Assembly: GCF_037042905.1 (NCBI RefSeq) | Contig: NC_087252.1 | Coordinates: 2,544,001 to 2,608,000, forward strand | From: Lytechinus pictus | Lineage: Eukaryota | Length of the DNA stretch: 64,000 nucleotides | Direction: 5' to 3' | In this document: positions 1 through 64,000 of the stretch, piece by piece | Position numbering within the stretch: the stretch's first letter is position 1 | Layout: every line of letters starts with the position of its first letter | Program-made: the position numbers and the translations under genes | Notes under the pieces: generated by a model | What the model was told of the DNA's origin: nothing | The model's input: the letters and a program-made list of their open reading frames with translations, nothing else | Databases searched by the model: none

Positions 1-1817
1 CCATGGTAACAGTGTATTATGGCAAAAATAAGGTAAAAATCTTGCAGTTAGAACTACTTCCTCTGTTTTTAACCGATTCTCATGAAATTTGGCACACACA
101 TTGGTCTTGAGGTGAAGATGTCTAAGACACATTTTTGTGTGTCTTTCAGAAATCTTGTTGCCATGGTAACAACACATTATACGGTGAAAATTGGGAAAAA
201 ATTTACAATTCAAACTGCTTCATCAGTTTTCAATCAATTCTCATGAAATTTGGCATACACATTGGTATTGAAGTAAAGATGTACAAGGCACTTTTTGTGT
301 GTGTTTCAGAAATTGTGTTGCCATGGTAACAACATATCATATGGCAAAATTTAGGTTAAAAACTTGCAATTTGAACTACTTCATCAGTTTTGAACCAATT
401 CTCGTGAAATTTGGCTCACACATTGGCCTTGGGGTAAAGATGTGCAAGAACCTGTTTTTTTTTTTTTTTGCATTTGTCAGAGAGTGCATTGCCAGGGTAG
501 GCATATATGATTGCCAGAAATGCAGGAAAACTCATTGTGGATCAAACTACTTCCCCTGTTTTTAGTCGGTGCTCATAAAACTAAAAGTTGGAAGAAATAT
601 TCATCTTGGGGTAAAGATTCATATTAAATTCTAAATGTCTTCTCTGCATTAAAATGTTCACGCCAGAGTGTGGGGGTACTAATCACCTTCATTAATATTT
701 CTAGGTTTTAGGGGGAGGGGCGGGATTGGTCCTTAAAATCTGACATCGAAATAAAGAAGGTTAAAGGCGGTGGCCATTAGAAACATACACATGATAAACA
801 CTCTTAAAATATGCATCCCCTCAAGGGCATAGGCTGGAGGTACACTGGGTGAATGTGAAACCTTCCGCTGAGGCAGAGGAGTTCCAACACTGGCAAGCAA
901 AACAAAATGTGTACCCCTTCTACTTTCAACAGCTGATTTTCCAAACCTTAGTTCCACCTCCCCAAGATGTGCACCCTTCCCCATACCACTTTTAGTTCTA
1001 CCTCCCCAAGCTCAAACCAGTCTACCTACACCTTTGCCCCTCAGGTGTCTTTGCATTTTTAAAGCTAGACATTGCTCTTTTTTTTTTTTTTTTTTGGGGG
1101 GGGGGCTCTTTAGAAAATGACCTCATAAAAGTTAAAAGTTAAAGTTAAAGGATTATGACTAGGAACTTTTCACCCCCCCCCCGAAAAAATAGGGGGCTAT
1201 TTTTTGAGCAGAAAATGCCCCCCCCCCCCCTTAAAAGGTAAGAAGAGTCCTTTGCACTTCAGACCATTCATTTGAAGTTTAATGCATTCTCATTTGATAA
1301 AAAAATGTTTACGGTACCCAATTAACCATTGTTTATTTATATTCTCCTACTCAGTTTTTTATTCATATTCATATTCCATTTCTACTCTTTCTTTTTAACT
1401 TTCACATCACTCTTGATTTTGAGCTTCACCATACCATCTCCTTCTGTTTCCTCTCTCTCTCCAAGTATATTTTTTCTGACATATTTTAAAGTGTACCTTT
1501 AATCGTGCAACTAATTATAGAAATATAAATATATACAAAAATCTCTGCACTTGTTTTAGAAATTCACTTGCAAATCCATGACTCAATAACATACCATATC
1601 AAAAATATACTTATGTGCACAATATATTTTATCCTTATATGTTCTTTCATTTAAATTTTTCAGTATGTTTCTGTGATAGCCCCTGCTTTATACATCCTAC
1701 ATCTCCCATTGTCAAAAAATGAATATTATGTTTCAGTAGCAAAATTGTTGGATGCAAACTCTGACTGTCATAAAAACAAATGCAAATAATTTTCCATTGG
1801 AGTAAAGACAAACTTAT

Positions 1818-1937
1818 AAGGGATATGACTAGAATATAATTATTATCATATAATATATATTATATAATTATAATTATATAATTATGTAGAGAAACTTTTA
1901 TTTCTCCACATATAATTATATTCTAGTCATATCCCTT
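1818..1937. repeat. Short hairpin or mini-MITE
   Basis: aagggatatgactagaatataat ... attatattctagtcatatccctt form a 23-bp inverted pair around an AT-rich spacer. Confidence 0.7.
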
Positions 1938-2024
1938 TCAGATGGTGGTAACTGCAGGAATAGGAAAACTCAGTGATATAATATAAAACTAACATTTTCA
2001 CAGAGGATTTTCGGAAAATAAGTA

Positions 2025-3711
2025 GGGGAGACCGGGGTTAGTTGGAACATGGGGTAAGTTGAAACATTGTAATTTTCTTTAACGTCTTTAAATAAATTTC
2101 TGCAATACTGCCCTCAAGTTATTGTCATTATCAACAGCCATCCACCATATTACAGACAACACATGTGCAACAAGCCTGGTGAAGTTAGAAACAAATTTTT
2201 GTTTTTTGACCTTCTGAGTAAATTTTTTCTCGTTCAGAAATGTTTGATTATCTCAGAGAAGTTTATAGATCAAGTTGGCCAGTTTGGGGGTATAATAGAC
2301 ACTTATACCAAGCTACAAAATGAGGTTATTATTATGCCATGGTGAAGTCCCTTTTTTGTGCTGTAAGCTTATAAACGTCAAATGGGCCTCCGGGGTTAGG
2401 TGGAACAAAATTGAAGGGGCTAGTTGGAACATGTTCCAACTTACCCCAAACACAATTATGAATGAAAACATTGGATATGAGAAAAAAAAACAAAGTATTT
2501 CACACTTTTCTGAACATGTATTGTATACCATGCTTGTTTTGTTTATCAGTTACATGTAGGTCTGAGTGTGCATTTAAGGCCTATTGTAGGCACCTAATGC
2601 AAATGTTAACCCTTATCAAAATGGGGGGGGGGGGGTCAATTTGAGCCCCCCTCAAGAAATTTCGTCACTACGCCGTCGCACGAAATTTTTTGACTACACT
2701 GCTAGCTGACTTTTAACTTTCAAGTCTTGCGCATCATTTGAGACCAAATTTGCGATGCCTGTGTGCGCGGTTTCAAAATTACGCAACAAATTGTATGTGC
2801 ATGTTCGGACCCAAAATTGTTCAAAAACGTGATTCCATGTACAAGGTCAATGCAAATTGTGTTTTTCAACCAAAAGTCATAAATGTATGATTATTTTTTT
2901 TTACTTTTGCTGGTTCAATTAGATTCATTTTATGCTATTTATGATCGCAAAAGACTCCTGACAAAGTCCATCGGAAAAAACAAAGTTCGAAAAAACAAAA
3001 ATACAAATAAAAAACAAAAAATACATAAGAAATTATATTTTTTGGTGGATATTTGTTATAAATGTGAAAATTGATACTCTCACCAAAAATTAGCATTCTA
3101 CTAGCTTAATAAATAGAGTTAAAGGCAAAAACATACCAAAAAAAAATAAGGATAATTTTATATGCTTATTTGCATAATTAATTATAAAAAAAATATAAAC
3201 AATCAATTTTTGTCTTAAAATTTGATGCAGAAGTACATGAAATTGCTGACAGTACACTTAATTGCATGTAAACTCAAACGCACCCAAATATGCAGAATTC
3301 TACTACACAGTCTGCTTGCGTGAGTGGCTGTATAATAGAAAACATAAAGTTCAACGAATCCACAATTTAATATTTTGAACTTGAATAAGATAAAGCAAAT
3401 AGGCTAAAACCATGTAATATTACAGTTCTAAGTAGTTTTAGTATAATTCTTAATTGACCATGCAGTGTTCCAACTTACCCCATACCATGTTCCAACTTAC
3501 CCCGATATGGGGGTATGTTGGAACGTTTGCGATGGTCTTGTTCAAGGTGGATTTTTTCAGTAACCATAATAGAGTTATAAATTTTATTGGGTACATTTGA
3601 AGCCCTGAGATATATGCTTCAAGCTGATATATTGATTGTTTCTCGAATAAAATCTATTTGGATTTTACAGCCATTTTTGTCAAAAATGTTCCAACTAACC
3701 CCGGTCTCCCC
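2025..3711. mobile_element. Non-autonomous TIR DNA transposon flanked by TA (Tc1/mariner/pogo-like)
   Basis: TA|ggggagaccggggttagttggaacat ... atgttccaactaaccccggtctcccc|TA, with subterminal repeats of ggggt(a/t)agttggaaca. No transposase ORF. Confidence 0.85.
2606..3230. mobile_element. Probable piggyBac-like non-autonomous fragment nested inside the 2025-3711 element
   Basis: Begins TTAA|CCCTT, then a poly-G and gtcaatttgagcccccc palindrome. The right end is unclear. Confidence 0.4.
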
Positions 3712-4319
3712 TACATCCATTTTTGTCAAGCAACAGTTATTCCATTCTGAATGCTGCAACCTTGTTAATATGAATTTGATGTACCTTTACCAAAATATAA
3801 TATCATGACAGTCATCTCTTCAATTCTTTAAACTAGAAATTAAATATTGCTAATAGTATCGACAGAGTGTAGCCAAAATGGAGTTTAAAAGATTATGAAG
3901 AAAAAAAAATAAATGTCATTATTTCGGTGTAGGTGTAAGCATTCAAAATGGAATAATTGTTGCTAGATAATAATGAATTAAAATAGCAAAGAAAAATGTA
4001 CTTAGAAATGGAGACAAGGAGGGGGGGAAGAGAGGAAACAAAACAAGAAGGTATGGTAAAGCTCAAAAGTGCAAAGAGTGATGAAAGACAGTCAGAGTAG
4101 GAACTGAAATGAACAAAGACTGAGTAAAGATAAATAAAACATTGATTAATTGGACACCAGAAACATTTTTTTTTAAAGCAGAATGTTTTAGGCTTTAAAT
4201 TAATACGCTCAAGTGTAAAGGATTCCCCCCTTTTTTTTTTTGGGGGGGGGTTAAGTTCCTAGTCGTAATAATTTCCGTTTACTCTTTATGCGGCAATTTT
4301 CTAAAGCCCCCCCCCCCCC

Positions 4320-4350
<31 letters not shown>

Positions 4351-4520
4351 AAGGGGTGTTTTTTTAAGAGTGTTTAAGTTCCTAATGGTCATGGCCTTTA
4401 ACATTCTATATTTTTATGTTGTCAGTTTTTAAGGACCTTCTCCGCCCCCCCCCAAAAAAAAAAGAACCTATAAATATTATTGAAGGTAATTAATACCCTG
4501 CGCTATTATATGACGTTATA

Positions 4521-4860
4521 AAGGGGAATCCAACCCAAATAAACACTTGTTTTAGAGGAAAATGAAAAATCAGACAAGTTTATAGGTAAAAGTTTGAACA
4601 ATATCGGACAAACCATAAGAAAGTTGTGAATATATAAAAGTTGTAAACATTGGAAAAGTTGTCCTTGCGGCCTCACCCCTTGACATAATTTACTTACCCA
4701 GTTACCAATTTGAATTCTACATACTAGTAGCCTTAGGAATCTTAATTTTAAAGCAGCCATAACTTTATTTTGCTTGTCCGATTTCTTTCAAACTTTAACC
4801 ATTCTTATTTTTCTCCTTTTCCATGTACACAACATTATGACCAAGGCTGGATTCCCTTTT
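4521..4860. mobile_element. Kolobok-like MITE inserted in the right foldback arm
   Basis: aaggggaatcca ... tggattcccttt termini. The segment has no counterpart in the left arm. Confidence 0.65.
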
Positions 4861-6657
4861 ACCACTGAATATGAATCTTTACACAAAATGAATATTTGTG
4901 TCAACTTTTATGAGCACAGGCTGAAAACTGAGAAGTAGATTGATCCATAATGAGTTTTCCCCATATTTCTGGCTATATGTGGTTACCAAGGCAATGCACT
5001 CTCTGACAAATGCAAAAAAAAAAAAAAGGTTCTTGCACATCTTTACCTCAAGGCCAATGTGTGAGCCATAATTATTTCATGAGAATTGGTCCAAAACAAA
5101 AACAAAATTGATAAAGTAGTTCAAATGCAAGGTTTTTACCTAAATTTTGCCATATGATATGTTGTTCCCATGGCAACACAATTTCTGAAACACACACAAA
5201 AAGTGCCTTGTACATCTTTACTTCAATACCAATGTGTGTGCCAAATTTCATGAGAATTGATAGAAAACTGATGAAGCAGTTTGATTTGTAAATTTTTTTC
5301 CCAATTTTCACCAAATTATATGTTGTTACCATGGCAACAAGATTTCTGAAAGACACACAAATATGTGTCTTAGACATCTTCACCTCAAGACCAATGTGTG
5401 CGCCAAATTTCATGAGAATCGGATGAAAACAGAAGAAGTAGTTCTAACTGCAAGATTTTCACCTTATTTTTGCCATAATACACTGTTACCATGGTAACAC
5501 AATTTCCAACACATGCACAAAATATGTATTGCACATCTTTACCCCAAGACCAAAATATGTACATACACACCAACATTCAACCCCCTCCACCGCCACCCTT
5601 GGGCTTGGTTAGCATCTGCATTCAGATATTTGGTGCATTGAGATGCGAGGACAAACAGAAGATCTGTTCAAAAAAGGTCTGAATTCAAGAACTAATCCAA
5701 TGCAAAATAATGCACTGCTATTGAGTTTTGCACTACCGCTAGTCTATATATCAGACCAATCTAAACTCATAAATTCTGACATTTTCACCCATTTTTTCTA
5801 TGTTCCTGCAGCCAGATTTTTTGGAGCATACCCCATTTTTAATTCTTATACATAAACAAAGGTCTGGAGAAAAAATCATGCTTTTGTCCACCGTGTCCAC
5901 AAGTAGGGCATTTTTGACGCTAACAGACCGGACTAATACCAGTAAGGCTGAGATTGATGGTAATAACCATGATGATAGTGCTGATTATGATCGCAACAGC
6001 TTCACAGATCTTATTTGCATGTGATTTTTACTTTGCGTTCATCTTATCAGATAAATAGGTTGTAGATTGCAAGAACCCTCTTTTCTATCTCTCCCATTTA
6101 CTGTTTGATTGAGTAGTCACCCAAAGTGAAATCCCTCCAAGCACTGTCCATACACTCTATCAATCATAGAACTTTTTCCTATTCAGTCCCCCATGAGCAT
6201 ATAGTCATTCCTACACATTTAGTTCAAATACAACAGCGCCCCCATGAGTTCGTTATAATACACCTAGTCTCTCATTAGCGGAAGGGAAACCCCCATTCCA
6301 GTCTCATCTTTCAGGCGAGGAAGTCGGACACTAATCTCATTGCCGCTAATGGGATAGTTCCTACCGCCGAACCAACCTGCTTACCGTGCCCCTTATGGAG
6401 TAACGAGGGAGCCCTAATGAGAATTACGTAAATAAAGCCGCATGACAGTGATAAGCTCCTGTTTGTTTGTGTTTGTCCGTGCGTGCAGAATGTTGCGTGC
6501 AAATAAAAACTCTACTCTTGTTAACACATGGAAATACCAAATGTTTGAATCATCCAAAAAGGATGCACATTGGAAGGGCCTTTGAGATTATTTGTATGTC
6601 AGCAAAGATTGCTAAAAACTGTTGAACACCAAACAGGGTAGCAGCAACTCCTATCTT

Positions 6658-6744
6658 TTAACGTCTTTTGGTCTGATGCGGCCGGGTTTGAACCCCGACC
6701 TCCCGGTTGTGAGACGGACGCTCTACACACTGAGCCAACACACC
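6658..6744 (-). mobile_element. tRNA-derived SINE head fragment
   Basis: The minus strand reads ggtgtgttggctcagtgtgtagagcgtccgtctcacaaccgggaggtcggggttcaaacccggccg, with A-box and B-box-like motifs but no proper acceptor stem. Confidence 0.6.
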
Positions 6745-6767
6745 AGTACAGTATATAAAATAGAATG

Positions 6768-7010
6768 CAAGGCCCCACACTAGCTTTTTTTCTTCGTGGC
6801 CTGAACGGTCCACCAAAATAATAAATTTTACATTCATGGTGGCCCGCAAGGCCAATTTGGTGGCCCTAAAACAGTAGAAAACATTACAATTTATCAAAAC
6901 TTTGGGAGCCCAACTGGACCATCAGGTGTGGGCTTTTGCAGAATTTTGGTGGCCCGACTCTCATTTTTGGTTGCCCTGGGCCACCGGGCCTCTGCTAGTG
7001 TCGAGCCCTG
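6768..7010. mobile_element. hAT-like MITE
   Basis: Imperfect TIRs caaggccccacactagc / gctagtgtcgagccctg and internal ggtggccc repeats. No clean TSD. Confidence 0.55.
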
Positions 7011-10000
7011 TATAATGTACATGTACTTTGTTTCAATGAATCAGCCGTTGCATGATACTACACAATTATTGTATAAATGTTGTATTTCTTGTTTTCTGGA
7101 ATATTTGTAGTTGCCTGAATGCATGCCAGAATTATTTCGTTCGTTCGGAAAGAGAAAAATAATGTAATTCATTCTTAAATCATCAGCTTCTTATCTTTTG
7201 GAACCATGCTAATGCAATCAAGTAAATCTTCCACTACCAATTAATCCTAAGAGATTTATAATTGAAAAAGTGGAAATGGGGCCAATTGCAGAAATAGATG
7301 CATTGATTCAATCACAGCTATTAAACTAACTGAATAAATATAAGTCCAAATGTGTGATTCTAATTGGTTGGAAATCAAATTGTATTTGGTGCATGCTAGT
7401 TATCTGTAACTAGTGAAAAGCTGGAAGCCACATTTTAGTAAACCATTTCATGATTCATTTCATTTGCATATGTTAGACATGTTTATTGTTTCATAGTGTA
7501 CATCAATTTGTATATTTTTGATGATCCTCTACATTATGCGTGTGATGCTAGGTATGATTTGAATCAGAAAGGATCAGTTAGGCATAAATTGAAGAAAAAA
7601 ACAACACCATATTGTGTTTAATGGAAATCTAAAATGTTTCATGTGATTCAGTCTCACGTTACACCATTGGGACAGCAGTATTCTCCATTGTAAGTATATG
7701 AAATATATTTTTTGATTATGGTAATAAATGATGAGGATAATATGAATACTATATAACAATCATGATAATGTAGTATTAAAATAATACTTTTCGATGTACA
7801 CACACTTAGGGGAAGCCCATTGAGCTAGCCTTGAAACACATATTACCTCAATACATGGACTACTAGAACAGTTTGGGAAATAGACTGGCACATGTAGATA
7901 GACATTTATTCAAGTAATCACAAAAACAAAACAAGGTACATTCAAAGTTATCATGGAAAATCTTAAATAATGCAGTAATGATCAAAATCTGGAAAACAAA
8001 AAAGTAGTTAATAATTGAGGAGGGAAGTACATGTAGAAAGGCAAAGCCTTATTAGTGCTGCCATCTTAACAAGAGGGAAGATAAGAAGAGATTCATTCAG
8101 TCAAGGGGGTCTAGATGGGGTATATTAGAGATAAAATACAAAACTGGTAAAAGAAGCAAGATTTTAGAAGCCATTTCACCCCGTTCCTCAACTTGATTGA
8201 GTCACTGTCTTCATTCTTCAACACCTCACATCTCTCATTTCCTACACTGATCCCACAGGGGGCCTGTTTCATTCTTATGACTTTCACTAACAAATTCACT
8301 CTCAGCCAATCAGATGCAAGGATTTCAGAAGCTTATAACAGTCCTCATTAACAAGATGGTTTGTGCAATGTTCACTATTCCTATTGCACTACTTATCTAC
8401 CAGATACACACACTAGGGGAAGAGGTTTACGACTTTGTATTGATTATCTTATTACCAATACACGTGTATCTGCGTACTGCCAGCGAGTTTAGTTTTAGAC
8501 CTTGAATTGGTATTTTATTTTTTATCCTACATGTATATACATGCATGTGCATCCTCCCTCAGACAATTGTGAAGAAAATTTAATTTCATGTCATTTCATT
8601 TTATTTATTTCCATATTCAATTAAAAACAAACATAATCATCAAATCACAAACAAGAATACCTGTATATACATATACATACAGAGGAAACATATAAAATGG
8701 AAAGAAAGTGAGAGAAGGCTATATTACATACATGTAAAAACTACATTACAAAAAATGCCTTAATTTTTACTTGCTAAATGGTACATGTATGTTTGACTTT
8801 AATTGAAGATGATCTGGAAAAATGTACTAGCAAAGCAGTGAAAATACATGTAACATCTTCAACTATTCTAAAAAATATAGGTTGGGATTTTTTAAGTTTT
8901 GCACCATCGCAAAGAAATAGATGTATCTTCTGCATGAAAGTTTATTTTCCAATTCTTGGAGCAAATTATTTTTAATTATTTAATTTCAGAAATAGAATAC
9001 ATAAGAAAGGTGGAAGCATAATGCCATCAATCTACACATAGCACTTGAACTATAAGTTAGATATTATGATTTTCTTGGCCGTGCTGTGCCAAATATAACT
9101 CAAGACATTTTTATCAGGAAATATTGTGTATAGTTTTAATGTAAACAGGATGTATATCTTTGAAAGAGAATTATGGGATTGCAAAGAAAGATGCACCCAA
9201 AATAAAGGCACACAGTAGTCAAAGTTTGTTCCTACAATGTTATTTTTAAACATCACTTCCACTTTTTATTTCAAGAATACTATAAAAACAGAAGTGGAAA
9301 TAATTTTTCAGAGACCAGTGAAATCTCTTGGCTTACTTTGCTGACTGGAAACACATCTTGTGTATGATGACCGAAAGAATAATGAGAAATTGAGACCGTG
9401 CTTATATAATATTTGGATGGAAAGTGCGCTATACAATTTTCTATGTAATTATTACTACATGAAATAATCTTGACAGGAATTGAGAAGTTTTGTGGTCATT
9501 AATACTTTAACATGTTCTCAAGTTTTGCTTTAGTTCAATTGCACACTGGAGATTTTCATCATTGTTTTGAAGAGTTGAAGGGGATATACTGTACTTACCT
9601 GAAATATAGATTACTAGACGTCAAACTCAATGAGGCTCCAAGCTCTTTTACAGAAGATGGGAATAATCCGAGAATATCATGCGATGGTGTCAGCCCTACA
9701 GCGCTGGTCAAAACTGAGTGAGGCCAGGCAAAATCATAAACTGATCATGTTTTAGAGCCCTAATGTGATATCCTGGTTTGGACTATTAATAATTAATACA
9801 GGCCTCTTTTTCTTAAAATATGCTATTGATGCTACATGTATAAGATTACTGATATCAAATTGGTCATAGAATATTCTACCGCTCTTTACTTGGTTTGGTC
9901 ACAATAAGTACCCAAATTGTGATTCAACATTTGCATCCTTTTTCTTTATAGAATTTGTGTTGTTTTATAGTATATTGTATATTATGTTATAATGATGAGG

Positions 10001-10084
10001 GGGGGGGGAGTAAGGAAAAGTAAATCATGCTCATTCGATATGTTGTGCTGCTGAATGGAAAATGGAATCATGTCTAAGCCCACT

Positions 10085-11290
10085 AATTGTAAATTTCCAC
10101 TTTGTCTTATGCCAATTCGTCCACTCACCACATGGTCTACTTTCATTTAGTCTAATGCCATTCTGTTCATCAACATTTCGTCTAACAACCATCTGGTCCA
10201 ATAAACATTTGGTCCAATCATCACTTTGTCTAATCACCAGTTCGTCTAAGACCAATTCATCTCATAACCAGTTGGTCTAATATCCATTTTATTTTCATTC
10301 ATTTTGTACAATTAACACTTGAATCCAATTAGACCAAATTGCTATTTGACCAACTGGTTATTAATAAGACAAAATGGTGACATAATGGTTAATCGCGTGC
10401 ATGAGTGTCCGAAAGTCCCCACACACAGCTTCAACACAGGGAACAGTCGTTTTCACGAGCGTAATATTGCAAAAATCCGGGTATATCTTTATAGCTATTA
10501 ATGATCTCACACCATATTGATAATAGTGTGAAAATTTTATCCAATTCCATTAATTTGATGTAAATATTATTACAATTAATTCACTATCTACTTCTCGCTG
10601 TTCATTTGTCCATGTTCACAACTCTTGATATGGCAAACGGTCCGAAACCACCCATATTTTCGAGACACTTGCATCTTTGTTTTCCCACTGAAATATCGTA
10701 AAGGTCAAAAAGGTCGAGATTGATTGTCATCTCAATGCTAAATAGATTACCTACATGTACATGTTGATGTATATTACTTCATGACTGGTATAATGGTTAC
10801 ATCTCATTTATCTCCCAAACTTTGAGATCGAGCAGGCAGAACATGGCATATTTCTGTGTACAAAGTCACGTGACTAACGTATGATAGTTTCCGTTCTTAG
10901 ACCCTTTCCATTTGGAACAATTAATACATTCCAAACAAAATTAACTATAACACATTTAATGTTGAAAGTAACAATGTTCTTGTACTATACAGCTTTGTCT
11001 ACAGATTTATAATATAGCTACAGTTTGAGAGGGCAAATAGTTAGTAGTATCCAGTTCGGAATCGATTTGATTTGCAATAGGGTCTGCGACGTCTGCGCAC
11101 ATATAGTATAACTAGCAGGCTGCATCGTCTGCTACGTAAACCTAATGAGCGATCATGACCAAAACTAACCATTATTTTGACGAATTGACAATTAGACCAT
11201 GTGGATAATGGACGAACTGATGGTAGACCAAATGATAGTAGACGAGTTGGCAATTGGACGAATAGGCGTTAGACGAATTGGAAATAAACC
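10085..11290. mobile_element. Degenerate TIR element whose arms are short tandem cca/tt(c/g)gtc(t/c)a repeats
   Basis: 10085-10360 carries ttcgtcta/ttggtcta repeats. 11180-11290 carries their reverse complements (tagacgaa/tagaccaa). Confidence 0.5.
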
Positions 11291-11314
11291 CCAATAGTCT
11301 TGTCTGATGCTTAA

Positions 11315-11943
11315 AGGAGAATGAAACTCTTGGAGCAAGTTAGCTTTTGTAAAAGCAGAAAAATCAAAGAATAAGATCAACAAAAGTTTGAGTAAAATAG
11401 GACTAGCAATAGAAGAGTTATGAACATTTGAATGTCGAGATCACTAATGCTATGGAGATCCTTCCATTGGCAATGCGACCAGGATCTATGATGTCACAGA
11501 TGAACAACTCTCCCCTTTTGGACACTGAAAATATACCCCAAAACATCTCTTTTTGCTCATAATTGTAATCATATGACAAACGATTCATCAATGATATAAT
11601 GTTGTGAAACCTCTGTACTTGTCCTTTCATAAAGAGAACACCTCACCTTGTGATAGACTCTTTAAAAGTGAGAATATAAGTGAAATAAGTACTAAAGTAA
11701 TGAGGGAGCTGTACGTACTGAACTGGAAATACGTATTTCCAGTTCAGTGGTTGTACGTGTGTGACATCACAGATCTTGGTCGCATTGCCAATGAGAGGAA
11801 CTACATGGCATTAGTGATCTCAATATTCAAATGCTCATAACTTTCTTATTATTCATTCAATCTTCCTCAAACTTTCAACAATATGTTTCTGTGATTTTTC
11901 TCTTTGATATGGATTCAGCTGGTTTCAAGGGTTTCATTCTCCT
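11315..11943. mobile_element. Kolobok-like MITE with TTAA TSD
   Basis: TTAA|aggagaatgaaac ... gtttcattctcct|TTAA with long internal inverted arms. The same family recurs at 63575 onward. Confidence 0.85.
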
Positions 11944-12886
11944 TTAATTGAATGCAGCCTTCTCCCTGAAGGCAAAAATTTCTACAAGTATTTTAAATTA
12001 ATATTGCCATGATTAGTAATCATTAGTGTCTTCCCTTTGATAGCTGCTTTTATATTAATCAAACTCTATGATATCAACAAAATATTTTTGATCTGAAATT
12101 TTGCAGTTATCATTATCCATATTATATAAAAGACAAAGGAAATCCATATTAAAATCAACACAGCACACACATTTTTTCCAAATTCCAAATATCTCTGTTC
12201 TTCCTCATAACTACACACATTATGCTAAAAAGAAAAAAAAAACAATCTCTCTGTGTGCTGCTTTTCAATTATGACTGACAATATGAACGTTGACACATCT
12301 ATTAGAAAATGGACGAGCTACAACAGGATATTGCTTAATTGTAAGGAACCACTTTGTTATATGTTCGAACACAGTTTCCTGGTATTCATTTGCTAACAGC
12401 ATGCAAATGGTTAGAAGCTGTTCAGTTTGGGTAAATTTAAAGAGGTACATGTTGTCTTTGGTGAAAACTTTTTAGCGTTTTTAATGGCAATATTTCTAGA
12501 CATATGTCATTAAGCCAGAGAAGCCCAAATTAGTCCACAAGTTCTTGTGCTTGATGAAAATGAATAAATTTATTTGTGCTCTACCAAGCTTGATATAGTC
12601 AAAAGAACAAATTTTGAATTAGTCTGAAGCATTTACTGTCCATATGAGATTGGAAATGAGAGAGTTTTTCATATTCTTTGAATTGCCTTGGACTGAAGTA
12701 GATTGCACAGTCCTTTGGATGTTATAACTAAGACAATTTAAAGAATGATGAGGATTTAGAAGAGCAAGAGAACAAAGGGAAAAGCAAGAGGAGGAAAATA
12801 AGGAGGAAGAGGAGAAGACAAAGGGGGAGACGGTGGCAATAAAAAAAATGAGGAGAAAGTGGGGGAGAAGAAGTAGAGGTATTTGA

Positions 12887-13336
12887 GAGGCCGTTCTCAT
12901 TACGCTTTCTAAAACTAGTTTACTGGACACCGATTCAGGAAACCAGTTTGAAAGATTTGCTTTGCTAGCGTTCCCACTTGATCACACGAAAGTGGTTTTC
13001 TAAATCACTTCACGTAAAGCGCTCTTGTTGCTATGGAAACGCTCTCAGTGGGGTGACACGTTTCGCGCGAAATTCGGAACCACAGCATAGGCATTCTACA
13101 CCTGTTGTGTGGAGTAGTGCGCTCAAAATGTGCGAAGATCGCTTCCTGAAGAACGGTTGTGTCCTCACTTACGCTAAAACCAGTTTAACGAGGCAAAACG
13201 ATCTTGAAAACTACATCGCTAGGTGGTTTTCCAAACTGGTTTGGAGGATCGCTTCCAAGACCTCTTCAACCGTTCTCACTACGCGTTAAAGTAGTTTCCA
13301 CTTAACTAGTTTTAGGAACGTAGTGAGAACAGCCTC
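12887..13336. mobile_element. PIF/Harbinger-like MITE
   Basis: TIR gaggccgttctcattacgctttctaaaactagtt / aactagttttaggaacgtagtgagaacagcctc; flanks tga and tta. Confidence 0.75.
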
Positions 13337-15330
13337 TTAGAAGGATATAGAGGAGGAGAAGATGCCTTGGGAAGAAAAAGAAGGAGAAGAAGGAGGAGGA
13401 GGAGGAGAGAGAGAGAGAGAGAGGGGGGGGGGTAAATGAAGAAGAGGAGACACAGAAGCTGAGCACTCATTATACTTAAATTTAGAACTTCTGACACATT
13501 TTCCTGTTTGGCCTTTCTCTTAACCTGGAGCATTTACTTGACCCCTCAAGATGACCTGATTAAAATGAGTCTTTACAGGATTTATATTTTAAAGATATAA
13601 TCCTCTCTGTTCGTAGGACAGGGAAATCCAAGATATAGACTGAACTGCAGGTCACATTTCCAGCCAAGTCCTGCCTGTAGTAGTGTGTTTCTGTGATTAT
13701 TTCACTGATATCCTTTTGGGGCTGCGTTTTAAAACTTTCCTTCCCACTTTTCAGCTATTTAAGTCATTCTGGATTTGTAGTAAAACTTAATTTATGCAGA
13801 GTTTGCCAAACAAATGACTTTGCAATTACTGGTACTATATTTTATCTTTGCCTTCATGGTTACTATGAGAATGAAAATCTTAGTTTTAATTTGATGTTGA
13901 GCTCCATTTTTATCACAATTTCCATAATGGCACATTCACTGTAATTGATATTTCTTTATGAAACGGGGCCCCTGAACATTTAATCTTTGGAAACACTTGT
14001 TTTACTGTGAATGAATTTATGATACAATGTAATAATATTCTCCTGCCAGATGTTCATTTGTTCTAGCTGTTGGCATTAATATTCAAAGAAGGTCCGTTAT
14101 CGCATCTCATATCAGTAACTTCCATGTAGGTGCGCCGGTATGATGTTATCATGCAAGCAAGATGAAGGCGATAGCTTTCAGAGTTAAGATGCTGTACTGC
14201 CAAAAAGGAACTCAGAAAGGAACCTGAGGAAGATGTATTTATAGGTTAGGCTTGGGAAGGAGGTTTAACTCAAAATATGCACCTTTACATGAACACATAG
14301 TTAGGAGTATGTACATGTAGGAGTCTGTACACATCAAAGTGTACATGGAGTAAAAGTGAGCATCGTATCAGAGAGAATGATCACTTGTCCCAATGCAGCA
14401 GATGAAAACTATTGTATGAATTCAGATGTTGTATGGTCAGTAATATCTTGAAATATTGAAATTTAGGGCATTCATGTAATTTACCCATTGGGGAAACTAC
14501 TTGCTATTGATGCAGTTAATAAGTTTGCTCACCAAATTTGATTCACTTTTTTGGTCATAACTTCGGAAAGGTCTCAACTACTTGTATGTATGTCCTGTGC
14601 AGTCCTTTGTAAGATTCTGCTACACGAAAGACCTTTTACGTAGCAGTCTTTAAAAAATTGTTGAGCAAAATGCAATACAATCCAAGCAAAATTATATTCC
14701 ATGTGATTTCACAAATTCACAACTCCAACAATTCACTATATTCTTCTCTTGAATTTTCATCAAACCTTCAACAATTTTTTTCCTTCTAATATTTCTGATT
14801 TTCAGGGGGTAATCTTCTCCTTTAAAATTTGGGACATCATTTTTTCTGAAATGCCACTTTTTAGCAGTCCATTATCTTGTGTAGAGATATTTGTTTTTCC
14901 AGAGATACACTTTGAATAATTATGCCACGCAAGGGTGGCTTATAAACATGAACGCAATGAGGAAGAGGCTAATTCCAGAGTTAACCAAATGTTCTTCGCA
15001 TTTGGTACAATTTCTGCTACCGCAATTGAATTATCTAGGAAACATTGGGTAGACCGATATCTTAAAATAATCCTATACCACATATCTCTCTACAGGAACA
15101 TGTTTGGTAATGAACGTCTGCCTGAGAATGTTGTGGGAATTGATTCATGGGCGTGATGGTAGTGTAGTAGTGTCTGTTAATGGAATGGTTGATTGATAAC
15201 TTTTTTCATTCAGCCACCATGGTACAAGTACAATAAAAAGTATTTCTTGAGCTATGTAATACCTTGAGTGATTTATACATCAGAAGGTGCCCTTATGAAT
15301 AACCTAGTACTTTTTTTACTTATATTACTT

Positions 15331-15598
15331 GGGTGCATCGTGGTCTAGTGGTTCTGGCTCTCGCCTTTGAAACAGAGGGTCGTGGGTTCGAATCATAGCC
15401 ATGACATGTTTTCCTTCACCAAGAAATTTATCCACACTGTGCTGTACTCGACCCAGGTGAGGTGAATGGTTACCCGGCAGGAGAAATTCCTTGCATGCAC
15501 TGAGCGCCGGTGATGGTAGCTTGCACTAAAGCCGGGGTAATGATAGCAGCGCTTTGTATCCTCTTGCAAAAAGTGCTTTATAAATCCAGCTATTATTA
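15331..15598 (+). mobile_element. tRNA-derived SINE
   Basis: A box (tggtctagtgg), B box (ggttcgaatc), central gacccaggtgaggtgaatgg core and a (tat)n tail. Similar to 48985-49270. Confidence 0.85.
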
Positions 15599-16965
15599 CT
15601 TTTCATATTTAAACCTGGTTCAATGACAATTTTCCCTTGAGAGAAACTTCTACCCTGGGAAACCAGCCCCCCCCCCCCCCCCTGGACGAAGGAGTTGTCA
15701 TTTTCAATGTTAATAAGGTCACCTCAGTCAGAAGGACACTTATTCTGGGGACCACATCCAGGAGAGATATGTTTTGCAACAAAAATAAATTCTAGAGGGG
15801 GGGGGGGCATTGTTATCCTTCTGGGGAAGTTGTTCTGTTATGATTTAAACAATGTTTTTGAAATTTGTGTTTTCTTTTATTTCATTAGAGAAGTCTTCCA
15901 TTAGAATTAAAGTTCATTCCTCATATCCCACTCTGACTGGGGAAAACACATTTTATATTTTTGTCAAATCAGAGTAATACAAACAGTCTTTGTTACATTT
16001 AACTTTCAGATATATTTTTTTGGGAAAATCAAAATGATCAATATTCATGATATGAGTGACCTTTTTGACTATCAAAATTTATGAGGGATGGGTCTTGAGT
16101 TAAATAAAAACCAGTGGAAAATGCATGAAGTTAGATATTTATAGATTGGTCTACTTTCTATATCCATCCTATATCCAATTAACTTTGTCTCTCTTTTAAG
16201 GATTTCAAATGTTATTTTCACATTCTCTTACCTTTTCATAATCTCCACCTATATGTCTGGTGAGGCTATAGCAGAATCTATTTTAGAACTCCGTGTAGCA
16301 TGAAAATGACTCAGAAACTTCCGTGACTGTGTGGTGCTTTTTTATGAAAATAGCCGGCAACTGATCGATGACAGCACCGAGTGACATATATACCACTTCA
16401 CATGGGAATTCTTTAAAGGAATATAAACCGTGGTACTGGTGCATAAAAATATTAACTTTACACTCAGTCAGTGCCGTAATGAACAACACAATTTGAAGGG
16501 CTTAGATATGGCTTATCGCATAAAATTTATATAAAGTTGCGAGCGAGTGAAGCGAGCTAGCAATTTTAACATTTTTATTACAAAAATCCAAGTTTGTGAT
16601 AGGTTTTTACGTATTATTCAGAAAATGTCATATTTCACCATTCTTTTTTCCCCGTTATTTAACCTCGATGGTGACATGACTCAAGAGCCAATCAAATATT
16701 TCCATAAAAGTTTCTATGAACAGTTACTTTTTTTGCAGCCGAAGCTATTGCATGAACTACATTTGAGTGGAATGTTCACTACTCTGTCGAATAACGATGA
16801 TATCATTGGTCAGTGGCTGATCTATTCAGGTTGAACACAATACCATGTCTGGGGTAGTATGTTTTTTTTTAACAATATTCGGCCCCTCAAAACTGTTTGT
16901 GTCTAATCCGACTGGATCCTCACCTGATTTGTGGCAATTTTATCAGTTCATTTATGCATAGAAGC

Positions 16966-17122
16966 TAGTCTGCAGGCACAGACCCTGATTGGAACTTTGA
17001 TCAACAAGTGTGCCTCCACGCAAAGACTAGCACATACCAAACTTACTCCTTCAGTACACAAGGCATGAGTAGGCTGCACATTCAGACCCCTAACTCAAGT
17101 GAAGGGTTTGCCCAGCAGACTA
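16966..17122. mobile_element. TAG...CTA non-autonomous element with 9-bp TSD (AcademH-like)
   Basis: catagaagc|tagtctgc ... gcagacta|catagaagc. A second copy lies at 33712-33886. Confidence 0.8.
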
Positions 17123-17829
17123 CATAGAAGCCTTGATTTTTGCTAGCTATCAGCAAGGAAGTTTTGTTTTGAAGCAGAGGGAAATCAGGGATGCATAATT
17201 GAAGAGAAAGGTTTCAAGATGTTCTATATCACACTTTCGATGTAAATTAAGCTAAATGATAGCAGGATGGTATTTCATCAAACTGTTCATGAGCTACTCT
17301 TGACTTTATGATTGACTTTACAAACAACTGTGTTGTTGCGGGATGTGAAAAGTAGCCCCGAAATTAGCCTGCTTCAGACCTACAAATATATTATGGTATT
17401 TCCAATAACATTTCCATCAATTTCGATGGTTTGACTGTGCATTAAAGATTACTTTTCTGTTATGAAATGGTAGAGCAAGGATCTAGACATGTTCCATTGG
17501 AAATGACAGGACGTACCTGGAAAGTAAGAGAGGGAGAAAGAGAGAGAGAGAGAGAGAGAGATGGGAGAGAGCAGGCTTAGCAGAGTGGTTTCATGGTTGT
17601 AGCGGGTGGATTCGGATTCGGCACTTTGCCAGGGCCAGGAGTCTTAACCACAGAAAATGGGAGGTTTTCCCAATGTATGCCAAGCATAATGGCAAATCAA
17701 TTTGAGGTTTAGGAGATGGGTATCTACGATTGGTCCTGGGAGAGTTGCTGAGATACATGATAATCTGTCCGGGGATATGATGAGCGTGTCTCCGAGATGT
17801 AGTATCATCCCCTTTTCATATTAAAGTTG

Positions 17830-18086
17830 AAACTTGAAGCTTTTGGAAAGTATTGCTGAATATTTCCGAAATTGGAAATATGTCATTGATATGTTATTGT
17901 CAGAGTTGATAACATGAATATTTGTTGTAGTCCTTTTGTGCCTGCCGAGTTTTGCCAGTATTTAATTTGAAACTTAAGCTTTTCGGAAGGTATTGCTGAA
18001 TGTTTCCGAAAATTGAAATATGTCATGGATATTTTCTGTCAGAGTTGATAACTGTACATATATTTCATAGTCCTTTTGTGCCTGCC
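17830..18086 (+). repeat. Two-copy tandem duplication with a period of about 140 bp
   Basis: gaaactt..agctttt.gga.ggtattgctgaat...tagtccttttgtgcctgcc occurs twice. Confidence 0.8.
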
Positions 18087-18807
18087 TATTTGAAAAAAAA
18101 AAAATTGGGGGCTATAAACATATCACATGAGATTATTGTACACTGTACTCTAAATTATATGGAAAACCTAAAAGATTGATTTAGACAAGTATGAACATTG
18201 AAATTTGTAAGGGCAGGAGTTTTGTATTGACCAGAGTTATGAAGATTGGAAAGCAGTAGATACATGTATGTAATCCCCCTCATGAAATATTTTCTTTTAA
18301 AAACATTAATTTTTTTTGACATACAAACTTTCTCTTTCCTTTTAGAGAACACATGCAATATTGAAAAGAAAGAGTCATTTGGACAATACTTTTAATTTGT
18401 TCATTTTTTAATTAGTTTTCACTCTCTTTATCACATTCTTCACATCAATATATACAATAAATTATATGATTGGAAATCTACAAAATGTGACAAGCAACTG
18501 ATATATTAAGTGGTGTATATCATCACACATATTATCCAGAAAAATGAAAACCTGTTTTATATTTTGATTTATCAAACCATTTCATAAAAGAGTAAACTTT
18601 TAAACAGGTTAGCTGATGATCAAGTATGAAATTTGCACTTGAGTTTCAAAGAAATATGTTTTGATGCCTGATAAGATCAATTTGCAAACAATACATACTA
18701 CAAAGAAAAAAAGTCATTTGCATTTTCAAATCTTCATTAAAAAATCTTCATTTCGATATAGGTAATATGATCATGAACATAACCAATTCCAAACTGACTG
18801 TTTATAT

Positions 18808-19051
18808 GGTGACACAACATTTACTCCTTCAACATTTGCTCCGGTCTTAATATCTCAGAGGACATACATGTAGGTTTAGAGTTGGGATTGTAATAAAAAA
18901 GTTTTTAGTTCAGAATAATATAAAGATTAGGATTAGGCTTTATTTAGTTTGGTAGGTTAGACTTTATGTTTATCAGGTTCGATTTTACCCTTTGCGTCAC
19001 GTGCTGATTTTCCTTCGGAGCAATTGTCGCCGGAGCAAATTTCATGAAACC
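18808..19051. mobile_element. GG...CC MITE with a near-perfect 8-bp TSD (Merlin-like by TSD and termini only)
   Basis: gtttatat|ggtgacac...catttgctccgg ... ccggagcaaatttcatgaaacc|gtttatac. Confidence 0.55.
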
Positions 19052-19758
19052 GTTTATACCATTTTGAGATATGCAATCATGGTTTTGATTGGTCTGAAGT
19101 TTGTTTTGCTGGACACTGCAGAATTATTATGAATCACACAATGGAGCAACTACTTTCATTGCTCTGGACTCGGTCCTTTACTGAAATATTCTTTCTACTG
19201 CCCTGCAGATGGAGAAATACATTGTGTAGGTAGTATAAAATGATACATCAGTAGCACATACGTAATTTTGGCAAATTAGGAAGACTTCTGAACATTCTTT
19301 TGGAATATCTAACATTTCTTAATACAAATATAATCTCATTATAAGTAGCCTACTCTTTGCACATTATCATTTAGCACTTCTATTGCACAAAAGCATATAA
19401 TAGCTACATGTACTTCATTCTCAACAATATGTTGGAGACTTGAGCCACTCTGCTGAATTGTAAATGTACATATTTACAATTTATACACTTAGGTAGAAAA
19501 TGCTGTCATGTACATTGTACTCTGTCATCACTATGATGTCATATTTCAGCTTGTCCTACTGAAACCTTGTTGGTCCAAGTCCATGCTAAATCTTGAGTAG
19601 TTATAGATCTTCAGGCTATCAGCTGTAGGATTTAATAGTTCTTGGTACTTCAGCTGCTAAAGATCCAGTAGATCAAGTAGGTACTGACAGGAGCATGGTC
19701 TTCGAACCCCAATGGATTTCAAGAAGTTCCTTCATAGACTGTCCCAATCATTGCAGCA

Positions 19759-20688
19759 TCATGCTTTTTGTAAGAAGTGTGTTCTTGCCATATCAAATTC
19801 ACTGGTTGCATCCTTGTCCCGGGCATTCTTAATGCGCATCATATGGTTACTGACAGTCTTTGGGAGGGCACGGATGACACTTGATGGCGGATGGGTGGTT
19901 GTCTTCGCGGCTTTCATTGAGAATCCAGCCAGCCTTCGGCCCCCATACATGGAATGCTCGGTGTATTCAGAACTGGAGATGGAGTAGGAACGGGCATAGT
20001 AGCTCTGCTGGGTGGCATAGTCATTTGGCCTCCTTGCCGCTTTCTTAATGGCTTTCATGGCAATGTCATGTTCAGGTACTGTTGGCGGGATGTCAATGAT
20101 CAGAGGATCCGTAGCGGATGTGCTGTTTGCGTTGTTGGCATGGACACATCGCTTTGCTACATGTGCCGTGGTGATGTCAGGTTTCCTCGCATGCTGCATA
20201 GGTATGACTGTCTTTTGGATCACTGCTTGTGTTCTTGGGCTTGGTGGAACTCTGTTGTTTGGGGACGCTATCTTTGGGAGCGCCCTTTCCTTGACAGGTG
20301 GCCCTGGCTTACTGTACTGATGTTCCTTCTTGGGAGAGTTGTTCCCTCCTGATAGGCGAGGTGTTAGTGGTGTCTTCGGATTCCCATGGATTTCGCACAT
20401 CTGTTGCTGGCGTACACGTCTGACCGTTGCTGCAGCTCCGATGACTGCACGTCTTGTCTGCAGACACTTCCTCTGACAACACAATGCGAGTAACATGACC
20501 AGGATGAGAGCTACCACCACTCCACCAAGAATGATGGCCACCATTGTCACAGGGAGGCCGGTCTCGTTGAGTGACAGTGGTCTCGTTCTGACCTCCACAC
20601 ACTGGTCCCGAAGCACGGCATTGGTCTGGGTGTGGTTGACTAGAATGGTGCTGACACAGACTGTGTACTGGGAATCTGGCTCCAGGTC
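19759..20688 (-). CDS. Terminal coding exon of the same protein: end of FN3, transmembrane helix, cytoplasmic tail of about 240 aa
   Basis: Acceptor gtgtttttgcag|GAC, phase 0. The join gives the canonical FN3 string DFTLT|DLEPDSQYTVCV. TM segment MVAIILGGVVVALILVMLLAL is followed by CCQRKC; stop TGA at 19759-19761. Confidence 0.9.
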   Translation of the reverse strand, partial: DLEPDSQYTVCVSTILVNHTQTNAVLRDQCVEVRTRPLSLNETGLPVTMVAIILGGVVVALILVMLLALCCQRKCLQTRRAVIGAAATVRRVRQQQMCEIHGNPKTPLTPRLSGGNNSPKKEHQYSKPGPPVKERALPKIASPNNRVPPSPRTQAVIQKTVIPMQHARKPDITTAHVAKRCVHANNANSTSATDPLIIDIPPTVPEHDIAMKAIKKAARRPNDYATQQSYYARSYSISSSEYTEHSMYGGRRLAGFSMKAAKTTTHPPSSVIRALPKTVSNHMMRIKNARDKDATSEFDMARTHFLQKA

Positions 20689-21049
20689 CTGCAAAAACAC
20701 AAGAAAATGCACCAAAAGTGTCATTAGGCTCAGTGTATCTTGTATTTTTATATTGTCTTGAAATTAAAAACAAGGAACATTACAGGTAAACATAGCTGAC
20801 TGGAAGACCCATTAGAAGTAAACAGCAATGATTTCTAATTATCAAATTGTTAATGTTCAAGATACTCTGATTGGTTCATGTGGTTTCAACATATTTGTAA
20901 TGATACAAATATTCATATTAAAACTAGAATCCATACTATCTGAAATATGACCTATTGATTTCTCAAGATAGATGTTCCCTATTAAAAGGATGTATCAATA
21001 GAGCTACATATTTAGTAGTAATCTCAGAACACAATACTGCAAAGGTTTG

Positions 21050-21293
21050 CCTGCACATGACTTCCAGACTTTTTTCGTTATCCTAAGCCTTACGAACGAG
21101 TGAATGAGCCACTTATACTGGACTTAATAATTGTCTTAGTATTTAAATCAATATAGATTTATAAAAATATATATTTTCTTTAATCTTATTTATTTTAATC
21201 CAACAATGTTTATGAAGTCCAGTACTTGTTGGCTCATTCTTAAGGATTAGGTAACAAAAGCAGTCTGTTGGTCATGCGTTTGACCATGTGCAC
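21050..21293. repeat. Degenerate palindromic element
   Basis: tgcacatg...gaatgagcca...tactggactt vs aagtccagta...tggctcattc...catgtgca. Confidence 0.55.
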
Positions 21294-21706
21294 ATAATCC
21301 TATTGCAGTATTGCAATTTTTTTTACAGATATGTGATCAAGCCATCTCTAGGATTAAGACAAAATCCCTGGAGTGATTTAATCACCAAAGATCTGTTAGT
21401 TATAAAAACACAAAGATGGGGCCCCCATGGAAATCTCTTTTCATCTTCAAGAAGAAATGTTTCAGTTATTTTAAACTTTAGTGGAAATGATGAAGTGCAT
21501 GACCGTGATTCACGGATCACATTACCGATTGTGACACTGAAGGGGATGGTGTCCATTATAAGACAGTATGCAGTGATTGGTGGATAATGAGAATAAGTGA
21601 TGCCAGAGGAAGCCAGTTAGGAAACCCAGAGAAAATGTGTTTGACTTTGGAAGCAGAAAGACTTAAATCCAAACTTAATAAACCATTAGGAGTTCACCTA
21701 TAGGTG

Positions 21707-21945
21707 CGGAGGTGTTGTTGGTCAGTGGATAAGTCTGCAAACTTTGAAGTTTGAACCACAAATATCGGGGTTGAATTTCCTTCACAGACTGTCCTTTGTA
21801 GAGCATTTATCTGTCTGTACATTTGCAACTCTCCACCCAGGTTTTGACATTTTTAACGGGTAGGAAGTAAATCCTTGAATGCTTGAGCGTCTGAACAGGG
21901 AAGCCGTGCTAAAGCTGGCATTACCTTATGCAGTGCTTAGAAACA
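21707..21945 (+). mobile_element. Degraded tRNA-derived SINE
   Basis: tggtcagtggataagtct head, ctccacccaggt core and gcttgagcg...gctaaagc 3' part resemble the 15331 and 48985 copies. Confidence 0.55.
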
Positions 21946-24900
21946 TTGCACATGACATAATTCTACATAACATAATTGAGAATTCGGGCATCACACAGTG
22001 TTCTAGCTGTACACCCATTTTAGTGGTGGTAGCTATTTCACGGCATTTTGGGTTTTTTTCAGCCAGAGTTAGTGGTCTTAAATTCAAAAGTGAAGGAAGA
22101 TCAATGCAGTGGCAATCTCACAAATATTTGAAAATAAACTAATATTCATCAAATATAAGAATGTTTAATGCAAATTATGCAAACGAAATAAGATTAAAGA
22201 TGAAAATGAATACAAGTGCCATTCTTCTCTGCAAGGAGTTATTCAAAATTATTAACTTCAATTATAACTTATTATTTAAAATTAAAAGTGGACGGAAGCA
22301 GTGATTTTTTCATGATGAGTTGTGGTCAGAAATCTTCTGTGCCGGTTGCACCTGACCACTGCTGTCCATAGCTATAACACTGCACACAACAATATGAACA
22401 ATATGAACATCTACTAACTGCTGATAGAAACTTTCTCATATGTGAACCGACCCAATATGTTTCTGAGAGCTTCACATCCTCCTTGCTCTGAAAAGTGCAA
22501 TATTGAAACCTGTCATCAATTAACATGATAAGTTTCCATGGAAAATTTCCCCTCAGCCAATGGAATTTGATTTTACCTGTAGCTTATAACAGCTATTGTA
22601 ACTTTGTTGTATTTAGAATTTTGTGGAAATTGGCCCAATGTAATGATAATGATATATGCAGTGGTTGAGTTTGAACTTGAATGGAATACAAGGGCAAGTT
22701 TCCCCAAAACATTATCATGGGATACATTGTGGTGATCAAATATCCATGTGTTCATGATAAGGACAAACTGAATACATGTGTGACTTCGATAGACAACTTG
22801 ACAAGTTTGAAGATATAATAAGGAAGAGGGATGCACAGTAGTAATGGCCTTTTCCTGATATCCCATATGGTTTATGTAAATCAATAATATGAATAGACTT
22901 TCAGGGAACAGTGTTATTATCATTACAGTTATTGATATTGAGCATGTAGTTGGTTTTTATTCCATTTCTGTGTGGATACGGTTCTCAATCTTCATTTCAT
23001 TATTTATTTATTGAAACATCCTTTAACATTTATTTATTCTATTTATTCCATTCATTTATTATTTTTATTAAATTTCCATTCATATATCAATTTGTTTCTT
23101 ATTTTGGTATTTTCTTAGTTTATAAACACAAATTATCTTGTTATTTACTTTTGTATATCTCTCCATCAATTTTATGTTAGAAGTGTTTATTTTTATTGTA
23201 TATTTTAATTGTTTTTTTTTTCTTCAGAAAAATGATGATTTGAGAACAATAGCTCCAGACATCCTCTATAGCAAATAATATTGTCTGGACCCTCATTATT
23301 TTATTTCCAAACACAATTTGCACTATCCCACATGGTATTGGTTATAAGATCTGTTGATAAAAAAATCCTGTGCCAAAAATAACCAAACCATATTAATGAT
23401 TTTGTTGTCCAACACAGAGATTGCCTGTACTGTGTTTATTTTAAGGAATGATCCCCGCTAGGGACAAAGAAACAAAAGTTGTCCGTGGACACGTCATCTC
23501 GCCCGAAAATGACTTGTCCCGCGGAAGATTGAAAATGGCAACATTTCGCTGTGGGGTTCCGAAGAGGATGAGCCGTGTGGTCCCAAGCCGGCCTTTTTAG
23601 CGCTGTCAGAGGTTCTATGTTCCGTTGTCATGGTAACGGGAAGTTGTTGCTCAGTCAGTTGCTACTGAACCTGTAACCTGTCTGCAGCATTTAAAGGCCT
23701 CCTTGCCATTCTATTGTCAAATTCGTTTTCCCCTCCCGTGTTGTTAAGTCTGACAAGGTTTTGTAAATGGTAACTGTCATTAGTTGCATATTGGTTATAT
23801 CTTTTCTTGTTTGAAAGAAAGAAAAATGGAAAAATACCCCCCAAAAAGGGAAGAAAATTTGATTACCTGAACTACACATACATGAATTTGCTACATGTCA
23901 TGAAAATGTTTCAAGGGATTGAGGTACACGTGCATGGAATTTGGAACATGCTCAGTTGCTCAAAGCGTTATGAAAGAAAAACTTGTTTAAACATTCAAAA
24001 CTTGATCACAAAGTCATGAACTTGGGAAAAAAATGTTGAATTTAGGTTTAGTCAAGAGATCTTTTCTGCCTCTTTTAATACAAGATCAAGATCTTAAAGA
24101 TTGATTTTATGTTTCATAAACTTTGTCTATATATGTTCCCCCTTGTTATTTTTTTCTTCCTTTAATAATGAACACACTCATTTTGGGAAGTTGGTTATAT
24201 TTGAGCTTCAGTACTTTGTTGGTTTCACTTTCGGATCACCAATCTCGAGTATGAAGTGAAACACTTTTAATGATGCAGGCATGTATCCTCTCAAGGAAGT
24301 GCCCAACCGATTGACATTTACCAAATAAATCTGATCTTATTTTCTTGTCCTTTGCATGCACTCAACCCTGTAAGAAATAGACCTACCCATTTTAATCTCC
24401 AATGCTTTAAAGTGGATGCCTTATAAAGATTTCTCTCTTTTTTTAAAATCATTTCACAGATTTTCACGTGCTTGCACTATTTTGCAAACTTACCCCGAGA
24501 CTCTGGAAACAGTTTATTCATGAATTGCAGATTTGTAGTGATAAGAGTTCATTTCTAATATGAATACCTCTTTTTGCTTCCTCTGCCCTTTCACATTAGT
24601 CATTTATATATCATCTGCCTAGGAACATCTATGTTCTAAAATAGAGTAAATTGAAAATAGATACTAGATAGTGTTATGATAAGAACGATGGGTCAAATAA
24701 CCCTCAGTTTTCCAAGCAGTACATTTTTATTTTCTTCATAATATACAAAATGTTCAAGTTCAAAGAGTCATCCCAAAGTTGACTTTTGATGAAGGATATC
24801 ATCTGATGGCAACTGTATGCGTCAATCTCAGCCGACCCATGTGCACTAACTTGCTATTTATGAAATGACTTGCCATAAAGTTTCTGCCCATTGAATTTGT

Positions 24901-27900
24901 ATGCCTGTTACCATGGAAACAAGTGAATTTCTGAAACATTTTTTTATGCCTAATGATTTTTTTTTTCGACAGGAGAGTGTTTTCCTAACCTGCACAGGGT
25001 AGTTTTGAAGCTTTCAGAATGAATTATTTGAACATATTTCATGAATACCACCACAACTACCTCCATAGTCATCAATGGATATATGCTATGACCATCTTGT
25101 TTTTTCCTTTCCCTTTTCTCTCCTTATTTGGTATATTGTTTAAAATCATGAGTACGTTGTTCTCTACCCCCTCTCCCTGTAGTGCTGCAATGACGTTCTA
25201 GAATTTGTCTGATAATGTCTTTTGTTGTATCCAATTGCTATGCATTTTTGTATTCCAAACACACAAATGCAGTTTGAATATACCTTTTGCAGAACTTTGA
25301 AATATTTCCTGTAATTCCCCAAAACTACTAATCAACTTTGCTAGGTGAATTTTTCTTGATTTATGCCTTTGAACTGGAAGAAGCAATTAAGAATCGACAA
25401 AATTCATCTTGCAAAGTGATTCATCCCCTTATTCTGCGGATGGCCGTCTGGAATAAACGCTGACAAGCAAAATTAGATTGGTAGATAAAAATAGAGTGTC
25501 ACGTTAAGTTTATCAAAATTTTGTATTGCAGCATAGGGTCTGTAAGGAAACTTTGGAGACATTGAGGGATGTGGGTATATGCCCTCGAGAATACCAGAGG
25601 ACACTATTATTTGCAAAATATATATTTTGGTACAAGGGCAGCAAATATAGATGCAGATGTCAAATATAGATGTTGCGTCATACATCAAAATTAATGCATC
25701 TACTTGGTAAATATCCTGATTCATTATTGATTGACATTGGAGATAAATAAAAGTGAGATATTCAAATTGTTATAAAGAAGGCTAATACTTAAATCTTTTC
25801 ATGAAGGTGGTGATTTTCTTCCTGTAATCACGATGAAATGAATTGAGTTTGGGCTCTTAATTTACTTTCTATGATTATAACTTATGGTAACTTATTATGC
25901 ATGCAAATAATGAAGTATATAGATATTACTGTGATTATATTATTTTATCAAAAAATTAAGTAAATCATGATGTAGAAAATACAATTAAAATGAATCCAGG
26001 TTCTCCAAAGTTAAGCATTGGATTTGATTACATCATGCCATAGGTAGCCATGAGAACATAGATCTCTCAATCTAAAGAAGATGTAGATGTAGCGCAATAA
26101 AATAGTAATTATATTATTTAAGTTACAATATGCAATTGCTATGGACACTACACTAGCTTCTGCATCGTTCTGGGCACCCATTTATCACTTGGGTGTAGAG
26201 TGGCAAATCTCAGATTACTCCTTGCCAAAGGATGCTGGTGCCATGGTGGGATTCAATAATAACACATTAAACCATTTCCACTAATACCAGTTATAAGTAA
26301 TAAATACAAGAGCATTCTCTTAAGTTTATTATGTTATTAGTACATGGATATGTATAGCCCATCCTTTACTATCACCATACACAATTATATTGAACAAATT
26401 TGAGTCTGTGAAAACAATCTGTAAAAGATCTGTTTCTAGATGACATCGAATTCTCAATTGCCATATAGCTGATTGAGACATTAAAGTAAATGCATTTAGT
26501 TTTACCAAGATAGTGTTAACAATTTTCTTCAAAATGGCATGGATGACAAACAATGACTGTGCAAAGAGGCACATTAAGCAACCAAAGTGTTAATAGCAGT
26601 GCAGGGAAATGGGTTTATTTATATATTTATATATATATCATGATTTAATCCGGTATAATCCATCTTTGACCCTTGGTATTTGATTGTCATCCCCCTAGAA
26701 CCCCTTGTCTAGTGTTTGTTTTGCGGTAAGTTTGAGCTTGTGTCATTCACCAGGTATAAAACTCTAGCTGTGGTTTGGAATTATTTCCTTCCTTTCGCTT
26801 AAGTGGCCCCCTACTGGTATATATTTATATAGGGCTAGAGTAAATGCCTGATAGTGCATATATGCTGTTGTATTGTGTTCCCTTTATTATTATTATGCTG
26901 ATCGATCTCTTTGCAATTTATTGAAATTCTGCAGGACTTGAATTTCAATATATTTCAATATATTGAAAATATATTTTCAGGGCAATGCCACTTCAAAATA
27001 TGAAAAAGGGCACAGCAAATATCCTTGGCCAAAAAGAGGTGCATTGAGGACAATCAATAGGCCATCCACGGCCATGACCTTCGCTGACCTTGGATTATTT
27101 TAAGCTGTGATGCTCATTTCTGGCATGAAGACATCTGACTTTGCTTGTCAAAGTTTCATTTTTCTGTTTCTCTTATTTTTTTTCTTTGCACAAATTAATG
27201 TTTTTACCAAAGTTTGATTCCCATTTAATTAAGTATTGATTTAAAGGCATACAAACCGGCAGCCTTAAGTCCTTAACTGATATCTGGCCAGCTTCCTGAC
27301 CCATATTGCAACAAACTCAGCAGTGTAGTCTTGTAATATAGGCCGCCTTGAATTATACCAAACCGTATTGGTCACTTTGCTCCCCCTTTATTAAAGTATC
27401 CTTCTTCCATTTTAGATATGTTTTTAACAGTATTTTTCCATTTTGGATTGTCATTCATTTGATAATATTTCTGTTGTATGGTTTTGACATTTTATTTCAG
27501 CCCTCTAATTGCATTCTGCATGTATTTCAAAAATTAAAATATGAAAAGGAAGTTTTGACACCTTACATTTAACTTCCATTCATAGGGAAATGAGAATTGC
27601 AATGTCACTCTGTCAAATTTGAAAGAACATAAGTACCTCAATCCCGGCCATGCCCAGCCAAAGATTTGCGCTTCAATTTGTTATCCAATTTTCAAAGCCA
27701 CCATAATCAGATTTGGATCCATGGGGGAAGAAGGGTTATTTCCGTCTACCTTTTGCAGAGTCCATCTGTCAGTGGTGCGCCAGAAATATGATACATGTGC
27801 CTAGAATTGTACTTCAGTTCTGCAGCAGATGCTACAGTGACAATAGGTCAGTTTTAGATTACACACTAATCTAATTGAATGCAAGGGTCTTTGTAGCATG

Positions 27901-28357
27901 TGTGGATAGGACAGTCTACTTGGAATTCCCCTTTTCATATCTTGGAAATAATACTGCAATGCTTTTGTAGCACTCACGAGATGCCACTTCTTCCTCTTGG
28001 GTCACTACACAGTTCCTGCCAAGTGGAGGGTACAAGATGCCACTACGGACAGGTTACCGTTAAAAATAACATGCAGGGCCAAAGTTACTATTATGGTAAC
28101 TTTGCCATCCAATGGTAACTACCATGGTAACAACACTCATCAGCCAATCAGAATCAAGGATTCCATAATAGATACCATTGGATGACAAAGTCACTTGTAT
28201 GCAACTGGACCCAGATAAAGTTGACCCTTCTCCATGCCACCCAATTGAATGTAAAATACAACCATTGGTCTATTAATTAAACTTAATGTTATGTCCAAAG
28301 ATTCTGTCCAGAAGAGATTGGAAAAACGTGAAAGGAGAGTAGTAGGAGAGTACTTAC

Positions 28358-29461
28358 TGTTAATGTGAAATCAGCAACTGATGGATGAATGAATGGGCTG
28401 TAGAAAAAGGTATCATATCCAAACTTGTTGTACTGCACAATAAATCCTGATATCTCCTCATCAATTGCAGGAGGCACCCTCCAAGAAATGGATGCCCTCG
28501 TCGTTGCAACGGTATCAATGTTGATGTGCTGAGGAGGGGAGATGATGACCTCACAACGTTCGCCGAGGTAGAGATGTCGGCACTCGCATTTGAATCCTGT
28601 AAAAGGGTCGTTGGTGCATACCCCTCTATTTTGGCACGGATTTTGAGCACAGGTCATGTAAGGCCTCGAAGGAGTGGGGCCAGAATGTGGATGCCGAGGC
28701 ATTGTCGGTCGTCTGTTAGGCGGGGTACCGGGCCGTCTTGGGGTCGTGACCCTTGGACGAATTGGGTCAATGATGACAGGTCCTTGTCCACGTCCAGGGG
28801 TGTTCACACCTGGTGTGGATGGCCTATTGGGGCGGTTGACACCAACATGAGGGGATCGTGGAGTTGCTGGCGGACGTGGTGTCTGAGGTGGGCGTTGTAC
28901 CGGTGGTTGCACCGGTGGTCGCTGCACCGGTGGTTGCTGCACAGGTGGTCTGTTGACTGGTGGTCGTTGCACCGGTGGTTGCTGCACAGGTGGTCTGTTG
29001 ACTGGTGGTCGTTGCACTGGTGGTTTAAAAGGGTTGATTGGTGCTCTTCCGGTGTTGCCCGTCCCTGTGTTGGGGTTGGTACCTGGTACCACACCTGGTA
29101 CCCCACCAGGTTGCACTCGTGCCCCCGGCTGGTTCCCCACTCCTGGTCGGTTTGGTAACCAGGGGTTCCGTGGGGGCACCCGAGGAGGAGGAGGGGGAGG
29201 AGGATTCACTGGGATGCCACGATTAGCAGGGTGCATGGGATCACCTGGCAGAGGAAACCCTGGGAGTGGATAAAAACCGGGCATCCCAGGAACAGTAGGG
29301 TACGTCATTCCTACTGACGCCCAAGGGTCAAGAGGGTCTATGGGCGGTTGTACACCTTCAGACACAAACCCTCCATTAGGTGGAATATCCCCTATAAACT
29401 GTGCAGCTACCTGTAAACAAAGGTGTGTCAAGGATACAGTAACAAAAACTCTCATCTCCAT
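28358..29461 (-). CDS. Coding exon 1 of an uncharacterised type I membrane protein: signal peptide, Pro/Gly-rich region, EGF-like domain, N-terminal part of an FN3 domain
   Basis: Long GC-richer ORF. The ATG is in GCCATGG context with an in-frame TAA upstream, followed by a hydrophobic N-terminus (MEMRVFVTVSLTHLCLQVAAQ). It contains a six-Cys EGF (CAQNPCQNRGVCTNDPFTGFKCECRHLYLGERCE) and an FN3 start (SPPQHI...ASISWRVP...GFIVQY). Donor ACA|gtaagt, phase 0. An alternative acceptor (ttgtttacag|, exon from 29410) cannot be excluded. Confidence 0.9.
28887..29023 (-). repeat. Coding minisatellite with 15-bp units and a 45-bp higher-order repeat, encoding PPV(Q/N)(R/Q)
   Basis: PPVQRPPVNRPPVQQPPVQRPPVNRPPVQQPPVQRPPVQPPVQRPP in the translation. 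Confidence 0.9.
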
Positions 29462-30169
29462 GGCTATGTAAGTCTTTTACTAATACAGGGGAACACACTC
29501 TTGAGGATGTGGATGTTGATCTGATGCTTCCGCTCAAATTGTTTCCGAATCATTCAACGTAGCAGAGTTCTTATCAAGATCACCTTCACTTTTAGCGAAG
29601 TCAATAAGTCATGGATGAATGCATTGGGGTCCCTCACATCTGAATCATGGATGCAGGTTCATTCATCTAACTTCTGCAGCACTCCCAATTTAGCATGTAT
29701 TCCTACCCCACACTCAAGGAATCTTGATCATCTAACTTCCACTCCTGAGTACTTCACCAAGTCTGCCAAGGTACCTTAAACAGCTCAGCTAGAAAGACGG
29801 TACAGTTTGCACTGGCAACATTGCGATCAGATCCGAGTCTTTCACCAGACGTTTTCAAGCTCTCTCATCTTTCTAGCTGTAAAGCCTTCAATCTCTCGTC
29901 TTGCAGGGGCTGTTTTCTTCCTCCCGGGATAAACCAAATCAAACTTCTGACTCAGACGAAGTTATAGTTCCACTGCGTTGATTCCTGATTGTTGCTCTTT
30001 TGCTTTCTCTTCCTTCCCTTGGATGGCAGCACTCCTATCGCAATCATCGATCTTAGTCCCTGCTTGCTCGTCGAAAGTAGACGCTGCCTGCTATGGTGTT
30101 TCCAATTAGAGGATTATCCAATTCTTTGTTGGGAGGTTTGGAAGCAGTGATAATGATCTTTAGTTGAAC
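29462..30169 (-). other. Probable 5' UTR part of the exon carrying the EGF/FN3 gene start codon
   Basis: Strong minus-strand acceptor ttttgtctaccctctttacag| just above 30169. Composition stays repeat-free and GC-richer down to the ATG. A candidate upstream donor AAG|gtaagt lies at 31700. Confidence 0.4.
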
Positions 30170-32463
30170 CTGTAAAGAGGGTAGACAAAAATAGTGCATG
30201 AATTTCTCTGGATGCTTTGTGAAATTGAAATACATGTAGATGTGAATCTCAATTTTAGAATTGAATGTGTGCAATAACACGTGTTACAAGAAACTAAACT
30301 ACAGTCAACTGCCACTATGAATTTCAAATTTGCTATTTGATTTGAAATGATAGGTTATCAATTCAAATTTCTCAATGCTAGCCGAAGTAAAAGAGCAGTC
30401 GATGTTTCAAATTTTAAATAAAATGAAAGGATTCAAATTGATTTTTTTAATGTAGAATCAGTAACAGGTTTCTTGCAACATCCCTCCTTTTCAAAGATCA
30501 TTTGTTTTTGTTAATCGATTGTCTTCAGTTGCCAGTGAATCCAGTTGTATATACATGCATTTATCTTTTGACCTAATGTAACATTAATACTTCATTCACA
30601 CTACATGTAGTTATGATTGAATCTACCATTCTATTAAACCCGTTGAATACTGAATTGTGTGATTCCTATGAACTTTATACAGGTATCACCTGTTTCAGTT
30701 GGTAATGAGTTAAATACACTTCAGGATTTCCCCACTGCCAACATTAGGTAATCTTTTTTTACAACATTCACATTTTACATTCAAAGAAACACCAAAGGCC
30801 ACTTCAAGGTGGATGGAGATACAGCACATGGCATTGATTATGTATTTCATTAATATGTTTTCTTTTATATATCATTTATCAAATTATTAATTTTGGTTTT
30901 AATAATTAATTTATCATAAATTCAGTCATCATTCTAGTCTATATTCATCAAACAAACATGTTAAACCGTAAGAAAAATATTCCTCTCCATGCAGTCAGTT
31001 TTGGAAAAGCTGACCGATGTGGGATAAAGTATTGTAATGGAAATACAATCAATATTTCACTTGATAGAATGAATCATAATTGCCCTCCAAAATTGTGTGA
31101 GATGGAATCCTGCATTATTAAATTTAGTATCCTTTTGAGGTTGAAAACTATTTCCCAATGGGTATTTACCACAGACTTTTTGGCAGTGATAGTTTGTACT
31201 CGCGTGGCTTGCCAGAAACTCTGCTGAAGTTTAAAGACATCAATAATAATTTTCTATTTCAAGTATGCACTCTCAATTTTCACTGCCCTTGTCAATATTA
31301 TTTCAGTATACAGGAAAATACCTGTTTAAGTAGCTTAAATCAAGTGTTTAGTAGAGTAAGTTTGGGCAGTATCTCTAAAAATATTTGCTTCTTTATAAGA
31401 ATAATTTCCAAAATTCTTGCTCTTATAAGGTTCACCTTTATGCAATTTATTAAAATAAAAAAGAAATCATTTTTTAAAAATTAAATGTGTAAAAATACAT
31501 ATTAAACTTTGTGTTAGAAGATTTCAAAAATTCCAAAATGAAAAGGAAGGTTTGTAATGACCTTGAGGTAGTATTATAATGGACATTGGAAGGAATATTT
31601 AGTCAGTCAGATCACTCTGTTTTTGTTGTTACTGTTTTTAGGGTGTATATCTTGATTAAGAATGGTATATCAAACAAAAGTCAAAGTTAATCCACTTACC
31701 TTTAAATTGCATTATTTCCTTTGTTTATCACTGAATAGCTTTATCCTGTTTAAACTTCCTTCACAAGTGGTATCTTAATATTGAATTCAAATGAAATTAT
31801 TTCTTTCGATACAGTGTGATCAGCGTGATCAGCGCAGTTAAGGAGCTATGGGATAAGTTGTGGGTACAGGTGCCAGTCCTTCGATCTTAAACCAACGCAG
31901 TCACAGACTATCAGCTTGCTATTCTAAGCGTACAGCTCATATCCCCTCCTCGAGATCTTGCTCCTTCACGGTATGCCTTCAACCGATCAAATGATCTCCC
32001 TGTCGCCTCGGCAAAGAACCTTACTTGACCCGCACCAGAGCTCCCCCTGCCTCAGCTTCCTGCCTTCGATACTGAACCCCCCTCCTGGAACATGGACAGA
32101 CCGATCGTCTGCCCTGTCGGCGCATGCGTCACCTTTGAAGGAAGCGCATCATTGGATCGCTCCATGATGTGTCTTTAGGGGAGGGTTGGCGTGTTGGAGG
32201 GGAGGGGATGTCATGTTTATTTAAAGGTGGGTGGAGTTGGGTAATGTTTTCATCGTGTCCACCTACGTGAGGATCATGTGGGAGGCTATAGGCGATGTCT
32301 TCTTGAGTGATGGGCTGAAGATAGTCCAGTGGCCTTGGAGGGGTTGAACTGTGATTGGTCATTTAAGGCTATTTTCGTTAATAGACACCTACTTGATATT
32401 TAATTTTACAATGATTTTTTTTTTCTTTTCCCCTCATCTACTTCATCCAGCTTTCTTTCTTAA

Positions 32464-33037
32464 AGGACAAGTCCACCCCAACAAAAAGTTGATTTGAATA
32501 AAAAGAGAAAAATCCAACAAGCATAATGCTGAAAATTTCATAAAATTTGAAAATTATGATGTTTTAAAGTTTTGCTTAATTTCGCAAAACAATTATTATG
32601 CACTTCCCGGTGGGTATGCAAATGAGGAGACCGATGACGTCATCCACTCACTATTTCTTTGTATTTTATTATATGAAATAGGAATATTCTATTTTTTCTC
32701 CTCAATGTCAAGTGAAACAACGATTATTTTTTCTCTGAAATAGTGGAATGAGCATTGTATATGATTCAGTCAAGTTGGTCTTTATTGTCAAATCTATAAA
32801 AAAGATGAAATATTGAATAATTCAAACAATAAAAAACAAAAGAAATAGTGAGTGAGGGACATCATCGACTGTCTCATTTGAGTTGTGCATATCACTATTT
32901 TGTGAAAAACAAGCAAAACTTTAAAATGCCATAACTTTCTTATTTTACATCCGATTTTGATGAAATTTTCAGCGTTTTGCTAGTTTGATTTTTCTCTATT
33001 TATTCAATACAACATTTTTCCGGGGTGGACTTGACCT
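32464..33037. mobile_element. Kolobok-like MITE with TTAA TSD
   Basis: TTAA|aggacaagtccacccc ... ggggtggacttgacct|TTAA with long inverted arms. Confidence 0.85.
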
Positions 33038-33099
33038 TTAATGCAGTATTTACTTCCAATCCTGTTAAATAGTTTTCATAAAAGTTAAAGGATAATTTG

Positions 33100-33170
33100 A
33101 ATGAATCCCACTCATGTCTAAATATGTCTTCAAATTTTGAAGACATATTTAGACACGAGTGGGATTCATT
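33100..33170. repeat. Near-perfect 71-bp palindrome
   Basis: aatgaatcccactcatgtctaaatatgtcttcaaa-t-tttgaagacatatttagacacgagtgggattcatt, with one mismatch. Confidence 0.9.
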
Positions 33171-33711
33171 TTGGCCGTCTGCACTTTCAGTCACCCTTGC
33201 GTTGGTTTTGCTAATTAATCACCAGCTCATGAGATTAAATATGGAACATGATAAGATATTTATGTACCAAGTGCATTAATTAAATTGATTTCAATTTCTC
33301 TGTTTAATTTCTCCTTCTCTCTTTCCCTGCTATCTCTGTTTCTCAATATTATTTCGCCATTTGCTTTTTTGATATTTTTATCTCTATTCTCTATATGTAG
33401 ATACCATGGGCTGGAAATGTCTTAATCCATTTTCAAATTGAATACAGAACCTTTTTTGGATGATTAGAGACCAAGCACAGTTAGTTTAAAAACACATAAA
33501 ATAATACATATGAGAACAAAAATATGGCAAATTTCTTGTCATGGAATTCACATACATTGATTTGACGCGAATTGATGATAAGAAATAATACTTTTTTTTT
33601 TCGATTGGCTATTACTATTACTACTGCAGGTTTGGTACTAAGCTGTCAATTTGTGCACAATAAATTATTTGTAAAACATTTACAATGAATTTGCTCGTCA
33701 CCCAAGTTATC

Positions 33712-33886
33712 TAGTCTGCAGGCATGGACCCTGATTGAAACTTCAACAAGTGTGTCTCCATGCAAAGACTAGCACATACAAAACGTGCTGTTTCAATTCT
33801 GAGCGAGACGGCCTTCAGTACACTAGGCATAAGTAGGCTGCACATTCAGACCCTTAACTGGAGGGAAGGGTTTGCACAGCACACTA
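33712..33886. mobile_element. TAG...CTA element, same family as 16966-17122, 9-bp TSD
   Basis: caagttatc|tagtctgcaggca ... cagcacacta|caagctatc (8/9 TSD match). Confidence 0.78.
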
Positions 33887-35177
33887 CAAGCTATCAGTCC
33901 ACATACTAGATGGCCAATATTTGCAAGACAACTCAACTTCATCATCAAAACTTGAGTCTTTCTAAGGAAATCAAATCTAGCATTTCAAACCTGGATTAAT
34001 CGAAAGCGGAAGAACTGGCTCGCTTTTCTTGCCAGCATTTCTGCGATAAGACTTTCCTGAAGTCCTTTGTGTTTTCATGCGATATGGAATTGCCTTTTGT
34101 CTTCCTGTGAGAAGCATATTGGGTGCTGACTTTGACTTCCTGAGCTCAACAACTGCTTGCAAGAACCCTGCAGGCCTGTACAAAGTATATACAATTAAGA
34201 GAATCTGACAATTGTAGGTTTAAGCCATTGAGTCCTTGCTTTCCAGTGTGAAATACATGTCATAACTCCTATTGGATCAATGTGTCTACCTAGTCTAAAA
34301 GTCCAGCCATCATTCCTACTAGTACATTATTAAGATTTTCACTTACAAAATGTGCAGTTGTATCTAAAAGTATCCAAAATGTGCTTACTAGCAAGAAGCC
34401 TAAAACTTAAAAGCACGAATGAACAATTCTTATTACATTTGTCTACCTGACTGTATAATGCTTGAAAGGTTAAACCTAATGTCAAAACAATGTTTGAAAA
34501 GATGAAAAAATGAAATTTTCACAAATTTCACCTCTCCTTTGTTTACCTCTCTTTCCTAATTCTGCCAGTAGCCCTTCTATCACCCCTCAGTGCAGGAAGC
34601 TTCCCATTCTAGTCCTTACGTTCTTCATTTATTATCTTGAAATATGATCTGATAGTGGTTTATTGATAAGCCAACAATGCTGCGATTGCTGAAATGAAAG
34701 AGTGGAGATAATAATGGCTTTATGATGATTGAAATGAACAGGATTCTTGCCCTCTAGAGAATTGTGCCTGGAATTAGAAATGATGTCATTTCATGTACTC
34801 GGCATGTTGTGGGCAAGTAACAATAACAAAAATAAACATTCTCTACTTCTATGTTTATTACCAATATTACGGCAGTTGGGGAGGGCTGGGCCTCCCAAAA
34901 ATATTCCATGACGAAGAAAAAAAAATGACAAAAATTAGAAAAATTAAGAATAGGGAAGGACAAGGGTGCAGTGTGATTATAACATTATAATCTATCACAA
35001 AAAATTCTAAAAAGGCCAATTTTGCTTTCTCACTTTGCTTGCTCTCAACTTTTCCGAAATTTTTCCTTATCATACTGTGCTCCTCAAAATTGTTGACTCT
35101 TTATGCCACTGACGACTGCTGCTGCTGCTTCTGCTATTACCACACTTCTGATATTAGTACCACTACTTCATTATCTT

Positions 35178-35390
35178 ATACTACTTCTACTACTAACTAC
35201 TACTACTACTACTACTACTACAACTACTACTACTACTTCTACTACTACTATTACTACTACTACTACTACTACTACTACTATTTCTACTATTACTACTACT
35301 CCTATTACTACTACTACTACTCCTACTATTACTACTACTACTACTACTACATGTACTACTACTACTACTACTACTTCTACTACTACTGAT
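35178..35390 (+). repeat. (TAC)n microsatellite
   Basis: Read directly. It explains the poly-Y, poly-T and poly-S ORFs. Confidence 0.95.
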
Positions 35391-38300
35391 AATAGTAATG
35401 ATAATACTGCTGCTGCGACTGCTGTTGCTGCTACTACAACTACTACAAGTACTCTGTTGACATACCCTGCACAAATGAATCCACCCTTCGCACTGCTCTA
35501 ACCAATTCTTGTTTTGTCTAGAGTCTTCACACTCTCTCATTGATAAAATCTAATTATCACACCAAGTCGTCTGACCACATTGAGCTATTCTTGACCATTC
35601 TCCCTAAGGGTCACTTTAGGAAGTTTATGATTATACCAGGAACATGGACCTATTGTCAGCTTGTTACTAATCAACTTGTCTATGAAATCTTTTGAATCAG
35701 AGCTCCAAAACCTCTTGCATTTCTTTCCACCTTTCTACTTGTTTTGTTTTGTTTTCATTTCTTTTTAATTTATATTCCATTTTTTGATCTGTTCATCTAT
35801 TTGTCATATCACATCATGTATTTGTTTGTAATAAATCTATTTTATATTTTGCTATCGGGCATATTATTGATTTTTTTGTTTCATTTGTTATTCATATTTT
35901 TTAAAGTTATTAATTTATTTTGATTAATTAAGTAATTTATGTATTTTTTGTATTCTCATATTTTACTTTATTTTAATTAATTCATTTATTTTATTTATTT
36001 ATTTTTTATATATTTTAATCACTTTTAATTATTATTACTATTATTTTTTTTTTTTTTGGGGGGGGGTTGGGCGGGGGTTTTCATCTTGTATCTCTATTTG
36101 AAGAAATAAGGAAAGTGTGATTTTATTGTAGGCCCTATACTATAGAGTTGAGGAATGTCTATTTATGAACATTACTTATCATGCTTTGTACCTATGTTTT
36201 ACACATATCCTTGGACAAAACTCATTGTCCATCTGATTACTTATTCAAGTGACATACAGGGACTTTCCATCTCCAGGGTTAATAGGTTTTATTATATCAT
36301 CCTTTATTATCTTTATAGCTGACAGGTATATATGGGAGCAGATAGACAATATTCCTTTGCTTTAAGGAGGGAGTTATTCCATCTTTCCCCAACTGGACCC
36401 AATTGGGACATAGTGGATTCATGAATGGATGTTAAGTGATGTCCTATTTAGGAGCCGCATGTCATTGCCGTTAATAACTGGCCAAGGCGTTGCTAATTAT
36501 ATACAGAAAAACATGGAACATGGTACGTCAGTCGTCACCAGAATGAACATATTAGCCAGTGACTCTATTCATGGTCTGTACGTCCTGTATGTGTAGACCA
36601 CTGCAATGTTTACTACAAGGGACTTTGTGAATTAAATCTAGGGGTTTTCCCCAAGTTTTGAAAGTGGAAATGGGCTTATGAAGGGCGAGGATACTGAAAA
36701 TTAAAGGGGCAAAGCTTACGCCATCGTCTTAGATAAAGGTCAATCTTGCTATATTTGTATCAAAAACCTCCTGCGGGGGACTACCTTCAAATAATGTTCA
36801 CCTACTTTATATAACATTTTTAAGAAGAACAGAATTTAACTTCTTAAATTAAATATAGAGCTATCAATTTGCTGGATATTTATTTTGGTCTCGTTACACT
36901 TTTCATACTTGTACCTTCTTATTCGACATAACTTTCATGAAGAGAATATCGCCCAACTTGAAGCATTTTTATTCAGATTATGTTGTATCTACAACACTAT
37001 TTGCTTTTATATTAAGACTCCATCATGGTGTATTTTAACATCCAAGGCTTTGGTCCTCCTAGAACACTGACTGGTATTGTTTTTCAACCAAACCATCATC
37101 TTTTCAGTGTATGTTAAATTTTTGAAATTAGAACATAGCTAAATAATGTTATCTAATGCTGATGTTGAAATACTTACCTTGTATACCTGACCTCAATATT
37201 TTGTGCAATTGCCAATGTGGTTTTATCAAGAAATCTGTATTGCCAACTGGGCACCGTGTATATAAATTACTACTAGCATTATAGTAAATTTGCCATCAAT
37301 TTGATGGTAACTGCCATGGTTACAATGCTCAGCACCCATTCACAATCAAGTATTTGAAGGAGGTTACCAATTTTACCATAATAATTACTTATTTGCAACA
37401 TGACTGGTATTATTTCTGTTGATATTTTATAACTAACAACTCTTTTCTAGATCCTGCTTTGATGTAGAATCTTTGTTATACTTTACCCAAGATCCAACTT
37501 GTTGCTGCAGTCAGGAGTAAAATAATAACATTGGACTTCGGCCTATTCTTTGCCTTCCTCAGCTTTGTGGGTCATGGACTTAACTGTGAAAATTATGATC
37601 TAGGAAATCAAGGATTTATGATCAGATTCAGAGTGGCTTACTTCATGCTTGTGCCTCAAAACCCAGGCTAAGCTAAACTCTTGTTGTGCCCTTGTCAAGC
37701 ACACAGTTGTTCACTCTCATCCACCTAAGTATGGGTACCTCAACCTCCTAAGGTCAAAATAAGATTGTATTTCTCCAGCTTACTTCTCATGAATTTGTAT
37801 GACATGAATTGCAATCAGAGTTAAAAACTGACATCAAATCAGGCAATAGATTTGAACTGTTTTGCCGCCTTAGCCTTTGAATGTCGCTGTAATTGAGAGG
37901 AATTTTGAATGGAGCTTTCTATTTTCCCAACATATTTGAGATGAACTGTTCCCATCCCCCTCCATTGATATGCTCATTAGCTGGCTTTGAACTTGTATTA
38001 GATCGCATCAATCTGTAGCTTTCAACTTAGGCTATAATATCTGCCTCCCCCAAACAGTAGCTTTTTGTTTTTGTGCCCTAATTTTTTAGTAGCTTTATAC
38101 TTTCTTGCCACTAACTTTTTTTACCTGATCATTTGAACTTGGCAGCTTTGTCATCCTTGTCAGTAGGCTTCAATGTGACCTTGCTGTATCTATCCCTCTC
38201 CTTTTCTCTTCCTCTGAGAGTTTACTTGCTAAAATTAGACCATGATGTCATCCCAAGACCATCTAAAATAAAGCTCTTGCTCATTATAAGGCTCTGAAGT

Positions 38301-40816
38301 TATGATTATCACAATGTTTTCAACTTCATTTGATTACAAAAGAGTATCTTACACGTTTTTTTTCTCCACAATCATGAAAATTTACCTGTTTTTTGGTAAG
38401 CTTTCACTTGCTAGGCATCATCATTGTAGCTGTAGTAGCTGTCGTATTGACGACAGTATGTTACACTCTTTCAAGGATTTGAATAAATCCTTATCAGATG
38501 TGAATTGGGGCCAGTCAAATATTTATTTTGAATATTAAGGATTAAGTTTTAAATCTCAAAAGATTTACATTCAAATCTTTTAGCTTTATACTAGAACATC
38601 CCACTTAAAAGGTTTATATCTGTATCTAATATTCAACTGCTCCATATTCACAGCTGATCTGGAATTACATGATTTTAAATCCTTGAAACTTTAATACTTG
38701 ATTTTCATATTTGTTTTTGTCACTCCAAGTAGAATGTCCCCCTTATTATCTCTGTTTCTTCCAAGTAAGCATAAGTTGTTTCAAAGGATCTCTTTCAAAG
38801 TGAAAAAAAAATGCTTGGCTTCACCAAACCTGTTGAGAATTCACTTGTATACATGGATTGCTTCATATTCTTCATTTCTTAGACATGAATGAATATTTCA
38901 AGAAATGTTGAAAGTATAAAAAATAATGTATTTATTGAGTATTCATAATAAGTAAGTATCAATGTTAAAGAGTGCTAATTTTGCTCTTTCAAAAGAATCT
39001 TTTAACAAGAACAGAAGAACATTGCTGGGCTTCACGAAACTAGTTCAAGACTTTATTTGTATACATTGCTTCATATTCTAAGAAAAGTTCCCAGGTTTTT
39101 TTTCCAAGTATCAGGAGAAAACCAGGTCACCTCTGAGGCTAACCTATCGCCCCTACGATCACCACACAGTAGCAAGCATCCGTGACGTTTAATTTTTACG
39201 AGTCAAAATTGTATTATGTCCTTCTGTAAGGCGATATTAGATATGAAAGGGGAAGTGTGAATTAAAGCATCTTAGACTCTGATCAATTGAGTGTATGAGA
39301 AGAAGAAGGGCATAACTACATCAAAACAGTTAAATAGCTATGGAGTGAAATTTTACGTGCTTTAAAGAGTTATTTTTGGGTACTGCTAGTTGCTCTGGCT
39401 GAGGGAAAGTGGGGGAGGAGGGGGATGGATAAGGCTTTTGATTTTTTCCCCTTTTAATTTCTTATGACTTATGGGGTGCCATACTCTGCTTCTAGTATCT
39501 GAAGTCAACAATATTTTTAACAGGAATAAATGGTGCTAGAATATTTTGTGTTGAACTAAAAGAAATAAACATTATAGATATGTACATGTTTGTAAAACGA
39601 TCTAGCTGCCAATCAAAACAAAATATTTACTTCTAAGCCAAGCAGATATGATGTTGATCCATTCCTGATTAAAACAATCACATGCTATGAATGGATGTCT
39701 TGGAGAAAAGATTATTACCTCTTTTTCATATATTTTATTTCATTAAACATACAATTGTTTAGGGGCAACATGGTGTGTGGTCGTCTTAAGGATATCATGA
39801 TGTCATCCAAAATTAATGACGAATGACTCAAAATCTGTTTTAGTGGACTTTGGACCTTCTATCTCCTAGAACCGTAAATTGCTTGGAGTACCCATCAGTT
39901 GTCGGAGATCAAAGACGCATAGGGGCTAAGTCGCAGGAAGTTCAAACCCTGGCGTTAGCCTGGACAATTGACGTAGGTTACCCTGCCCGTGATTGTGCAT
40001 CTTAAGTCCTCGCATATCGCCCCGGATTAAACTCTCAAGAACCTTTATATGAAAATAGCTCCATGATCACTCCATTTGCGTAGGTGTCTGATTAGATTGA
40101 TCATGCAGGCATCGGAGTTTGGGGTTTATTTTGACATATCAGTGACTCTCGACTTGACATCCGGAGGATTTGAAGAAGTTTGGAAGTGTCTTTGTCTTGA
40201 TCAGCTGGTGGTGATTGTTCCACCTGTCCATGGGTGCAAATGGGTGACCTCTATGTGACCCATTATTCTTACAGGTGTTAACTTAATCATGACCTGCGTC
40301 TTTGATACCGCTTGGTCATGACGAGTATTAACGTCATTTCAGTGCATTGCAATGAAATGATCGCTGATTGCTCATTGATTTTATTGTGGGCTGTATGATA
40401 GCACCACGGACACTGGACTTGAAACCACCCATTGTATGTAACTCTTTCATGTTGACAACTTAATTAAATTCCATCATTTGTTGCAAATATTGTCTCTGGG
40501 ATATGGAATCCATGAAGAAGATATTGAGACCATCTCTGGAAAAGCTCACATTTTGGTTAAGGCATAATTAATTAGCCACTTAATTTTGCCTAAAGAAAAT
40601 TCTCACAGGACTTATGGGACTGTTTTCAGACATTCTTACGTTTGCACACTGGCAAACCTAAGAAATATTTAGAAATACAACGTATTACTTTATCTGAGCT
40701 GCTGTTAAAAACAAAATTTTAACAGTCCAATAATATACTGGTGAAGGGGGGGGGGGTAGGCATAGAGTAATCAAAGAAAAATTTACAATTATGTTAATGA
40801 ATAATGATTCTTATCT

Positions 40817-40990
40817 CAGGGGTGTGAGAGTTCAGCTTTTTAGCTGATTTACGATTTTATTTGGTTTTGATTTTTCAGCTTAATTTCTGCTCATTTTAGT
40901 TTTTCTCTACATAAACTGTTAGAGCTCTTTCTTTTTCAGCACTCTTCGGCTTTTTTCAGATCTTTTTATTTGTGACCACTCACACCCCTG
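40817..40990. mobile_element. hAT-like MITE with apparent 6-bp TSD
   Basis: ttatct|caggggtgtgagag ... cactcacacccctg|ttatct. Confidence 0.75.
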
Positions 40991-42243
40991 TTATCTATTG
41001 ACCAAAATTAACAGTCTGGAATCTTTTTCTAAATCTTTAGTTCTACATTTTCGATTGAGGTTAAGTCCCTCACCACTCATAGTCTGGCATTGATTAATCC
41101 TATAGTTGTTACAATTTTACATCACTGCCACATTCATGCTGACTCAGACAGCAGAAGTAGTGCAATTTTACAACAGGCGGCAGTGACAAATTCTATCTTC
41201 ATTGCTTTGCCAAATTTTTTCCTTTTTTCACTGCTATTCCTCCTAATCCTTCTGATACAGCCTTAATCCAGCCTTATCACAAATTATTTTAAAAATTCAT
41301 TTGAAACTTGGAATTGAGCAATTGATTGTGATTGTTGGAATAATCGTTTTTATCCATTTGTAATGAGGAGGCATTGCCAAAGTGATAAGTCTCAATTCAT
41401 TCAATCTTATTTAGGGGCATTTAGGCTCTGATGTGAGGTTTAGGAGAGTGCCATTCCCATAAAAACAAAGTTGATTGAATTTTGAATTTATTAACAAACT
41501 TCATTCATTTGGCATGAATATTTTGTTTTAAAATATATACAATGATAACATAAAAAAAAAACATTCATAACTGTATGCCGTATAAATCAGTAACACATCA
41601 ATACATAGATTTCCATTAATATACAGAAGAGAAATGACAAATTGAAATTTAACATAAAGAAGGTGTAGCATAATGCAATATACACAAGTTATTTAATTAT
41701 CGAATACAAATCAGGAAGTAAATAAATGTCTAATGTTAGAGATATATCTTTGGTGATGGTGGCTGAATACTTGACAATTAGGTTTTGATGAACAAAATAT
41801 ATTTTCTAGACTACAAAAAATGACTAAAAAACTAATAAGAACATTTTGTCACAAACTTTGAAGGGGGACACTTATTTTAAAGGCATATTTGTACACAATG
41901 TAATGTTTTATTGTTTCTAGAATCATAATGTGACAGTAAAGTTATCAGTCAGAAATCATGCGCCAGTTTCACGAAGAATTACTCAATTTCACAAGAAGCA
42001 TTTTGACGTCAAAATATAGAGGAGGGATTATTAGTCACAAAGCCCTAACATACAGCTCATTCTTCATGTTCACATCAATTACCCTGGGAAGACGTAGTAC
42101 GTTTATTAGATGCAATTTGGGTCATCTTTTCACTCTTTTTCGTGATGTTTGTTCCTCAGATGCATCATTCAATTTCTAGCATTCTGTTCCTTCATTCAAT
42201 TATATTCAGTTCATGTCATAAAGCTTCATTATGTCTGTGTTAA

Positions 42244-42843
42244 GGGGATGGTTTGGGCTGAAAATAGTTATATCTAAATAAATAGAGTAAAATTCACAGA
42301 GCAAAATGCTGAAAATTTCATCAAAGTCAGACAACAAATAACGAAGTTATTGAATTATAAAGTTTATCAATATTTTGTGAAAATAGTTATATGCACATCA
42401 TCATGAATATTCATTAGGTGGGCTGATGATGTCACATCCCCACTTTCCTTTTTCATATGTTATTACATGAAATCATAAATGTTTAATTTTTTCATGCATG
42501 TGTAAATGATGTGTCTCCATTATGATGAAATAAGTTGTGGCAGTAAATAACTAATGCACTTCAGTTGTCAATCCAATTGTTTTAGTTCTTGGTAGAAAAT
42601 TTTGAATAAACCTAATTTCATATAATAAAATACAAAAGAACAAGTGGGGATATGACATCATCAGCCCACCTAATGAATATTCATAAAGACATACCTAGAA
42701 CTGTTTCACCGGAATAATGCAAATCTTAAACATTCAATAACTTTGTTATTTGTTATCCGATTTTGATCAAATTTTCAGCATTTTGCTTTGTGAATTTTAC
42801 TCTATTTATTGAGATATAAATATCTCCAGCCTGGACCATCACT
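42244..42843. mobile_element. Kolobok-like MITE with TTAA TSD
   Basis: TTAA|ggggatggt...aaatagagtaaaattcacagagcaaaatgctgaaaattt ... aaattttcagcattttgctttgtgaattttactctattt...accatcact|TTAA. Confidence 0.8.
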
Positions 42844-42920
42844 TTAAATGGTGGGATATTACAACTGATTTGCTTTCACACTGACATATTAGAATGAATT
42901 TCCCAGCCAGAGGACTCCTC

Positions 42921-43157
42921 GGTCCTGTCTTACAACGATTTGTGATTGATCCGATCAATTTCAACTATGGAAATCTATCAAATGAAAGCCATAATTTTTC
43001 CTCCAGGAAATTCTCAAAATGTCCTTTGTAAACAAAGCAGAGCACAGAAAACAACGATAAATGTAAACATTTTGGACAAACTTTAGCTGTTAGCATTGCT
43101 GGCTTTCCGTAGTTGCGATTGATTTGATCAATCGCAACTCTTTGTTAGACACGGTCC
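42921..43157. mobile_element. Degenerate MITE
   Basis: ggtcctgtcttacaacga..tgtgattgatc vs gatcaatcgcaactctttgttagacacggtcc. Confidence 0.55.
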
Positions 43158-43158
43158 T

Positions 43159-43317
43159 GGGGCCCGTTTCATTAAGGACTTGCAACTGTTGTAACCTTGC
43201 CATTATGGCAACTACCATGGAAGCCTTGATTTTGATTGGCTGCTGAGCCCTGTTACAATGGCAGTTGCCATTATGGCAAAGTTACAACAGTTACAAGTCC
43301 TTTATGAAACGGGCCCC
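43159..43317. mobile_element. Short palindromic MITE (GGGGCCC termini, Harbinger-like)
   Basis: ggggcccgtttcattaaggacttgcaactgttgtaac ... gttacaacagttacaagtcctttatgaaacgggcccc. Related relics at ~28076-28212, ~37250-37390 and ~52320-52400. Confidence 0.8.
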
Positions 43318-44084
43318 TGGTATTCTTTATTTTCAGCTAAGTCTGAAAGAACCTACTCTGACTTTGTTTTGAGACGTGGAGGCAAGTGTTCCATCTTACA
43401 TCTTTATCAAGAGAATACTTGCAGATTCAGTAAAAGCTGTGAGTCACTGTTTTGACTTCTGAAGATCATCCCATACACTGTTATGAAAACGGTAATTTGT
43501 TTGCCCAAGACCATTTGCACTCGTCCAAGAAATGAACAGAACTGAACTAGCCTCTTTCAAAGGCAGTTATTGACAAGATTTTCAAGTAAGTTCAAAACCT
43601 CAGAAGCATCAATTTCAGTTTTCTGGAAATTTGTATTTCATGGGTTCACATCAGCGATGGTGACTGTACATTATTTGTTTTATTTCTCCTTGCCGTCCAT
43701 ATCTGTATATCATTTTACAGTAAAAACCAGCAGTAGAATATTGAAACAATCAGAGACTAAAGTGTGCTGTTTGACCTTCCCTTAGAATGAATCAGCATGA
43801 TTTGAAGTCCTATCCAAAGTCATATGAAGATACACACATACACCTCCTTCTTTTTAATAATACATGTAGATTTGTTTCCTGTGATGAGTAAATAGGTATA
43901 AGATACCTGTATGGTCATTCACCTTTTATTAAACTTGACGTCATGCAAGGACTATCATTTTGTTGAAACTGTTAAGTTTATCCACCAAGCATAATGAGTA
44001 GAGGGGACATGAAACATCACAATGAATATACAAGTAATGATGATAATAATTGTAATTTGCAACTTTAAGATAGTGCTTAATACC

Positions 44085-44298
44085 TGGTGCTAAGTGCTGC
44101 ATACTATTACCCTGGCCTTAACATGGCTGCCCAGATCATTCCTACCTGGTGCCCATTTACTACACCTGAATGGAGAGTGGCAAATGCAGATAAATGACTT
44201 GCCAAAAGACACAAGTGCCACTTTCAGCTGCATGCGAACCCCATCCCTTGTGGTTCAAAGACTGGAGACTTAAGATATCCACTTAGCCACAGCACCCA
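44085..44298 (-). mobile_element. Degraded tRNA-derived SINE
   Basis: The minus strand starts gggtgctgtggctaagtggata (A box), then gggttcgc (B box-like) and the ctctccattcaggtgtagtaaatgggcacc core. Core fragments also at ~26165-26255 and ~45460-45510. Confidence 0.6.
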
Positions 44299-45008
44299 GT
44301 TGTCAATATAGTAATAAAAAATATTCATAAATTCAGTATTTGATTCTCCATCTAAATGGAGTACATGTATATGTATGTCAAATAGATATCAAACGTAATA
44401 AATGAAAATAAAAAAAAATCTACCCTCAGTAGCTAATCTATCCCCATTTAGCCTAGCTTTGCCTCATAGTCCCTCTTTATGAATCAGCAATTAATTCTTA
44501 ACCAGGGATGACTTTGTTGACGTCTACAATGGAGTGGTATGAAGGATCAAGTTCAAGCCTTATCTCCGCATTCCCCTTGGCGTAGGGATCGTCTTACAGG
44601 TAACTTCATCAGGGAATTGTTGCGATGATAGGTCCCTCGACCACAGGTGCATGGTGGTTTCTGATGGGTACTTCTTGTGCTTTTCAAAAAGGGAAGTACT
44701 TTCTATGCCCCTGGTAGAATGTATTTATTTGTCTTTGTAGAATATATTTTAATTTGTGATCAGCCACCTCAAAGAAAATGAAATTACTTTTCGGCTATTT
44801 ACAAAGAACCTTCCCTGGCATCTAATTGTTGGTTTGGTGTGGCTTGTCACATCATTCACTTTCTGATGTTTAATAAATTTAAAAGGTGAACAAAAATGAT
44901 CTTGTTGAAGCCTTGTCAGTCTTGTCCAAGTATCTCTTTCCTGTCTTCAAGTAGAAGTTTGATCAGTAGTTGATACGGTGAAAAGAATAATAGTCAAATA
45001 AACTCTTA

Positions 45009-45320
45009 GGCCCATATTCTGAAGTCAGGTTTAACTTAGACCATGGTCTAACTCTGTACTAAAATTATGGGAAGCCAAACGTTTTAAAATTTTGTTTACA
45101 GTGAATGCTTCTCATGTTTACTATGCTCTTTACTAATTCTTAAATGGTGAAGACAACTGTCATACTTGTCCTTTCCAGACAGTTAATAATGTATTGGGAG
45201 TCAAATTAGCTGATACATTGAACCTCTACCATTAGTGATTTATGTCACAACTGGCTTTCCATAGTTAAACCACCACTTTAAACCTGAGTTAAAGTTAAAC
45301 CCGACTGCAGAATATGGGCC
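45009..45320. mobile_element. PIF/Harbinger (Tourist-like) MITE, 312 bp, TTA TSD
   Basis: TTA|ggcccatattctgaagtcaggtttaac ... gttaaacccgactgcagaatatgggcc|TTA. Confidence 0.9.
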
Positions 45321-46426
45321 TTATTATGTGTATCTGTCTTGGTCAGGTTTCACTTTCTCAGATATGGCACATCATTGTTGCCCCATCTACACCATCACCT
45401 CCATTCAACTATTAAAGTATTTCAAGCAATGAATCTTGCAGGGATACCTATAGTTAGCTTCACCTGGGTAGAGTGTGGCAAATGAAGATCAATGTCTTTC
45501 AAAAGGGAATAGCGCGATTACTGGATTTGCACATCTTACCCTGTTATATGAATTCAAGAGAGTTGCCCACCAAAACATGATACTTTTCTATAGCCGGAAA
45601 AAAAATATGTGGGGGCTTGGGGCGATTTCTCTCTCCCCTCCCCCCCCCCCCAAATGATAAAACAGAGCCCTTGAAAATAAAGAGCCCTGGAAGTGCTAAA
45701 GCTTATCCAATGTTGCAGATTTACGTAGTAGGTTGTGAAAAGTTGCCTGCCAAAAAAAAAATATTGAAGAAAAATTGCCTGCTCTCCAGGGTTGCATAGG
45801 ACTGACCAATATTAGCCTACCCCTGTATTCTGATGTCATCAGTTTTTATAACGTATTTTGGATAATATGTTCTGAAGCATCAATGTTATGAACTGGTTTG
45901 TGATGATGACACTTGGCTGAACTCCCACCAAAAGTGAGAACTATTAGACAATACGACCACAGAGGGGGTTTTATCAACACCGCATCACTGAACGTTATGG
46001 AGAGCCACGACTCCTGGGACTTGGTAGAAGCTATCTTCCAGCCGTTGGTTGTTTCTTCTCCTTTATCTTAATTTCTGTTTTAGGCGGGTGATCGGATGTT
46101 CCTCTGGACAAAGTTAGGATGTGAATGTGTGTTATCTTGAATGCCATGACCGTCTTTGAAAGTGGGGCTCGTACTTTGGGGTAGTTTCGCTTTTTCTGGA
46201 AGGTGTCGGATTTGACAGGTGAGGTGAGAAACTGGGTTGTCGGAGTGTTGTTTGCATTTCAGCTGGCAGGGTTTGGGTAAGATGGAATAGTTTTCATGTT
46301 TTTTTTTCCTTTGAGGTTCGTTTGTTTTCTATGACGTACTTGCAAACTGTTTGTTGCAAACCAGCAATGACATAGTGGCATGTTGATGAAGAGATTATGA
46401 ATTTTCTTCAACTGCATGTGGGGATG

Positions 46427-46817
46427 TAGCCTATAATCTAGGCGGAGGCTGTAGTTATTGTCTTTGCTGTTATGCTGAACGCAAGATATATGTCTGATCT
46501 GGCGAAGACTATGCATTTGTGGCTGCGAAGCAACCACCGCCTATACACTCCCGTCTTGCTTTGGATGTTGTTTTTTATTATCGACCTTGAAATGACGCCA
46601 GTTTTTCGTACAAAAAATTTTCATGCATATGTATGAGAAGAAGTAAATCGGACCAATCAGAAATCAGTCTTTGCCAGATCAGACGTATCTCTTGCGTTCA
46701 GCATAACAGCAAAGACAATAACTGCAGCCTCCGCCTAGTAGTCTTCGCCAGATCAGACGTATCTCTTGCGTTCAGCATAACAGCAAAGACAATAACTGCA
46801 GCCTAGATTATAGGCTA
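46427..46817. mobile_element. TAG...CTA element with perfect 9-bp TSD (AcademH-like) and a duplicated right arm
   Basis: gtggggatg|tagcctataatctaggc ... gcctagattataggcta|gtggggatg. The ~70-bp arm occurs once on the left and twice inverted on the right. Confidence 0.88.
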
Positions 46818-46943
46818 GTGGGGATGAAGATGAAAATGATGGATAAACATTCATCTCCTCTCAGTAATAATGTTAATGGTAATGTTCATGCTGAAGATGA
46901 TGATGGTGAAAAAAAATTTTAGAGCGATAGTTGTGTTGACAGT

Positions 46944-46957
46944 GGTGATGATGATGG

Positions 46958-47000
<43 letters not shown>

Positions 47001-47165
47001 GATGATAACAATTGCATCGCAATGGTTATGATGATAATAGTGCGATGTAGTTTGGATTGATGATGATAATGGAAATGATGTTAATGATGATATGTGATAA
47101 TAATGATAATATACAATGATGATGATGATGACGGCTATGATGATGATGATGATGATGATAATGCT
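46944..47165 (+). repeat. (GAT)n microsatellite region
   Basis: Read directly. Confidence 0.9.
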
Positions 47166-47577
47166 TATGTTGATGTTGGTGATGTATATTTCATGGCTTA
47201 GGCTACCCTCATGATCTTACAATAACTTTATTTATTTTCCATTCTTAGATTGATATTTTGATTTATTATTAAATGATTTCTGTAATCATTTGGCAATCAT
47301 TCCTTGCAAACTCCCAAATATATCTAACTGTATCCAAATTCACATAGAAACATACTATATTTGTACCGCTCCCTTTCCTTTCTGCCCCCCTTTTGAGGTG
47401 TGATCCTACCCCATATGGATTTAATTAAAGGCCTACTTATAATTTTAATTAGGGGGTGTGACAAAGTTAGATAATTTTATCCCAGTGATTCAGAGAATGT
47501 GGGCCTGGATCAGGGGTATAATCAGGGGTATGTAGCTAGGGTGTGCCAAAAACGAGGTTGAATAATCCCTTGTCTGC

Positions 47578-47878
47578 AGAAGGGGAGGTATTGGGAGAGA
47601 GAGATAGGGAGAGGGGGTGAGAAAAAGAGAGGGAGAGAGGGGGGAGATGGAAGGAGCTAGATACAAAGAGAGAGAGGTCTAGAGGAGGAAGGGAAGAGGG
47701 ATGGAGAGACAGCAGAGAGGGAGAGAGAGAAGGGGTACATGTAGAGACGGAATGACTTTAGAAGAGTGTGGCAGAGAGGAGGAAAGGGAGAGGGGGTGGA
47801 GAGAATGAGAGGAAGAGAGGGGAGATGGAGAGAGAAGGGACAGAGGGGAGAGTAAGAGAGAGAGAGAGGGGGGAAGGT
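47578..47878 (+). repeat. GA-rich polypurine tract
   Basis: Read directly; it ends about 200 bp upstream of SIDT exon A. Confidence 0.85.
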
Positions 47879-48078
47879 ATAATGGCCTCAATATTGTCGT
47901 ATGTTGAAAATAAAATTATCCTTGCCTACTATAGGCTGAATATGCTTTGCCTATAAAAAAAAAAATTATAAAACCACTCTTAGTTTTAAAGCCAAATTAA
48001 AATCTTGGCCTGAAAGTTTGTCAATATTTTATTCTGCTATCAATCTTTTGTATTTATTTTCTTTTTTCCTTTCTGTAG

Positions 48079-48181
48079 GTCTTTGCATCAATTTACTTCT
48101 ACATCGTCTTTTTCTTTGTTCATATGCTTACCTGCCTTGGACTCAGTGCACAAATCTACTATATGGGCACCGTCAGGATTG
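48079..48181 (+). CDS. SIDT: SID-1/SIDT family transmembrane protein, internal exon A (VFASIYFYIVFFFVHMLTCLGLSAQIYYMGTVRI+D)
   Basis: Polypyrimidine tract and tag| acceptor (ttcctttctgtag|GTC); donor G|gtaggt; 103 nt, phase 0 to 1. The translation matches, from memory, the SIDT1/2 segment [28 protein letters not shown]. Confidence 0.9.
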
Positions 48182-48984
48182 GTAGGTGTTTCATCATCAG
48201 TTGTTTATACATTATACATTTTTTCAAGTTCAAGTTTATTTCATTTCTCAACTCAATGATACAACATAGGAAATAATTACACAGATATAAAATGATAACC
48301 ATACAAATCAATACAAATGAATATACATTGCAAGCAATATGACTATACAAGAAAAGTAAAAAAATGTTTATGGTAAACACTAAATAACGAGATAATCATA
48401 TTAACCAATAACAATATATAGAAGGGAAATAGAACAAAATGTATACAATTCTCGATAAAACGATTTGCAAGGCTACCTTTATAACTCTTTTTTCAATAAA
48501 AAAAAGTTGAGTAAATGGAGGGATCCATGAAAAAGCAGGGCTTGTTGAATGTGGATCCCTCAAAGAATTGATCAAAGATTTGTAGGTACAGGTATAAAAA
48601 CGAAAATGAGAATGAGAGGAAGAAAAAAATTTGAAGAAAAAAAGTCAGAATAATCTGAATAAAAATCTACAGTCCAAAGGCACATCCTCACTCTCAACAA
48701 ATCTATGCCGAAAGATGTGTAGATTTTTTCTTTTCATAATTTGATCTTAATAACAGCATCATGGTTGAAATCAGTGATAGCCTTTAGAAAAAGCTCAGTG
48801 TCAGTTATCATGTTTATTTCAAATGCCAACTGACTGTCCAAAGACTAGTCGCTGGTGGATGCGAGCTCAGCTACAGAGCCCTTAGGAACCTGACTTGGAT
48901 TCCTTATGTTAACCATTATTTCTGACTTATGATTGCTAGTTTAGAGGTAGTGGCCTATCAGCGAGCATATCCTTTGCATTGTGT

Positions 48985-49270
48985 GGAGCGTTGTGGCCCA
49001 GTGGATAAGTCTTCTGACTTTAAAACAGAGGGTCATGGGTTTGAATCCCAGCCATGGTGTAATATCCTTCAGCAAGAAATGTATCCACATTGTGCTGCAC
49101 TCAACCCAGGTGAGGTGAATGGGTACCCGGTAGAAAGAAATCTGTTGAATGCCTAGGCAGCCCAGCTAAAGCCGGGGTAATAATAATAGCAGGGCCTGCT
49201 GCCGCGCTGGGAGAACAGTTTTCAGAACTAAAGTGGCTTCCCTGGGTAAATATACCTATATTATTATTAT
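48985..49270 (+). mobile_element. tRNA-derived SINE
   Basis: A box tggcccagtgg, B box ggtttgaatccc, core caacccaggtgaggtgaatgggtacccgg and a (tat)n tail. Confidence 0.85.
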
Positions 49271-52200
49271 CATCAATGAATCCCGTACAACAGAAGCGAA
49301 GTGTACCAGTCGAATGACATCATCAGCATTGACGATACTGATTGGCGCATCAGTATGCTCATGAATAATTCATACATCCACATTTCCACCAGAATCCAAA
49401 AGGCCTGAAATTGCTTGATCGATCGCACGTTCACCCGGGTCTCGCCAACTCTCTTCTTCGACCGCTAGTCTCGTCTCAGCCACTACTTGGCGAGAAATCA
49501 GTGCAAATAGGGTTTGTTCTTTTGCAAATAGCAAGAAGTTCACTCTGTAGTTTATGAAATAGTTCCTGCTAGGTGCGTGTGTGATTCTTCATTTAATTAT
49601 CATGATTTTCACACTGATTCATGAAATTGAACCAGAGCCAAAACCAAATGGCTGTGCTCTTGCACGGAATCTGGTCACATTTTGTAAGCAGATGGCCGGT
49701 TTCATTGACTAATACTATTATGATCTTTTATGGTTTTATCAATGTGAAATGGGTTCGCATTGGGCGGAGTCACTGTTTCTCTTCACAGACGAAGGAGGGA
49801 TTGCGTTCATCCAAGCAGGAGAGGGTTTCACCATGCTACTTATCAGTAATATTTTGTTTTAAGCTATCAAATTCCTTGCATCTGATTGGCTGAAAGCAAT
49901 GTTTCATTGAAAAGATGCTTCGTGAAATGAACCCTGGACCTCAAAACCAGCCAAGAACCTATTGATTGCTTGTCTGCATGGAATGTAATCAAACTACATC
50001 ATAAATACCGTCAGCCGAATATGTAACAACATTTGCCCTCAAACTTATCTACCCCCCCCCCCCCCATGGTAATAAGCCCGTGGATGTAATTGTTTTTGTT
50101 ATCAATACAAAATGTAATTTGGCATGGATAGGGAAAAATATCCCCCCTCGAATTGAAAGTGTTAAGTGTTTCGGTATATGGCACCATTAAGAATTGATGC
50201 TTGGATTATATTCTTGGTGTGAAATGGGTCCAACATCTACATCAAAGGACATTCCTCATAGTGTAGCGCGTTTCACATTGATAGAACATGATGTGGATCC
50301 AAAGCCAAACACAACTAATTGTGCTTTAATTTGCACCAAATTTGTGTGTATGACAACACAAGTGACACTGGTCCCACTCCTTATGAATTAACGGGTGTGA
50401 ACAGATCCCTATGGTGCGTGATTAACACTTAACATTTCATGAATGTTTCACATGTTAAGCTTTGAATTTGATTTGATATGGAGCCAAAACAAGTGGTTTT
50501 GGTTTTTTGCTTTTGCACGAAATGTGATTATGGTGAAACACATATGCCATCATTTACCATACTCTCAGTTTCTGCACAAGTGTCAACGGGAATTTGCCAC
50601 GTGGGATTTTAGATGTTGCAACTTGTTCCGATCGATCGTCTTGAAACAAGATGCTTCAGTCTTCACAATTTCATCACTCTAGTATTTTAAAAGATGAAAT
50701 TCAGCATGATGGGTTTGACCATAGATTTTTTTTAAACACATCACTGCTTTATATAATAAGCCTATATATTATGAGCTTTTGTTCATGCTTGGTCCTCACT
50801 CTGGAATTCCCCATCTCGACAGATCTGTTGTATCAAATCAACTTAAAGCATTTAAAGTAAAACTGAAGACTTATTTGAAAGTGTTTTGTTTCTCTCTTTT
50901 CACCTGTGCACCTTGAGCATTTTATCAAAATAGATTTGACACCTTAGAAAATCACATTTATAATTATTACCATTATCATTATCATTTTTGTATTAAAAAG
51001 TATTAAAAAAAAGAACAAGGTAATTATAATAACTCATCAATACAAAATCAAATGTTAACTATCATATTTGTTTACAACTTTTAGTGGTAGAGGTTGACTA
51101 TTTTCGAGAGTATGTTAACTACCATGAATCATATTCAAAATACTTCAGGATATCTTTTGTTTGCCTTAAACAATTGGAGGCAGATGAGAGCTGAATTTTT
51201 GAACCCCAAGTCTCTATATGTCGACTTTTGTTTTCAGTTTTATCCAGTTGCCGGAAGAGATTAAAAAGGTCACATGATCTGAATTAGATGGAAGTCGCCT
51301 AACTCGTTGTCTGATCTGTCACTCATGGTATATGATAAGATTTAAAACATTTGCCCCAAGAAACAGAAGAAAATTATTTTTTTTAAGTGTGTAGTGAAAT
51401 ATTACGTACATGTACCGACAAGAAAAGGTCAATTATAGTTCATCAAACTTTTTTTTAAGGAGCAAGGTCTTTAGTTTTTCGGAAGTACCGTTAATAGAAA
51501 AAGGATATAGTTCAAATCTGCTTTCGTCTTTTGCTTTTTTTTTTTTTTACTTTTTGGGAGGATGTGAGAGGGATCTATACTGCATGATTCCATTTTGATT
51601 CCATTACTTTGCATTTAATTGTGAAACAGAGACTTTGATTAGTGTTCCTCTAGTTAATTACTTTAATATGGGTTTGAATGTACCTTTCTAAATGGGATAA
51701 TTAAAACCAGTTATATAATTAAGAGCTATGATATCCTGTTTCACATGTAACTGAATGCACTGAGTAATGTTTTCTTTTCACAAGAACTTTTTTTCTCTGT
51801 TTTTTTTTTCCTTCAAGGAATGTGTAGGGTGGTTAATTTCATATTTTTTATGTATATTAATAGGGGAGGGGGATGGAATGATTGAAAAAAAAATTGCCCA
51901 ACAAGTTTTATTTGAAGTTCTTTTTTTCATAACATTTTCTGTCATGTATATTAAGTTGATTTTAAACCAAATTGCTATGAATTACTGTTAAATAGAAATG
52001 TATTTAACCAAAATCATTCTAGACAAACTCTCAACTTGCATTTCAAATTGGTCTTAGGACCTCAATAATACAAAACCTAGGGCTTCACCAGGGTATTTGA
52101 AAGGGAGAAGGATGGGGGTGAGAGAAAACAATCTCCCTGTGACTTTTTTTCAGATGAAGAACTTGGGTGCAGAGTTTCACAACCCAGATCTCTAGTTTTT

Positions 52201-54853
52201 ATAATCTTATTTCTTTCTTTTGCTCTGTCTTTTTATTCTTTCTATATCTTCCCCATCATTTGAAAATTAGGGGGATGGTTGCTTTTCCCCTTCTTGGCTG
52301 AAAGTATATTGTGATGTAATGTAACTTTGCCATCCAATGCTTATTTGCATGGAATCGTTCATTTTGATTGGCTATTGAGCAATGTTTACATTAGTATTCA
52401 TTTGAAAGTAATTTGTACCCATTGAGCCTAGAATGTAAACTTAAGAGTGTTTGATATCTCAATCATAACCCCAAAATGCCAGCTTATTTCCCCTGTGAAC
52501 ATTTGTTACAGCTGCTTCTTGTAAACAGCCATTTTAATACCAGCTTATATATCAAAGCATTTTTGTAGGAAAGTCTTTAATCTTTGTTAATTCAACCGTC
52601 TGTCATCCCAGTGACTTTGCGCATTGTAGGGCCCTCCTCAACCTCCTCTTGAGCATTTTTAGTTCAACAGTCATAATCAGATTTCTTGCAATAATAAAGT
52701 TATTCCTAATTAAGCTTTTAATTGGTAGACAGCTTGTACAGATGTAGCTCAGGGAAGGGGAAATAGTTTGTGATTTGTTGTGTAATAATGACTAGTGGAG
52801 ATTTGATAATTAACAATGACGATAATGAAATAGATACAAGAATAGTACAGTATCATTGTATGCTGTAAGCAATGTAATCTAACTTCACTGCTCAAGGTAA
52901 TATTGGAACATTCTAAAAGACCCTGGATTAGAGGTAATATGCACTATACAAATAATCAATAATCTAGTTTTCTATCACTACTCCAGCAATGTTTCTATTA
53001 AAGGTGCTGATCAGATAATCAAATTACCCTTGATCGTGCATTCACTCAATTTCTATTAAATTTGTTGACAGGTTTATCGGGGGGATGGGGTACCTGAGTA
53101 TTGTGCTATGTCAGGAGAGGCAACCAGTGTACCCGTGTCTCCAGACTAGACTGGTTGTCCCTAGACCTCAACCGGACACCAGGGGCATTTCCTTGCCAGT
53201 ATCTAGTTTCTGTTAGATAAAGATTAAACAACTGGTTTATGAAAGCTAGTTAGTATTTGGGTATGAGGAGAAGGAGGGGGAGAAGCAGAAGAAAAAAAGG
53301 AAAAGGCACAAGAAAAACAACAATGAGGAGAGGGAATGAAAATGATTTAGAAATGTTAGAGTAGATAAATTAAGAAAAGAATAATATGTTGAGAACAATA
53401 ATAGGCCATATAATGAAAATAAAAAGATTTGTAAAAATAGAATATCAAGAAGAGGAAAAGGAAAATGCAAAATAAAAAAAAGGGGACTAAAGTAGAGAAA
53501 AATTAGATCAGAGCTATTTATTCTCTTTAAGCAAAAATATCAGCAAAACCATCTGCAGATCTGATTGCTTTGAAGAATGCAACCAGAATTACTTCCTTTC
53601 CAAGGTTTCTATGACTTCCTTTCCAAGGTTTCTAGAGGTTAAGTTTCCGTCAGATTAAGGTAATTAACAGGCCTCTGCTAATTAACCTGAGTCTAGGTGT
53701 CTTATTCAGTGTACAATGTACATGTACGTGCCAAATCCAATTAGTTCAGTTGAATTTCAGGTAATGTGCTGACAGATTTGAGGACTTGACAGATTTATTG
53801 GGGTGTTTTAATTAGTTTGTGATCCGATTTCTATCAATAATTCTTTTCAGTGCAAAAGTTATTGTGAATCAATAGAAGATTGGACTCCTTTATAGGTTTC
53901 GCTGTTTTATAAGTTTGATACTTACGGGTTCAAAATAAATGATACATAAAGTTGTCACTTGGTTCACAAACTGTTTCAATATACAAATTAACAAATAAAA
54001 CCTGTTTGAAATTTCATATCAGCTTTTGACTTTCGTGCATTATCTTGTAGACTCTGAAAGAACCTTTTTAAATCATTCTAGTTCCTATATTTAAAATAAT
54101 TTTCATTATTTTACTTATCAATTTAAATCTTTTTGGCCACTTAATTTAAATGGCAATAGAACTATTGAAGATTGTGTTAGCCCTCATTTATACTGCCTAA
54201 TAATAATTTAAAGTCACGAGAGTTAAAAATTCATCAACGGTTGAGTGATTAATGACTAAGGCGTTGACAGAAATCTAAACAATTCCAAAGGAATTCAAAA
54301 AGTTCTAAAAAGGTATTTTTTGGATTGTGCAGTAGGTTCCCTTCGTATTATTTTCTTTTTGAAAATCAGATATGGCTTTACCCCTTTTGTATGAAGACCT
54401 GGCCCCTTGTAACTTTAAGTATGTTAACTCTTATTTCAATATTCTAAACATTCAACCAGCAGGTGCAGTACCTGTATTAGGGAACAGTTTACAATTTGTT
54501 TCATTTGTTGCTTAGCATTATGAGGTGAAGCCACTTTCAATTGCACAGCTTGTGAAGGTAAAATAGCTCATCGATGATTCAATGTTTTGGCAACCAACCA
54601 TAGGCGACCAGCCACAAATCTTAAAGAGACTTGATGATTACCCGTTCCAATTATGCGGAACAGTTACTTCCGCAGTCACCTTTCTCAATTTCCTGTTCCG
54701 ATCTTCCGGTTGTATTATTGTTTTCTTGATTCGAGTTTTGGATAAGTTTAGTCAGTGTTTTGGCAAGCTGTGCCTCATTTTTAGTTTTTAAAGTGTGAAA
54801 AAGACACTCCCACCTCTTGCTCTATAAAAAAAATGTCAAACCCTGTTCTCAGT

Positions 54854-55165
54854 GGCCCGTATTCTGAAGTCAGGTTTAAATTAGACTCAGGTTTAAAGTT
54901 GTGGTTTAAGTATGGGAAGCCAAAAGTATCATTTTTTTAAATTAAGTTGTACGTTTCTTATGTTTACTGTGCTCTTTCCTGATTCATTGATGGTGAAGAC
55001 AATAATCTATATATACTTCCTAGACAATTATGTATGATTTGAGAGCCAAATGAGCTGAAATAAGATATCTCTACCGTTAGTGATTTATGTAACAACTGGC
55101 TGTCCATACTTAAACCACAACTTTAAACCTGAGTTTAAGTTAAACCCGACTTCAGAATACGGGCC
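54854..55165. mobile_element. PIF/Harbinger-like MITE, 312 bp, AGT TSD
   Basis: AGT|ggcccgtattctgaagtcagg ... cccgacttcagaatacgggcc|AGT. Confidence 0.9.
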
Positions 55166-55171
55166 AGTATG

Positions 55172-55524
55172 TCCACAGTGTGTGCTGGGTGACGATGTGA
55201 TTCACACTGTTAAAATGCTCATATTGAACAGTGTGAAAATGATTTCACATTGTGGAGGCTTTTACATAGTGTGTTTACATGTACATAGTGGACTATGGGA
55301 AGTTGTTTTCACACTGTAAAAATGCTCAAATGTAATAGTGTGAAGATGATTTTACACTGTGAAAACAGTGTGGAATATTCACAGTGAGTTCACACACATG
55401 TAATGGATTACCTGTATGTGAAAATGGTGGTTTTACACTATCCAAATGCTCAAATATGACAGTGTAAAGGTGATTTCACACTGTTAACACACTGTTTGAC
55501 TCTACTTTTTTTTCTGACAGTGTA
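55172..55524. repeat. Array of cagtgtgaa/ttcacactg motifs ending in ...ctgacagtg|ta; possible EnSpm/CACTA-like relic
   Basis: Repeated tgtgaaaatgatttcacactg-like units. The terminus is the reverse complement of TA|CACTGTCAGAAAA. Confidence 0.5.
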
Positions 55525-55596
55525 ATGCCAATTCCTAATGCCTGGGCCCCACAGGTAGCAGGGATGCTGTTTGAATAAAATGTCTTAGTATTCAGA

Positions 55597-55907
55597 GGCC
55601 CGTATTCTGAAGTCAGGTTTAACTTAAACTCAGGTTTAAAGTTGTGGTTTAAGCATGGGAAGCCAAAAGTATTAATTTTTTCATTAAGTTGTATGTTTCT
55701 TATGTTTACTGTGCTCTATCCTGATTCATTGATGGTGAAGATAATCATCTATTTATAATTTATTGACAATTATGAATGATTTCAGAGCCAAATGAGCTGA
55801 AATATGATATCTCTACCGTTAGTGATTTATGTAACAATTGGCTATCCATACTTAAACCACAACTTTAAACCTGAGTTTAAGTTAAACCCGACTTCAGAAT
55901 ACGGGCC
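55597..55907. mobile_element. PIF/Harbinger-like MITE, 311 bp, AGA TSD
   Basis: AGA|ggcccgtattctgaagtcagg ... cccgacttcagaatacgggcc|AGA; highly similar to 54854-55165. Confidence 0.9.
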
Positions 55908-58510
55908 AGAATGTATAATAAAGTCCATTATATTATTTTGGCTTCATTCTAGGTACATTGAAATTGGCCCTTGTCACCACATATCATATCCATTCAGCGA
56001 ATGCTTCGCATTCGTGGGGGGGGGGGGGCATCCCCCCCCCACCTCCCAGAAAATGCCTCTAAAAAGAAGAAAAGGAAAAAAAAGGATGAAAAGAAAAGTG
56101 AAGGGAAAAAAGCAGCTTTAAACTCTATTTTTCTTTTCATTTCTTTTTCCTTTCATTATGCCATTCCTATATTTTATGACATGGTCTGTCTTATAGGTGT
56201 GAGTGGATAATATGTGAATCTGTATCATTCCTCTTCAAGATCATTTTTTCAATATATCCAGAGTCTGTAATATGCAAGAGAAAGAATCATGCTTTCTTTC
56301 ATTGTATTCCAATTTTTCTCCTTAATAACTGACGAGTTAACCCCACTGGTGAATTGCTGCCCACGCTCACGTCTACCTCGATTCCTAAAACAAGCATGTA
56401 ACTGGGTTCTGTCACAACCCACGCACTGTGACTCAATGAGATCTCTGTCTACCAAAGGGCAACAGACAAGATCCTTCATGAACCTGGGACCTTGTGAATC
56501 TTTCAAGACGCCTAAGAATCCATTGGACCAGTTCCACGGAATCCCCCAGAAAGAATTCCCGGCTCGCCCGCTATCCCCCTTCCCCGAAAACAGGTAGCAA
56601 TTATGCAACATTAATGTCAGCGATGACACGATGCTTTGGGTTTGTGGGCGATGATGTCGGAGACGGCTTTCTACTAGCGCAGGAAGGGGTAGATTTCCGC
56701 CGTTTTTGTTGAGTTAACAGTAACTTTTGTGACAGTTCCTCCCAAAGCGTGGACTGTCAGTGAATTATGTGTAGGCTGCGGGAAGTGATGAGATGTTTTG
56801 TCATTTAAAGTAAATACATGACTGGTTTTCATCCTTGACAGGATCAAGATGTTCTTTTATTTCTGGAATTTATTCTCCTTTTCATCCAAGAGTTTGACAG
56901 ATTCATGTTTAATTTAGATGTGTCTTGTCTCGTGGATTGTCAATGTAAGTTAGAAATAGAATGCGATAAACCACAGGTCTAACTCCAATCCAATATTATG
57001 GTATACAATAGCGTAACTACGCTAGCATTCTAAAACAAAATAGTTAGAAATGACTTGATTTTATAAAGAGTCAGCTGGCAGGAACTGTTGTTTTTAGTCC
57101 TGTGAGATCTTATAGTAGATTTGATTTTAATCATAAAGATTCTAATTAAATCTCAAAGGATTTGAATATTGAAATTTAAGATTAAGATCGGACCAGAATT
57201 TGCTAGGTCTCTAACCGTTGTAGATCTGAATTTATTTTGAATCCATGCAACTTAGAGTGTACAATGACTCATTATCTTCTAGTAAAGTGCCATTAATCAT
57301 GTACAATACAATAGCTTGCATTTGGCGTATCTCGGTTGTTCAAACCTTGTATCTAAAAATGTAATATTTTTTTAGGACAGATATTAAAGGAAAAGAGTTC
57401 TGTCATATTAAAGTAGGAACCTTCTTTCGTCTGGAAAGATTTCTCTTCATGAATTAGAAGACTATTTTCAGACAACATAAGTTTCCACCATTGCAATATT
57501 TCTAAAATACAGCTTTTTACTGAACTGCTGTCAAATTATTCAAAAAAATTTGAGATACAAGGTTTTAACATCCAAGCGACGATAATCAACACAACTTTGT
57601 GATTTCTTGCTTCGATTTACTATCTAAAGGTCAACAACCTATCGGAGAGTGAACTCAAACAATCATTCGAATGTCAATACATTTATTTTAGTCAACCATA
57701 CAGTAGATGCCCTTTAGATAATAAAGAAGTGCTCAACCGTGCCAGAAAATGATGAGGTTGAATAAGGTTCAGACGATGATTATGCAAAAATGTTTTTTAT
57801 TTCCGTCTTCGATTCATTCTGACACTTTGGCCTCGGGTGTCTGATGCTATCTCCAGATGAATAGTTTCCTGTAATTTGTAGCCAGTAGCTACATGTATGT
57901 AAGAGAAGGATATGGGTGGGACTCTTTAGCCATAGCTAAGCAATGTTGTCTTTGATACTTGAGGATGTGCAGATGCACATTGCGCCCCAGCTGTTGCATC
58001 GGCTGAAGTGATCATTGGAGGACATTAAATGGAGCTCCTTTGATGTCATTGTACTTTTTTGCAGCATTATCTTTCTTTCCTCTTCCAGGGTCCGTTACCA
58101 GGAAGCTTAGTGACTAATTTTCATGGTTGTTTGTACATTGTGGTCATTTTAATCAACTGAAAATTTGTTTTATGATCAAGTGTTATAAAGCATTGTATTA
58201 CATGGCCCTGATGTTGGTAAGGTTTTGTTTTATAAATGTACAGGAATCCCCACTCAGCTGATCTCCCTTCTAAACAATGTGGAATATCTGAATGAATCCA
58301 CCGCCATTACCTTCTCATCTTCCTGTAGTCATCGCTTTCTTTTTATTGATTACAATGCGCTGCAGTCTTTTCTTACGAAAAACTGCCAGGGACATTCTTT
58401 GATATAAACAAAACACCATCTGAAGCAAGACAGATGTGTAGAGCCGGTTCCTTCTCCCCAGTGACAGTTTGCTGTCTTGTTGCTTCAGAAGTAGCGCTTA
58501 CGCTTTGCGG

Positions 58511-58840
58511 GAGGCAGCGTAGCTCAGTCGGTTAGGGGGCCTGTTCCGGATAAGATCGTAGATCTCAACGTGCGTGGGTTCGAGTCCCGCAGCATGCCGG
58601 AAGACGTCTAACAAAAAACTGATGCTAGCGTTGTGTGTTAGCGTGCCTCACCGCTGTGTTCAGTGCAGGTGTGAATGCAGTTGGAAAACACTCCGTCCAT
58701 CGGAAAGGACGCAAATGTTGGTCCCGTGTATAGGAGAGTCACAACCTATGCACGTTAAAACCAATACACTATTTGTCAAAGAGTAGGGTGTTTACCCGGT
58801 GTATTGCACCTGTCGGTCCCCGGTACTACAATACTGCAAG
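58511..58840 (+). mobile_element. tRNA-derived SINE of a second family
   Basis: A box tagctcagtcgg and B box ggttcgagtccc with an over-long spacer, followed by a CpG-rich body. The 3' end is approximate. Confidence 0.7.
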
Positions 58841-59076
58841 AATCTTCAGGATTGAAGGAGGCAGTCAGTGTAGCTTGAAACCTTGAAACCTACTCTGTGC
58901 AACAGGATCAACTTGGTAAAAACAAAGACAACATTGTCTCCCTAGATTTTAGGCTAGAGAAACAAATTGTTTAATTAGAGCTTATTCTGTTGATGCCTGT
59001 AGACAACTGAAGCTACCATTATTTCATATGACAAGTGATATTTCTCTTTCTTCTCTTTTTTTGTTGTTGTTTGCAG

Positions 59077-59150
59077 ATGGTGGTGTTTTCAAAAGAACAT
59101 TCCTAGTTTGCAAGTCAGATATATTCACCTGTGCAAGACCAACTCATCCG
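59077..59150 (+). CDS. SIDT: SID-1/SIDT family exon B ((D)GGVFKRTFLVCKSDIFTCARPTHP)
   Basis: Acceptor ttgttgtttgcag| and donor CCG|gtatgt; 74 nt, phase 1 to 0. It completes the split Asp codon from exon A and corresponds to SIDT2 [23 protein letters not shown]. Confidence 0.85.
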
Positions 59151-60434
59151 GTATGTATTATGAAGACTAACTTTGATTTGTAATGTTACATGTATATGCA
59201 TCTAAGAAAGAAGAAAAAATTGTCTTACATTTAAATCTATGGTAATCTACATCTATGTCACTAATAGTTAAATGCATTTGAGTTGTATGCTAGTCCATTG
59301 CACAGATATAGTCACTCAATACTTTCCCACATATGTTTGAATGAAGTGATGACTGGCACCAAATGAAAATGTGGTCTACATGTAAGTTAACCCAGTGTTG
59401 ACCTAGGTTTAAGTTTGCCGTTGTTATAATAATACCACCCAAGGAGAAAAAAAATAGACACAAAGGAGATGCAAAATACATTTCAAACTTAAAATGCTTT
59501 AGGAGAGTTCAATGCAACGAAAGTGAAAATAAAAGAATTTTTGAGGAGTGGGATTGTACAAGAATAACCAGACCCTTGGCTCTTGATGACACATGCGCCA
59601 ATGGAGTGTGTATCCGGTCTCGTCCGATATGTCACCAGCAAGAAAAGCCGTTGGGATGGATTTCTTTAATCTTGATGATATTTACCTAGTTGAGCTGCCC
59701 CGGGGCGACATTTGATCCGAAACCCCTTAAGACTTACTCCTTTTTATACCAGGAACCATTAACCCTCTGGAAATGTTAGCTCCCCATTGCCCCCCCCCCC
59801 CCTCTCTTCCCATGAGGCCTATACACTTTCAATTCATATCATAAATCAAGTATCTGCATAAATCAAGATACTTTTTTTGTTATTCAATTTAATTTGAACT
59901 GTCTTGGTAAAAAGTGTTTTCTTTTGTTGTATATTGTTGTAGATATTGTTCAAATTCTATTTCTATTTTCTTCTTTGTGGTTGAGTCCCTTTTGAGTTGC
60001 ATTGAGACCCGGTAACTCCTTTATTCTCACTCCCTTACATTCTTTAGTCATGTAAGGTCCCCAGATCCAAATAATCTGTCTTCGCTTTCTGTACTTCATT
60101 ATAAATTCAGATTTAGGTTTATACATTGTTTCTCCCCACCCCACCCCTCCACCCCAGGAATTCACTTGCTTCTAAATCTTGTGGTGCAGCCTCCATAATA
60201 GCTATAATAATAATAAATAATGATAACAATCTTATAAACCGCAAAGTCGCAAATTGCCTTTATAAAAGCGGTTAAGAGAAAGGAAATATGAAGCGTTAAG
60301 GAAATAGAAATACTTTGCACAACAAAATGTATCAAAACTAATATTACAATATACAACTTTTTCTCACCAGATCATGAATAAATAAATACCATTAAATGGG
60401 CCAATAAACATATGATATGATCATATAATGTAAT

Positions 60435-61170
60435 CTCTTCATCCCCCACACCTCCTCCACTTAATACTTCTTCTTTTCATCTTTTCTTTCCTCTTCCTCC
60501 TATAACCATCCCATCATTCCTTATCCAATTCAGAGTCAGAAAGTTAATGCTATATCCAAGCATCCCACCTCCTCTCTTTCCAACCCCTTCCTTATCTTGT
60601 TTTCATCCCCCTCCTCCCTCTTCATCTCCTCTTGCTGCTGTATATTCTTTATCATCTTCCTCTCATTCATCTTTTCTGCCTCTTACACATTCTTCTCTTT
60701 CTTATCTTCCTCCTCTGCCCCCCCCCTCCTTCTCCTCATCACTTCTCCTCCCTTTCTTTCTCATCTTATTCCTCTTCCCTATGTTTTCCTCATATCTTCC
60801 ATCGCCCGTTCACATCCCTGTTCTCACACCCCCTCTATCTCCTTCCTCACCCCTTCCTCACCTCCAACAACCCTAATATTCTTTATATTCCATTCAATCT
60901 TTTCTACCTTCACTTTTCATCTAATCCTTCCCTGTCTCCTTTCCGACCTCCATCCCTCGCCTCCTCCCTTTCTTCCTCATCTTATACCCCTTTCCCAAAT
61001 GTTTTCCTCATATCTTCCATCTCCCGTTCACATCCGTCCCCACCACCCCCCCCCCCCTCTTTCTCCTTCCTCCTCACCTCAAACAACCCTAATATTCTTT
61101 ATATTCCATTCAATTTTTACTACCTGCCACTTTCCATAGAACCCCTCACTGTCACCTTTCCGTCCTCCAT
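60435..61170 (+). repeat. Polypyrimidine low-complexity tract with an internal duplication of about 215 bp
   Basis: ctcctccctttctt.ctcatcttat...atgttttcctcatatcttccatc.cccgttcacatcc...aacaaccctaatattctttatattccattcaat occurs twice. Confidence 0.85.
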
Positions 61171-62281
61171 CCCAATGCACTCTTTAAAACTCTGGTGGTC
61201 TTTTTGGGAATGTCTACCTTCTCTTAGTCACGGCCGGCCGGAACATAGTTGTTAAATTTAGTCAAGTGATTCACTGGAAAAGTCAGAGCACGTGACTTTG
61301 ATTCAAATTCACCCGGGAATTTGGTTATTGTCAGGAACATTTAAGCCAGAAACGTTGTTTAAGATTGTTGCTTTACAATGGCATGAAACTGATGTATGCA
61401 TTCAAATTTGTCCTCACTGAAGATATCATGTTGAACTATAAGTGGAAAATTAATCTTGGGGTCCCAGAATAAATCACCTTCAGGGCCCGTTATTACAAAT
61501 AGTTGGAATTGATTTTTTAATTGATTTAAATCAATCTGAAATTGCGGTTCACCTCATCTAAATTGAAATTTAGAGATAAAGGAGTATTGTACAACGCCTA
61601 CTTACATGTAGCTTGTTGTAAGCGAGCAAATGGGAGGCTGAACATCAAACATTGGTACTATTGCACACACAACGTACCATCCAAAATGTACCGTTGCACG
61701 GCTTTAGGAGGTGACGTCACAATACGATTCAATTCATTGTGCTCTGTAAAAAATGAAGGTGAAATATGTGTATAGCCTGCTGGCTAAATGAGCAGTGCTG
61801 CCCGAGGTCATGTGCGCTTGTGAGATTTTGCTTTTTGCTTTCAATATTTTTGCCCCCTTTCATAGATTACTGCACAGAAAAAATCTTTTTTTTTCTTCAT
61901 AAATTCGCTAAACTCCGAGGCGTTGTACAACACATAGCGAATATTCTCATTCGTGCATTGGTGCGAGATTTCACATTCGGTGAAAGAGACGCTCTATTCA
62001 ACTTGGCTAACGCCTCATTGAATAAAGCATCTTTCTTTCACCTCATGCAAAATCTCGCACCATGGCAGTCATGCCTATTTGCTATTTGTATAATGTCGAG
62101 AATAATGGATGATGCAAATTTCACTCTTTTTTTAAAATCTCATTTGACTATGTAATCATTCAGTAACTTAATGTCTGTTAAAGGTCACTACTAATTAGAA
62201 ATGTGTTTTTACCAGAGATTAAATGATCATTTCCTTGTATGAATCAGTTACATTGAATTGTATTTTCTTCTTATTTTACAG

Positions 62282-62328
62282 ACCAGAATAGCTCTTCTTA
62301 CTGTGGGAATCGTAGTCAATCTAGCATT
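62282..62328 (+). CDS. SIDT: SID-1/SIDT family exon C (TRIALLTVGIVVNLA+L)
   Basis: Acceptor ttcttattttacag| and donor TT|gtaagt; 47 nt, phase 0 to 2. Corresponds to SIDT2 DRMVLLVMGNVINWSL. Confidence 0.88.
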
Positions 62329-62356
62329 GTAAGTTGATTTGTAGTTTACTTTTTAG

Positions 62357-62437
62357 TGATTGATGATGATGACGATGATGTTGATGATGTTGATGATGAT
62401 GGTGATGATGATGAGGATTATGATTATGGTGATGATG

Positions 62438-62470
<33 letters not shown>

Positions 62471-62474
62471 ATGG

Positions 62475-62526
<52 letters not shown>

Positions 62527-62552
62527 AATGATGATGATGATGTTGATGATGT

Positions 62553-62599
<47 letters not shown>

Positions 62600-62668
62600 T
62601 TGATGATGATGATGTTGATGATAATGATGATGATGATGATGATGATTATGGTGATGATGATGATGATA

Positions 62669-62701
<33 letters not shown>

Positions 62702-62772
62702 TTGATGATGATGATGTTGATGATGATGATGATTATGGTGATGATGATGATGATGAAGTTGATGATGATAAT
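62357..62772 (+). repeat. (GAT)n microsatellite filling most of the intron between SIDT exons C and D
   Basis: Read directly; it lies between the donor at 62329 and the acceptor at 62940. Confidence 0.95.
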
Positions 62773-62940
62773 GGTTTTGCTGTTATTGAATTCATGGGTA
62801 AAAGTATATCTAAGAATCAATTCCTGCATGTGTATTTGAATTTCATTAGAAAATATAGGATGAGCTCTTTATATATAACATTAATGTGTAGGTATCCTTG
62901 GATATGTTACCTGAATATGTTCCTTTTTCATTTCTTTCAG

Positions 62941-63046
62941 GAGTATTTTAGGACTTGTGACCCAACCGATGGACTTTGCCTCCTATCTTCTTGCCATCAT
63001 GATTGTTAACATGCTGTTATATCTTTCATTCTACTTTATTATGAAA
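62941..63046 (+). CDS. SIDT: SID-1/SIDT family exon D ([35 protein letters not shown])
   Basis: Acceptor tttctttcag| and donor AAA|gtgagt; 106 nt, phase 2 to 0. Contains the diagnostic [18 protein letters not shown] motif of SIDT1/SIDT2. Confidence 0.95.
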
Positions 63047-63428
63047 GTGAGTAGCGGAAGATTTGCACTTTTATCTTTAATCCTTCAATCTTTATTTTTC
63101 CAAAGCCACCAAATGAGCTTTATTTAAATATAGACTGATATGATTTGCATGTATGTGTTGTCTTTGTAGGGTAATCTCTAATGGAGGGAGGGGGACCTTC
63201 AAGTGAATTTAATCTAATATAATATGTGCTCTGACTAAAACAATTAACGCACATGGCTCATACATTGTAGCATAAAAATTTGATTTGATGATGCAAATCC
63301 ATTATTCTTCGAGACCATATATCAGTTAATAGGCTTTTACTACAATTACTCTATTAATTGATGTGAATAAAGTGAATTGTTAATTAGTTAATCCAAGGTC
63401 TATTGCTTTTCGACTTTTTTTCCCACAG

Positions 63429-63539
63429 CTTATTTGTCGAGAGAAGATCCTCCTGGTTGTTAGTATTCTAATAACACTGACGCTCTTTCTTTGGGGAGCA
63501 GCTCTTTATTTCTTCCAGATCAAGAACACAGGCTGGCAG
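63429..63539 (+). CDS. SIDT: SID-1/SIDT family exon E (LICREKILLVVSILITLTLFLWGAALYFFQIKNTGWQ); the gene continues past the window end
   Basis: Acceptor ttttttcccacag| and donor CAG|gtaatg; 111 nt, phase 0 to 0. Corresponds to SIDT2 LRSGERI...VVWGFALFFFFQGLSTWQ. Confidence 0.93.
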
Positions 63540-63574
63540 GTAATGTGTTCCTTCATATATCGACAAAGATTAAA

Positions 63575-64000
63575 TTAAAGATTTTAACCTATGGAACAAG
63601 TGGGCTTGTGTGTAAACAGAAAAATCAAAGAAGGAGAACAAAGAAAGTTTGAGAAAAATCGGACAAATAATGAGAAAGTTATGCGCATTTGAATATTGCG
63701 ATCACTAATCCTATGGAGATCCTCCCAGTGGCAATGCAACAAAGATGTGTGATGTCACATGTGAACAACTTACCCTTTGATGGACTATAAAATACCCCCA
63801 AAATTTCTCTTTTTGCTCTTTCTTATGGTGATACAAACTCTTTATCCATAATGTATTCTTTGAAAATCTGTAATGTATATAGTAATAGGAGAGTTGTTCA
63901 CAAGTGACATCACACATCTTTGTCGCATTGCCAAAGGGAGGATCTCCAGAGCATTAGTGATCGCAATATTCAAATGCTCATAACTTTCTCATTATTTGTC
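63575..64000. mobile_element. Kolobok-like MITE, same family as 11315-11943, truncated by the window end
   Basis: Shares gcatttgaat..gatcactaat..tatggagatcct.cca.tggcaatgc and its inverted copy with the 11315 element. Confidence 0.75.

What the first reader, a model, noticed from the sequence alone, without database searches (positions are those of the whole stretch)
19759..48181. A complete receptor-like gene appears nested antisense inside a >48 kb intron of a SID-1/SIDT gene
Seen: the first SIDT exon I can find (48079) is an internal phase-0 exon roughly three quarters of the way through a SIDT protein. Scanning 1-48078 by eye I found none of the expected preceding motifs (FQFDTSFMY, RHPDINA). 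A complete EGF/FN3/TM gene lies in that interval on the opposite strand. Known: SID-1/SIDT proteins are multi-pass membrane proteins linked to RNA uptake, lysosomal RNA transport and lipid handling. Inference: this is a host/nested pair with fully overlapping sense and antisense primary transcripts, and so possible transcriptional interference or shared enhancers.
Basis: partly seen in the sequence, partly recalled or inferred. Interest (0 to 1): 0.75.

Follow-up and report, generated by a model that had tools for sequence, protein, structure and literature searches.

The report
Receptor gene nested in SIDT intron
In this sea urchin genome a small membrane-protein gene sits backwards inside a 49-kb intron of the only SID-1/SIDT gene; such nesting is a common arrangement, and here it seems old and seems to make databases list the host as two half-genes.

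Summary
Observation confirmed. The window lies in the genome's only SIDT gene (about 25 coding exons, 104 kb). The missing upstream exons end 902 bp before base 1. A GT-AG, phase-0 intron of 48,980 bp joins them in frame to exon 48079; it has no N and no SIDT-like exon. On the opposite strand it holds a single-copy gene with two coding exons (29461-28358, 20688-19759). The 677-aa product has a signal peptide, Pro-rich stalk, EGF, FN3, TM and a conserved tail, with relatives in sea star, sea cucumber and crinoid. RefSeq cuts SIDT into two 'genes' at exactly this intron in four sea urchin species; the nested gene has neighbouring accessions in two of them and shares the contig in all five species seen. 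The nesting therefore probably predates the Diadema/camarodont split (inferred, not aligned). The same intron is 0.3-0.6 kb in three other animals. The split is most likely an annotation artefact: two Diadema models are full length and the zinc site needs both halves. My one read-mapping call did not show the junction. Interference and shared enhancers are untested. An ordinary opposite-strand nested gene; low interest.

The parts
1..48078 (+). In-window part of the 48,980-bp SIDT intron (18th of 24 in my exon list; donor 902 bp upstream of base 1, at C8:2543099)
28358..29461 (-). Nested gene, coding exon 1 (1104 nt): signal peptide, Pro-rich stalk, EGF, first part of FN3; phase-0 GT donor
   Evidence: single copy in genome
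19759..20688 (-). Nested gene, coding exon 2 (930 nt): end of FN3, TM (residues 417-435), cytoplasmic tail with conserved C-terminal block, stop
20689..28357 (-). Nested gene intron (7,669 bp, GT-AG, phase 0)
48079..48181 (+). SIDT exon after the giant intron (first exon of the C-terminal half, inferred TM7)
   Evidence: single copy
59077..59150 (+). SIDT exon
62282..62328 (+). SIDT exon
62941..63046 (+). SIDT exon
63429..63539 (+). SIDT exon (two more follow beyond the window at C8:2608901-2609014 and 2609988-2610050)

Best explanation
One full-length SIDT gene (signal peptide, extracellular domain, 11 TM) is transcribed on + from about C8:2505778 over about 104 kb. The 48,980-bp intron is spliced out like any other, giving a complete SIDT with its CREST-type zinc site. 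Inside that intron, on the minus strand and with its own promoter, lies an echinoderm type-I membrane protein gene (Pro-rich stalk, EGF, FN3, TM, conserved tail), probably a cell-surface receptor or adhesion molecule (inferred from domains). Shown: the DNA arrangement, both reading frames, single copy. Inferred: splicing of the long intron; that the gene entered an ancient short intron before Diadema and camarodont urchins split; that the intron grew further by transposons; and that RefSeq's two half-genes are an annotation failure at a long intron holding another gene. Any interference is a by-product, as for other nested pairs.
For: Canonical, phase-matched splice sites and an open frame over 11 exons. 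All 15 genome hits of the full-length D. setosum protein fall at this locus, collinear and non-redundant; 6 of 6 PF13965 hits likewise. The two RefSeq halves tile the Pfam model: 1-389 and 392-594 of 594. Two RefSeq models run through the junction: XP_072166533, 817 aa, and XP_071491365, 792 aa. The former aligns to human SIDT1 over 20-817 at E 3e-191. Human SIDT2 zinc ligands lie in TM4/TM5 and TM11 (PMC10272179, passages), and the matching motifs fall on opposite sides of the intron (552-556 and 781-785 against a junction at 612). Both halves are conserved against D. setosum: 84-88% N-side TM part, 75% C-half. The C-half models disagree on their start: three different extra first exons, or an internal Met. 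The same intron position exists at 0.3-0.6 kb in 3 of 3 other animal loci that span it.
Against: No junction-spanning read was seen: one search was swamped by repeats and printed only the best-supported loose ends. All 14 N-half RefSeq sequences retrieved, from four species, stop at this intron, including six L. pictus isoforms, so a real block to elongation or splicing is not excluded. The two full-length models are predictions whose RNA support I could not see. Conservation of the nesting rests on accession order and shared contig length, not on aligned genomes.
Confidence: 0.8

Rival explanations
1. Nested as above, but regulatorily coupled. The nested gene's promoter or enhancer fires in both directions and makes a short SIDT transcript of the last seven exons (TM7-11), and/or collision ends many host transcripts early in the intron. 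Half-transcripts would then exist beside the full-length one in some cell types.
For: Precedent: C. elegans ceh-10 induces a short polq-1 transcript (PMC12274878, abstract and passages). RefSeq has separate C-half models in four species. Exon 48079 has an in-frame internal Met at which three models start.
Against: The C-half first exons differ between annotations (window 45997, 47555 and the homologue of 27981), and the 45997 exon has a non-consensus donor. Sense depth in bin 47200-47636, which holds the 47555 candidate, was 0.05/0/0 in three RNA runs (6% of each run read). The same precedent paper saw no clear short protein.
Confidence: 0.13
2. SIDT is truly split in these urchins: N-half and C-half are separate transcription units whose products assemble, or the full-length form is lost, and the EGF-FN3 gene lies between two genes rather than in an intron.
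For: 14 of 14 N-half and 7 of 7 C-half RefSeq sequences retrieved are separate models, broken at this one position in four species.
Against: Intact phase-matched donor and acceptor. The tails after the junction are unrelated between genera, as expected of intron read-through. The C-half has no consistent start. Full-length Diadema models exist.
Confidence: 0.05
3. Assembly artefact: unrelated sequence was placed inside SIDT.
For: The intron carries long microsatellites and many repeats.
Against: No N. In L. variegatus the accessions run C-half XP_041471063, nested XP_041471064, N-half XP_041471065 on one contig; in D. antillarum nested and N-half are consecutive on a 2-Mb contig that also has the C-half.
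Confidence: 0.02

Closest known systems
Opposite-strand nested genes in general (Drosophila: PMC3814207, PMC5174743; abstracts read)
   Same: A short gene with few exons inside a long intron of a larger host, on the opposite strand, which is the commoner orientation; nearly 10% of fly genes are in nested structures.
   Different: This pair was not found in the literature searched; expression relation untested; nested genes are described there as typically young duplicates, whereas this one is single copy and echinoderm-wide.
C. elegans ceh-10 in polq-1 (PMC12274878; abstract and passages)
   Same: Opposite nested configuration in which a short host transcript could arise.
   Different: There a short host RNA and enhancer dependence were shown; here nothing of the kind is shown.
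LRRTM genes in alpha-catenin introns (PMC3933685; search listing only)
   Same: A compact single-pass membrane protein gene nested in a large host intron and kept across a clade.
   Different: Other families, vertebrates; host here is SIDT.
SIDT1/SIDT2 (PF13965; PDB 8jul and others)
   Same: Full-length collinear homologue, E 3e-191; zinc-site motifs present.
   Different: Single gene here; one intron expanded about 100-fold relative to three other animal loci; activity untested.
Vasorin/SLITL2-type LRR-EGF-FN3-TM proteins (name and architecture recalled; LRR-EGF-FN3-TM hits from amphioxus and hemichordates seen)
   Same: Membrane-proximal EGF-FN3-TM module, 26-30% identical in those hits.
   Different: No LRRs; a Pro-rich stalk follows the signal peptide directly; the C-terminal block is shared only among the echinoderm hits.

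Membership tests
Opposite-strand nested gene pair | Whole coding sequence of the inner gene lies between two consecutive exons of the host | tested here: met
   19759-29461 lies within C8:2543099-2592078; no host exon between
Opposite-strand nested gene pair | Opposite strands | tested here: met
   host +, inner gene -
Opposite-strand nested gene pair | Host transcript splices across the interval | tested here: inconclusive
   one search did not display loose ends at 48079; indirect support from splice sites and full-length Diadema models
Opposite-strand nested gene pair | Start and end of the inner transcript also lie inside the intron | tested here: inconclusive
   start not mapped; candidate acceptors near 29480 and 30170 imply a non-coding first exon; no unique minus-strand signal in 47200-60300, but expression of the gene in those runs is unknown
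SID-1/SIDT (PF13965) | Pfam SID-1_RNA_chan over cut-off across the model | tested here: met
   N-half 452 bits (1-389), C-half 230 bits (392-594), cut-off 28.7
SID-1/SIDT (PF13965) | Zinc-site residues (Ser/His in TM4, Asp in TM5, two His in TM11) | tested here: met
   motifs present in the exon translation and in D. setosum; positions from PMC10272179
SID-1/SIDT (PF13965) | RNA transport or lipid hydrolase activity | not testable with these tools
   needs an assay
Vasorin/SLITL2 | N-terminal LRR array (recalled) | tested here: not met
   no LRR in P0012, P0026, P0003, P0191, P0049, nor in the 150 longest non-repetitive intron ORFs
Vasorin/SLITL2 | EGF-FN3-TM next to the membrane (recalled) | tested here: met
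   EGF 271-301, fn3 308-383, TM 417-435
FNDC4/FNDC5 | Short ectodomain of one FN3, without EGF or stalk (recalled) | tested here: not met
   EGF and a 250-aa Pro-rich stalk present; Atlas score 0.84 is a lead only

The most novel reading that the evidence does not exclude
The nested receptor gene controls its host. Its promoter drives a divergent transcript of the last SIDT exons (TM7-11, with two of the three zinc histidines), while antisense traffic truncates the upstream transcript after TM6. Sea urchin cells expressing the nested gene would then switch from full-length SIDT to half-transcripts, either shutting the protein off or assembling it from two pieces. The arrangement would be conserved from Diadema to camarodonts, and RefSeq's repeated split would reflect real RNA.
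Probability: 0.1. Interest if true: 0.65.

Novelty: new member of a known kind. Interest (0 to 1): 0.25.

Why it matters
Practical: RefSeq lists SIDT as two partial genes in L. pictus, L. variegatus, S. purpuratus and one D. antillarum contig, so gene counts, RNAi-pathway surveys and expression tables for sea urchin SID-1 are probably wrong. Knock-outs or large deletions in either gene must allow for the other. Evolutionary: a datable nesting event into an ancient short intron, and an uncharacterised echinoderm membrane-protein family with a conserved cytoplasmic block. It would matter more only if half-transcripts controlled by the nested gene proved real.

Tried and rejected
(1) Upstream SIDT exons inside 32400-48078: rejected. 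(2) A second SIDT paralogue owning the 3' exons: rejected, all 15 hits are one collinear set. (3) Junction reads: (window 47200-60300, three raw RNA runs at about 6% each plus one contig set) was dominated by repeats near 49.0, 55.0-55.9 and 58.5-58.9 kb. It printed 24 of 1936 loose ends and 15 of 68 joints, none at a SIDT exon, so it is inconclusive, not negative. Sense depth in the bin of exon 48079 was 3.16/1.66/1.83 against antisense 0/0/0.08, but part of it is repeat-derived. (4) Intronic polyadenylation after exon 48181, suggested by reads running to about 48516: rejected, since 48220-48560 is a dispersed repeat (40 scored of 301 candidates, 87-95% identical). (6) Other genes in the intron: 0 of the 150 longest non-repetitive ORFs (58 aa or more) reach a Pfam cut-off, two sub-threshold hits. 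The 97-aa ORF at 21326-21616 has no Pfam hit and is not in the RefSeq protein. One weak Rfam tRNA hit at 6674-6744 was not confirmed by ARAGORN. (7) Single-sequence fold of the EGF-FN3 piece: pLDDT 38, unusable. (8) ESM Atlas: best 0.84 for EGF-FN3-TM; no usable hit for the tail. (9) Earlier findings: four look-ups returned nothing. (10) Literature: no paper holds any of six accession or locus ids of the nested family. The SID-1/sea urchin searches gave 3 and 0 papers; I read passages of one, with nothing on urchin SID-1, and saw the other two as listings. 'Nested genes' with echinoderm gave 2 unrelated listings. Supplements are not searched and I read none, so tables could mention this pair. 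(11) No dated Diadema/camarodont split was found in the passages read. (12) Nesting in sea star, sea cucumber and crinoid could not be tested: no SIDT accessions or genomes were reachable.

Full report
Verdict. It is a new example of a common arrangement. The additions from this work are that the nesting looks old within sea urchins, that RefSeq repeatedly breaks SIDT in two at this intron, and that the nested gene belongs to an uncharacterised echinoderm family. Splicing across the intron is inferred, not shown.

Where the window lies. It is G000:C8:2544001-2608000, on a 42,376,555-bp contig of an 812-Mb genome. The window and 80 kb of flanks contain no N. Proteins matching both genes carry the RefSeq name Lytechinus pictus and sit on a contig of the same length.

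The host. PF13965 hits 6 places in the genome, all at this locus on +. The full-length Diadema setosum SIDT hits 15 places (23 candidates scored), again all here and collinear. Eleven consecutive exons with GT-AG introns give an open 383-aa frame. The last exon is at C8:2609988-2610050 and the start at about 2505778. My list has 25 coding exons; the first 13 have approximate tblastn limits. The exon before the gap ends at C8:2543098, 902 bp before base 1, in phase 0; the next begins at window 48079 in phase 0. The intron is 48,980 bp; the next longest are about 14.0 and 10.9 kb. A SIDT profile finds nothing in it better than E 2.2.

The nested gene. Two coding exons on the minus strand (29461-28358 and 20688-19759, phase-0 intron within the FN3 domain) give 677 aa that match XP_054760242.2. 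There is a hydrophobic N-terminus (5-23), a Pro-rich stalk, EGF (271-301), FN3 (308-383), one TM (417-435) and a 240-aa tail. It is single copy: the other 23 of 24 genome hits are weak EGF-level matches, E 1e-5 or worse. Relatives occur in Strongylocentrotus and Diadema (88% and 68%), and in Holothuria, Antedon and Acanthaster (29-35%). They share the EGF-FN3-TM module where the sequence covers it (the Acanthaster record starts within FN3) and a C-terminal block of about 35 residues, weak in Antedon. The nearest named non-echinoderm hits with this module carry LRRs; this gene has none, so it is not filed as vasorin. A role as cell-surface receptor or adhesion molecule is inferred from the domains only. 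The transcription start was not found.

The annotation split. All 14 N-terminal SIDT models retrieved (L. pictus, L. variegatus, S. purpuratus, one D. antillarum contig) stop at this intron with tails unrelated between genera. Seven separate C-terminal models exist; six begin at or just before exon 48079, with three different extra first exons or an internal Met. Two Diadema models (817 and 792 aa) run through the junction. In human SIDT2 the zinc site uses residues of TM4, TM5 and TM11 (PMC10272179, passages). The matching motifs lie on both sides of the junction, so neither half has the site alone. The current L. pictus isoforms also lack exon 1, which lies beyond the 14-kb intron, which fits weak handling of long introns. 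I read the split as an artefact, but four species breaking at one place keeps a real half-transcript possible.

Conservation. In L. variegatus the accessions run C-half, nested, N-half (XP_041471063, 064, 065) on one 43.5-Mb contig. In D. antillarum nested and N-half are consecutive (XP_071487171, 172) with the C-half on the same 2.06-Mb contig. In S. purpuratus and D. setosum the genes share a contig length. This is indirect: no related genome could be aligned. Diadematoida and Camarodonta fall in different major clades (PMC9339218, passages); that their split is some 200 million years old is recalled, not sourced. A metagenome scan gave 5 SIDT loci from unnamed animals. In the 3 that span the site the intron is at the same position and phase but about 0.3, 0.3 and 0.6 kb long; the other two cover only later exons. 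The intron is thus older than its tenant.

RNA. No run on record as RNA was listed as holding the nested gene. The single read-mapping call, aimed at the acceptor, was swamped by repeats and showed no SIDT junction among the rows printed. A hint of intronic polyadenylation failed its control. Nothing here tests interference or shared enhancers.

Comparison. Nearly 10% of Drosophila genes are in nested structures, and fewer than expected are same-strand (PMC3814207, abstract). Nested pairs there diverge in expression, read as interference (PMC5174743, abstract). In C. elegans a nested gene can induce a short host transcript (PMC12274878, abstract and passages), which is the model for the novel case. 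The searches found no paper on this pair; supplements were not searched.

Scores. Best explanation 0.80; coupled half-transcripts 0.13; true split 0.05; misassembly 0.02. Novelty: new member of a known kind. Interest 0.25.

Noticed in passing
window -430..5935 (G000:C8:2543570-2549935): Young 6.4-kb element with 1.07-kb terminal inverted repeats (91% alike), 3-bp target duplications of type TWA in 4 of 4 copies examined and no ORF over 123 aa. A 98.9% identical full-length copy lies on C13, and internally deleted copies on C7 and C13. The target site resembles PIF/Harbinger (recalled). It sits 470 bp inside the SIDT donor and could fold back in the pre-mRNA.
   Followed up: partly
P0001/P0011, P0017/P0022, P0036/P0037: L. 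variegatus RefSeq has two near-identical copies of the whole SIDT-plus-nested block on one 43.5-Mb contig: an uncollapsed haplotype or a segmental duplication.
   Followed up: no
window 19762-19870, minus strand: The last ~35 residues of the nested protein are conserved from urchins to sea star and sea cucumber while the rest of the tail diverges; no Pfam or Atlas match. Likely a binding or sorting motif.
   Followed up: partly
G000:C8:2538663-2538759: Broken partial duplicate of a SIDT exon just downstream of the real one.
   Followed up: no
G000:C8:2490300-2493775 (L008): Two long overlapping ORFs of a LINE-type element (endonuclease- and reverse-transcriptase-like by eye) upstream of SIDT.
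   Followed up: no
G000:C8:2502270-2503307 (L007): 346-aa Thr/Pro-rich mucin-like ORF on + about 2.5 kb before the SIDT start.
   Followed up: no
G000:C8:2622404-2625039 (L006), minus strand: Coiled-coil-like exons of a convergent downstream neighbour gene.
   Followed up: no
window 48980-49200, 54850-55910, 58500-58900: Heavily transcribed dispersed repeats in the next SIDT intron, up to about 2,300-fold mean depth in total RNA, mostly from other copies.
   Followed up: no
window 6674-6744, minus strand: Weak Rfam tRNA match (40 bits), not called by ARAGORN; probably a tRNA-derived SINE head.
   Followed up: partly
L013:1403-1819: In an unnamed animal's SIDT locus the exon after the homologous intron is present twice in tandem.
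   Followed up: no

Follow-up and report, generated by a model that had tools for sequence, protein, structure and literature searches.

The window (the whole 64,000-nt stretch of Lytechinus pictus contig NC_087252.1 that was analysed) carries two large minus-strand reading frames, one encoding an EGF-like domain and the other a transmembrane segment. Two questions arise from this locus: whether the frames belong to one gene, and what kind of cell-surface protein that gene would encode.

Gene structure and domain organization

The joining of minus-strand positions 29461-28358 and 20688-19759 resulted in an open frame of 677 amino acids, and the product was identical to RefSeq XP_054760242.2 (Lytechinus pictus) over 677 of 677 residues. 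The 28358|20688 junction was present in contigs of all five RNA contig runs (two studies). Thus, the phase-0 GT-AG join across 7.67 kb and the 677-aa product, both proposed in the initial annotation, were borne out, and the EGF-FN3 gene is a real, spliced sea-urchin gene. It consists of three exons, of which the non-coding exon 1 had been overlooked. The features of the gene, in window coordinates, are as follows.

31700..32053, minus strand: exon 1, non-coding; contigs reach 31916-32053, and the upstream end is a minimum
30170..31699, minus strand: intron 1, 1,530 nt, GT-AG; RNA contigs
29462..30169, minus strand: 5'UTR part of exon 2; RNA contigs
29402..29461, minus strand: start codon and predicted signal peptide, aa 1-20; hydropathy, model helix 2-21
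28658..29401, minus strand: distal Pro/Arg/Gly-rich region, approximately aa 21-268; composition, model
28553..28651, minus strand: single EGF-like domain, aa 271-303; Pfam PF00008, 27.4 bits (cut-off 21.5)
28358..28540, minus strand: first part of FN3, aa 308-368; Pfam, model
20689..28357, minus strand: intron 2, 7,669 nt, phase 0, inside FN3; RNA contigs
20578..20688, minus strand: second part of FN3, aa 369-405; Pfam, invariant C379 and C398
20479..20553, minus strand: transmembrane (TM) helix, approximately aa 414-438; hydropathy up to 3.17, model helix
19762..20478, minus strand: basic cytoplasmic tail, 239 aa; mostly low model confidence
19765..19875, minus strand: conserved C-terminal motif, aa 640-676 (about 40 residues); profile search
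18940..19761, minus strand: stop codon and 3'UTR, downstream end provisional; AATAAA at 18944; RNA contigs

The ends of intron 2 are GTAAGT...TTTTGCAG, and the joint of exons 1 and 2 was listed as 30167|31698 (CT..AC) in all five contig runs. The 5'UTR spans at least 1,062 nt. It contains 14 upstream ATGs, fewer than the 20.6 obtained from shuffles, and an enrichment of such codons was therefore rejected. No LRR or other coding exons were found upstream, the spliced upstream exon being non-coding. We also rejected the possibility that the signal peptide is intron read-through at the acceptor-like AG at 29411, since no joint was listed there and the contigs continue through, with the caveat that rare forms get dropped from contigs. 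No exon depth was observed in three raw RNA runs (about 6% of each sampled), which is a weak hint of restricted expression. Among the allelic coding differences listed, in a table that omitted four rows, 17 of 19 were synonymous, suggesting purifying selection.

Pfam matches and hydropathy confirmed the presence of EGF, FN3, and TM in one protein. The fn3 family scored 37.9 bits on the joined L. variegatus orthologue (cut-off 25) and 18.7–21.9 bits on the first half alone; thus, intron 2 splits one FN3 domain, which the join rebuilds as had been claimed. The gap between FN3 and the TM helix is about 10 residues. The signal peptide, called from hydropathy and the model helix, is weakly hydrophobic in L. 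pictus (9-residue mean 1.68 versus 1.8–3.4 in the orthologues), and a hydrophobic N-terminus was present in all nine full-length orthologues compared. The distal region (31% Pro, net charge +20), whose coding part includes a 15-nt tandem repeat at 28875-29036, is likely disordered, judging from its low model confidence. A Pro-rich stalk had been described here; a Pro/Gly/Arg-rich stretch does precede the EGF domain, but it lies distal to the EGF-FN3 pair and is not a membrane-proximal stalk. A motif scan of the 677-aa protein for PPxY, NPxY, RVxF, O-fucose/O-glucose consensus, and furin sites detected none.

An echinoderm family with a conserved core and tail

Orthologues were identified in all five echinoderm classes (echinoids, asteroids, holothuroids, crinoids, and ophiuroids). 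The limited searches made outside echinoderms revealed no orthologue, and a metagenome scan revealed no relative. Over the EGF-to-TM region, 38 positions were invariant among nine full-length sequences at 38–99% identity. The L. pictus protein has the features that characterize the family, namely the EGF-FN3-TM core, the invariant residues, and the intron in FN3; genomic ORFs of other echinoderms (six proteins) stop at the same FN3 residue as intron 2. The Pro-rich part is 240–253 aa long in echinoids and the brittle star, whereas in two crinoids and the sea cucumber it comprises 39–42 aa. This variation by lineage indicates that the core of the family is EGF-FN3-TM plus the tail. The tail is 169–241 aa long across the nine full-length members, and that of L. 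pictus is 73.6% identical to its Diadema counterpart.

The C-terminal motif, which the initial annotation had also overlooked, is conserved in four echinoderm classes. A profile built from four non-echinoid sequences scored 11 echinoid-type tails at 62–67 bits, while nothing outside the family exceeded 1.5 bits among the 178 proteins compared. No Pfam family matched the motif, and it was single copy in the genome searched, with few candidates scored. The crinoid tails lack the motif and have only a short YFLPR-like end in common. Paralogues were rejected, as the genome search gave only generic EGF matches, and a 906-aa EGF frame on another contig proved to be a plain EGF array. The exon-3 core matched only this locus in the genome (few candidates scored), and the genome search with the Fn3_ELFN profile yielded nothing above the cut-off.

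The S. purpuratus orthologue is Sp-Fn3/Egff_1 (SPU_011180, WHL22.516341, LOC100888644), which is 88% identical overall and 98% identical over EGF-TM. Supplement S1 of PMC12588293 ties the name to this gene; there, the S. purpuratus gene set classes it as ‘Adhesion_IgFN3Receptor,’ and Fn3/Egff_1 is a placeholder name. A literature text search by protein and gene accessions, rather than by this name, returned no functional study, and searches by domain architecture returned nothing relevant. The gene is thus catalogued with a placeholder name and published expression listings. The initial annotation did not recognize a named family; no well-described family is fully matched, but the gene has a name, expression listings, and a vasorin-like cassette without LRRs. 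What is new here is the five-class family, the distal Pro/Arg-rich region, the tail motif, the structural neighbours, and the SID-1 nesting described below.

Structural neighbours, expression listings, and possible function

In the Atlas structure search with the crinoid orthologue, LRIT occupied rows 1, 3, and 6, vasorin rows 2 and 8, LRFN row 4, and FNDC5 row 5. The crinoid EGF-FN3 model was therefore nearest to models of LRIT, vasorin, and LRFN, although the family has no LRR; the TM-scores of 0.44–0.62 compare predicted models with each other, and several fall below the bar for family naming. A second model, compared with solved structures, matched generic FN3 domains, with no LRR-FN3 family entry listed, a result that excludes nothing. 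A structure model from a two-sequence alignment was set aside (pLDDT 41). Pfam detected no LRR family in those full-length members that were examined, and no LRR-like open frame was found on the strand of the gene within 144 kb.

A cysteine pair in the last two FN3 strands is a hallmark of the LRIT/LRFN/ELFN/FLRT group. In the echinoderm family, C379 and C398 are invariant and form a putative FN3 pair; the Fn3_ELFN profile scored 12–13 bits against a cut-off of 27. LRIT, LRFN/SALM, ELFN, and FLRT, which resemble the protein in their single juxtamembrane FN3, have LRRs with or without Ig domains, whereas the echinoderm protein has neither and possesses an EGF domain. FNDC5/irisin and FNDC4 share a single FN3 and a TM segment, and were the top feature match in both Atlas searches (0.86–0.87, a lead only); however, they comprise about 200–240 aa and lack the EGF domain and the Pro-rich region, and DUF4808 (PF16066) had no match in the family proteins scanned with Pfam. 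P58-A and P58-B, transmembrane proteins tied to skeletogenesis, have a basic Pro-rich ectodomain and are not known to have an EGF-FN3 core. Vasorin (VASN/SLITL2) shares the type I membrane topology and likewise combines a single EGF, a single FN3, and a TM segment in the same order. A passage of PMC6288187 describes this order and states that vasorin carries 11 LRRs and that its tail measures about 80 aa. In the echinoderm family, by comparison, a Pro/Arg-rich region replaces the capped LRR array, the tail is longer (239 aa in L. pictus), and FN3 is split by an intron; ADAM17 shedding and binding of TGF-beta or Notch1 are traits of vasorin. The protein is best read as a variant of the vasorin/LRIT-type cassette that lacks the LRRs.

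Published listings link the S. purpuratus gene to skeletogenic cells. In supplement file 14 of PMC5859501, Sp-Fn3/Egff_1 is labelled a ‘PMC DE gene’ and has a PMC-dependent DNase peak, and supplement 3 of PMC5831733 includes it among 901 skeletogenic candidates and 494 common to four classes; the 901 list drew partly on the same PMC data, so that the two listings are not independent. None of the 12 supplementary files of PMC13200730, its list of PMC genes with log2FC>2 among them, contains the L. variegatus orthologues, and the enrichment in PMCs may therefore be small or restricted to particular stages. The gene goes unmentioned in the main texts of PMC7814545, PMC8180256, PMC4009615, and PMC2909932, which include the study of the spicule-matrix proteome.

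We give about an even chance to the reading that Fn3/Egff_1 is a non-catalytic, single-pass adhesion molecule or co-receptor of skeleton-forming mesenchyme cells. The earlier suggestion of an orphan adhesion molecule or co-receptor fits, and it agrees with the filing of the S. purpuratus orthologue. The membrane-proximal EGF-FN3 pair would bind an adjacent receptor or a protein of the matrix, in the manner of vasorin-, LRIT-, and LRFN-type proteins. The distal Pro/Arg-rich segment may be a lineage-variable cationic add-on contacting acidic matrix or sulfated glycans, and the 40-residue motif could dock one cytosolic partner, so that contacts made outside the cell would be relayed to the cytoskeleton or to trafficking. 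The motif-free crinoid tails, the low Atlas TM-scores and generic solved-structure matches, the absence from the PMC13200730 files and from the main text on the spicule-matrix proteome, and the weakly hydrophobic signal peptide sit less easily with this reading.

LRIT and LRFN, the nearest predicted structures, are neuronal, and an adhesion molecule of general or neural function, comparable to the LRR-FN3 synaptic proteins, with the PMC listing reflecting minor expression, is a less probable but real competitor. Conservation in all echinoderm classes, absence from the L. variegatus PMC markers in the PMC13200730 files, and the antisense nesting that a part of PMC3565204 reports as frequent for neuronal LRR transmembrane genes are consistent with it; the PMC-enriched listing and PMC-dependent chromatin peak in the PMC5859501 supplement argue against it. 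A role as a precursor, from which an ADAM-type protease would release the ectodomain to serve as a soluble ligand or growth-factor trap, is improbable. This would parallel vasorin, which is shed by ADAM17 according to the same passage of PMC6288187, and the short FN3-TM gap would suit it, but the protein contains no R-x-K/R-R site, and the long tail with its conserved motif favours a membrane-bound role. EGFR-ligand precursors carry a membrane-adjacent EGF, whereas FN3 intervenes here. Their pattern, with its set cysteine spacing and an Arg preceding the sixth cysteine, differs from the 4-5-9-1-8 spacing found in this EGF domain, in which the residue before that cysteine is R, Q, N, or L among the orthologues. 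The best matches of the domain among solved structures were Notch EGF repeats. These features speak against the membrane-tethered EGF-type ligand envisaged in the initial annotation, and a shed EGF-type ligand is unlikely.

Slightly less probable still is a structural role at the biomineral membrane like that of P58-A/B, in which the basic, Pro-rich ectodomain would shape the mineral or enter it. The Pro content and positive charge of the ectodomain (31% and +20), the listing of Sp-Fn3/Egff_1 in the PMC5859501 supplement, and the report, in a portion of PMC4094399, that the transmembrane P58-A/B occur in the spicule matrix and are required for skeletogenesis point this way. However, the Pro-rich part is nearly missing in crinoids and the sea cucumber, the EGF-FN3 pair is what is conserved, and the main text on the spicule proteome does not name the gene. 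We regard as the least probable a true echinoderm orthologue of vasorin whose LRRs disappeared in the ancestor of echinoderms. The shared domain order, the vasorin clusters in the structure search, and the alignment of a protein combining seven EGF, an FN3 in which the cysteine pair recurs, and a TM segment (probability 98.4, 131 columns) agree with such an origin; against it stand the lack of LRRs in the members scanned and in the 144 kb around the gene, the differences in tail length and FN3 intron, and the fact that vasorin was not among the sequence matches listed.

The formation of the echinoderm skeleton serves as a model gene network, most of whose surface effectors are uncharacterised. 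Fn3/Egff_1 is a single-copy, receptor-like gene conserved in all five classes, listed as PMC-enriched and present in a species used for genetics, and its conserved core and tail motif are now defined as targets for mutation.

Antisense position within a predicted SID-1 intron

The EGF-FN3 gene lies antisense within a predicted 48,980-nt intron of the sole SID-1 gene found, a nesting that had previously been overlooked. The intron was predicted from genomic sequence: PF13965 positions 340–390 match left of the window and 392–421 at 48079, and the frame is continuous.

1..48078, plus strand: predicted SID-1/SIDT host intron, 48,980 nt, GTAAGT...CTGTAG, phase 0, starting about 900 nt left of the window
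48079..48181, plus strand: SID-1/SIDT exon; PF13965, E 4e-4
59077..59150, plus strand: inferred SID-1/SIDT exon; phase and splice sites, no Pfam match alone
62282..62328, plus strand: inferred SID-1/SIDT exon; phase and splice sites
62941..63046, plus strand: SID-1/SIDT exon; PF13965, 30.5 bits, acceptor 62941 or 62944
63429..63539, plus strand: SID-1/SIDT exon; PF13965, E 9e-5

The nesting, likely an old and passive arrangement, is probably present in Paracentrotus too. The human gene order is presumably BOC-CFAP44-SPICE1-SIDT1; BOC was set aside as a positional equivalent, since it has Ig domains and three FN3. The neuronal LRR transmembrane genes LRRN, LRRTM, and LRTM are often nested antisense in other genes, as stated in a section of PMC3565204. 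The likeness consists in a small adhesion-type gene on the opposite strand in an intron of an unrelated host; however, the host here is SID-1/SIDT, and such nesting is common and no sign of kinship. A large SID-1/SIDT deletion or a strand-blind RNA count at this locus would also hit the EGF-FN3 gene.

Gene structure and protein product

An open reading frame scan of the window gave two frames of the EGF-FN3-TM gene:

28289-29476, minus strand, larger reading frame
19759-20763, minus strand, second reading frame

The initial annotation had joined them into a 677-aa product, and this join was confirmed: exons 29461-28358 and 20688-19759, separated by a 7,669-nt, phase-0 GT-AG intron, gave a sequence with a single terminal stop, identical to RefSeq XP_054760242.2 (“uncharacterized protein LOC129266417 [Lytechinus pictus]”). 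The coding-exon junction was found in contigs of all five contig-type runs from two studies; these runs are taken as RNA by guess only, and their contigs do skip two GT-AG introns. The second junction, 30169|31700, was present in the same runs and thus indicated a non-coding first exon and a 5′UTR of at least 1,062 nt. None of the exons was covered in three raw RNA runs. Pfam matched an EGF domain at aa 271-301. The proposal that the intron splits one FN3 domain also held, as the Pfam fn3 match reached 37.9 bits for the joined sequence of the L. variegatus orthologue versus at most 21.9 bits for the unjoined first half and exceeded the cut-off only with both halves joined. Among the allelic coding differences listed, in a table short of four rows, 17 of 19 were synonymous. 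The gene is real and is under purifying selection.

Low-depth contigs across intron 2 (window 23225-28386) in runs X15 and X18 are either DNA or unspliced RNA, which may stem from this gene or from the SID-1 host. Just upstream of exon 1, window 32460-33040 holds a high-copy repeat that reached very high depth in every run.

The protein was laid out as follows:

aa 1-20, predicted signal peptide at the N-terminus
248 aa after the signal peptide, Pro-rich region (31% Pro, net charge +20)
thereafter EGF, FN3, a 10-residue linker, TM (414-438) and a 239-aa basic tail

In a model built from 18 sequences, EGF, FN3, and TM mostly had pLDDT values of 60-90, and the Pro-rich region and most of the tail had values under 50. 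The Pro-rich region had been described as a stalk; this picture was abandoned, because the region sits at the outer end of the ectodomain and does not hold EGF-FN3 off the membrane. A 15-nt tandem repeat at window 28875-29036 encodes a PPVQR-like unit, whose copy number varies between two versions of one RefSeq model (677 vs. 682 aa) and between species; Diadema has a different unit.

An echinoderm family with a conserved tail motif

Word-indexed searches at first recovered relatives from sea urchins only. An exhaustive search gave 572 matches; most of the best 150 were EGF or FN3 arrays, and the family-like ones either carried no name or came from Antedon, Acanthaster, and Holothuria. Members from Amphiura and Anneissia emerged in a profile search (five matches among 7,998 candidates scored). 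Together with the sea urchins, all five echinoderm classes are therefore represented, the sea star by its exon-3 product alone. No orthologue outside echinoderms was seen among the best 150 of the 572 exhaustive matches or in the other searches, which rely on shared words; this falls short of proving absence.

Identity to the L. pictus protein over EGF-TM was 98–99% in Strongylocentrotus and L. variegatus, 86% in Diadema, 48% in Amphiura, and 38–40% in crinoids and Holothuria, with 38 invariant positions among nine sequences. The genomic frames of other echinoderms end at the same FN3 residue as the L. pictus intron, which is thus ancient. Echinoids and the brittle star carry a Pro-rich region of 240-253 aa; in crinoids and the sea cucumber, its length is 39-42 aa.

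Tails of different classes could be aligned over their last 40 residues but not over their middle part; the sea star sequence was 61% identical across 41 aa. A profile of four non-echinoid sequences recovered 11 echinoid-type tails at 62-67 bits and did not match the crinoid tails; among 178 proteins compared, none from outside the family exceeded 1.5 bits. The motif was assigned to no family in a Pfam scan and occurs once in the L. pictus genome. Because it is conserved, it may bind a single partner.

Two near-identical models on one L. variegatus chromosome (LOC121420480 and LOC121420451; proteins P0001 and P0004) and two D. antillarum models on different contigs (P0007, P0008) represent either duplication or assembly redundancy.

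Comparison with known proteins and possible function

The S. purpuratus orthologue is listed as Sp-Fn3/Egff_1 in the class “Adhesion_IgFN3Receptor” (PMC12588293, supplement S1). It is recorded as a “PMC DE gene” among about 420 PMC-enriched transcripts (PMC5859501, supplement file 14), has a DNase peak that disappears in PMC-less embryos (PMC5859501), and stands among 901 skeletogenic candidates that have brittle-star, crinoid, and sea-star homologues (PMC5831733 supplements); the PMC5859501 and PMC5831733 listings share a source. Fn3/Egff_1 was also included in a Nanostring panel for the brittle star (PMC5831733, supplements 1 and 3). It did not appear in any of 12 supplementary files of PMC13200730, a L. 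variegatus PMC marker list among them. None of ten accessions was mentioned in the paper texts searched.

We consider, with moderate confidence, that the protein is most likely a non-catalytic adhesion protein or co-receptor of skeletogenic cells. Binding would fall to EGF-FN3, with the cationic Pro-rich segment as a possible optional add-on touching the matrix, and the tail motif would provide an intracellular link. A general or neural adhesion protein seems unlikely. It is less probable that the protein is a shed ligand or trap. Vasorin, which combines LRRs with one EGF, one FN3, a TM, and a short tail, undergoes shedding by ADAM17 (PMC6288187). The L. pictus protein also departs from the EGFR-ligand pattern. 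A structural biomineral protein appears slightly more doubtful still, and a vasorin orthologue without LRRs is the least probable reading.

When the crinoid EGF-FN3-TM was used as query, an Atlas structure search returned LRIT, vasorin, LRFN, and FNDC5 first, at TM scores by query of 0.44-0.62 between predicted models, which serve as leads only. Given these neighbors, the protein may work like LRIT/vasorin/LRFN-type receptors; however, it fails their defining LRR test and is not classed among them. In solved structures, its EGF matched Notch-type EGF and its FN3 generic FN3 (best Z 14.1, many ties). P0081, an unnamed 766-aa protein with seven EGF, an FN3 with the same cysteine pair, TM, and a PPAY motif, aligned with the family at a probability of 98.4; its N-terminus has LRR-cap-like cysteine motifs by eye and no Pfam LRR. 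It is a possible intermediate between vasorin-type proteins and the echinoderm family. P0084 (Acanthaster, “fibropellin-3-like”), with six EGF, one FN3 without the cysteine pair, and TM, is a second echinoderm EGF-FN3-TM layout.

The gene was already catalogued and its domains are ordinary; the phylum-wide echinoderm family, the undescribed tail motif, and the nesting in SID-1 are new.

Predicted nesting inside SID-1 and neighboring loci

SID-1 exons flank the window on its contig (C8):

C8:2538428-2543110, plus strand, exons left of the window (PF13965 match)
C8:2608880-2609017, plus strand, exons right of the window (PF13965 match)

Five further plus-strand exons lie in the window from 48079 to 63539, three matching PF13965 alone and two inferred from phase and splice sites. 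The PF13965 match stops at profile position 390, about 900 nt left of the window, and resumes with position 392 near 48088; the predicted 48,980-nt GT-AG intron keeps the reading frame continuous and contains the whole three-exon EGF-FN3-TM gene on the opposite strand. All six over-cut-off SID-1 matches genome-wide fall at this locus. The SID-1/SIDT gene, at G000:C8:2505676-2610083, spans the entire window and is the sole SID-1 locus found in the L. pictus genome; its first exon is suggested only by a signal-peptide-like frame near C8:2505700.

We take the mapping code “I”, undefined in the searched PMC12588293 text, to mean “inside a reference intron”. Paracentrotus lividus PL09992.1 (Fn3/Egff_1) is mapped to Pliv03432 (Sidt1) with this code, strand not given (PMC12588293, supplement S1); therefore, nesting is probably common to both sea urchins. 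Three more unnamed P. lividus transcripts, PL09339, PL09372, and PL09908, are likewise assigned to Sidt1, under code i or I (PMC12588293, supplement S1). Nested antisense genes are common (PMC3565204), and the nesting is thus regarded as context, not mechanism.

Further features were located outside the window:

L015-L017, G000:C8:2622400-2644800, minus strand, exons of a WD40 and coiled-coil gene (Pfam: only WD40)
L016 2335-4431, G000:C8:2630335-2632431, minus strand, 699-aa open frame, then GIY-YIG-like frame, within that neighboring gene
L020:2954-5674, contig C11, 906-aa single open frame with tandem EGF repeats

The WD40/coiled-coil gene lies tail to tail with SID-1 and is the upstream neighbor of the EGF-FN3-TM gene. 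It presumably resembles CFAP44; CFAP44 and SIDT1 are near neighbors in human, which would make the pairing an old microsynteny if this identity is right. The 699-aa and GIY-YIG-like frames presumably resemble a Penelope-like retroelement.
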